From: Heterodontus francisci
Taxonomy: Eukaryota
Length of the DNA stretch: 64,000 nt
Assembly (NCBI RefSeq): GCF_036365525.1
Contig: NC_090402.1
Span: forward strand, 23,474,987-23,538,986
Direction: 5' to 3'
The position numbers and the translations under genes were made by a program. Of the stretch, positions 1 through 64,000 are shown piece by piece. The first letter of the stretch is position 1, and each line of letters begins with the position of its first letter. The notes under the pieces are model-generated. The model saw nothing but the letters and a program-made list of their open reading frames with translations. It was not told the origin of the DNA and did no database searches.

Positions 1-59
1 CCTATGAGAAAAAAAGGAAAATATTCTTTTTAAAAATTAAAACTTTAATCAACTTGCAA

Positions 60-600
60 TTATATAGCACCTTTAACATAGCATCCCAAGGTGCTTTACA
101 AGCATTATCAAACACAATTTGACACTGAGCCACATATATATATTCGACCAGAGGGGTTTTGAAGAGCATCTTAAAGGACGAAAGTATTGAGATGGAGAGA
201 TTTTGGGAGGGAATTCCAGAGTTTAGGGCCTTCACAGGTAAAGAGAAACCAGAATTGGGGGGGCGGGCGAAGAGAGATCTCAGGGGACTGTGAGGCTGCA
301 GATCATTAGAGATAGGGAGGGACAAGGATGAATTATTTTTTCAAGAGAAAGTGTTACTTAACCAGGAGCTATTGTAGGTCAGCGAGCACAGAGGAGACAG
401 ATGAGTGGTGACTTGGTGTGGGTCAGGATGAATCCCCAGGTTAGTGAAGGGTAGATGGCTGACTAGGAATAGTCAAGTATAGAGATAACAAAAGGCATGG
501 ATGAGGGGTTCAGCACAAGATAAATAGACAAGGGGTGGAGTCAATGTTTAGCAGATGGCAATAGGAAGTCTTAATTATGCTGCGGATATGTGCTAGGAAT
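60..600 (-). mobile_element. Degenerate L2-type LINE 3' fragment
   Basis: Reverse complement resembles the L2 3' ends at 38600-39010 and 27860-28240 (aaggtgctatataa tail). Confidence 0.55.
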
Positions 601-1279
601 CCATCAATTACCCATTCACTACAAGTTTATATTTAGCAGTGCAAAATGTAAATTTGCTAGTTCAGTAACTGATCTGTGGAATCTGCATTTATAAAGCACT
701 ATCATTCTCAGGAAGTCCCAAAGCGATTCAAAACCACCGAATTACTTTTAAGTACTGCAGTCAATTTGTGTACAGCAAGTGAATCAATCATCAGACATTT
801 ACTGGTGCCTGTGTAAGGAGGCGCGGTGGCCAGATTAGATCCCTGCTACTCATATTATGGGATCTTAAATACAATTCTTGTCTAACAACTCATGAAAAAC
901 TTAAAGCTCTGTCCATATTGCACTGAAGTGTTGGTCTGGATTACATAAATGTTTCATAGTAGCAACACAGCCTTCTAATTCAAGCAAGAGTGCTACAGGC
1001 TAAGCCAAACTGACCATTCAAAACTAACGTTATTAATTTTACCTTGGCCTACTTTGTCATATAAATTTTATCCAGCATGGTCCACGTGACAGTATAGTGA
1101 AAGCAGATTCCTTGCCTGCAAGCCAGATTTTACAAGAGTAGATTGCCCATCACCCTCCCAGCAGCCCATTTTAGCTCATCATTGGTACAGACATGGAAGC
1201 AGGGCACCCACCTGCCCTTCTCCTGAACCAAAACCATAGCAAAAACCTTAAAACATTTAAGAGACAAGAAGAAACTTAC

Positions 1280-1456
1280 CTTTTCATGCCACTGCAGTAA
1301 TATCGCACTGCTGTTTTCTGTGGGTTTTTCAAAACCTTTATAAATGTACTTCATTAAAAGGTCAACACCATTTCTATCTAATGACTTAACAGCCTGTTCT
1401 ATCTCACTACTTTTAAAGGACGTAAGGACTTTGAGAACGATTCCCTGTGCCCGCTC
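1280..1456 (-). CDS. ARPC5L: ARPC5L coding exon 3
   Basis: cag|[10 protein letters not shown]...LLQWHEK|gtaagt; 177 nt. Confidence 0.95.
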
Positions 1457-4057
1457 CTGTGAATTAAAAGAAAAGGTTAAATTACAATGTGTTTTACGTT
1501 TTTATTGCACTGACGCTTTACATATGCAGCTTTTCACGTAATGAAACAATCTCATCCTATTGTTACAAGATTGTATCAGACAGAAAATTAAAATGAAACA
1601 TTTTATTAGCAATTATTCAAATATAATGCCTCATTTTCAGACCTTTAAGCTGACTGTCTAGAATTTTTCTTAATATAACAAACTTAAGTAATTAACAAAA
1701 TTAAGTACTGTTGGTTAACGTTTTGACATTTCCTACCACATCCAGAAAATAGTTTTTAAGTAGATAAATCAAATATTAAGGGCTTATACCAGTTAGTATC
1801 CTTATATAGTCTCCTTATCATTTAAATTTGTAATCAAAGACAATTAACTGAAATCTGGCAAAAAGTTCTGAACTGGGAGGGAATGTTACCCCTTAAATTA
1901 ATGCAGCAAAACCAGAACCGCCAGTGGATGAGATCAAATAGCTACAAGAAATTTACCATACTGCAGATAGAATCGATCTGGTAAATGCTTTTGTTCAAGA
2001 TATTCAGATGCATTCTTGGAGACAAGCCAAGAATGCATTTTTGAGCACACTTATATTCAACATAGAATTCAGAAATTTCATAATTTTAAAACAAACTAGC
2101 TTCATTTAAATACCTTAACTGCTTGATTCTTCATGTTGACAGGAGGGTTCCTTAATGCTGCATGGAATGCACTAAGCATGTCACCTGTACATTACAGGTC
2201 AAGGAATATTAAGCTTTATTTCAAGCATTTAAACCTAGTGTGGTCTGTAGTTACAGGTTTATACGCACGCAAGAGTTCTGGACATGTTGCTAATTCGTAT
2301 GTACACTGCTAATTAGCTTTTAGACATACTCTTTCACTCATATCCCTATACATCTCAAGGACAGTCAATAACCAGTTATGGTGCTTAAGTTTTAGGAATT
2401 AGAAATTGCAGTATTAGGATTTTAAAAATTTAAATGCCAATATATACAAATCTGATTCCAAATTCATTCAAGTGATTTGATACAAATATGCCAGTTATAT
2501 ATAGAACAGGACAAGATCTCAAAATTGACCAAGATAATTACTCCTTCACGGGTACAATTTTCCATCAACAAAAGTACTTTTGTTCAATTAAGAAACATTG
2601 TGAATCAGCAGACATATTGGCTCAAGTCCTGGAGGAAAGCGGAAACAGTTTCAAAGGAGGTGGTGAACCTTTGCTGTTATCTAACTTTACCTTTAAGGTT
2701 GTACTGCAAATTGCTGGAAATATGAATTGATACTGATGCAGTGATAGCAATTTTGCATTTGGGAATGAACATGTACAATGGTTTATCTCCTTAACCAATT
2801 AAACAAAAGGGTAGAGAATTAAAGTGAAGAGAAGGAGACAGGATAAATTAGAAGGGGGAAGAGTGGCTTGAGAAAAGAATTTTTTTTTTTTTAAAAAGAT
2901 ACTTCCTGGAACAGTTCACCTGTGTGAGTGAGACTCCAGTATCCCTATTTCCTGTCTGTGCCTCCAAGGGTCGAGGACCATAGATCATATTAATAGCATC
3001 CTTACATGAGTTACCCATCCTAGATGGCTGTGATGAGATTAATGGCAGTGAACTTCAAGGGAGAGGCTGAAGTGATGGTAGTTTTTTTGGGTTTTAGTTA
3101 ATGGTAGATCTAACCATCCAGCAATTCATAGAGTTGGAACTCATGGTACAACTATCATAGATTAACGATTTTGTACACAAACCAATAATGGCAGGCACCA
3201 TGAACATGCCATTATTGGCGAATAGTAGGTGTACTTACACTACATGGACTGCAGCAGTTCAAGAAAGTGGCTCACCACCAACTTCAAGAGCAATTAGTGG
3301 TGAGCAGTAAACGCTGGTATTGCCAGCAACTCCCACATCCCATAAACGAATAAAACTTTTATGGAAACGAAGTTAAACAGTGCAACCATCTCGAGTGCAT
3401 CAGGATCTGGCTAAAAATCTCAATCTGGCTTTATTTTAAAGTCATGACAAACAATAACTTCCTATTTTCCAACTTAAAGGAAAGCTTAGATTAAAAAGGT
3501 CTTTGAATAAATCTCCACAGTGACCAGTTCTGCAAAAGATACAATCTATTCGTATATAGGAGCATCATTTTTTTTAGACTCATTTTAAGTGGTCAGTTAA
3601 GCGACATCTCTACAAACAGCACTCAAAATGAAACAATCCATTCAACTGTGAGTGCAAGCAATGTGAGTAATGTCAATCACGATCAGTTGACGGATGCAAA
3701 CGGCTGCCCGGGGACGGTGGAGCCCGCCGTTAACACTCAGCAGTAGTTTGTGACCAGGTGCGGTTCTGAGGGGGAGGGGGCCGTGGCGCGGATTTCACCG
3801 GCACCTCAAGGGGAGAGAACAGCTCACCTTCCCTCACTACCTCCCTCCTGGGGTCTGCTGTTCCACCCTCGCCCTCGATCCAGGTGAAACAACCTCCCAC
3901 CCGCTTTCAAAGGATATTGCCTGATCAGAGTGTCCACCTCCAGCGAGTCGGGACCCTGCTGCTCCACCGCCTCCTCCTGCTCATCCACAAACTTATTCTC
4001 ATCGTACTCATCAACATCGACTTTCCTGAACCTGTTGGAAAGCGTGTTTCTCGCCAT
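1280..4057 (-). CDS. ARPC5L: Actin-related protein 2/3 complex subunit 5-like; coding exons 4057-3918, 2186-2114, 1456-1280; exon 4 appears to start at position 1 and run off the window
   Basis: Spliced translation [29 protein letters not shown]...[84 protein letters not shown] matches ARPC5L. Exon phases are consistent (140+73+177 nt). A polypyrimidine+AG acceptor (ttttctcatag|G) ends at position 2. Head-to-head with RPL35 as in mammals. Confidence 0.95.
2114..2186 (-). CDS. ARPC5L: ARPC5L coding exon 2
   Basis: AC acceptor, (Q)[26 protein letters not shown] donor gtattt; 73 nt. Confidence 0.93.
2187..3917 (-). other. U12-type (minor spliceosome) AT-AC intron, ARPC5L intron 1
   Basis: 5' site ATATCCTTT (3917-3909), branch TTCCTTGAC (2206-2198), terminal AC (2188-2187); these boundaries restore the reading frame. 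Confidence 0.92.
3918..4057 (-). CDS. ARPC5L: ARPC5L coding exon 1
   Basis: ATG at 4057, [23 protein letters not shown]...LIR+CA, followed by U12 donor ATATCCTTT. Confidence 0.93.
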
Positions 4058-4129
4058 TCCCCTTGTTTATATTAAAGAACAAGTGTTAATCAGGCTAATA
4101 AATCGCTTTCTCTCTAATGCCCACACCTA

Positions 4130-4507
4130 CTGAACCGGATGCTACATTCAAAACATCGCCTTCTGCTGATCTCGCTGCCTCCACTCAAACCGGGGCCTGC
4201 TGAACCTCGCCCCGGAACCGGAAACATCCTCTGGAATACCCCATCTGAGAGAGGAGGCAGAAAAAACAACAAAGCCCAATAAAATCTGAACCTATCGCTA
4301 TCTTACTTACAACCATACAGTGGGAAATATATTAAATTAAAAGCTTCCTTAAGCTATTGATATATGTTTAAACTTAAATATTTGACTCAGTGATCTTCTC
4401 TTCTGCCATCCCTCTCCCCTCCATTAAGCGCAAGTGGTAGAGCTGGTCACGTGGAAATACAGGTCCCGCCCCCAATTGCTCCCTTTTCCTGCAATTGCCC
4501 CAAGAAA
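4130..4507. promoter_or_regulatory. Compact bidirectional ARPC5L/RPL35 promoter region
   Basis: Only 450 bp between the divergent ATGs. Tandem ETS/GABP-type CCGGAACCGGAA (4212-4223), E-box GTCACGTG (4446-4453), GC box and CCAAT (4465-4476), pyrimidine TCT/5'TOP tract CTCCCTTTTCCT (4479-4490). CpG-rich flanks. Confidence 0.75.
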
Positions 4508-10028
<5,521 letters not shown>

Positions 10029-10117
10029 ATGTTCTCCCATAGAAGTTATTAAATTTAAGAAAAGGCTTGTGTTTTTGATTGTTTTTATTGCCATGGTTAG
10101 GTTTGGTACATTTTCCC

Positions 10118-10123
10118 AATAAA
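10118..10123 (+). terminator. RPL35 polyadenylation signal
   Basis: AATAAA 90 nt after the stop codon. Confidence 0.75.
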
Positions 10124-11994
10124 AGAAGTCTGAACAAATTGGAGGGGATGTAAGGAATACTCCAAATATCTTGCACCTTCTTGTCAATCTGAGTGACTAC
10201 TTATAGTAATTCATTTCTGGGATGGTGGCTGGACAGGAATCATTGTATGTCCCCACAATTTTTGAATTCTGTAAAGAATCCAAACAAACTCCCAATTAAA
10301 TGAAGTCTTTATTGACTTTAGAAACTGGCCTAAGTGGTAGTTTTAGTTTGAATACTTTGTAAAATGATATCACAAAAACCTCAAGACAAATCTGGTTTGG
10401 ATACTGCCAGACAAGATAGTGTATGCTGACTGTGGCACATGCACAGTGACCTATCCTGTCAAGTACACTAGAACTGGCAAGAGTTCAGATTTGGTGAATT
10501 CGTCAATCTGTGCAACATCACTGGAGTTCAGTTCCATGGCAACTAGGCAGAGTGAAGTACTGTCAACAACCTTTACTGTAGATTGCTTGCCCTTAAATCC
10601 ATATAGATGCTGTTGAGTCTATTTATTTAAACTGAATAATGGGTTGTTTTAAGTGAGTAAAACAAAAAAGGTTGATTGTGTTGCACACCTGTTTTATTAA
10701 ATGTGATTTCATAGCTTGTACAACTCATTTAAAATGCCAAACTAAGCCCATTCCATTAGCAATGATTTAACAATCAGAATTTAATTGCTCTGCCTTGACT
10801 TTGGTTTATCAAGATCTTAAAAAGATCAAATCAAAGTTTGCACTAAACTGTTCAGTGTTAGAAGATCCATCCTGCCCAGTTTTGGCAGAAACACATTGTC
10901 GGCCTGTGTATGCAGACTGAACGCTCAAAACATATACTACCTGAATGAAATTGACTGACCAAAGACACCCAATAAGCTTTGCTATTGGAAGTAAATGGTG
11001 AAATTGCTTCTGAGGAAGGTTTTGGGGTCTTCAATAGCACTGAGGTCTACTACCTCTGATATTTACACTTGCCAAAATCCCAGAGATAAAGTAGGTATTC
11101 ACATACAAATGTAGTTGCAGAAGAATCTTTGAATGGGATGCAGGGATAGGTTGCAAGGCTCCTCCAGTTGTTTGATTTTTTTTTTTAAAGGATTTGAATG
11201 TGATGACCAGACTTTCAGACTGATAATTGAAAAGTGCTGCAGTATTTATTATTTGGCAAGAATAGCAAAGTTAATGGGCGCAACAGATGTAGTTCCAAAA
11301 AGCATTTGATGATGTGCCACTTAAGGTGATCTGTGAAAATTTAGGGCCAATGGCATCAAAAGGAAAAATGTGTGTGGACAAAGGAGATGGTTGAAAGTCA
11401 GACAGCCTTGTCGGGTAAATGGACTGGCAGGGTAGTGGGACAACGTTTGTTCTGTTATATTAATATAACTATCTGGACTTCATCATACATGGGTAGATAT
11501 CAACATATGCTTCCAAATTGGGAGCTTTCAGGAAGAACAGAGAAATATATGAATGGGAAGTTAACTAGCGGATGCATTTAATAGGAATATATGTATACAT
11601 TTTAGGAATGTGAAAATACCTTCAAATGGTAAATTTCTCATTGCAGTGAGGGAGCAATGCAATTCAGGTTTACAGATGCATAAATATGGAGTTTTATTTT
11701 TAATAGCCATTAAGAAAGCAAATGGGATTTTGCCGAGAATAGCGAGAGAGTGAGCATACAAGCAAAAAGGTCCTGGTTAGGACACATCTGAAATATTATG
11801 AGCAGCTTTGGGCTCCTTGCAATTAGCAGGGCCTGGAAAAATAAATGCAGATGTGCTAGGTACATTAAATGTTAGATATGAAAGAGTAGTGCAGTTAGGG
11901 CTGTGTTCCCTCAAATTATGAAGACTGGATGAGGTTTGTGAAATGATTTAAAAAGGAAGAAAAAAAGCAAATGAAAGGCAAGAAACAATTGTCT

Positions 11995-12319
11995 GGGCGG
12001 CACAATGGCGCAGTGGTTAGCACTGCAGCCTCACAGCTCCAGGGACCCAGGTTCAATTCTGGGTACTGCCTGTGCGGAGTTTGCAAGTTCTCCCTTTGAC
12101 TGCGTGGGTTTTCGCCGGGTGCTTCGGTTTCCTCCCACTGCCAAAGACTTGCAAGTTGATAGGTAAATTGGCCATTGTAAATTGCCCCTAGTGTAGGTAG
12201 GTGGTAGGGAATATGGGATTACTGTAGGGTTAGTATAAATGGGTGGTTCTTGGTCGGCACAGACGCGGTGGGCCGAAGGGCCTGTTTCAGTGCTGTATCT
12301 CTAAATAAAATAAATAAAA
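11995..12319 (+). mobile_element. Full-length tRNA-derived V-SINE (HE1-like)
   Basis: A box TGGCGCAGTGG, B box GGTTCAATTC, V-domain (gagtttgcaagttctccc...ggtttcctccca), LINE-derived tail gggccgaagggcctgtttc ending in (TAAA)n. Confidence 0.85.
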
Positions 12320-12929
12320 CAACCATGAAAGCGGGAAGTTTCAAAGAAGCTAGTTCATGCAGAAATGTATCAAGGTACAATATTTTCCCAAGTGGTGGTT
12401 GCCAAGCGAATTACATCAATGAAGGTGGTACTGGATAATTACTTGAATATAAAAAGGGTATTCAACGAAAGGTGTAAAATTCACCTCGAGCTGCCTAAAT
12501 TCAGCACAAGCAAGAAAAGACGGAGGACCATCCATGAGCTATTTGCTTGCATGGAAGGTAAGCACTGACATTAGTTGGGGCAAATGACCTGATCTTGTGT
12601 TGTAGTTTCTAAGTATTTATTTCTATGCTTTTTTAAAAAAATGTTCCACTATTAGTGAAATTTATGGCATTTGCTAGTGGTGAATGAAGAGACCATTTCT
12701 TTTGCCTGTCTGCTCCTTGCCTTTTGGTGTACTAGGTAATGGAACTGCATTTTTTTCAGTGGTGGGTTTGGGAAAATAATTGCTTGTAGGCTTTGGTGCC
12801 CCCATTTTATCATTTCACTGTCTATTACATTTCCCACCCCTTGTTTTGATTGGCTTGCATATTTCTTGGCCTTTTGCTTCTCATGCTACTAATCATTCCG
12901 TTGCCTTGTCCTTGAGCAGCGACCTGGAT

Positions 12930-13999
12930 TCAACCTGCCACATTCCCTAGTATCCCATGGGCTTTCATTTTATTGACCAGTTTGCCATGCAGGACCTTGT
13001 CAAAGGCCTTACTAAAATCCATGTAAAGCACATCCACTGCACTCATCAATCCTCGTCACTTCCTCAAAGAAACTCAATCAAGTTAGTAAAACGTGACCTT
13101 TCCCTAACAAATCCATGCTGACTATCCCTGATTAATCCATGACTTTCTAAGTGACAGTTTATCCTGTCCCTCAGAATAGATTCTAACAATTTATCCACCA
13201 CTGAGGTCAGACTGACTCGTGTATAATTACTTGGCTTTTCCCTTGCACCCTTTTTAAACAATGGTACAACGTTCACAGACCTCCAATCATCTGGTACCTC
13301 GCCTGTATTTGGTGAAGATTTGAAGATGATCCTCAGCACATCCGCTATTTCCTCCCTGGCTTCCTTCAACAACCTGGGATGAAATCCATCCGGTCCTGGC
13401 GATTTATCCACTTTTAAGGATGTCAGACCCTCGAGCACTTACTCTCTCACTATGCTTATTGTATCTAATATTTCACACTCTTCCTCTTTAACTACAATGT
13501 CTGCATCAACCCTCTCCATTGTGAAGACAGAGACAAGAAAACTCATTAAGAACCCTGCCCACATCTTCTGCATCCATTCATAAGTTCCCTTGTACATCTC
13601 TGATGGGCCCTACCCTATCCTTAGTTATCCTCTTGCTTTTAATGTACTGATAAAACATCTGGTTTTCCTTGATTTTACCAGCCAATTTTTCATGTCTTCT
13701 CTTTGCTTTTCTAATTTCCTTTTTTACTTCACCCCTGCACTTTCTATACTCCTCTAGACTTCCTAAAGTATTAAGATATTTGTGATCATCATAAGCTTTT
13801 TTTTTTTAGCTTTAACTTACTCTGTAAGCTTTTAGATAACCAGGAAGCTCTAGATTTGGCAGTACCACCCTTTATCTTTGTGGGAACATGCCTACACTGC
13901 CTGTAGTATCTCGCTTTTGAATGCCTGCCACTGGTTTGCCACTGATTTTCCTTCAAGTAGCTGTATCCAGTCCATTTTTGCCAGGTCACTTCTCAGTTT
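12930..13999 (-). mobile_element. Older CR1 LINE ORF2 fragment (host element, 3' part; continues at 18301-18635)
   Basis: KSPGPDGFHPRLLKE...VVPLFKKG...SQHGF RT N-terminal motifs with frameshifts. Confidence 0.8.
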
Positions 14000-16900
14000 C
14001 ATAGAAACATAGAAAATAGGAGCAGGAGTAGGTCATTTGGCCCTTCGGGCCTGCTCAGCCATTCATTATGATCATGGCTGATCATCTAACTCAGTAACCA
14101 GTTCTGGCTTTTGCCCCATACCCTTTTGATCCTTTTAGACTCAAGAGCTATATCTAACTCCTTTTTGAAAACATTCAATGTTTTGGCCTCAACTGCTTTC
14201 TGTGGTTGTGAATTCCACAGGCTCACCACTCTCTGGGTGAAGAAATGTCTCCTCATCTCAGTCCTGAATGGTTTACCCTGTATCCTTAGACTATGAACCC
14301 TGGTTCTGGACTCCCCCACTATCAGGAACATCCTTCCTGCATCTACCTGTCTAGTCCTGTTAGAATTTTATAGGTTTCTATGAGATTCCCCCCTCACTCT
14401 TCTGAACTCCATCGAATATAATCCTAACCGACTCAATTTCTCCTCATATGTCAGTCCCGTCATCCCAGGAATCAGTCTGGTAAACCTTCACTGCACTCCC
14501 TCTATAGCAAGAGCATCCTTCCTCAGATAAGGAGACCAAAACTGCACACAATATTCCAGGTGTGGCCTCAGCAAGGCGCTGTATAATTGCAGCAAGACAT
14601 CCCTGCTTCTGTACTCGAATCCTCTCGCTATGAAGTCAACATACCATTTGCCTTTTTTACCGCCTGTTGCAACTGTATGCTTACTTTCAGCGACTAGTGT
14701 ACGAGAACACCCAGGTCTCGCTGCATATTCCCCTCTCAGTTTATAGCCGTTCAGATAATCATCTGCCTTCCTGTTTTTGCTACCAAAGTGGATAACCTCA
14801 CATTTATCCACATTATACTGCATCTGCCATGCATTAGCCCACTCGCTCAACTTGTCCAAATCACCCTGAAGCCTCTCTGCATCCTCCTCACAACTCACTC
14901 TCCCACCCAGTTTTGTGTCATCTGCAAATTTGGAGATATTACATTTAGTTCCCTCATTTAAATCATTAATGTATGTTATGAATAGCTGGGGTCCTAGCAC
15001 CGATCCCTGCAGTACCCCACTAGTCACTGCCAGCCATTCGGAAAAAGACCCATTTATCCCTACTCTTTGTTTCCTGTCCGCCAACCAATTTTATATCCAT
15101 CGCAATTCACTACCCTCAATCCCATGCGCTTTAATTTTACTTGCTAATCTCTTATGTGGGACTTTGTCGAAAGCCTTCTGAAAGTCCAAATAAACCACAT
15201 CCACTGGCTCCCCCTCATCAACTCTACTAGTTAGATCCTCGAAGAATTCTAGTAGATTTGTCAAGCATGATTTCCCTTTTGTAAATCCATGCTGACTCTG
15301 TCTGATTCTGCCACTGTTCTCCAAGTGGTCTGCTACAAAATCTTTGATAATGGACTCTAGAATTTTCCCCACTACTGACTGGTCTATAATTCCCTGCTTT
15401 CTCTGTACCTCCCTTTTTAAATAGTGGGGTTACATTAGCTACCCTCCAATCTGTAGGAACTGTTCCAGAGTCTATAGAATCTTGGAAGATGATCACCAAT
15501 GTATCCACTATTTCTTGGGCCACTTCCTTAAGTACTCTGGGATGCATACCATCAGGCCCTGGGGATTTATCAGCCTTCAATCCCATCAATTTCCCTAATA
15601 CCATTTCTCTACTAATACGGATTTCCTTCAGTTCCTCCCTCTCACCAAACCCTGTGTTCCCCAACATTTCTGGTATGATATTTGTGTCCTCCTTTGTGAA
15701 GACAGAACCAAAGTACGCATTTAGTTGGTCAGCCATTTCTTTATTCCCCATAATAAATTCCCCTGTTTCTGACTGTAAGGGACCTACATTTGTCTTCACC
15801 AATCTTTTTCTCTTCACATACCTATAGAAGCTTTTACAGTCAATTTTTATGTTCCCCGCAAGCTTGCTCTCGTACTCTACTCTCCCCTTCTTAATCAATC
15901 CCTTGGTCCTCATTTGCTGAATTCTAAACTGCTCCCAATCGTCAGGTCTGTTGTCTTTCCTGGCAAATTTATATGTCTCTTCCTTGGATCTAATGCTATT
16001 TCTAATTTCCCTTGTAAGCCATGGTTTGGCTACCTTTCCCATTTTATTTTTGCGCCAGACAGGGATAAACAATTGTTGCAGTTCATCCATGCGCTCTTTA
16101 AATGTTTGCCATTGCCTATCCACTGTCATCCCTTTAAGTTACATTTCCCAATCCGTCATGGCCAACTCGCGCCTCATACCTTCGTAGTTTCCTTTACGAA
16201 GACTCAGGACTCTTGTCTCAGTATCAACAACGCCACTCTCCATCTTGAAGAATTCTATCATATTATGGTTGCTTGTTCCCAAGGGGTCTCACACCACTAG
16301 ATTGTCAATTATTCCTATCTCATTACACAATACCCAGTCTAGAATGGCCTGTTCTCTAGTTGGTTCCTCAACATGTTGGTCCAGAAAACCATCCCGTATA
16401 CACTCCAAGAATTCCTCCTCTACGGTATTATGACTAATTTGATTTGCCCAATCTATGTGCAGATTAAAGTCACCCATAATTACAGATGTTCCTTTTATAG
16501 CATGCATCTCTAATTTCCTGTTTAATGCCATTCCCAACATCACCACTACAGTTAGGTTGTCTATATACAACCCCCACTAACGTTTTTTGCCCCTTAAGTG
16601 TTTCTCAGCTCTACCCATACAAATTCCACATCGTCAGAGCTAATATCTTTCCTCACTATTGCGTTAATTTCCCCTTTAACCAGCAATGCAACTCCACCGC
16701 CTTTGCTTTTTGTCTGTCCTTCCTAAATACTGAATATCCCTGGATGTTCATTTCTCATCCCTGGCCACCATGCAGCCATGTCTCCGTAATCCCGACTATA
16801 TCATACCCGTTTACATCTATTTGCGCGATTAATTCATCCACTTTATTGCGAATGCTCCACGCATTAAGGCACAAAGCCTTAAGGCTTGTCTTTTTAACAT

Positions 16901-18296
16901 TATTTGTCCTTTTCCCAATATTTTTCACTGTGTCCCTGTTTGATTCTGGCCCTTGATTTCTCTGCCTATCACTTTTCTTATTCCCCTTACTGTCTTTTGT
17001 TTTTGTCTTTGATTCCCCCCTCCTCTGACTCCTTGCAAAGGTTCCCACCCCCCTGCCATTTTAGTTTAAACCCTCCCCAACCACTCTAGCAATCCCCCTA
17101 GGACATCAGTCCTGGTCCTGCCCAGGTGTAACCCGTCTAGCTTGTACTGGTCCCACCTCCCCCAGAACCGGTTCCAATGCCCATGAATCTAAAACCCTCC
17201 CCCTCACACCATCTCTTCAGCGACGTATTCATCTGATATATCCTGCTATTTGTACTCTGACTAGCACGTGGCACTGGTAGTAATCCTGAGATCACTACCT
17301 TTGAGGTCCTACTTTTCAACGTACTTCCTAGCTCCCTATATTCTGCTTTTAGAACCTCATCCTTTTTTTTAACCTATGTCGTTTGTACCAATATGTACCA
17401 TGACTACTGGCTGTTCACCCTCCCCCTTTAGAATGTCCTGTAACTGCTCTGAGACATCCTTGACCCCAGCACCAGGGAAGCAACATACCATGCTGGAGTC
17501 TCTTTTGCGGCCACAGAAATGCCTATCTATTCCCCTTACAATTGAATCCTCTATGCCTATTGCATTCCCACATTTTTTACTCCTCCCCTGTGCAGCAGAG
17601 CCAACCGTGGTGCAACGAATCGGGCTGTTGCTGCTTTCCTCTGAGAGGCCATTCCCCCCAACAGTATCCAAAGCAGTATATCTGTTTTGCAGGGGAATAG
17701 CCACAGGAGATTCCTGAACTGCCTGCCTAGTCCTCTTGCTCTGCCTGGTGGTCACCCATTCCCCTTCTGCCTGTCGGGTCTGAGCCTGCGGTGTGACCAC
17801 CTCTCAATACGTGCTATCCACGATACTCTCCGCTTTGTGGATGCTCCACAGTGTCCACAGCTGCCGCTCCAGCTCTGAAACCCAGGATTCCAGGAGCTGC
17901 AGCTGGACACACTTTCTGCACACATGCTGGTCCCGGGCACTGGAATTGTTCCCGGCTTCCGACATGGAGCACAAGGAGCACACCATGGCTTTGAGCTCTC
18001 CTGCCATGACTTAACCCTTTAAATTAAATTAAACCTTCTGGAAGATCTTAATGTCCAATAATATCAGTTACTCTAGCACCCTTCTTCCCTGGTCCTTGTT
18101 ACTACAGAACTCCCAAAACAAAACTCTACTTACTTGATTTGAAATAAACTTTAAACTTTTCTTACCTGTGATACTTACCCAGCTATTTAGAGCTATTCCC
18201 TAACAGCAGTGACTCACCAACCAATCACCTTGCAGCTCTTCTGTGACGTCACTGTTGGCTTTTTTTTTTCCTTTTTTTTTCAAATTCCGGCGCACA
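14000..18296 (-). mobile_element. Near full-length CR1 (HER1-like) LINE, frameshifted; ORF1 zinc finger plus SGNH esterase, ORF2 APE-RT
   Basis: ORF1 CxxC...CxxC, I(E)DSIVR...HIGTND. ORF2 CLNAWSIRNK, GDFN, YLDFQKAFDKV, QGSVLGP, FADD. 3' (TTTCTATG)n tail at 14000-14016. Confidence 0.92.
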
Positions 18297-18300
18297 TCAG

Positions 18301-18635
18301 AGTTTCGTAAAATGTGCCTTCCCCCAATTTAGAACCTTTGCTTCTGTTTTATCTTTGTCCTTTTCCATGGTTATGCTGAAACTAACTATTATGGTCACTA
18401 TCTCCAAAATGGTCACCCACTGTTACTTCATCCACTTGCCCAGCTTCATTACTGAAGACTAAATCTAGAATTGTGCCCCCTCTCTGATGGGTTTGTTACA
18501 TACTGGCTAAAAAAGTTTGAATGAGGTTCAAGAATTTTCTCCCCTCTGTGCCCTTCGCACTGATTGTATCCCAGTTGATATTGGGGTAGTTGAAATCCCC
18601 AACTATTATTGCTCTAAAGTTTTTGCACTCAGAAA
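18301..18635 (-). mobile_element. Older CR1 endonuclease-region fragment (host element, 5' part)
   Basis: IIVGDFNYPNINWD motif; collinear with the 12930-13999 segment. Confidence 0.7.
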
Positions 18636-18959
18636 TCAGAAATATCCCTGGTACCATTCTAGTAAAAACTCTTCTGCACCCTCTCCAAGGCCATGACACC
18701 CTAAACAGTATTGCCCAGAACTGAACACAGTACTCCAGCTGAGGCCTAACCATTGCTTTATGAAGATGTAGCATAACCTTCCTGCTTTTGTTTCTGTGGC
18801 TCCATTAATAAAAGGATCCTATGCTTTTTTAACAGTCTTCTCAACTTGGCCTGCCACCTTCAAACATTTGTGTACATACATTCCCAGGTCATTCTGTTCC
18901 TGACCCATCAAACTTAGTTCATATCGCCTCTCCACATTCTTGCTATCAAAATGTAAATG

Positions 18960-19190
18960 ACTGGTTAATCTCAGCGATGTTGTTTGAGGGATAAATGTCA
19001 GCAAAAACACAGGAAAAACCCCTCCCCTGCTGTTTGAATAATGTCATGGAATCTTTACATCCACCGAAGAGGGAAGATGGTGACTCTGTTTAACGTCGCA
19101 TCTGACAGGCAACACTGCCAAAGTTGCAGCATTGATGGAGTGGGGCTTGAATCCAAAACCTTCTGACTCTGGTGCAAGATTAAAAGATAA
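18960..19190 (-). mobile_element. Ancient tRNA-headed Deu-domain SINE remnant (SacSINE1-like)
   Basis: Reverse-strand B-box-like GGATTCAAGCCC and core tcagatgcgacgttaaac...ggatgtaaagattccatg; family assigned from recall. Confidence 0.5.
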
Positions 19191-19249
19191 CTACCATGAA
19201 AGTTTACACAAAAGTGTAGCCAAAAGTAACGACAAAGTGAGTTGTGATT

Positions 19250-21370
19250 TGAGTATGCCATACCCAAGACTTTGTTTATATGTACATGTGAGAGGTGCCC
19301 ACAGAAACTTCTTTAATTTTCCTGGCTTCCACTCTGCAATTATCCACAGCAGCACTGATGAAATCACAGATTTCCCCTGTGAGGGGTTAGAAAATGAAAC
19401 ATCCCTTCCAAGATAGTATGGGTTCTACACTTAGAGCTGAATCACTCTATAAATAGGCCCTTCAGCCCACCAAGTCTGTGCCGACCAACAACCACCCATT
19501 TATACTAATCCTACATTAATCCCATATTCCCTACCACATCCCCACAATTCTCCTACCACCTACCTACACTAGGGGCAATTTACCTATCAACCTGTAAGTC
19601 TTTGGCTGTGGGAGGAAATCAGAGCACCCAGCAGAAACCCACACAGTCACAGGGAGAACTTGCAAACTCCACACAGGAAGTACCCAGAACTGAGCCCAGG
19701 TCACTGGAGCTGTGAGGCTGTGGTGCTAACCACTGCGCCACTGTTATCTGTTGATAACATATTGACTGTGTCTTTGTTATTGTCAGTACATAATCAGAAA
19801 TTTCTGCAGTCAGAAGGAGATAATTAGAGACAATGTCCGACTCGCCCTATAGAAAGTAAAGGTAATGAATCTTCAAACAAGGAGTTCCTTTTGTCAGAGT
19901 AGAGTTAGCATAACTACAAGCAGATCTCCTGATTAAAGGTTCACTTTTTTGGTGGTATTCGGGGAGGGAGAATGAGAGAGAATCACCAATACTTGATCAA
20001 TCATAATGTCAAATTAAGATACGGATCTCAAAAAACATTTGTAATCGTGTTAAACTGAGCTTTCAATATCTAGGTAGTGTAACTGCTCATATCAAATAGA
20101 TACACTGAAGATTGGGGATGTATTAGCTGAAGGGTCTTTCATTTTCCATCTTCAAATTCCCCCACATGAATCTGAAATCAGGCAGCCTTGCAGACTATGG
20201 AACACAAAAATTCCAATTTAATGAATCCCTTCACATTCTACTGTTTTATCTGCTGCTGTCACAGTAGAATTGCATCCAGAAAGAACGAGTGTGCTCCTTC
20301 AGAGAAAAGATCAGGAGCCGTTTCCTTAACTTGAACCCCATACATGTACAGTCTTGTTCCAGCAACCTGAAGCCTATGAAAACAATCAAGAATTTATATC
20401 TGAGAGAACTGGTGCATAATTTACAAATTTTCTACAAGATTTTGGATTTTCTTTTTCTAAATCCCTGCCCTGAAGACAATGGTTCAATGTGGATTGGTTA
20501 CACCATAACTCCAGTGCATTACCCAATAGACCATATTTTGTTTTTAAGGCGGTAGAGAGTGCATTGGCCATTTTAACTAAGCCTGTTTTTTTTTTTCACT
20601 TGTTGTTTGCACACACATTTTCCAACATAAGTCACCAAAAGTTGAAACCAAACTGACTTCCTTCACTAGACCAGCAGAGCTGAAAAAAACTGTAGGCTCC
20701 CCACTGTCATCCTGGCTAAGATCAAGCAGCTAAATTAGGCCAGTGATCTTCCTAGACTGAATGGCTCCGTACCACACCATGCATTGGATATAACAGTGAC
20801 AGTGTCTGTGGTCATTTTTAATACCCTCAGTCTCTATTTTATTTCACCATTCAGCTTTATTAGCATTCTAATTGTGGAAAATGCAACACAGCTCACATTG
20901 CCTGTGTGACCATGCAATGTTTTTGTTTCATGCTTTGTAAATTCCACACCCTTACTGTACAATCCCAGGATCTAGAGGTCTGTACAAAAAGAACAACTGC
21001 TTACTCGAAGGAATCTCTAAGATCCGGTGCTGAAAAACGTGGCCCGGCTGGTTTTACAAGAACAGCTGTAGTTAGTACCCACACAGTTTGTAAATACTAC
21101 CAAAGAGATTCAACAGTTTCATCAAAAATATTACCGTTCAGTCTTTCAGATGCACCATTGAAAGTACTTTTCACATTTCAATGTATTGATTTGTAATTTT
21201 TTCATATTTTAATATAATTTTGTCCGCAGCCAGTTCTCTGCCCTGCATGTGGTACCCGAGGTGCGATTACCCTCCAGTACCTCACCCATTCTTCATGAGG
21301 AAGCAAAGGCGGTGAGTCTTGTAGTTTCAATGTGCCATCTTGAGCTGGGTTTTAGCTTGGGCTATTATCT
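19250..21370 (-). pseudogene. WDR38: Inverted, decayed duplicate of WDR38 intron 5 through the 3' flank (pseudo-exons 6: 20979-20861; 7: 20373-20242; 8: 20171-20127; 9: from 19846)
   Basis: Reverse complement is collinear with ~58460-60330, introns included. Exon 6 has a 4-nt deletion and has lost its donor; exon 7 has an insertion giving TAA and a deletion; exon 8 has TGA and a CT donor. Confidence 0.9.
19450..19744 (-). mobile_element. HE1-like V-SINE inserted in the pseudogene 3' region
   Basis: Same family as 11995-12319; absent from the corresponding position of the intact copy. Confidence 0.85.
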
Positions 21371-21409
21371 GAGTTGCTACGTGACTCAGTAAGGATAGGA
21401 AGAGATACT

Positions 21410-21639
21410 AAAATAAAAGCAAAATACTGCGGATGCTGGAAATCTGAAATAAAAACAAGAAATGCTGGAACCACTCAGCAGGTCTGGCAGCATCTGTGGA
21501 AAGAGAAGCAGAGTTAACGTTTCGGGTCAGTGATGCTTCTCCGGAACAAGGGTCACTGACCCGAAACGTTAACTCTGCTTCTCTTTCCACAGATGCTGCC
21601 AGACCTGCTGAGTGGTTCCAGCATTTCTTGTTTTTATTT
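21410..21639. mobile_element. Palindromic Penelope-like element with perfect 87-bp inverted arms
   Basis: TSD TAGGAAGAGATACT (21396-21409, 21640-21653); arms 21447-21533 and 21553-21639. Confidence 0.8.
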
Positions 21640-21654
21640 TAGGAAGAGATACTC

Positions 21655-22550
21655 TCATTTCAAGATTTTTAGCAGACTGGACTGGCTCCTCAGTCTCTCC
21701 ATTAGCTTGAGTATTGTGAGTGTTAATGGTAATAAGCACAAAGCAACACTGAGCTCTGAATATGTGAAACTCTGCAGCCGGAAATTGCATCACATTGTTT
21801 GTGACAAGTTCCTCAGGGATAGCCCAAGTGAACATATTCCTAAAATTCCAACTTATATCTGACAGGTGACTAATTTCAAGAAATCTAGATAACAGTCAAT
21901 GACTACAAGGTCTTTTTGTCCTCTAAGCTCCCACAAGACGACACAACAATCTTTTGCCAAGGTCTCTTTGGTAATGGTGTAATCATCAAAGGTGTAATCA
22001 TCTTTGAGTTGACAAAAGTCACATGAAGGCACATTCTTCTTGATGATATCCTTGTTAATGCCTCACCACACAGATATGTTTGTCTACTTGGCATTTTATC
22101 AACTTCAGATGGTCCTGATGCATCTCTCTCCTCATTGTAGGAGGGATATTAAGTATGGCCCATTACATCAACAACTTTTTTTTGCTGAGAATTCTCCTTG
22201 TACAATGTAACAACTTATCAGCTCATCAAGAAGATCTTGAATATACTTCAGCCATCCTTCTCTAGTGTTGAAAGTTTTCTATCTGCTATAGTTGTCTCTC
22301 TTATTGGTGTACCTCTGTATCTAAACATTACTATACTGGCCTTTACTGCTTCATGCGTCTGTATCTTAAGTAGGATTCCTGGATAATCTATCCACTACAT
22401 ATTACTTTCTCGAGAATATACTCTGCCTTTCCATTAAACCTCAAGTCTCTTCCAAAGATTCTGACATCTGAGTGCGACTATCCAAATCATAACTGGGAAG
22501 TGGTTAATCATACGACAGCAATTTCTCATCACATGCTTGTTGCACCCTGT
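21655..22550 (-). mobile_element. Decayed Ty3/Gypsy pol fragment (RNase H to integrase)
   Basis: PLMITPLPKRPWQKI and IPEELVTNN..QF...QANGETE integrase-like motifs, with many stops. Confidence 0.7.
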
Positions 22551-23640
22551 TGGGGGAAATTGCGGATTTTAAAGCTGTGCAAGTTCTGAAACTACCCCTT
22601 TATTTTTGAAACAGTGGCCGTAATTGGATAGATATCCTGTTAGTATCCAAGGGAGGGGGTAAACATTTGTATGGACATTAAGGGTAGATTTTACTTTAAT
22701 ATACAACTCTTTGTACTTTGAGCTTTTCATTGCACAACTCAATTGCATGTGTGAGAAGAACTCTGCTGGGCATTTCAATGTATGTTGAACCTAAACATAA
22801 CATTTGTTAGGCAGCAGATGGAATATTGTGCTTAGTTTTCGATACTCTCATTTGGAAGGGATGCCAAGGCCATGGAGAGGGTACTAGTTATGAGGAGGGG
22901 CTAAAGAAACTGGGGCTCTTTTTACAAGAACAGAGAAGGTTATGAGAAGAATTGATGGAGATGTTCAAAATTATGAGAGGCTTTGGTTAAGTATTTTGGG
23001 GAAATACTTTCACAGTTCAGTTAATCAATAACTAAAGAGCATAAATTTAAGATAATCACTAAAAGAACAAAACGTGGCAGGTACAAAACATTTTTACACC
23101 AAGGTTCTTAGGAAATTGTACTCCCTAATAACCTTGGTGGTGGTAGAAGATCTATAATAGCTTTTAAAAGATAAATATCTGAACAGTGCACAGGGTGCAG
23201 TTCTATTCACAACTCCTCAAGTAATGAAGCAGCCCATATCCACTTGCAGCAATACCCAGCCAGTATTCAGGCTTGGCTGATAAGTGGCAAATAACATTTA
23301 TGCCACACAAGTGCCAGGCAACGATCATATCCACCAAAAGAGAATCTAACCACCTCCCCCTTGACATTTAATGAAATTACTATTGCTGAATTCCCCCACC
23401 ATCACCATCCTTGAGGCTATCCCTCGATAGCCTGGTCCTGCAGCGCCTCAATTTTAATATTCTCATCCTTGTTTCCAAATCCCTCCGCCATCGACACAAC
23501 TATCTACAAGGTGCACTGCAGCAACTTGCCAAGGCTGCTTCGACAGCAACTTCCAAAGCCTTGACCTGAACTGCCTAGAAGAACAAGGGCAGCAGGTGTA
23601 TGGGAGCCCCTCCACTTACAAGTTCCCCTTCACCTTAAAC

Positions 23641-23810
23641 TAAAAGCAAAATATTGCGGATGCTGGAAATATGAAATAAAAACTGCAAGTGCTGGAAATA
23701 CTCATCAGGCCTGGCAGCATCAGTGGAGAGAGAAACAGTTAACGCTTAACATTAACTCTGTTTCTCTCTCCACAGGCCTGCTGAGTATTTCCAGCACATT
23801 CTGCTTTAAT
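23641..23810. mobile_element. Older palindromic Penelope-like element inserted in a LINE 3' fragment (~23200-24015)
   Basis: Same terminus taaaagcaaaata(t)tgcggatgctggaaat, imperfect inverted arms, degenerate TSD ttccc.tcacctt. Confidence 0.65.
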
Positions 23811-24299
23811 TTCCCATCACCTTCTTGACTTGTAAATATATCGCTGCTTCTTCATCATCACTGAGTCAAAACCCTGGAATTCCCTGCCTAGCAGAACTAT
23901 GGGTACACCTAGTCCATGCAGACCACTTCAAGAAAGTGTCTCACCTCAAGGGCAATTAGGGATGGCAATAGATCCTGGCTTTGCCAGCGATGCCCACATC
24001 CCATGAATAAATTTTAAAAATTTAATTAAAACTTTAAAAAAGCATGGGAATGAGACTGAGGATAACTCAGGGAACTATCCTCTTAGATGTGTACTATGAT
24101 TCATTGAGTATCTCTCATTCTTTGAGTGCCAGTGTTATTGTTTTTATTTATTGTGTATTCGCCTCATGCATCTTTATTTTTTTAATCATTTGTGGGATGT
24201 GGGCACCACTGGTGTCTGTTTGAGCCCCTGCACTTGATATTAGTGCATGCTGTACGTATGGTTATGTGCATTGTGCATTTGTCACTGTGTGCATAACTT

Positions 24300-24765
24300 C
24301 GTAAACCTGAGCTCATCCAAAACACTGCTGCCCGTTTACTGACTCGCTCCAAGTCCATCCATTCATTCATAGTCCTGGTACTGCAGTGCCTCAATGTTAA
24401 AATTCTGATCCTTGTTTCCAAATCCCTTGATAGCCTCTCCCCTCCCTATCTCTATAATCTCCTCTAGCCCTACAACCCTCTGATTGCTGCTCCAATTCTG
24501 ACCTCTTGCATATCCCTTATCTTAATCACGCCACTATTGGTGGCTGTGTTTTCAGCTGCCTAGCCCATAAACTGAAGTTCTTTCCCTAAATCTTTCTACC
24601 TCACTTCCTTTAAGATACTCCTTAAGACCTATCTCTTTGACCAAGCTTTTGATCTATCCTAATAGCTCCTTATGGGGTTTGGTGTCAAATTTTGTGAACA
24701 TTTGTGTGAAGTGCCTTGGAACACTTTACTGCATTAAGGGTGCTATATAAATGCAGGTTGTTGTT
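24300..24765 (+). mobile_element. L2-type LINE 3' fragment
   Basis: gagctcatccaaaac...gaccaagctttt...gtgctatataaatgcaggttgttg. Confidence 0.65.
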
Positions 24766-24792
24766 TAGGTTCAATTTGTCCTGATATCTTCA

Positions 24793-25139
24793 GTTTAGAG
24801 TTTAGAGTTACAGCACTGAAACAGGCCCTTCAGCCCACCAAGTCTGTGCCGACCATCAACCACCCATTTATACTAATCCTATACTAATCCCATATTCCTA
24901 CCACATCCCCACCTATATATTTCCCTACCACCTACCTATACTAGGGGCAATTTATAATGGCCAATTAACCTATCAACCTGCAAGTCTTTGGCATGTGGGA
25001 GGAAACCGGAGCACCCGGAGGAAACCCACACAGACACAGGGAGAACTTGCAAACTCCACACAGGCAGTACCCAGAATTGAACCCGGGTCCCTGGAGCTGT
25101 GAGGCTGCGGTGCTAACCACTGCGCCACTGTGCCGCCCC
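24793..25139 (-). mobile_element. HE1-like V-SINE
   Basis: Complete tRNA head, V-domain and tail on the - strand. Confidence 0.85.
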
Positions 25140-26659
25140 ATTCTGGTTCCATTCAGCATGGCTCATTCCCTTCCTCATTAATTACCCATGTTTTACACTG
25201 GCTGAAGTTTTGGATTTACATCATAAGGTTATAAATTCTTCACATCCATCACATGTCAATAACACTGATATGAGTGGCTGCCAATGACATCGTGTCATTA
25301 CCACAGGCACCAGAGCTTGTGATATCACAATCAGACCTGATCATTTTACTTTGAAACTTAGTCTCAGATATTAAAATGAAGGGACAAGGTAATACCCTTT
25401 ACTGCATAGATTAAAAATTAACAGTAATAAGGTACAGGGCGTTAGGACATTGTCTACTCACCAACAGGACCTGGGATTGAATCCAGTCCAGAAAAATGAG
25501 AGCAAGCAGGCTCTTTTCTCTCTGCTGTTTGGAGCAATTCTAGTGCTGAGTGGACATTGATCCACACCACAAAATGGCCTATAAATTGGCAATCTCACTC
25601 AGAGGTCACAGCAATGGAGAAAATGGAGCTCGCCAGAGGTTGGGAGCAGTGGAGGGGATTTTATTCCCCCTCCAACCATATCCCTAAATGTTGCCTGGGT
25701 TGATAAGGAAGATTTGCATTGATGTAGTGCCTTATGATGTCTCAAACGTGTTTCACATTCAGTGAATTACTCAGAAGTGTAACAGCTACTGCTGTTTTGC
25801 AAATCCTGGAGCAGACCTATGAACCTGGGGTTTTCTGATCTCGCCACAAACTCTGTTCCCTTGCCATTATCTTCATTCCCCTCTTTTGCCACGGTCTGAG
25901 GCTGAACTAAAATGTTTGCAACCTCAGCACCCTGTTTGACCCTGAGCTGAGTTTCTGACCCCATGCTCTCAACATTGTCCAGACTTCCAACTCTGTAATA
26001 TTGCCCATCTCCACCTTCGCCCCAGCCCATTGGCTGCTAAAACCCTCATTCATGCCTTTGTTATCTCCAGACTCAACAATTCTAATGTTCTCCTGGCCAG
26101 TCTCCCACCTTACATCCTCTGTAAACTTCAACTCATCCAAAATTCTGCTGCCTGTGTCCTAACTCGCACCAAGTCCCATTCACCTATCACTGCTGTGCTC
26201 ACAGACTGGTTTCCAGTCTGGCAATGTCCTTGTGTGAAGAAATGTTTCCTGGCATCACCCCTGACCAACCTAGGTATAATTTTAAGGTTGTGCCCTTTGT
26301 TCTGGACTTCCTCACCAATGGTTTATGAATGTAATATATTTGGCAAATTGGATCCTTGAGATCTTTTGAGAACATAAACAAACAGAGGAAGGAAAAGATT
26401 AATGAATGTAAATGTAGTCTGCAGTCACACCCCTTTGGCTACCACTCAGCAAGCCTGGAGCTGCCCAGCAGCCACTTAAGCCACTCAGAATCTATGTCGG
26501 CCCCATTCTCCACTAAAGAATTGTTTCCCATAATTTACAGCAGACGTGTAACTATCACATGCAACTGGCCAAGAATCTGCTGAATCTTTCTTGTCATTTG
26601 ATCGATGGCAATGGTGAAAATATTAAGCAAAAAGAAAAAATCAGCTGTATCAACTAACT

Positions 26660-26728
26660 ATGTGGAGGAAACTGACCTCATACTTCAACAACATCTCTGT
26701 GAGCTACTTTTACGCACACAAAGAAGAG
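26660..26728 (+). CDS. WDR38: WDR38 exon 1
   Basis: MWRKLTSYFNNISVSYFYAHKEE|gtaggc; 23 codons ending HxxE, like the human N-terminus. Confidence 0.75.
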
Positions 26729-29700
26729 GTAGGCAGCAAAGGTATTGACTTTTAACCTCAGACTTGTGGAAATTTCTTGTATATCTGAAATATTTATTTT
26801 ATATTTTTCAGCCACAGAAAGAACATAGTGAATCATATAATTTAACAGCATAGGGGAGGCCAGGTCTCTGAGCTATCCACTGTCTCACTCTTATGTCTTT
26901 TTAAAAACAACTTTCCAAAAATTATCCACTCCTCTTTTAAAAACTATTATGGATTCTGTTTCCCACCTAATAACCTCTGTGTAAAAAAAAAGTTTCCCCA
27001 TAGCTTTCCTTTCGTTCTTTTGATGATGATCTTAGATTTATGCTCTTTAGTTATCGGCTCCTTTATCAGTGGAAATAAGTTTTCTCGTCATAATTTTGAA
27101 TGGCTCAATCAGTTCTTCTCTGAACCTCCCCTGTTCTGGTGAAAAAAGTTCCAGTTTCTTTAGCCTCTCTTCCTAACTAAAGCTTCTCTTACCTGGGATT
27201 ATCTTCAGTACCCATTCCAAGTCCTTGGTATTTTTTCTAAATGAGAATGCCCAAAACTGGACGCAATATTCTAACTGCTGCGTAACAAATTATATGCATA
27301 GGTTCATTTCTACATTGAAAAACCCAAGAGTTCCTCTCACACATGCAGTTGAGGTATGCAATATAAAAGTACGAAGAGTTGTATATTAAAGTAAATGTTT
27401 TCCCCAATGTTGTAGCCTACTCAAGTGAAATATCACCTCCACTAAATGAATCTGAGTTTGAAACTGCTTCTGTTCATTTTGAATCCCCCCAGTCAAGTAC
27501 TCTTTCCTGGTGACAGTACTATGCACTAAGACAAACAGCTAAAATTTGAAAGCCCAAATTAAGAACTTCCAGCAGCTGGATTGTGATAAAAACCAATTGT
27601 TGCATAGACAGTGATTAGTTAGTAATGGCAAACAGGTGCCAACATTTGAGAGTCAACCCCTCAATCCAGCAGGCATGTGTCTGGTTCATCAGCAGCTGGA
27701 GAAGGTAGTTGTGAGAAATTTCTGTCAATCAGAGAACTACATATTCTCCTTAGAAGAATCAGGTGGCAGAGAAATGAATCCTGGGGGGAAGTTTTTCCAG
27801 GCTGTTGGAGGTGGGTTTGGAGCAGGGAAAGGGAAAAATGCTATCAGATTAGTATCCCAATGTGTTTTCTCATCCTTGTTTTCAAATCCCACAATGGCTT
27901 TGCTCCTCCCTATCTCTGTAATCTCCTCCAGCCCCACAACTCTCCAAGATATCTGTGCTCCTCTAATTCTGGGCTCTTGAGCATCCCAGATTTTAATTGC
28001 TCCACCACTGGGGGCCTTGCCTTTAGTTGCTTAGGCCCTCAGCTCCAGAATACTCTCCCTACACCTCTCCACCTTGCTTTCCTCCTTTTAAGACCCTTCT
28101 TTAAAAACTAGCTTTTGGTCATCTGACCTAATATAACACCATGCCTCATAAGGGAATATTTTGTTTTATAATGCTCCTGTAAAGCACCTTGGGACGTTAA
28201 ATGCCTTTATTACGTTAAAGGTGCTATATAAATATGTTGCTGTTTCTCGGGGGCCGGTTGGTCTTGAAGTCAGGAACCCCTGCGTTTGGGGCAGGAGGGC
28301 AATTGAGTTCATCAGATAAGCAATTCAGTGACTTTCTGAGTGGAATTCCTGTTTCCAAACAGTGGAGCTGCCTCATCCTGTGTCCCCAACCTGGTAGGTT
28401 GGAGCAGGTGAAAACAGTGAGAGAGACTGCCTCAGTGAAACTGACCAGCTATGAAAGCTTTGATCAGTTGCAATTAAGAGCTATAGAAATGGATGAGCTA
28501 AGAGGCTGCTTTGCAAAGGACTCCTCCTGCCAGACTCCTATCATGGCTTGACAGGTGAGAGCCAACTGCCTGGGAGACATATCACCTGACCAGCACTTCT
28601 CCGCCCTCAGCTGCACTTCCCTGCTCTCGGAGTGGTATGGGAGCAGCTTACGCAGCTACACCATCTCCCTCTGCTGAAGATCTAGGGCAGAGGGCTTTCC
28701 ACTGCAATGTGTAGCACCAGCTGCTTTCTCTGCAGTCACATGCCCCTCCACTGAGTTGTAGGTGGATGGAGACGAGACCTCAACAGAGGGTCTGCAGACA
28801 GAGAACCAGCTCTCTCGACATGTCTGAGCACCAGTGCCTCAGGAGGCCCAGCCTCTCACAGCACGTCGCTGCTGACATTTGCCCCCTCATGGTGCAAGAC
28901 CACCTTCCCAGTGGATCAGGTGGGCATGCATTGCCACTGCCACCCTCCCTAATTGGTCGAGGTGCCCAAAGGCAGGCTGTTAATTGGTTTGCTCTGGTAA
29001 AGAGTAACAGAGATTCCCTCTAATTGGGAAGTCAGGTTAACAACCCAAAAATGGTCCTACATCTAAAAATAAACTGAAAAGATTCTGTCCTTGGTAATCC
29101 TCATCCTGTGAAGCTTGGAAGCTGTTCTGTTTAATAAATCCGTTTAAAACTGAGACAAATCTCAGTCTAGTTTTGTGACAAAACACTATTAAAAAAAATC
29201 TTGTAGTGTTTGGAAATCTACTGTGACTGATCGAGGTACTCTGTAATGAAATAGTTTGTTTTGTGCAGGTGAACCAATGTGCATTCTCTAGTGATGGCCG
29301 GCTCCTATTAACAGCTTCCGACGACCATAGAGTTTGTGTCTGGAATGTTGGAACTGGAAAACTTCTATCTAAAATAAAAGGTCACACAGGTATGAGATTT
29401 CAGTTACCCCTTTCACCGGCTTGTAGGTACTCTTTATATATTTGTGATTTGTTCATTGGCCATACATAATTTATTAACCCTGCGTATTATTGGATATATT
29501 TTTGTGATCTTCAGTTTATCTTCTATCTTTATGCATGCCTTGTTTTGTTTTCCAATGATTTAATACTGTTAGAGCTGCAGTGAACATTTTTTAAACATTG
29601 TCATCATCAGTACTGTTCTTGTCTGATACCTTTGTTAGTGAATTGCTTCATTTAAGATCCACAAACACATTAGTACCTTTGGGGGGGGGGGGGGGGTGAT

Positions 29701-32700
29701 TTGCTCTGGTTGCTATTTCTAATGCAATCATAAATCAATTCTTTTAGAATGTACTTACAATTATGCTAAAATAGTAAAAGGAAGAAAAACCTGGCACCCC
29801 TTATTCACATAAGAATGTCATTTTGTTTAGAAGTCATTAATAAGTAGCAAGCAGAGAAATCTTTCCCCAAGGTCTGTAAATGGGACTTAAAGATATTAAG
29901 TAGTGTGTGATCAGATTAATTGTGGAATAAATATTTGTTCTCTCCAAGGATGCAAGTTGTATTATTTCTCAGTTGTGGGAAACCCATAATTATGGGGACT
30001 TTTTGCATTAATTTAATAAACTAACATTTCCTCTCAATGATGAGATTTTGGAGCTGATTTGCATCTCGGCCCAGTCTATGTTGGCGGTTGCACAGTTTGC
30101 AGGTACCGATTTACACATTACTGAATCTGGGACATTTCTAGTTTCAGCAAATCTGCATCGTGCTGGATGTGATAAACACTTTGTACTTCAATGATTAGCC
30201 TCCAGGGGTGGGAATTTGTGTGCTCCTGCAGATCTTAGAGGGGATTTCACTGCTGATAGACTTTGACAAGCTCTGGAAAATAAATGTGAGCTGTTGTGGT
30301 ACAACTTAAAAAGGAGGTCATAGAAAGCTGGCAGCTGCAGGTGTAACTCAGACCGATGTCCTGTTTCCTACCCTAAAATGTGGGTCAGAGGGTTTGGCAG
30401 GGGAGAGACCATGATCAGTGGCTTTTGTTCCTGTTCCAGGTAGGTTTTGAGTAAAATAGCTGTAACCAATTCTAGAGCTTCAGGCCAGGGAGTGCGTAAC
30501 ACCGTTCGGGTGGTGGTGAAGGATAAAGGAGATGCACCGGTTGACTGTACCTTCTTCAGCAAGAAAATCCTTATTGATTGCTGTGGATTCCATGCTGCGG
30601 ACATCTTCTGCCTGCTGGACTTCCCCAACAGTGGATATTTCGACGTGACTTTCAAGAATGTGGCGGGATGCATCAAGTTCCTGAAGGTGTTAAAGGAGAA
30701 GGGAAACCACACGCCGCTGTCAATCCTCACAGTGGAGCCACTTTTCACGCTGCCGTCACAACGTGACCGGGTGGTGACAATCCACCTCTGTAACCGCCAT
30801 GTTCCTGTCGTCGATATATTCACCTTCCTCGCCAGGTACGTCGAGGTGGCCGGCAGCAGCACTGATGTCAAGGTCACATTTGGGATTTGGACCAGCAAGC
30901 GGCAGGTCAAGGTGACCTTGAAGGTCGATGCCAAAGAAGCCTTCATCCCTCCAGCTTCGCTATCTGGGGAAGTCGAGGCTTCTTGGTCTATGCAGGACAG
31001 CCCAGAGTTTGTCGCACCTGTAGCAAATCTGGTCACATGGCAGCTAACTGCAGCACAGTCGTCTGCAAGAAGGAAGGCCATCAGACCAAGGACTGTAAGC
31101 AGAGTAAGTGCTGCAAACTGTGCGGTGAGGCAGGCCACCTCTACAAAACCTGCCCCAAACGCTGCCTCAGTTATGCACAGGCGGCAAGGTCCAAGGAAAG
31201 GCGTCTGGTGCTGGGAAGGAGACAAGCAACCCTCTCCGCAGCGAGGAAAGTCTACCTGAGAAGGAGGAGAAAGGGGAGGCAGTTGAAACCAGCGACCCAA
31301 CACCTACCCTGTGCACAGACAGAATCAATGGAGGAGGAGGCAGCAGATGGACAAACAGGCCAGTGGCAAGTGGTACAAAGGAAAACCACAAAGAAAAAAC
31401 CTCCAAAAGCAGAACAGGTCATCACCCAAACCAGTGACAAGAGGAGGCTACCGTCTGAGACAGATTGTAAATTGCCCCTAGTGTCGGTATGTGGTAGGAG
31501 AATGGTTGGGATGTGGTAGGGAATATGGGATTAATGTAGGATTATTATAAATGGGTGGTCGGCACAGACTCAGTGGGCCGAAGGGCCTGTTTCAGTGCTG
31601 TATCTCTAAAGAAAATAAAATAAATAAACTACGGCAGCTCCTCCTCACTGGATGAGGAAGGGCTGGAACGACGGCACCCGCAAAAGAAGCAGCAGAACTC
31701 AAAGGAGCTGGAAGGTAAAGCCCCCCCAGCTCCGGGGCACTGGAAGCTGTGATGGGCCCAGCGCGCCCCAAACCCAAAGCACCAAACCTAGCGACATGCC
31801 CAGCGCATCCCAGCACACTGAGAACAAAGAAGCATCGGGCGCACTCCAGCTCTGGGAAGCCGGGAGCAGTGATGTTTTCGTGGAGGAACAGAGGGGAAAG
31901 CCTTGCTGCCTACAAGATTCCCCCCCCCCCCGATGTCACCCCAGTGGAACAAACCCCCCATGAGAAACCAGGAGGGGTTTCTGAGCCCAACGAACGTGAA
32001 ACAGCTTGCGTACACTATGGGTATGCAGGAACATACCGAAGGACTGGGACTAGCAAGGACAACTGGTGTGGGAAGCAACAACTAACATAAAAATGGGTAT
32101 AAAGATTGCTTCAATTAACGTGGGTAACATTAAATCCACTACGCGATGTGTTTCAACCTTGGACTCCCTCTCCCAGGTCAAAGCCGACCTGCTGTTTCTA
32201 CAAAAGAGTGGAATACCACACCTCAGCACCTACAGGCAATGGTTGCGATGGTGGTCCCACAGGCCATTGATCTGGTCAGGGGGAAATGATTCCCGTTCCT
32301 CCGACCTGGGTATTCTGCTGCAGGGAGGTAACTTCACCATCTCTGAAGTTAAGGAGGTGGTGGGCGGTTGCCTTCTTGTAGCAAATACTCTGCTCTGGTT
32401 TATCAGCGTGCACACCCCAGTTCAATGCAGCGAGCAGCAGACTGTCTTCCAGCAGCTCCCACTGCTGCTGGCGACGTCCAGGCCGGTCATTCTAGGCGGT
32501 GACTTCAACTACATCATCAATGCAGCTGGACAATCCGGCAGTGACAACAGCAAACTGGACGCTACGTCCAGATTCCTAATGGAAACAGTAAAAGATGCCA
32601 AACTGCACGACGTCTTCAGCAAACCTGCAGACAGAGCGCAGCGTAGATAAACCTGGTCAAGATCGGACGGGTCTGCTCGTTTCAGGATTGACTTCCTGTT

Positions 32701-35700
32701 TGTATCCCGTGCTATCACGGTCAGATCAATCGACGTCAAGCCAGTGTTCTTCTCCAACCATTGCCTCTTACTGGCCGACAGTCACTTACAGGACGACCAG
32801 CAGGTTGACTGGGACATGGAAGCTCAATGCTACACTGCTAACCCCAGAGAACATTGAGGAACTCCAAAGGGATTACAAAGGTTGGAGAACCATGAAACCC
32901 CTCTTTAAGTCTCCAGTTCACTGGTGGGAGGCGATCAAGGAGAACATCAAGAGGTTCTTTATCTTCAAAGGTGTTCAGAGGGCGAGAGAGAGAGACAGAG
33001 GGAAACGTCCTGACTCCAGAAAAGAATGCAAAATCTGCTCCGGCTGCAGTCGATGGGGGTTGAAGTCAAGGAGGATCTCCAAGAGGTGAAGAGCCAGCAG
33101 GCCTCACTCTTCACCACGGAGGCCTCCAAGATCATCTTCCGGTCCAGAGTCCGCTCCATTGAGCAGGATGAGACGTGCTCGCGTTACTTCTTCCAAAAGA
33201 TACACAGAGAGAGCTCTGTGATCAGCAGCCTGAAGGAAGAGGATGGTTCAGTAACATTTCCACAGTCCGACATACTAAGGATCAGCAAATCCTTTTGTGC
33301 TGGGCTGTACGACATGAAGCCCACAGACAGCACAGCCTCCCAGTCCTTCCTGTCATCTATCAAGGAGGTTTTAGTATGAGGGAGAGACTGGACAAGCCGC
33401 TAACTCTGGATGAGCTGACAAAGGCCGTCAGGTCCTTAGAGACGAGTAAAACTCCCAGAAGCGACGGCTTACCGGTTGAGCTTTATTCGGTTCTGTGGGA
33501 CAGGGTTGGCCCAGACCTGCTGGAAGTATATGAGAGTATGCTGCTGGCCGGCAGCATGTCAGAATCCATGAGGGAAGGCATCATCACCCTCATTTACAAG
33601 CGGAAGGGGGAGAGGGCAGAAATCAGAAATTGGCGGCTCATCTCACTGCTTAATGTTGACTACAAGATTCTGTCCAAAGTCATTGCCAGTCGGGTCAAGT
33701 CTGCTCTGGAGTTGGTGATTCACCCCGATCAGACCTGTACTGTACCCGGCAGGAAGATCTCTGATAGTCTCGCGCTACTCAGGGATACGATCGCCTATGT
33801 ACGGGACAGGAGGGTGGACACCTGCCTCATCAGCTTGGACCAGGAGAAGGCTTTTGACAGGATATCACATGCATAAATGATGGATGTGCTCTCCAAAACG
33901 GGGTTTGGGGAGGGAATTTGCAATTGGATCAAACTGCTCTACAAAAACATCAATAGCGCAGTCTCAATCAATGGGTGGGAATCAAAGTTTCCCGATCCAA
34001 ACTGGAGTCAGACAGGGCTGTCCTCTCTCCCCTGTCTTGTTTTTTTGCTGAGTCTATTAGGAAGGATGCGGGCATAAGGGGGTTGAACAATCCCAAGCAG
34101 CGGAGGCACTCAGTTAAAAAATCTCCCTGTACATGGACGATGTCGCCGTCTTTTGCTCGGACCCGCTGTCCATTCGCAGACTGAACGTCTGCGGCCAGTT
34201 CGAACTGGCTTCGGGAGCCAAAGTCAACCACGGCAAGAGTGAGGCCATGTTCTTTGGGAACTGGGCCGACCTATCCTTTGTCCCCTTCACCATCAGGTCA
34301 AACTACCTGAAGGTGCTGGGGATATGGTTCGGAAGGGCTGGGGCATGCGCCAAAACCTGAAAGGAGCGAGTAGCCAGGGTACACCATAAACTGAGCAAGT
34401 GGGAACAGCGTTCTCTCTCCATTGTGGGTAAGAACCTGGTCATCAGATGTGAGGCGCTCACGTTGTTGCTGTATGTGGCACAGGTCTGGCCCATACCCCA
34501 CTCCTGCGCCGTGGCGGTCACCCAAGCCATTTTCCGCTTTATCTGGAGATCGAAACTGGACTGGGTCCGGAGAGACACGATGTTCAAACCTCTGGATAAA
34601 GGCGGGGAAAATGTACCCAACGTCACCCTAATTCTGATGGCCACCTTTGTGTGCGACTGCATCAAGTTGTGTGTAGAGCCCCAGTACGCAAACACCAAGT
34701 GTCATGACGTGCTGAGGTTCTATCTGTCCCCTGTGTTGCGAAGAATGGGTCTGGTCACATTGTCGTGGAACGCTCCATCCAGTTGGACCGTGCCGTACCA
34801 CCTATCCTTCATGGGAAAGTTTCTGCGGGAAAACACCTTTGACCACCAATCCATCAGGCAGTGGACTGCATGGAGTGTGCTCAAGGCCCTACGGGAAAAG
34901 GAGATGATGGATCCTGTCAGATGGTTCCCCGAGCAGACTACCAAAGTCATTTGGCAGAATGCCTCATCAACAGAACTTTCAAAGACGTAGCTTGGCTGAT
35001 GGTGAGAAGGGCCCTCCCCATCAGATCCTTCCTGCACGCCCGGAGTCTCACCCCCTCCACACGCTGCCCTCGAGGTGGCTGCGGTGGGGAAGACACAGTT
35101 GCCACCTCCTTCTGGAATGTGTCTTTGCAAAGCAGGTGTGGAACAGGATGCAGTGGTTTTTGTCGAGGTTCATCCCAAGCAGCTCTAACACAGGAGTCTG
35201 TGCTCTACGGGCTGTTCCCAGGGACGCACACCGAGATAAACACCAACTGCTGCTGGAGGACTATCAATTCGGTGAAAGACGCTCTCTGGTCTGCCCGAAA
35301 CTTACTGGTTTTTCAGCGCAAAGAGTTGTCCACAACCGAGTGTTGCAGACTGGCACATTCCAAGGTCCAGGACTACGTGCTGAGGGACGCACTAAAGCTT
35401 GGGGCAGCCACAGCAAAGGCTCAATGGGGAAAGACCACTGTGTAAGGTCCTCCCGTCACAGTGAACTGAGGGGCTGAACCCATAGGAAAACTTCTCGGGC
35501 TGTATACATCAAATATGGGTTTACTGTAAAGTGTACCTGGCAAGTAAAAAGGTTGTGAGGCAACTCACTCCTGTATTGCAGAAAATTGATTTCCTTTGCA
35601 CTTTTTGGAATGTCAACTTGGTGCTGTTTTGAACTCTTCTTGTAATGCATTTTTGACAGATTTTTATGAATAAAGTATATTTTTGGCAGAAAAATAAGAT

Positions 35701-38700
35701 TGGCAGGAGTTGGCTGATCATATCAATGCTGGCAGCACTTGCTGGGAGCTTCAGTAATGTTGTTGCTGTTATTGGTCAATATACCCATTGATGAAGAGGC
35801 ACAGTAATAATAAACCCAGATGCAGGGGTGGAAATGAAATGGCAATGGATGATGTTGTTGTCTCTCATAATGACAACCCATCCACACCATTCCAGCACAA
35901 CCTCCACTCTTCTCTGATGGCTTCTCTTCTGCCAGAAAGCAGGCAGTGTGCAGCTGGCCCATCTCAGGCCTGTGCTCACAAAGTTCAATTTCTTATTCAA
36001 TTCTTATTCACATAAGAATGTAAGAAGTAGGAGCAGGTGTAGGCCATATGGCCCCGTGAGCCTGCTCCACCAATTAATAAGGTCATGGCTGATCTTCTAC
36101 CTCAACTCACCCCCATTGCCCTATCCCGATATTTCTTGATTCACTTCGTATCCAGAAACCTGTCAACCTAGTCTTGAATATACTCAACAACTGAGTGTCC
36201 ACAGCTCTCTGGGGTAGAGAATTCTAAAGATTCACAACTCTGAGTGAGAAAATTTCTCCTCATCGCAATCCTAAATGGTAGTCCCCTTACCCTGAGACTA
36301 TGACCCCTGGTTCTAGACTCTCCAGCTAGGGGAAAAATCCTCTCGGCATCTACCCTGTGTTACGGTCAAGTGAGGAGAGATTGAAGGGCTTCCCTCTTTT
36401 CCCTCTCCTTGTTTGACCACAGCAGGTTTAATTCTTTCTAAAAGTGGATGTACTGGCCAATTCAGTAGGTTTTTGATTACTTACTTACTTCCTATGATCA
36501 TAATAGGAACCAATTGGACAGGTTTTCATTAGTTTGGTTTAGGTACAATAAAGTTAACCTTATCTTTTTGTAAACTTATCAAAATAATAAAAGTTCACTC
36601 ACACACACACGCACATGCAAATAGATTACAAAGTGGGAAAAGGTAGATTGATTGAGTTAGAGTCCATAAAACAGAAGGGTATACAGTCTGTGGGGTTTGG
36701 TGATTCAGCTGGCTTCAAGCTGAATTCGGTGGTCCTGAGGCTTTTAGTTTGAAGAGGTTTGACTGGTTCGGTGGGTCTCTTTGAGACTGCAATGTGGATG
36801 ATTTCCTCCGACAGGGTTTCTGACTGTAGCCGGATTATGCAAAGGTGGTCAGTCAACAGGCAGGATTTGAAAGTTTTCAAGCTGGACTGGAGAGAGAGGG
36901 ACCCCCACTTAGGGTCTGCTCATTTCAGAGTCCAGTTGTTTCTCCTCTGCTGCAGAAAAAACACCAGCTTAAAACCAAAGATTGGGAGGGGCTTGTCACA
37001 TGACAGTCAATCAGTCATTCAAACATAGCAATTAGCAGTATTTCTTCTTGCTTAAAGAAAGAGAACAAACAGTTCCCTTAAACTGCCTGGGTCTTGGTTC
37101 TTGCTGGGGAATTCGCAGACATTTCGTCTCCCTCCTGACTGTCGTTGCATGTGGGTTACAGTGTTGCAAATTAGATGACCATCCTAAGCTGCTAGCAAAG
37201 TCATCTTTTTAAAAAAGATTTCTCATATCTCTGGCCCTAAGCGACCCCTGTTTACTTTTGCTATTCTGTTCCTTTTATACAAACTTGTAGAAGCTCTTAC
37301 AATCAGTTTGTATAGTTCTTGCTAGTTTACTCTCATTATGTTATCTCCCCCCTTTAATACTATCCTTAACTTCTCTGGTCTTTCTCTAGTTTCTCTCCTA
37401 TCTCTCCTCATGCCCTCTGAGGTCATCGTGTCATGAGACCCACCTCCTGCTGCCTCAATCCTGTTCCTGCTAAACTACTGGTCCCCATATTAGCTGATAT
37501 TGTGAACAGTTCTCTCTCTTCAGGCGTTGTCCCTCTCCTTTTAAATCTGCTGTTATCACTCCTTTCCTCAAAAAGCCAACCCTTGACTGCACTATCCCTG
37601 CAAACTACCGTCCCATCTCCAACCTCCCTTTCCTCTCCAGTCCTTGAACATGTTGTCCTCTCCCAAATCCGTTCCTATCTTTCCCGGAACTCCATTTTTG
37701 AATCTCTCCAATCAGGTTTCCACCCCTGTGACAGTATCGAAACAGCTTTTGTCAAAGTTACAAATTACATCCTATATGACTGTGACGAAGGCAAACCTTC
37801 CCTCCTTGCCCTTTTCAACCTGTCTGCAGCCTTTGACATGATTGACCAGACCATCCTCCTCCAATGCCTCTCCACTATTGCCCATCTGGATGGGACTGCT
37901 CTCACCTGGTTCCATTCTTATCTATCTAATCATAGCCAGAAAATCACTTGCAATGGCTTCTCTTCCTGCTCCTGCACTGTTACTTCTGGTGTCCCCCAAG
38001 GATCTATCCTTGGCCTCCTCCTATTTCTCATTTACATGCTACCCCTCGGCAACATCATCTGAAAGCATGGCATTAGCTTTCATGAACGCTGATGACACTC
38101 TGCTCTACCTCACCACCACTCTCTCGACTCCTCCATTGTTGCTAAACTATCAGACTGCTTATCTGACATCAAGTACTGAATGAGCAGAAATTTCTTCCAA
38201 TTAAATATTGGGAAGATTGAAGCCATTGTTTTGGTCTCCACTCCAAATTCTGTTCCCTAGCCACTGATCCCATCCCTCTCCTTGGCAACAGTCTGAGATT
38301 GAGACACTCTGTTTGCAAACTTGGTGTCACATTTGACCCAGCGATGAGCTTCTGACCTCATATTTGCATCATCAATAAGACCACCTATTTCCACCTCCAT
38401 AACTTCGCTCCTGTCTCAGCTCATCTGCTGCTGAAACCCTCATTCATACCTTCATTACCTCTTGACTTGACTATTCCAATGTACTCCTAGCTGGTCTCCC
38501 ACATTCCACTATCCATAAACTTGAGATCATCCAAAACTCTGCTGCTGATGTCTTAACTCGCACAAAGTCCCATTCACCTATCACCTCCATGCTCACTGTG
38601 TTCCTGGTCAAGCAATATCTTAATTTTAAAATTCTGATCCTTGTTTTCAAATCTATGCATGACCTTGCCCATTCCTATCTCTGTAATCTCCTCCAGCCCC

Positions 38701-41700
38701 ACAACTCTCCAAGATATCTGCGCTCCTCTAATTCTGGTCTCTTGAGCATTGTCAATTTTAATTGCTCCACCATTGGTGGACGCGCCTTCAGTTGCCTAGG
38801 CCCTCAGCAGCTCTGGAATACCCTCCCAACACCTCTCTACCTCGCTTTCCTTCTTTAAGGCTCTCCTTAAAACCTACCTCTTTGACTAAGCTTTTGGTTC
38901 TCTGACCCAATATTTTCTTATGTGGTTCAGTGTCATATTTTGTTTTATAATGCTCCTGTGAAGTGCCTTGGGGCGTTTTATTACATTAAAGGTGCTCTAT
39001 AAATATAAGGTATTGTTTTCGTCAGCCACGGTTGGATCTTTTCCCATGGAGCTTATATTCCTCAAAGGAATTTGTTTGATTGTCATGAAGACCCCACCTG
39101 CCAAGAATGAAGCATATTAATTTCGTCATATGAACATTAATTTTAATCTGTGGCTGGAATGAAGAAATGTCTTGTTTTAAAGAGATCAGCAGTGGCTGGA
39201 AAGCATTTGCATTCTAAGAGACGGTGCGTGGAGGCAATAGAATCCAATTAACCCAAATGGCTTTTGATCACCAGACATTCCAGGGTGTCTGCTAAGATGG
39301 AGAATCCACAAACACAGGAATTTGTTAAAACAGCCAGTCACATGACTAACCTGCTGGCCCAGGTTTTTGTTTGAACTACTCACAGCGCAGTTTGGGAGAT
39401 TGTCACTGAACTTGGAACAAGAGAGTCTCTCTCTCACGAATCTCCGGATCAGCTGAAGTCACTTAAACCTCGAGAGAAAAGACTCCCACATCGAAACAAG
39501 TTTTAAAGTGTGCACTGGGCCCTAACAAAACAGCAAGACTTACCAGCAACCAAAGACTGTACATTGAACTCAAACCATAAATAATTCCCAGATACTACCT
39601 CAAACCTTTTCCCCTTTTTATTCTTTTTACTTTTTCTGTCTCTATCTGCGTGAGTTTATCGCTCATTCGTAGTCGTTAACCGGATTAGAGTTTAAGGTTA
39701 ATAAACTTCCACCTTTCTTTTTTAAATCTAAAAAAACCTGTCTGATTGATTTCTTTGCCTTACAATTGGAAAGCAGTGAACAACGATTCACTGAGGGGGA
39801 GCTAAAACAGTGTTTTGAAGAATTAAACCCTGTTATGGTTAAACCAGGCAAAGGCTGAGAGGGAATCCCTAGACCCCTTTCTCACCTGGTGGTAACATGA
39901 ATTATTTCTTTAAATGTTTATCATTGCTCATCAACTTTAATTTCCTTATCTATCTTAGCCAACTTGCCCTTCATAACTACATGGCATTATTTAATCTTAA
40001 GATCCCAGTTTTGGACTAAAACACATAATTTTCAAAGTCAACTTGGAATTCATAATATTATGCTTAGAAGATTTCTGATTAGTTATATCTTATTACAAAA
40101 TACTAAATCTAAAATAACCTGTTCCCTAGTTGATTCCTCAATATATTGTCCTAGAAATCTGTCTCAAATGCATTCCATGAACTTGTCCTCCAAAGTACCT
40201 TTTGTTAATTTGGTTTGCCCATCCATATAAAGATTTAAAGTCCCCCACGATTATTGTGTTACCCTTGTTACATGCTCCTTTTAATTTGTTGATTTATACT
40301 TTGTCCAACACTAACTATGTTAGGGAACCTACAAGCAACTCTCACAAGATTTCTGTCCTTTGCTATTTCATAGCTCCATCCATATTGATTCTATATTCTG
40401 ATCTCCTCAGCTAAGATCCTATGTCACTACTGTCTTTAACTCATCCTTTATTATATGGGCCACCTCCACTCCTTTTCTATTTTGTCTGTCTTTTGTAAAA
40501 GTCAAGTAGGCTGCACTGTTTAGTTCACAACCATGGTCACCTGATAACATAACCTCAGTTATGGATACTAGATCAAGCCCGTTTACAATTTTTTATTTGT
40601 TCATGGGCTATGGGCGTCACTGGCTAGGCCAGCATTTATTGCCCTTCCTAATTGCCCTTGAGAAGGTGGTGGTGAGCTGCCTTGAACTGCTGCAGTCCAT
40701 GGGGTGTAGGTACACCAACAGTGCTGTTAGGAAGGGAGTTCCAGGATTTTGACCTATGACTCGATTTGTGTCATTAATTCATCTATCTTGTTACAAATGC
40801 TTTGTGGATTCAGATATAGTGCCTTTAGTTTTAACTTTTTACTATTTTTCCTTGATGTGACATTGCTTTATTGCTTTTGTTAAACTCTGTCCCTTCCTGA
40901 TGCACTCTGCTTGATTTTAGCCAAATCACTACTCTGCTCTACAGCCTACACTTTTTTTGAGACACATAGGCTGGAATTTTATGCCACCCCAGCGAGCCAG
41001 ATGGTGGCGTAAAATTGAGCGGGAGGCTCCAGGAGGCTTTCCTGATCCCGCTCCTGCCTCCGCCCTACTTTACCTGGGCCGGGGGTGGGGGGTTGGGGGG
41101 GGGGGTGTGATGGCGAGAAACAGGCCGCCCGCCCCAGGCCTATCAAGGCCCTTAAGGACCTTCGCCTGCCTCCACGGGGATTTTACCTGTGGCAAGCGGG
41201 CGTCCGGGAGATGTGAAAAGCTGCCCAGTGCCCTGGGGGTGGGCCCTGACAAATGGGTACAGGGTCCCCAATTGAGGGCCACCCCTGCTTCCCCAACCAC
41301 CGCCAGGACCCGAGACCCCCCCTTTTCCTCCAACCACCCCCCCCCCACCACCACCACATGACCACCCTTGCCTCACCGGGATGCGACCGATCACCCTGGC
41401 GAGGCAACCCTAACTTGGCTGTAGTCCTAGCTCCATGTGCTCGGCCGGGCTGCAGTCCCAGCAGTGGCCACTGCTCTCAGTGGCGCTGCTGAGACTAAGA
41501 ACTGCAGGCCTGATTGGCCAGCAGCTCAATGAGGCAGGACTTCCTCAAGTGTGTGGAAGTCCCGCCTTGGAACATTTAAAGCCTAGGGACCCATAAAATG
41601 CGGGTTGGATTCCCGGCTGGGTGGAAGCGGGTTCGGCACCGACTGTTTTATGTTGGTGGCCAGCTCCCGTCTGCCCGATGTAAAAATCCAGCCCATATAT

Positions 41701-44700
41701 TTACCCTCACCTGAACCCTCCTCCATTTCCCACCGCACCACCACCGCCGCCACCCCCCCCCCCCCCACCCACCTTATTATTTTAAAGCCCTATCTACTGC
41801 CCTAGTTATTCGAATCACCAGAACACTAGTCCCAGCCTGGTTTAAGTGGAGTCCATCCCAAGATAACAGCTCTTTCCTCAGTAGTGCAACCCCTGCCTCC
41901 CGTACCACTATTTCAGCCATGCATTTCATTCTCAAATCTGTTTGCTGCTATGCCAATTTTCACGTAGTTCAGCTTGTAATCCACAGATTATTACCTTTTG
42001 AGGTTCTGCTTTTTAATTTGGACTCTAGCTGCTAATAAGAACATAAGAAATAGGAGAAGGAGTAGGCTATACGGCCTTTTGAGCCTGCTGCAACATTCAG
42101 TAAGATCATGGCTGATCTGGTTTTGGCCTCAATTCCTTTCCTGCCTGTTCCCCGTAACCCTTTACACCCCTCTCGTTCAAGAATCTGTCTATGTCAACCT
42201 TGAATAGATTCAATGACTCAGCCTCTACAGCTCCTCAAGCTCCCTCAGCAGAACATCATTCCTAGTTCTACCTATGTTGTTTGTTCCTGTGTGAACCACG
42301 ACAATTGGATCGTCCTCCTGCTGCTAGTTCTTCTCCAGTCCTTGACCCTGGCACCAGACAGGTGACACAGCCTTCAGGACTCCCTAGCCCCACCGCAGAG
42401 AACAGTATCTATCCCCCTTACCATACTACCTCCTACCACTATCACATTCCTTTTCACGCCCCCACTTGAATAGCCTCCTTTACCATGGTGCTGTGATCAG
42501 TTTGACCACTGTCCCTGCAGTCTTTGTTCTCGTCCACACAGGTAACAAGTAGCTCCCACCTGTTGAATCGAGGCAAAGACTAAGGTTCCTCCAGCACTGC
42601 ATTTGAGGTCCCCTTGCCTGCCTCAGTTGCACTCGCATCCTCCTGTCCCCGACCACTAACCAAATCTAAACTGTTTCCTAATCTAAGGGGTGTGACTGCC
42701 TCCCTGACGTATCATAATGTCTGCACCTCGAGCTCCAGCTCATCAAATCTGAGCTGATTCCTCAGGTTGTGGACACTACAGATGTGGCTGCCTGGGATTA
42801 TGTTGCTCTCCACAAACTGAAGATAATGCACACCTCCTGCACTGCCATCTCTATCTAAACTGTTACAACCAAGACGGGAGGAGTGCACTGTTAATTCAGT
42901 CCCACTTCTCCACAGGTCACAATATATATTAAAATTTTCCCACTTACCGAAACAGTCAATCCGATACTCTATTTGTCTCCAGAATAAAGCACACCAACCA
43001 GGTTTCTTTAATAAACAACAAAATTATCCATTTATTACAACCCAAGTCTTATCCAATAATGCAGTAAACATATACGTGCATTGAAATATTAAAGCCCCTT
43101 CTTTTTTATTCTAGCCCTCACACACGCAACTGCTTAACTGGGGGAAAAAAGGATTTTTGTTTACAGCTGTTACAAAGAAATAGAAGGAATAAAAAAATAA
43201 CTTATACTGCATAGATGCTATGGAAGTCCTTTGTTTTGGCGAGGTGTCCCAAAGGCGAATAGGTGGCTGCCACTAAGAATCTTTCCAGGTGATGATGATG
43301 AACAGTATGTTTTGGCGAGGTGTCCCAAAGGCTGCCACTAGGAATCTTTCCAGGTGATGATGATGAACAGTCTGTTTGGGTAGGTGTTCAAAGAAATTCA
43401 GCTACAGAAGGCTTCACATAGGTCTTGCATCAGGAGTGCAGCAACAAAGGTTTCAGTTCTCACACATTCGATACAAAGTTCTTTAAAAGATGCAAGATTT
43501 CTACAAACATTCAGGATTTCTTCAAAATACAAAAGGCAACAATACAACTTGATACAGGATTTGCTTCTCAAGAGCAGGGATTCTTCAAAGAGAGGTAACC
43601 GTTGTCTGGGTTTTCTTCTGATCTCTGGGCAGGTCAATAAGCAAACTCCAACTGCCTCTTTATCCAAAACCAGCTGGCTTTTTAACAGTTCAAAATGAAG
43701 CCAACTTTTTCCAGGCCAGCTCTATGACATCATATATTCTGACTTGTCAATAAGCAAAAGCTCTTGAGGTCAAAACACAACCGCCTGCTATAATAAAAGC
43801 AAAATACTGCGGGTCACTGACCCGAAACGTTAACTCTGCTTCTCTTTCCACAGATGCTGCCAGACCTGCTGAGTGAATCCAGCATTTCTTGTTTTTGTTA
43901 CAACCGCCTGCTATGTTTACTTGAAATCATGTGCCTTCCAGTAAAAACTTGTTTACTGGTCAACATTTCTGTTGACCTTCCTTTTTAAAAAAAAAACCCC
44001 AAAATTTAGCTTCTTCAAGATTCCAGCATCCATGAAAACCTTTTCAGTTTTTAAAACTTGAGAAACTATAATTTTTTTTTAACAAAAAATGGAAACCCAC
44101 GTTTTTATGTAATTAACTTACTTGGTTTATTTTTAGTCTCTTTATACGAATTAATTTGTCAGAATTGTTTAAGATTGTGTTTGCTTGGCAGTGTAATGTT
44201 ACATACTGTAATAATAGTGGTGAACTGATTCTGTAAATTGCTTCTTTTCCAACAGGCCCAGTGAAGGCTTGTGCGTTCTCTGCTGACTCTAAGCTCTTCG
44301 CCACTGGTTCCTATGATTGTACCGTAAGAGTGTGGGACACAGAAAGAGCACAGTGTCTGCGCATTCTACAAGGTATCTGGATGAGAAAATAGTCTGATCG
44401 CAACTGAGAGTAAACACTGTTATGCAGCATAGTGGTGAACAGGGTTATTATCTTTGCCTAGGCTAAAACAGGATAAGGATAGGAATGAGGACTGAACTCT
44501 GGACTGGGGTAAGGGCTTGGAGTTTGCTGCATTAACAAGGTGCTATTGGCATGTGTGAAACAGGCATAAAACCAAACTTTTATAAACCTGTCCAGCTCAA
44601 AATTAGATGGTTGTCAACCCCACATGATTTTCTGGTGCTGCCAGACCTGCTGAGTGTTTCCGGCACTTTCTGTTCTCGTTTCAGATTTCCAACATCTGCA

Positions 44701-47700
44701 GTATTTTGCTCTTATGATTTTCTGGTTTGTTCTGTTTGAATTTTATGAGGCTGTTCTGTGTTGTTGCTTCAGTGGTAGATAAATCCTGAATCACAACACA
44801 CAGACCTGTTAATATCAGCAGCTTGCCATATATGCCAATTAATGGAAACATGGATTTAAACGTGCTCCCTAGGGCTCCACATTATTTATTTATTGATACA
44901 GCACTAAAACAGGCTCTTCAGCCCACCGAGTCTGTGCCAACCAATGACCACCCATTTATACTAATCCTACATTAATCCCACATTCCCTACCACATCCCCA
45001 CAATTCTCCTACCTACACTAGGGGCAATTTACAATGGCCAATTTACCTATCAACTGCAGGTCTTTGGCTGTGGGAGGAAACCAGAGCACCCGGTGGAAAC
45101 CCACACAGTCACAGGGAGAACTTGCAAACTCCACATAGGCAGTACCCAGAACTGAACCCAGGTCACTGGAGCTGTGAGGCTGCGGTGCTAACCACTCTGC
45201 CACTGTGCCGCCTGTATCTCAAAACTGTGGGTACATTTTGTATATGGTGTGGAGGAAATTTTAAATAAAGGGAGAGTTTCTAATGTTAAAAAACTGGCAT
45301 CAACAGAGTAAACATTAAGACCTGTTTTCAACCCAGTCTCAAATATTTTATTACCCTGTTTCTGGTAGAGTGAAGATAATGCCATGACTAATCCATTCCA
45401 AATTTTTAATCAACTGGATCGTTTTCCATCCATTCATGTTGTATAGCAATCCAGTGCACACAGCTATTCCCAATGAATAGAATGCAAAGCAATAAGCCAT
45501 TTCCCATTTACTCCCATCATCTAGAACTCTTGATCCAGTCATTATAGTTAAATACAAAAATTGGGGCCCATATTTTGAATAGGATATTCCCCAATTAATT
45601 AAGACCTAGGTAAAATATGATGAACCCTTTTCCAAGCAACCTTTTCCAAGGAACTGTTGGGTAGTTCAGACTTGTGTTGAATGTTTTTATTGGAATGAGT
45701 TATTGAATGAATCATAGATTCTTGCAGAACAGAAGGTGCCCATTGTGCCTTTGCCAGCTCTTTGAAAGATTATCCAATTAGTCCTATGTCCCAATCTTTC
45801 CTCATAGCACTCAATTTCTTTCCTTTTTGAGGTTTATATCCAATTCCTTTATGAAAGTTGTTATTGAATCTGCTTCCACCACACTTTCAGGCAGTGCATC
45901 CCAGATCATAACTTTCAGCCTTTAATAAAAAATAAAATCCCTTCTCATCTCTCTTCTGGTCTTTCGCCAATTATCTTAAATTTGTGTCCTCTGGTTATAG
46001 ACCCACCCAACAGTGGAACTAGTTTGTCCTGATTTACTCTGTTGGGCCCCTTCATAATTTTGAACACATTTATTAAATCTCCCCTCAACCATCTCTGCTC
46101 TAAGGAGAATCCCAGCTTCTCCAGTCTCCACATAACTGACCCCCCCTGATCCCCGGTATGCCTAGTAGATCTCTCCTGCACCCTTTTCAAGGTCTTGACA
46201 CCATTCTTAAACTGTAATGCCTAGACTTGGATACAATACTTCAGCTGCGGCCTACCTGATGATTTATAAAGGATTAGTATAATGTTTGCTTTTGGACTTT
46301 ATGTCCCTTTTTATAAAATCGTATTTTATTTTAAACAGCTGCATCAATTTGTAACACCTTGAAAGCTCTGTGTATGTGAACCCCCAGTTCTCTGAATGAG
46401 TAAACATTATGAAGAAAAGATTCACCTGCAATCTATAGAACTCCTGGTCCCAGTTTAAAATCGATTTTTAGTGACCTAATCCACAGAATTTGAGATAAAC
46501 AGCTAACATTATGAGTCAAGATTGGCTTAACTTGTTTTTCTAAGAAGTTTTCAAGTGTTACTTTGTGAAAAGATAAATAAAATTAAATGATCAGATTTTC
46601 TCGGTCTAGAATAATCCCTCTTTCCAATCAGTTTTTACTTGGTTATTATGTGTAAAAACTAGGTTATTCTGTATAGTTTGCTGCAAAGTACTCCTCTTAC
46701 TGTCATAATAGTATAAGAGCACGTAATAGATACAGATGAGGGATGCTATCTTATCCATCTGGGAAAAACCTAGTCTCCTTAACATAGTCTCCAGCTGGAT
46801 CTTGAATGGAACTAAGGAATGTTTGCTTGCCTGCAAGATCATTCTATAGATTGGTTGCTGTGCGAAGAACTGTTTCCTGACCTCAGTTGTAATTTGACCC
46901 TCTATCAGATTTATTCTGAGCTCCCTTGTTCTGTCATAACTTGGCCTTGAACTGGTGCTTCAGTTTGACCTTTTCTGTGCCAGTTGCTACCTTACATGGT
47001 TCTTTAAGGTCACCTCTCGCCAGCTTTCAAGACTGGAGTTGTAGTTTTTCCAGCTATTACTCATAATTCAATTCTCACACCAGGGCTGGAATTTTACACC
47101 CCCCCCCCCCCCCCCCACCCCACACCAAAGGAGCAGGTTGGTGGTGGGGGGGAGGGAGGGGGAGGGGGGGCAGGGTAAAATGGAGTGGGAGGCTCGGGGG
47201 GCCCTCCCCGACCCGCTCTCACCTCCACTGCCATTTTATGCAGGGTGGCAACGAAAACCGGCCCGCCTGCCTAAGGCCTATCAAGGCCCTTAAGTGGCCA
47301 GTTAATGGCCACTTAAGGGCCTCCGCCCGCCGCCACGGGGATTTTACCCTTGGCCGGTCGGGCGGCCCAGGCCTGAGAAAAGCCACCTGACAAAAGCAGG
47401 CGGTTTTCTGACGGCCTGGGAGGGGCCCTCATGATCAGGCATCCTGTGCCCGATGGAGGGCTGCCCCCAATGCCCCAACCACCCCAAACTACTACCCTTG
47501 CCTTGCCGGTGCTCGAATGATCACAAAAACGTACCTTTTCCCATGGCGTCCTTCCTCTTGTTGATGCTAAGTCGCAGATGTGGCCACCGCTCCTGGTAGA
47601 GCTGCTGGCCTGCTGATTGGCCGGCAACTCCATTAGGTGGGATTTCCTGCCTCAATGAGGTGGAAGTCCCACCTCAGACCAATTAAGGGCCTGGAGACCG

Positions 47701-50700
47701 TAAAATGTGATCTGGATCCCCAGGCCGGGCAGAGGCGGGATCACCACCGACTTTTCATTCGGTGGATGACTCCCGTCCAACGAGAGTAAACTTCTGGCCC
47801 AGGAATCTATGGTTCTCCTCTGCACTGCCTCCTGGGCTTGAATGTTGAGCCTTGGTGATCAAAATTGTACACAACACTCAAAGTGCTGACTGATGATCCA
47901 ATATGAGATAATTGCAGCAAACTGGATCAAGCATGTGGTATTCTGGGTATAGTTCAACACAAGTGAATGATGAGAAAGAAAGAGAAAAACATAAGGAATT
48001 GGATAATAGAAGACAGCCAATCACAAAGTGGAGGCTTTTTTTGGCTTTGTCCACAAGCAACTCCATGACGATCAATTATTTCTTGATTGTTTCTCTAATA
48101 TCTTTGAGAGATAGCAACTAGCCCCATAAAAAAAACAAGCATATCTCTGGAAAATATACAGTTGCTCATTTATGGAGCAAATGTAAAATGAGAGAAGGAA
48201 GTAAAGGGAAGGGGCCCTACCATGATGGAGGCTGGGGTTAGTACAAGATCAATCAGAGAAAGATGTAATAGAAGCCAACACAATTTTATGTGCAGTTTAG
48301 CACTAAATCTTTTCTAGTAGTCTTTGACCTCGTCAGCAGACGTGGTCTCTTCAGACTACTAGAAAAGATCGGATGTCCACCAAAGCTACTAAGTATCATC
48401 ACCTCATTCCATGACAATATGAAAGGCACAATTCAACATGGTGGCTCCTCATCAGAGCCCTTTCCTATCCTGAGTGGTGTGAAACAGGGCTGTGTTCTCG
48501 CACCCACACTTTTTGGGATTTTCTTCTCCCTGCTGCTTTCACATGCGTTCAAATCCTCTGAAGAAGGAATTTTCCTCCACACAAGATCAGGGGGCAGGTT
48601 GTTCAACCTTGCCCGTCTAAGAGCGAAGTCCAAAGTACGGAAAGTTCTCATCAGAGAACTCCTCTTTGCTGACGATGCTGCTTTAACATCTCACAGTGAA
48701 GAGTGCCTGCAGAGTCTCATCGCCAGGTTTGCGTCTGCCTGCAATGAATTTGGCCTAACCATCAGCCTCAAGAAAACGAACATCATGGGGCAGGATGTCA
48801 GAAATGCTCCATCCATCAATATTGGCGACCACGCTCTGGAAGTGGTTCAAGAGTTTACCTACCTAGGCTCAACTATCACCAGTAACCTGTCTCTAGATGC
48901 AGAAATCAACAAGCGCGTGGGTAAGGCTTCCACTGCTATGTCCAGACTGGCCAAGAGAGTGTGGGAAAATGGCGCACTGACACGGAACACAAAAGTCCGA
49001 GTGTATCAGGCCTGTGTCCTCAGTACCTTGCTCTACGGCAGCGAGGCCTGGACAACGTATGCCAGCCAAGAGCGACGTCTCAATTCATTCCATCTTCGCT
49101 GCCTTCGGAGAATACTTGGCATCAGGTGGCAGGACTATATCTCCAACACAGAAGTCCTTGAAGCGGCCAACACCCCCAGCTTATACACACTACTGAGTCA
49201 GTGGCGCTTGAGATGGCTTGGCCATGTGAGCCGCATGGAAGATGGCAGGATCTCCAAAGACACATTGTACAGCGAGCTCGCCACTGGTATCAGACCCACC
49301 GGCTGTCCATGTCTCCGCTATAAAGACGTCTGCAAACGCGACATGAAATCGTGTGACATTGATCACAAGTCGTGGGAGTCAGTTGCCAGCATTCGCCAGA
49401 GCTGGCGGGCAGCCATAAAGACAGGGCTAAATTGTGGCGAGTCGAAGAGACTTAGTAGTTGGCAGGAAAAAAGACAGAGGCGCAAGGGGAGAGCCAACTG
49501 TGCAACAGCCCCAACAAACAAATTTCTCTGCAGCACCTGTGGAAGAGCCTGTCACTCCAGAATTGGCCTTTATAGCCACTCCAGGCGCTGCTTCACAAAC
49601 CACTGACCACCTCCAGGCGCATATCCATTGTCTCTCGAGATAAGGAGGCCCAAAGAAGAAGCACTAAATGCAAATTTTTGTGTGCTACACCTTTCCACAT
49701 TCAGGATATCATAGATTCATCAGATATGGTTTTGGATAAAGGAAAATTATTCTCTGAAAATGATTTTAACATTCCCCTGCAAATAGCACACATTCTCTGA
49801 ATCTTATTTTAGTATCAGGGCTGCTGCTGTGAAGTTTAGATCTGACACAAATTAATGGAAAAATAAAAGAAAATCCAGATATCCAGAATTTGATGAAAAA
49901 TAGTGATAGTTACTGATTTGGGTTTTAGCCATTGGGTTTTAACTTCAACATTTAGTTTGACTTTATAAGAAAACTGATTCTAATATGTTCCAACACACGC
50001 CACAGAACCGCATCTCATTGATGTTGCCTTAACACTATTCTCTAACATGGTCAAACGAGCTGTGTTGTTCTTAGGACACACGAAGAGTGTGGAAACCGTA
50101 TGCTTCAGCAGTGATTCGAGTTTGCTCGCATCTGGAAGCTGGGACTATACAGCTGTTCTTTGGGATCCAAAGGTTAGTTGTAGGCCTTTTAATTTAATTA
50201 TGTTTCCCATCATTGTGTTTTCCAGTCACATCAACCACCGCACCCTCATTTCTGTCACCACCCCACCCCCCCTCCCCCACACTGACAATGGTGTCCCTGT
50301 CCTAGCCCTATTTATCTGTGCAATATGTTATGGGTCCCGAAGCTGTCTGAGGGGCAAGCAGGCATGGATCCCGATTGTCCTCGAGATTGGCTGGTAGGTG
50401 GGCTTGGCAGCCAAGTAGCAGCAGCGGGCAGGGGAGGGAGCAGGCCCAATTTAAAGGCATGATGGCAGCCATTCCTGTGGCAGCTGTCTTGCAACTCAAT
50501 GACAGGCAGAAGTCAACAGGAGGGGAGGCAGAGGTCTGTCACCTGAGGCAGGACTGCCCCGCAGTTTAGAGACTCCGCCCTTGATGTCCTCTTGGAGGCT
50601 GTGAACAAAAAGCTGTTGTAGTATGTTAATGTGGGTATGTCCATATTCTGTAAACATCATCCGGCAGCATGAGATGTCATCTGTCATGTGACACAGTAGT

Positions 50701-53700
50701 TGGAATGAGTTAGTTGACCAAGCAAGATGTACTTGTAGGAGCTCTCCAGCAATATGTATATACTACTGTAATCTTCGAATAAAGAACTCACAGTTTACCA
50801 GTAGTACCTGTGTGATGGTGAGTTTGTGTCTGAAGGATAGAGGGAAACACAATATGATGGCAGCAAATGGGGGTTTGAAGATTGAGCTTTTAAGGCATAT
50901 CGGGAGAGCATCAGATTCAGTTTGGGACTATACCAGCATTTTGTGAGGGAAGCAGTAGCTGCCAACAGAGTTCTGAGAGATGAACCAGTATCATCAGGTA
51001 GAACTCTGTTGAGAACAGTGAGTAACTGTACAAAAGGCTCACTGGATTGGTAGCAAAGGGGTACAATCAGTCGATTTGGATTGGGCCAGTACAGGTTGAT
51101 TCAAAGGCAGGCTTAAAGGCTGAAAGAAAAAAAAGCCAAAACACTGTTTTGTGAACGGGTTCTGAAAAAGCACGCGAAGGGGCACAACAGCGCAACAGAC
51201 TCACAGTGCCTTAGAGTTCAGAAACAGGTCCATAGATGCAATCATACTACTGGAAGCATTTTCAACCATTAATATTGTGCTTTCTAGGAAGATTGGAAAG
51301 CACACAGAGGGCCAAAATTGACACTGGGGTGAGTACCAATATCCTTCCCCAAAGGATATGAACCTCCAACATTGGAAGACAATGGTACAACCAACTACAA
51401 CTAAGTTAACGGCATATAACAGATCACCAATTCATTGCATTGGGACAATAATACTGAGGTCCAGCTACAGTCAGTCGGCATGATTGTCACAGGTCTTTTA
51501 TCTTGTTGATGCACAAGGTCCATCTATAGCAGGCTTACCAGCATGCAGAGACCTTAAGCTCATTATTTTTGGGATTAACTAGGTACCAGCAGGGATATCA
51601 GATGCAAAGAGTGACTCCATTGAGTCAGTCCTCAACTTGAAATCTAAACACCCAGACCAGTTTGATACAATCAGCAGTTTTAAAGGGAATGCAGTCTTCC
51701 ACCTACAAGAGGATGCAATTCCATCTGTCAATAGTCCCTCCGAGAAAATGCAGCATTCATGTCCAAGGCAAATTAAAAGTTGAACTGGATAAAATGGAGC
51801 AAGACTGTGTTATCCGTAAAGTACAACAGCGCACAGACTGGTGCAGTTTGATTATGTGTGTGATAAAGAAGGATGGAGCGATTAGAGTATGTCTAGACCG
51901 GGACATCTTAACCAACCATTTGAAAAGATGCCCACACAAGACTCCAACGTTGGAGCTCAATTCAAAGTTCACTGGTGCGAAATTCTAATCCAAGATAGAT
52001 GCTAAAGCAGTTACTGGCCTTTCTATCTGGCGGAAGGCTCACAGGAGTTGACAACATTTTGGACACCATTTGGAAGGTACTGTTTTCAAAGATTGCCTTT
52101 TGGATTATCAGTCAGCCAGGACTTGTTCCAATGGTACATGGACCAAATCACTGGAGAGGTGCTGGGATTCATTTGCATCACTGATATTGCTGTGGTTGGC
52201 AAGACGAAGGAAGAATACCCCCCCATCTCAATTTACACCTTTTTTAAGGGAGGCACCTTGTCTTCAAAAGTCGAAAATGTGAGGTGAATGTGTGTCACAT
52301 TAACTTTTCTTTGGTTCTGTATAATTTAATGATGATATCTGTCCGGATTCAAGCAAAGTGACAAACATATGTTCCACGCCTTCTCCACAGGACAGGGAGG
52401 AATAGTCTGGGATTGTTTAACTTCCTCAGACCATATGTTCCCAACTTTGCTCAGAAGGTATCAACGCTCAGGGAGCTATTGAGGAAAGAAGTACCATTCA
52501 TATGGCAAGAGGACCATCAGCACATGCATGAGGCGTTAAAGTCACTGTCAGAGGAAATGTCCTCACTCTGGTTTTCCAACCCAGGAAAGAAAGCACCTTA
52601 GAGGTAGACACATTGCAGAAGGGGCTCAGAGCTTACATTCTGCAGGATGGAAAACCCATTGCATTCAGATCAAAGAGCTTATCTCAAGCGATCTATTCAA
52701 ATATACAGCAGGAAAGACAAGCTCTAGTATTTGACATTAACACGATTTCATACATATCTGTTTGGAAAGAGATTCATTGTGGAAACAGGTCACATACCTC
52801 TTAATGATAGGGCCACCTGTTGGCTCCCGAGCTTTGAGAGTCCGCCTGGATGCTGAGACTGCTCTCTGGACACTAGAGTCACAGAGTTATACAGCACAGA
52901 AACAGGCCCTTCGGCCCATCATGTCTGTGCCGGCCATCAAGCACCTAACTATTCTAATCCCATTTTCCAGCACTTGGCCAGTAGCCTTGTATGCTATGGC
53001 GTTTCAAGTGCTCATCTAAATACTTCTTAAATATTATGAGGGTTCCTGCCTCTACCACCTCTTCAGGCAGTGTGTTCCAGATTCCAACCACCCTCTGGGT
53101 CAAAAGATTTTTCCTCAAATCCCCTCTAAACCTCCTGCACCTCACCTTAAATCTATGCCCCCTGGTTATTGACCCCCTCTGCTAAGGGAAGACGTTTCTT
53201 CCTATCTAGCCTATCAATGCCCCTCATAATCTTGTACACCTCAATCATATGTCCCCTCTGCCTTCTCTGCTCTAAGGAAAATAACCCTAGCCTTTTCCAT
53301 CTCTCTTCTTAGCTGAAATGCTCCAGCCCAGGCAACATCCTGGTGAATCTCCTCTGCACCCTCTCCAGTGCAATCACATTCTTCCTACAGTGTGGTGCCC
53401 AGAACTGTACACAGTAATCCAGCTGTGGCCTAACTAGCAATTTATACAGCTCCATCACAACTTCCCTGCTCTTATATTCTATGCCTCGGCTAATGAAAGC
53501 AAGTATCCCATATGCTTTCCTAACCACCTTATCTACCTGTGCTGCTGCCTTCCTTGATCTATGGACAAGTACATCAAGGTCCCTCTGACCCTCTGTACTT
53601 CCTAGGGTCCTACCATCCATTGTATATTACCTTGCCTTGTTAGTCCTCACAAAATGCAGCACCTCACACTTCTCAGGATTAAATTCCATTTGCCACAGCT

Positions 53701-56700
53701 CCGCCCAACTATATCGTCCTGTAATCTGAGGCTTTCCTCCTCACTATTTACGACACCACCAATTTTCATGTCATCTGCGAACTTACTGATCATACTTCCT
53801 ATATTCACATATAAATCATTAATGTACACTACAAACAGCAAGGGTCCCAGCACCGATCCCTGCTGTACACCATTTATCACAGATTTTTCACTTGCAAAAA
53901 GAACCCTCGACCATCACCCTCTGCCTCCTGCCACTAAGCCAATTTTGGATCCAATTTGCCAAATTGCCCTGGATCCCATGGGCTTTTACTTTCTTAACCA
54001 ATCTCCCATGCGGGACCTTATCAAAAGCCTTACTGAAGTCCAAGTAGACTACATCAACTGCTTTACCCTCATCTACACATTTCGTCACCGCCTCAAAAAA
54101 TTCAATCAAGTTAGTCAGACCCGATCTCCCCCTGACAAAGCCATGCTGACTATCCTCGATTAATCCCTGCCTCTCCAAGTGGAGATTAATCCTGTCCCTC
54201 AGAATTTTTTCCAATATTTTCCCAACCACTGATGTTGGACTCGCTGGCCTGTAATTACCTGGTTTATCCCTGATAACCTTCTTAAATAATGGTACCACAT
54301 TTGCTGTCCTCCAATCCTCTGGTACCTCTCCTGTGTCAGTGGGCCTGCTATCTCCTCCCTTGCCTCACATAACAGCCTGGGATACATCTCATCTGGGCCT
54401 GGGGATTTATCCACTTTTAAGCCCACTAAAACCGCTAATACTTCCTCCCTTTCAACGCTAATATGTTCAAGTATATCACAATCCCCCTCCCTGATCTCTA
54501 CACCTACATTATCCTTCTCCAAAGTGAACACAGATGAAAAGTAATCATTTAAAACCTCATCTATGTCCTCCGGCTCCACACACAGATTGCCACTTTGGTC
54601 CCTATTGGGCCCTACTCTTTCCCTGGTTATCCTCTTGCCCTTAATATAAAACGCCTTGGGATTTTCCTTTATCTTGCCCGCCAGTGTTTTTTCATGTCCC
54701 CTCTTTGCTCTCCTAATTACTTTTTTAAGTACCCCCTACACTTTCTATACTCCTCTAGTGCCTCTGCTGTTTTCAGCACTCTGAATCTGCCATAAGCCTC
54801 TTTTTTTTTTCCTGATCCAATCCTCTACATCCCTTGACATCCAGGGTTCCCTGGACTTGTTGGTCCTACCCTTCACCTTAACAGGTACATGTTGGCTCTG
54901 AACTCTCACTATTTCCTCTTTGAATGACTCCCACTGCTCTGATGTAGACTTTCCTACAAGAAGCTGCTCCCAGTCCACTTTGGCCAGATCCTGTTTTATC
55001 ATCTTAAAATCGGCCTTCCCCCAATTCAGCACCTTTATTTTCAGTCCATCTTTGTCCTTTTCCATAACTACCTTAAATCTTACAGAGTTATGGTCACTAT
55101 CCACACAATGATCCCCCCACTGACACTTCTACCATTTGTCTGGCTTCATTCCCTAGGATTAAGTCCAGTACTGCCCCTTCTCTTGTAGGACTATCTACGT
55201 ACTGGCTCAAAAAGCTCTCCTGTATGCATTTTAAGAATTCCGCCCCCTTTAAGCCTTTTGCACTAAGACTATCCCAGCTGATATTGGGGAAGTTGAAATC
55301 CCCTACTATTATTACCCTATTATTTTTAACCTTTCTAAGATTTGCCTACATATTTGCTCCTCTATCTCTCCCTGACTGTTTGGCGGCCTGTAGTACACTC
55401 CCAGCCAAGTGATTGCCCCCTTTTTGTTTTTAAGTTCTACCTATATGGCCTCATTTGAGGAACCTTCTAAGATACCATTCCTCTTTACTGCAGTAATTGA
55501 CTCTTTGATCAACAGTGCAATGCCACCTCCTCTTTTACCCCCTCCCCTGTCATGCCTGAAGATTCTATACCCTGGAATATTGAGCTGCCAGTCCTGCCCT
55601 CCCTTAACCATGTCTCAGTGATAGCAATAATATTATAATCCCATGTGCTAATCAATGCCCTCAATACATCTGCCTTACTAGTAAGACTCCTTGCATTAAA
55701 ATAGATGCAATTCAGCATTGCATTTTTCACTTTTGCCTTAACAGGTCTATACTTGCTCTGCCTTCCAGACTGACTCATTTTCTCTTCTATATTTGACTGT
55801 GCATTACCCCCTATTGTAACTTCACTTTGTATCCCATTCACCTGCCAAATTAGATTCACCAGCACCCCCCCCCCCCCCCCAACAGCACTAGGAAACCTTC
55901 CGGCAAGGAGATTGGTCCTGTTCCAGTTCAGGTGCAACCCGTCGAATTTATACAGGTCCCACCTTTGCCAGAAACAGACCCAGTGATCCAGGAAACTAAA
56001 GCCTTCCCTCCTGCACCACCTCCTCAGCCACACATTCATCTGCTCGATTCTCCTATTCCTATACTCACTAGCACGTGGCACTGGGAGTAATCCAGAGATT
56101 ACAACCTTTGAGGTTCTGCTTTTTAATCTGCTACCTAGCACCCTAAATTCTTTTTGCAGGACCTCATACCTCTTTTTACCTATGTTGTTGGTGCTGATGT
56201 GTACCATGACCTCTGACTGTTCACCCTCTCCCTTCAGAATGTCCTGCAGCCGCTCCGTGACATCCTTGACCCTAGCACCAGGGAGGCAACATACCATCCT
56301 GGAGTCTCGTTTGCGGCCACAGAAACGCCTATCTGTACCTCTTACGATTGACTCCCCTATCTGAATGGCTTTCCCACTCTCTTTTTCACCCCCTCCTGAG
56401 CAGCAGAGCCATCCGTGGTGCCATGAATTTGGCTGCTGTTGCTTTTCCCGGGACGCCACCACCCCCCCACCCCCACCCACCCCCCAACAACAGTATCCAA
56501 AGTGATATATCTGTTTGAGAGAGGGATGGCCACAGGGGACTCCTGCACTACCTGCCTATGCCTACTACTACTCCCTTTTCTGCCTGTGCAGCCATTACCT
56601 GCGGTGTGACCACCTCGCTAAACGTGCTATCCACGACGTCCTCAGCATCGTGGATGCTCCACAGTCAATCCACCCGCAGCTCCAGCTGCGCAATGCAGTC

Positions 56701-59700
56701 AGCCAGTATCTGCAGCTGGACACACTTCCTGTACACATGGTCGCCAGGGACACTGGAAGTGTCCCTGATTTCCCACATAGTGCAGGAGGAGCATGCCACG
56801 GGGCTGAGCTCTCCTGCTATGACTTAGCCTTAGATTAAGCTCCTTAGTTACTCCCTTTTAATTTAGAGTACTAATTACGATAGGGTCCTTATTCTACTCC
56901 AAACACTATCTGCTACAATCTAAATTCCCTACCTTTACTTTTACTTTAGCTATTGAAAGTAGTAAAAAAGGGTCGAGTTGGCCAATTTGCAGAAAATCAG
57001 CAACATCAATTTATACTTGAAGTGTGCCTTTAACATAATGAAACGTCCCAAGGCACTTTACAGAAACATTATAAAACAAAGTATTACACCGAGCCACCAA
57101 AGGAGATAGAATGTCAGATGACCAAAAGCTTAGTCAAAGAGGTTGGTTTTAAGGAGCATTTTGAAGGAAAGCAAGGTGGGGAGGTGTAGGAAGGGTATTT
57201 CAAAGCTAGACAACTGAAGGCACAGCCACCAATGGTGGAGCGATTAAAGTCAGCGATGCACGAGGCTAGGATTAGAGGAGCGCGGGTATCTTGGAGGGTT
57301 GTGGGGCTGGAGGAGATTCGAGAGATAGGGAGGGGCAAGGCCATGGAGGGATTTGAAAGCAAGGATGAGAATTCATGTTTCATACACCATGCGAGCTCCT
57401 GACCCCTATTTGACCCTGATGTCGGGATCACAAAGCCCGCAGGGTAGATCCTGCCTATGGTTTTAAATCTGTCCGGACCAACAGGGTGTCAATGAAAGGC
57501 AATAATGAGGCCAGGTTTCTACAATTGATAAGCAGTATAGTGTGCCACTTTTCACTCTTACTGACTGATTATGAGGGAATATCACTGCATTAGTGTATTG
57601 TAATCATTTATTTAGTCTCAAGACATAGTATGATACTGGAAAGAGTTGCTTAGATAATTAAACCTATCCGTTCAGTACAGTTAGGGTATACTGTGTCTGA
57701 ATAAGTCAAAATTCTGTTTATATTATATGAAACGTTGAGACTATTCCTAAAGAATTGGGAATTGAGTTTTTCAATTCCATTCCTTTTAACAGCACAAGAC
57801 AGCAGCATTTATTATTGTCTCAATTCAGGGAGGACAGTGATGTTAAAAATTATAGGAATGGGCAGTTTTAATTTGCTTTTGTTACAAAAGTGTAAGAAAG
57901 CCTAATTCCTGTTTTATGTATTGAACAAAAAATTTGTGGAGTCTATTCTTTTGCTGCTCCTGTACCTGCAGATGTATAACTAACTCTAAACTATTTAAAC
58001 TCTTTTTATTTTTAAACAGTCAGGACAACTTGTGAAGTCTCTCACTGGACATCAGAATGTGATTAAAGCCTGTGCCATTTCATTCGATGGAGAACATTTG
58101 GTAACCTGGTTTACTTCATTTATACTTGTGCTGTATCCCTAATTATCTCCAGTGCACTGAGTATATCATATTTACTACTTACATTTATACAGCACCTTTT
58201 AACATAGAAGTCCCGTGGCATTTTAAATAGTTGCAAAGGGTGGGGAAAGATTAGAAATAGATAAAAGGAATAAAGGAGTGGATGCTGGTTCAGGGTTTGG
58301 AAAAGGTGTATGAAAGCTTCATCAAGCAGAAGAGTACTGAGGTTTTTAAAGGTGGCGAGAGATTTGGCGGACTTAAAACTACTAGCAACAATGTCAGAGT
58401 TCTCCACGGACCACAGCTGGAAAGTGCGAGGATTTCAGATATGGACAGAATTGTGCTTGGCTATAATGCAGCCCAAACAAAGGGCCAAGCAACACTCACT
58501 GTCGTTACCTCACCCGTTCTTCATGGGTGAGCACTGGAGTGTGGTGGCACCTCAGGAGCCACATCTACAGCAGCGAATTGGCAGGAGACAAAAGCAAGTA
58601 TATTGAAATATGAAAAAGTTACAGTTCAATACATTGATATGTGAGAAGTACATTAGGTGATGCATCTGAAAGACTGAATGGTAATATTTTTGATGTAACT
58701 GTTGAATCTCTTTGGTAGTAAATGTATTAACAAACTGCCTGGGTGTTCTTGTTAAACCAGCCAGAACATGTTTTTCAGGGCTGGATCTTAGAAATTCCTT
58801 CAAGTAAGCGGTTGTTTTTCTTGTGCAGGCCACTGGGTCCTGGGATTGTACAGTAATGGTGTGGAATTTACAAAGCATGGAACGACAATTTATTTTGCAC
58901 GGTCACACTGGCAATGTGAGCTGTGTAGCGTTTTCTCGAATTGGAATGCTGGTAAGTTGATTGGTGAAATGAAATAGAAAGTAGTGGTATTGAAGCAACA
59001 TGGGCACTGTCACTTACTCAGTGGCAAAATCCAATGTATGGACTGGTACTGAGCCATTCAAACTAGGATGGTCTCTGGCCTAAGCTAAGTTACCTGATTT
59101 TAGCCAGGCTGACAGTGGGGCCCTACAATTTCCCTATTTTCTTTGGCTCATAAAGGAAGGAAGTCAGTTTGGTTCCTACCTTTGATGTTGCAAAGTGTAT
59201 GTGTAAACATCAGGTGGAAACGAGATCAAGCTCCATTATAATAGCCCAATGCACTCTCCATAGCCTTACAAATGAAAGATGGTCTATTGGGTAATGCATT
59301 GGAGTTAATGGTGTAACAATCCAGATGAAGCCTGTGCCTTCAGGAGGAGGAATTTGAAAGGCAAAATACAAAATTCTATAGAAGATTTGACATCGAAAGA
59401 TTAACAAGTTATTGCTCAAAACACCAGTTCTCTCAGATGTAAATTCTTATTGTTTTATATAGGCCTCAGGTTCCTGGGACAAGACAGTACGTGTATGGGA
59501 TTCAAGGAATGGGCTCCTGATCTTTCTCCTGACGGAGCACACTGGTCGGGTGATGGCTCTCTCATTCTCTCTGGATGCAATTCTACTGGTGACAGCAGCA
59601 GAAGATGAAACGGTAGAATGTGAAGGGATTCATTTAAATTGGAATTCTTGTTTTCAATAGGCTGCAAGGCTGACTCATTCTCATCTGTTCTCATAGGTTC

Positions 59701-60140
59701 GTGTGTGGGATTGTGAAGATGGAAAATGTAAGAAGATCCTTCAGGTAATACATCCCCAGTCTTTAGTGTATCTATTTGACATGAGCAGTTACACTATCTA
59801 GATATTCCAAGGCCAGTTTAACATGATTAATATTTTTCCAAAAACAATTGTAATGTAATCTGTACCTTAATTTGAGACTTTTATGATAGAATCACCAATA
59901 TTTGATAATTCTCATTCCCCTTCCCCACGGCTACATTAAAAAAAACCTTTAATCAGGATATTTGTACAGAACAGTTTCTAATCATGTTAACACTCTACTC
60001 TGATCTGACCAATGAACCTCCTTGTTTGATGATTGATTATCTTTTCTTTCTTCCCCTAGGGGAAGTTGGATATCATCTTCAGTTGTCAATTTTCTCCTTC
60101 TGATACCCTTCTGACTGCAGGAACTTCTGATCTGGATTGA
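26660..60140 (+). CDS. WDR38: WD repeat-containing protein 38, 295 aa, 9 coding exons
   Basis: All introns are GT-AG with consistent phase (69+121+117+98+81+123+150+48+81 = 888 nt). Repeated GH...WD motifs; segments correspond to recalled human WDR38; adjacent to RPL35 as in mammals. Confidence 0.9.
27860..28240 (+). mobile_element. L2-type LINE 3' fragment
   Basis: Closely similar to 38625-39010. Confidence 0.7.
29269..29389 (+). CDS. WDR38: WDR38 exon 2
   Basis: cag|VNQCAFSSDGRLLLTASDDHRVCVWNVGTGKLLSKIKGHT|gtatga. Confidence 0.92.
30440..35695 (+). mobile_element. Near full-length Tx1-like (L1 clade) LINE, frameshifted
   Basis: ORF1 with three CCHC-type knuckles (CRTCSKSGHMAANC; C.KEGHQTKDC; CKLCGEAGHLYKTC). 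ORF2 APE (IASINV, GDFN), RT (ISLLNVDYKI, LDQEKAFDR, YMDD), C-terminal C-x-C-x-H-x-C finger. AATAAA and A-rich end at ~35670-35695. Confidence 0.9.
31465..31628 (+). mobile_element. 5'-truncated HE1-like SINE inserted into Tx1 ORF1
   Basis: ttgtaaattgcccctagtg...gggccgaagggcctgtttcagtgctgtatctctaaa(TAAA)n. Confidence 0.8.
36010..36357 (-). mobile_element. CR1 LINE 3' end fragment
   Basis: Similar to 14000-14350 (3' tail and ORF2 C-terminus). Confidence 0.75.
36358..37210 (-). mobile_element. LTR-like element interrupting a CR1 fragment
   Basis: Starts TGTTAC; the first ~90 nt resemble the reverse complement of the 39897 terminus; right boundary uncertain. Confidence 0.5.
37365..39015 (+). 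mobile_element. 5'-truncated L2 LINE (RT plus 3' end), frameshifted
   Basis: LQSGFHP..S.ETA, LSAAFD.ID, GVPQGSILG.LLF, (Y)ADDT; conserved 3' tail. Confidence 0.88.
39081..39897 (+). mobile_element. Putative solo LTR (817 bp)
   Basis: TGTCA...TAACA termini, internal AATAAA near 39700, near-match 4-bp flanks tgat/tgaa. Confidence 0.55.
40969..41693. mobile_element. GC-rich non-autonomous TIR element (MITE)
   Basis: TIRs GGCTGGAATTTTA / TAAAAATCCAGCC; homologous to 47084-47799; inserted within a decayed CR1 (~40100-42860). Confidence 0.7.
42861..44110 (-). mobile_element. LTR-like element with an internal ~70-bp tandem duplication (~43235-43378)
   Basis: Starts TGTTACA; reverse-strand polyA signal (tttatt motifs); right end uncertain. 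Confidence 0.45.
43792..43899. mobile_element. Short Penelope-like element (inverted terminus fused to one arm)
   Basis: 15-bp TSD ACAACCGCCTGCTAT (43777-43791, 43900-43914). Confidence 0.78.
44256..44372 (+). CDS. WDR38: WDR38 exon 3
   Basis: cag|(G)PVKACAFSADSKLFATGSYDCTVRVWDTERAQCLRILQ|gtatct. Confidence 0.92.
44637..44713 (+). mobile_element. Truncated Penelope-like terminus
   Basis: 13-bp TSD ATGATTTTCTGGT (44624-44636, 44714-44726); gctgccagacctgctgag...gcagtattttgct. Confidence 0.72.
44882..45212 (-). mobile_element. HE1-like V-SINE
   Basis: Same family as 11995-12319. Confidence 0.85.
45710..46400 (-). mobile_element. Decayed CR1 3' fragment
   Basis: RLEKLGFSLEQRWLRGDLINVFKIMKG...TRGH ORF2 C-terminal motif. 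Confidence 0.7.
47084..47799. mobile_element. GC-rich non-autonomous TIR element (MITE), possibly PIF/Harbinger
   Basis: TIRs GGCTGGAATTTTAC / GTAAACTTCTGGCC, flanked by CAG on both sides; paralog of 40969-41693. Confidence 0.7.
48309..49659 (+). mobile_element. Young 5'-truncated RTE-clade LINE with an uninterrupted RT C-terminal ORF (to 49606)
   Basis: GVKQGCVLAPTLF, LFADD, FTYLGS, LRWLGHVSRM, C-terminal CxxC..H finger; (GAA)n tail; 10-bp TSD AGCACTAAAT (48299-48308, 49660-49669). Confidence 0.92.
50075..50172 (+). CDS. WDR38: WDR38 exon 4
   Basis: tag|(G)HTKSVETVCFSSDSSLLASGSWDYTAVLWDPK|gttagt. Confidence 0.92.
50690..52805 (+). mobile_element. Decayed Ty3/Gypsy LTR retrotransposon (LTR/PBS-like region, protease, RT, RNase H)
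   Basis: KIDTGVSTNILP protease motif near 51315, KKDGAIRVCLD, TTFWTPFGRYCFQRLPFGL, QDGKPIAF.SKSL. Confidence 0.78.
52876..56960 (-). mobile_element. Near full-length CR1 LINE (ORF1 zinc finger/esterase, ORF2 APE-RT), frameshifted
   Basis: IGESIVRGTDRRFCG, CIYFNARSL, YLDFSKAFDKVPH, GSVLGPLLF, FADD; 3' tail gggccgaagggcctgtttctgtgctgta shared with the HE1 SINEs. Confidence 0.92.
57015..57375 (-). mobile_element. L2-type LINE 3' fragment
   Basis: Reverse complement of the 38625-39010 family. Confidence 0.7.
58020..58100 (+). CDS. WDR38: WDR38 exon 5
   Basis: cag|SGQLVKSLTGHQNVIKACAISFDGEHL|gtaacc. Confidence 0.9.
58829..58951 (+). CDS. WDR38: WDR38 exon 6
   Basis: cag|ATGSWDCTVMVWNLQSMERQFILHGHTGNVSCVAFSRIGML|gtaagt. 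Confidence 0.92.
59463..59612 (+). CDS. WDR38: WDR38 exon 7
   Basis: tag|ASGSWDKTVRVWDSRNGLLIFLLTEHTGRVMALSFSLDAILLVTAAEDET|gtagaa. Confidence 0.92.
59697..59744 (+). CDS. WDR38: WDR38 exon 8
   Basis: tag|VRVWDCEDGKCKKILQ|gtaata. Confidence 0.9.
60060..60140 (+). CDS. WDR38: WDR38 exon 9 (terminal coding exon)
   Basis: tag|GKLDIIFSCQFSPSDTLLTAGTSDLD TGA. Confidence 0.88.
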   Translation, partial: GKLDIIFSCQFSPSDTLLTAGTSDLD

Positions 60141-60943
60141 CAATCACAAAGGAATCTGTTATCAACGTAGACGATGCAACTATGATTCAACACCAAGAGG
60201 TTTTAAAAAGAAGTTGGATCCTTCTTCAAGAGTATCTTCATAGTTAGTCATGCAGACCACTTTAATGAAGTTAGAGAAATTGCTTTTTGGCATCGCTCAC
60301 ATTTACAAAAAAAACTTATTTATGGTACTGTCCGTATTAGAAGCAAGAAAGAACTTTCATTTATATCACGACTTTCACAACCTCAGTGTGTCCCAAAGTG
60401 CTGACTTAAACTCTCACTAAAACTGATTATCCAATTATGTATCTCATCGCTGTTTGTGATATCTTGCTGTGCACCAATTGGCTGCTGCAGTTCCTAGATT
60501 TTAACAGTGGCTATACTTCAAAATATTTCATCGCCATTAGGTGGCACCAAGTCTCCCACTTGTCTTCATTGAGTCCCATCTTCCAATTGTTTTCATTCAG
60601 AAGTATGGGGGTCTTTTACATTTATCTGTTTTTTTTCTTTTGTTTAATTTATTTTAGTTCATTCCCAGAACTCTCCTATACTGCCTCGTATGCCGATCCC
60701 ACTCCTCATCATCCTTGCTTATCACCTCTGCACTGTCCTACATCTGTTATGGTGCTGGAAAATATTTTGTTTTTGTTGACTCCTTATTGAAAATCAAGCT
60801 CTTCTCCTGTGATTCAGTACTTCATCCTCATCCCATCAACTGGCAGCTTACTCAAAAGCAGTGCCTGCCTCCTGGTCCCACCTACTTTAAAACATTATGA
60901 GCAATTCAAAATGGCTAGTGTGCTAGGAATGTCAAAATAGTCG

Positions 60944-62975
60944 TCTTCTTCTTTCTTCTTCTTTGGCCTCCTTGTCTCGAGAGTCAATGGGTAAGCGCCT
61001 GGAGGTGGTCAGTGGTTTGTGAAGCAGCGCCTGGAGTGGCTATAAAGGCCAATTCTAGAGTGACATGCTCTTCCACAGGTGCTGCAGATAAAATTGGTTG
61101 TCAGGGCTGTTACACAGTTGGCTCTCTCCTTGCGCTTCTGTCTTTTTTCCTGCCAACTGCTAAGTCTTTCGACTCGCCATACTTTAGCCCCACCTTTATG
61201 GCTGTCCACCAGCTCTGGCGATCACTGGCAACTGACTCCCACAACTTGTGATCAATGTCACAGGACTTCATGTCGCGTTTGCAGACGTCTTTAAAGCGGA
61301 GACATGGACGGCCGGTGGGTCTGATACCAGTGACGAGCTCGCTGTACAATGTGTCCTTGGGGATCCTGCCATCTTCCATGCAGCTCACATGGCCAAGCCA
61401 TCTCAAGCGTGCTGGCTCAGTAGGGTGTATATACTGGGGATGTTGGCTGCCTCGAGGACTTCTGTGTTGGCGATATGGTCCTGCTACCTGATGCCAAGTA
61501 TTCTCCGGAGGCAGCGAAGATGGAATGAATTCAGACATCGCTCTTGGCTGACATACGTTGCCCAGGCCTCGCTGCCATAGAGCAAGGTACTGAGGACACA
61601 GGCTTGATACACTTGGACTTTTGTGTTCCGTGTCAGTGCGCCATTTTCCCACACTCTCTTGGCCAGTCTGGACATAGCAGTGGAAGCTTTTCCCATGCGC
61701 TTGTTGATTTCTGCATTGAGAGACAGGTTACTGGTGATAGTTGATAGTTCACCTAAGTAGGTGAACTCTCGAACCACTTCCAGAGTGTGGTTGCCGATAT
61801 TGATGGATGGAGCATTTCTGACGTCCTGTCCCATGATGTTCATTTTCTTGAGGCTGCTGGTTAGGCCAAATTCGTTGCAGGCAGCTGCAAGCTTGTCAAT
61901 GAGTCTCTGCAGACACTCTTCAGTGTGAGATGTTAATGCAGCATCGTCAGCAAAGAGGAGTTCCCTGATGAGGACTTTCCGTACTTTGGTCTTCGATCTT
62001 AGACAGGCAAGGTTGAACAACCTGCCATCTGATCTTGTGTGGAGGAAAATTCCTTCTTCTGAAGACTTGAACGCATGTGAGAACAGCAGGGAGAAGAAGA
62101 TCCCAAACAGTGTAGGTGCGAGAACACAGCCCTATTTCACGCCACTCAGGATAAGAAAGGGGTCTGATGAGGCACCGCTATGCTGAATTGTTCCTTTCAT
62201 ATTGTCATGGAATGAGGTGATGATACTTAGTAGCTTTGGTGGACATCCAATCTTTTCCAGTAGTATGAAGAGACCACGTCTGCTGACGAGGTCAAAGGCT
62301 TTGGTGAGATCAATGAAAGCAACGTAGAGGGGCATCTGTTGTTCGCGGCATTTCTCCTGTAGCTGGTGAAGGGAGAACAGCATGTCAATGGTGGATCTCT
62401 CTGCTCGAAAGCCGCACTGTGCCTCAGGGTAGACATGCTCAGCCAGCTTTTGGAGTCTGTTTAAAATGACTCGAGCGAAGACTTTTCCCACTATGCTGAA
62501 CAGGGAGATTCCACGGTAGTTGTTGCAGTCACCGCGGTCACCTTTGTTCTTATAGAGAGTGATGATATTGGCATCACGCATGTCCTGTGGTACTGCTCCC
62601 TCATCCCAGCAGAGGCAAAGCAGTTCGTAGATTGCTGAGAGTATAGCAAGCTTGGCACTCTTGATTATTTCAGGGGTAATGCCGTCCTTCCCAGGGGCTT
62701 TTCCGCTGGCTAGAGAATCAATGGGATCACTGAATTCCGATTTTGTTGGCTGTATGTCCATCTCATACTCCATGACTGGGCTGCATTGAGGGCAGTCTCA
62801 GTGACAACATTCTCTCTGGAGTACAGTTCTAGGTAGTGCTCCACCCAGCGGTCCATTTGCTTGCGTTGGTCAGTGATTGTGTCCCCTGATTTAGATTTGA
62901 GGGGGGCCATCTTTTTGATGTTTGGCCCAAAAGCTCGCCATGCCATCATACATTCCTCTGATGTTTCCGGTGTTG
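60944..62975 (-). mobile_element. RTE-clade LINE, 5'-truncated and frameshifted; same family as 48309-49659
   Basis: NYRGISL, PEAQCGFR, FIDLTKAFD, LFADD; (GAA)n tail at ~60944-60963. Confidence 0.9.
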
Positions 62976-63784
62976 GAACAAGAAGAATGTTGCCAGGATG
63001 CACAATAGAGCTGGAAGGTAGGGCACAAGGCTTGAAGCCAAGTGGGTAAATAGTCAGGCAGGAAGGGGAAAAAATACAGAGGGGGATGGAGAGGAGTACA
63101 TGAGTGGACTTGTCAGAATTCTAGGAGAGGAAAAAGATAGGGGAGTGAATGTCTTAGTTTCTATTTTTGAATGGGGTGCTACAGTTGTATCACAGCGGTA
63201 CAAGAAGCTTTTATGCAAAGAGAGAGAGAGAGAGAGAACACAAGCCATGGGTGCCATTCTGATCAGAGAATAGTGTCCATGCTGTGCACACTTCCTACAT
63301 GACCAGTGCCAGATGCCATTTTGGTGAGGGCATTAGCACAGGTGATTGTGCACCAGAAGTTTGCAGAGTTGGCAGATCGTGATGCCATTCAGCATGTAAC
63401 ACTGATTTGACACCAGTGTTGCCGTTTTCAACCTCGCCTCTTCAGCTACTGACCTCTTAACCTTGGACAGATGAACATGCAGCAGCAGGAAGGACCCCTC
63501 ACCAAATATACTACATCTACTGGTTCCGTTTTATCTACCCTACCAGTGACATCCTCAAAAAAGAATTTAATGGGATCATCAAATGCTTTCAGGTTAGTTG
63601 CTGATTGATTTCTACTGGCTCGGTCCGAGTTTGTAGAAGTGCTGTGAGTTTTATAGTACTATTTAAAGTTGTGAAGTCTACAGGAAGTGATTTGCTCATG
63701 GTGAAGGCCTTAGTTCTGACTTCAAGAGTTCTCTCAGACCACTTTCTCCCAGTCGTATCATCGTTTTATTGGACAATATGGTTT

Positions 63785-64000
63785 TATGAAGGAAAAATCA
63801 TGTTTGACAAATTTGTTAGAGTTCTTTGAGGATATAACAAGCAGAGTGGATAAAGGGGAACTGGTAGATGTAGTGTATTTGGATTTTCAGAAGGCGTTTG
63901 ATAAGGTGCCACATAAAAGGTTATTGCACAAAATAAGAGTTCAGGGTATTGGGGGTAATGTGTTGCCGTGGATTGAGGATTGGCTAACACACAGAAGGCA
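63785..64000 (+). mobile_element. CR1 RT fragment running off the window end
   Basis: KSCLTNLLEFFEDITSRVDKGELVDVVYLDFQKAFDKVPHKRL. Confidence 0.8.

Follow-up and report, generated by a model that had tools for sequence, protein, structure and literature searches.

A dead inverted copy and three intact copies of WDR38 at a probable inversion in the shark Heterodontus francisci

Beside RPL35 in the shark Heterodontus francisci a dead copy of WDR38 lies on the minus strand and is followed by an intact copy on the plus strand, which raises the question of which direction is the old one and how the two opposed copies arose. In human, WDR38 is, as we assume, placed tail-to-tail with RPL35. An earlier note on this DNA had proposed that the dead copy marks the old position and strand of the gene, and that an inversion with a staggered break duplicated about 2 kb of its 3' end and turned the one working gene around. 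The DNA analysed is a window of 64,000 nucleotides (contig NC_090402.1, positions 23,474,987 to 23,538,986) with its surroundings, and positions above 64,000 are extended coordinates, that is, the contig position minus 23,474,986. The dead inverted copy is called psi and the plus-strand copies A, B and C, and each publication is cited for a part of its text only. The neighbours of the locus inside the window are:

3,920-4,057, minus strand: ARPC5L-like exon 1, head-to-head neighbour of RPL35 (Pfam P16-Arc with E 8.7e-4, which does not reach the curated cut-off; named from gene order)
4,508-10,027, plus strand: RPL35 (Pfam Ribosomal_L29, E 7e-10 on 5,996-6,124; ends read from the sequence)

The donor after the ARPC5L-like exon 1 (3,905-3,918, minus strand) reads ATATCCTTT, which we take to be the U12-type AT-AC consensus and presumably also to occur in human ARPC5/ARPC5L. 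Exons of GOLGA1 are located upstream of the window on the plus strand, as are A, B and C, and about 540 kb past copy C there is an olfactomedin-domain gene on the minus strand that is taken as OLFML2A from gene order. The cited part of PMC8624223 has the gene order of the WDR38 neighbourhood in cattle and does not give the strands. The identity of the shark genes as WDR38 is based on an exon-by-exon match to models of that name and on the position beside RPL35, both of which were found.

In a self-BLAST, 19,750-21,289 on the minus strand is aligned with 60,166-58,523 on the plus strand over 1,695 columns with 73.2% identity and 206 gap columns, and psi is collinear with A through intron 5, exons 6-9 and introns 6-8. 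Since the introns align, psi is a copy made at the DNA level and not a retrocopy, as the earlier note had stated; a processed pseudogene was considered and rejected, as introns 1, 5, 6, 7 and 8 all align and no intron loss is seen. Exons 6-8 are disabled by frameshifts and lost donors and exon 9 is deleted in part, likewise in agreement with the note. From the 3' flank to the junction with copy A the region contains:

18,955-19,449, minus strand: 3' flank of psi, matching B 110,441-110,971 and C 150,483-150,985 (extended)
19,451-19,744: SINE-like repeat between the 3' flank and exon 9 of psi
19,783-19,846, minus strand: psi exon 9 with 18 nt deleted; its 3' end is approximate
20,127-20,171, minus strand: psi exon 8, 3-nt deletion, donor GT changed to CT
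20,242-20,373, minus strand: psi exon 7, frameshifted (+5, -19 and about -4 nt relative to A)
20,861-20,979, minus strand: psi exon 6, 4-nt deletion, donor GT changed to AT
20,980-21,321, minus strand: intron-5 remnant of psi, from alignment to the copies
21,322-22,400, no strand: presumptive site of the exon 2-5 deletion, containing a high-copy repeat that is palindromic (21,406-21,642) and a decayed stretch that its motifs tentatively mark as retroelement-like
22,401-23,183, minus strand: intron-1 remnant 1 of psi, matching B 85,587-86,371 with 73%, C with 80% and A with 69%
24,024-24,299, minus strand: intron-1 remnant 2 of psi, matching B 84,627-84,744 and 85,445-85,586 and A 26,813-26,928
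24,302-24,766, plus strand: dispersed repeat on the near junction, between psi (minus) and the upstream region of A (plus), from self-comparison

The remnants of intron 1 change the size of the duplicate. Genome-wide, 22,400-22,857 has long matches in no other place than intron 1 of the three plus-strand copies (all 10 candidates were scored); a 190-bp repeat inside remnant 1 is exempted from this statement, and remnant 2 was compared inside the locus only. The 5' limit of psi is set by remnant 2 at about 0.3 kb (a repeat-free estimate) into intron 1, and the original span reached from there to at least 18,955 in the 3' flank; nothing more of the flank was found past 18,954 in a search of 10-19 kb. 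In B coordinates this span holds 7,397 low-copy bases common to A or psi, or about 7.1 kb minus one non-collinear hit, of which 2,534 remain in psi. Collinear remnants of intron 1 thus indicate an original duplicate of about 7 kb or more, and the 2-kb block would be what was left when psi later lost exons 2-5. The block that the note had placed at about 19,250-21,370 is real, but it is longer, with its 3' flank to 18,955 and intron 1 to 24,299. The note had also found no copies of exons 1-5, which holds for exons 1, 2, 4 and 5, with three loci only for exons 1 and 4, but it overlooked the pieces of intron 1 at 22.4-24.3 kb. Remnants of exons 1-5 between 21.4 and 26.6 kb had been named there as the mark of a whole-gene inverted duplication, and the intron-1 pieces come near to this.

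The region of psi is rebuilt by DNA contigs of two runs, covering 19,717-21,432 and 21,618-23,294 (1,716 and 1,677 bp) at single-copy depth. Both runs were made from the same sample, so the support is not independent, and the contigs break at young repeats, which leaves some room for an assembly artefact; such an artefact is highly improbable, as the copies differ by up to about 20% and carry separate insertions, and the psi contigs show 0 differences in run X1.

A genome search with the 3' end of A gave two more plus-strand copies, B and C, outside the window, and the live gene of the note is accordingly one of three intact tandem copies, each with nine exons, GT-AG introns and an open frame:

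26,660-60,140, plus strand: WDR38 copy A, intact, 295 aa
26,660-26,728; 29,269-29,389; 44,256-44,372; 50,075-50,172; 58,020-58,100, plus strand: exons 1-5 of copy A
58,829-58,951; 59,463-59,612; 59,697-59,744; 60,060-60,140, plus strand: exons 6-9 of copy A
24,760-26,659, plus strand: upstream region of copy A, beginning at the equivalent of C 118,630, without segment u (see below)
60,141-63,754, plus strand: 3' flank of copy A, also present in B and C and containing part of segment v (63,155-63,186)
83,180-110,273 (extended), plus strand: WDR38 copy B, intact, 302 aa
122,725-150,320 (extended), plus strand: WDR38 copy C, intact, 302 aa

RPL35 and copy A are both on the plus strand and thus co-directional, as noted earlier. 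Exons 1, 2 and 5 are present in three copies only in the 264 kb examined, and exons 4 and 1 at three loci only in the genome (3 candidates each). Homology among A, B and C runs on to 63,754, and position 60,330, which had been given as the boundary of the duplication, is therefore not a breakpoint.

Some further features of the three copies were observed. Close to the end of exon 9 (60,120-60,140) one nucleotide is deleted in copy A relative to B and psi, and the protein of A is 7 residues shorter than those of B and C. The NCBI model labelled Heterodontus francisci WDR38-like has the residues of copy B; this model (P0059) skips exons 1, 3, 8 and 9 and reads into introns, giving 230 aa against 302 aa here, and among the matches listed there were no NCBI models for A or C. 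Intron 2 of A contains a GC-rich, by eye LINE-like insertion of roughly 5 kb (30,400-35,700) which B and C do not have there. An inverted pair with 91% identity, 48,319-49,661 within A and 60,955-62,300 after A, recurs at 74.7-76.7 kb and 217-218 kb (extended), and is hence a young dispersed element and no breakpoint. Between A and B, L009:3281-5098 on the minus strand holds a 606-codon open frame with MULE and ZSWIM RNaseH-like domains, possibly a young Mutator-like element. The B/C joint carries a decayed transposon with a DDE_Tnp_4 domain (extended 112,488-118,190; L013:8488 to L014:4190), which we take to be Harbinger-like, and its left 530 bp are also found after A (63,224-63,754). A 231-bp contig from a run guessed to be RNA matches 60,096-60,326 without a difference; its depth is 2.9, it has no splice joint, and it was not counted as expression of copy A.

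Around copy C the following segments were found, in 264 kb that contain 36 locally low-copy pairs of at least 80 bp:

118,326-118,460 (extended), plus strand: segment u, 135 bp, upstream of C
151,854-151,969 (extended), plus strand: segment v, at the 3' end of unit C, with plus-strand partners also at the 3' ends of A and B
152,179-152,317 (extended), minus strand: inverted u, just past the 3' flank of C
152,920-153,026 (extended), minus strand: inverted v, 600 bp outward of inverted u

Non-repetitive DNA is thus present as an inverted duplicate at both breakpoints, psi against A, B and C at the one and u and v at the other, and the order psi (minus), then A, B and C (plus), then u and v (minus) is seen directly. 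The far breakpoint lies about 90 kb past 60,330, after two more genes. Segment u has two places in the genome search (2 of 2 candidates), in which absent matches do not prove rarity, and for v the best 40 of 65 candidates were scored; two other local inverted pairs, used as controls, turned out to be dispersed repeats with 2,905 and 4,575 candidates. The alignments of u and v beat 200 of 200 shuffles, with 29 differences in 135 positions between u and inverted u, a divergence close to that of psi from A, B and C. For v the plus-strand partners of B and C differ at 7 of 103 positions, and they differ from inverted v at 19 of 89 and 25 of 107. Beyond u and v, a search for more WDR38 remnants out to extended 284 kb gave only matches that looked like dispersed repeats. 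The 600-bp spacer between inverted u and inverted v gave no alignment beside u or v on the plus strand, and in five comparisons of the spacer and of the DNA flanking u and v with the other strand all results were at chance level or close to it (the score was reached by 16 to 197 of 200 shuffles). An insertion of inverted u into an old repeat was rejected, as the repeat is not resumed beyond it in 10 of 10 copies compared.

In gene order the unit may be written v-u-P-b-f, with v and u as upstream pieces, P the promoter and exon 1, b the gene body and f the 3' flank; that v is DNA from upstream of WDR38 is our reading of its position. The outer edges of the array carry the 3' part (psi) and an upstream piece (u) of a minus-strand unit. 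Provided that the outer pieces stayed put, WDR38 was most likely tail-to-tail with RPL35 immediately before the event, in which the old locus on the minus strand was divided and the working lineage turned round. The view of the note that the dead copy marks the old position and strand is thus strengthened by the reciprocal inverted u just past C, whereas its staggered break of about 2 kb does not agree with a duplicate of at least about 7 kb and a far breakpoint about 90 kb further on.

An improbable alternative is that the plus orientation is ancestral, with psi as a fold-back inverted duplicate upstream of A and the inverted u and v as unrelated small captures during repair. A frog model, P0131, has a GOLGA1-like N-terminus with a GRIP domain spliced to WDR38 exon 2 on one strand, and GOLGA1 in the shark is on the plus strand like A, B and C; P0131 may imply that frog WDR38 is on the GOLGA1 strand, although a local rearrangement in the frog is possible, and mammals alone do therefore not fix the ancestral orientation. 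Short captures are also common according to PMC2671141, and the spacer without alignment would fit them. Against this, three independent and similarly old inverted copies must by chance rebuild a minus-strand unit at both outer edges, and u lies 34 kb from its partner while 824 of the 1,136 captures in PMC2671141 came from within 5 kb.

For the mechanism of the flip we favour, at a little below an even chance, that a tandem duplicate came first and that an ordinary inversion then cut through it, and psi is then likely to be one of two old side-by-side WDR38 copies facing RPL35 that was left behind by the inversion. A tandem duplication on the minus strand would first have made the f/v joint, and an inversion with one end in intron 1 of copy 1 and the other shortly before the promoter of copy 2 would then have given f1'b1' / P2 b2 f2 v1 u1 P1 / u2' v2'. 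P2 and P1, now direct repeats, could have recombined by unequal crossing-over to give A, B and C. Severed from its promoter, psi would have dropped exons 2-5, and a deletion after C would have removed the orphan P1, a step proposed from the missing pieces. Gene conversion would since have kept exons 7-8 alike, where the near-identity is observed and conversion is the proposed cause.

Several parts of the junctions agree with this order of events. The upstream region of A starts where C has position 118,630 and inverted u where C has 118,460; the two are thus complementary and do not overlap, as a blunt break predicts. The joint of f with plus-strand v at the ends of A, B and C indicates that a tandem joint was carried within the inverted segment, if v is indeed upstream DNA, and since plus-strand v stands at all unit ends, with B and C closer to each other than to inverted v, the joint predates the triplication. 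The two direct promoter repeats left by the model would yield exactly the tandem unit that is observed. The promoter side of A differs from B and C by 0.205 and 0.206 (1,294 columns) and the introns of the body by 0.173 and 0.163 (2,376 columns), an excess with Fisher p of 0.018 for A-B and 0.0013 for A-C and none for B-C (0.49); by blocks it is weak, with a Mann-Whitney p of 0.21 for A-B and 0.021 for A-C. Such an excess is predicted if B and C carry P1, and it could instead come from conversion near the exons. The old repeat after plus-strand v continues in B and is cut at 152,184 in C, which is an independent indication of a deletion on the C side. The orphan P1 is absent in the genome-wide search with exon 1, and its deletion has to be assumed. 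Both junctions have been overwritten, by the repeat at 24,302-24,766 and by the deletion on the C side, and the sequence of the breaks is thereby lost. The spacer between u and v speaks against this history, and v alone fits a short repair-mediated capture, a class with a mean of 162 bp and lying about 1.2 kb apart in PMC2671141.

The layout, written b' / u P b / u', also corresponds to the two-sided signature given in PMC1885836 and would fit an inversion with paired duplications (dupINVdup). Such a one-step event, through staggered chromatid breaks or two template switches, is an enlarged form of the model in the note and is rather unlikely in our estimate: the gene body would have been duplicated at the near end and the upstream DNA at the far end, plus-strand v captured at the joint, and the tandem duplication added afterwards. 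It agrees with the similar divergence of the three inverted pieces (u 0.215, v 0.21-0.23, psi 0.17-0.19, values from short segments and different filters), and cases of 7.1 kb and 4.3 kb are described in PMC3355041. However, the inverted segment should then start with the duplicate of the far end, and the upstream region of A has neither u nor v, although a loss beneath the junction repeat is possible. Plus-strand v after the last copy demands an additional capture, the coincidence of the ends of the tandem unit with both ends of the inversion is left unexplained, and the unwinding of 7 kb or more is a difficulty for the isochromatid form that is raised in PMC1885836 itself.

An event without any flip of the DNA in between is quite improbable; here a circular copy of the whole unit, with f closed onto v, would have re-entered intron 1 of its own donor in reverse and killed it, with nearly the same arrangement as the outcome. 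The permuted order u-P-b-f-v resembles the change of block order that is a signature of circles in PMC7450558, but the circle must land in its own donor, the original promoter must be lost and u must disappear from A, and a tandem duplication gives the same f/v joint more simply. Very doubtful is the extension by which the circle copy gave rise to an array of sperm-protein paralogues that diverge and are present across sharks, with blades from exons 7-8 kept identical by conversion that selection favoured. The duplicate-first history explains more of the anatomy of the junctions than a staggered break does.

Over 615 intron columns aligned in all four copies, the divergence of psi is 0.187 from A, 0.180 from B and 0.174 from C, and that of A-B, A-C and B-C is 0.150, 0.141 and 0.065, with bootstrap values of 0.978 and 0.9975 for psi as the oldest. 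In the 402 columns off the conversion tract (see below) the differences are 71, 66 and 61 between psi and A, B and C, against 65 for A-B and 63 for A-C; the excess of psi vanishes here, which counts against the duplicate-first history, and psi is accordingly of the same age as the split of A from B and C or a little older. The divergence of B and C varies from 0.03 to 0.20 by block, and these values are therefore not clean clocks. In exons 1-6 dS is 0.27-0.33 between A and B or C and 0.15 for B-C, and dN is 0.15-0.16 and 0.06 respectively.

One tract departs from this pattern:

59,240-59,830, plus strand: near-identity tract of A, B and C, from the end of intron 6 to the start of intron 8, with 13, 15 and 10 differences in 591 columns

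Exons 7-8 with their introns are 97-98% identical among the three copies, and in exons 1-6 and 9 A differs from B and C by 12-25%. Of 393 non-coding positions in the tract 10 (A-B), 14 (A-C) and 6 (B-C) differ, with binomial P of 1e-16, 3e-12 and 2e-6 against the background intron rates, and just upstream of it A has 33 of 163 non-coding differences. One DNA contig spans the tract at depth 14.9, against depths of 4.8-8.5 for other contigs, which is what a collapse of near-identical copies would give. Tandem paralogues are known to undergo patchy concerted evolution by gene conversion, and the shark tract resembles this in being sharply bounded, in including introns and in being far more alike than its flanks; it differs in that a single exon 7-8 tract is common to all three copies while exons 1-6 and 9 have diverged. 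The near-identity is likely to reflect gene conversion among A, B and C, with which it is consistent. In the two sawfish WDR38 models it is exon 3 that is identical, which suggests that conversion acts in sawfish as well.

A protein tree was made from 15 sequences and 267 columns, with exons missing from the models masked by judgement and five outgroup rows left out, and it supports sharks with 77 and rays with 96. Copies B and C group with the models of white shark, smooth-hound and basking shark, apart from A, with a support of 64, and the white shark model has a Cys opening exon 9, as in B and C. The flip may thus predate the lineages of these three sharks, if a grouping of this modest support is correct. 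The rays have two WDR38 classes with support 99 each (P0094, P0112, P0080, P0087 and P0115). One ray class has an exon 6 of 40 residues, and psi, which lacks 4 nt at the corresponding place, may or may not be its orthologue, since the tree sets sharks and rays apart.

Both leading mechanisms have been described in Drosophila, and the shark locus is a clear fresh example and no new mechanism. In the cited part of PMC3355041 the 2c inversion of Drosophila mojavensis (GstD1) broke at a pre-existing duplication; as in the shark, copies in opposite orientation at the two breakpoints have the look of a staggered break and are best read as an older duplication. The break of 2c fell between two genes and both survived, unlike in the shark, where it would have fallen in intron 1 of one copy, killing that copy, and where the flipped copy was later tripled. 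Staggered-break inversions with inverted duplications of at most 1.9 kb are given in the cited part of PMC1885836, and D. mojavensis 2h and 2q are further cases; PMC3355041 ascribes a 7.1-kb duplication to staggered breaks, so that size alone does not exclude them; a human dupINVdup class is reported in PMC5338099. Like these inversions the shark has non-repetitive DNA inverted at both ends, and as in 2h (PMC3355041) the dead copy has shrunk through deletions. Unlike them, the shark has a duplicate of about 7 kb or more, A is without the far-end duplicate and an upstream piece ends every unit.

The copies resemble WDR38 of other vertebrates as WD40-repeat protein genes that match exon by exon, and they differ from it in number, with three intact copies and a pseudogene, as far as it is covered in PMC10579810, where a function in testis and acrosome is described for human and mouse only. 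Our literature search gave no paper treating WDR38 together with shark and no shark title among the WDR38 papers listed, and the expansion is apparently unreported before. An inverted duplicate at a breakpoint is by itself no proof of a staggered break, as deletions have here cut a nearly whole-gene copy down to 2 kb and a history in which the duplicate came first fits at least as well. If other sharks share the flip, it would serve shark phylogeny as a rare genomic marker.
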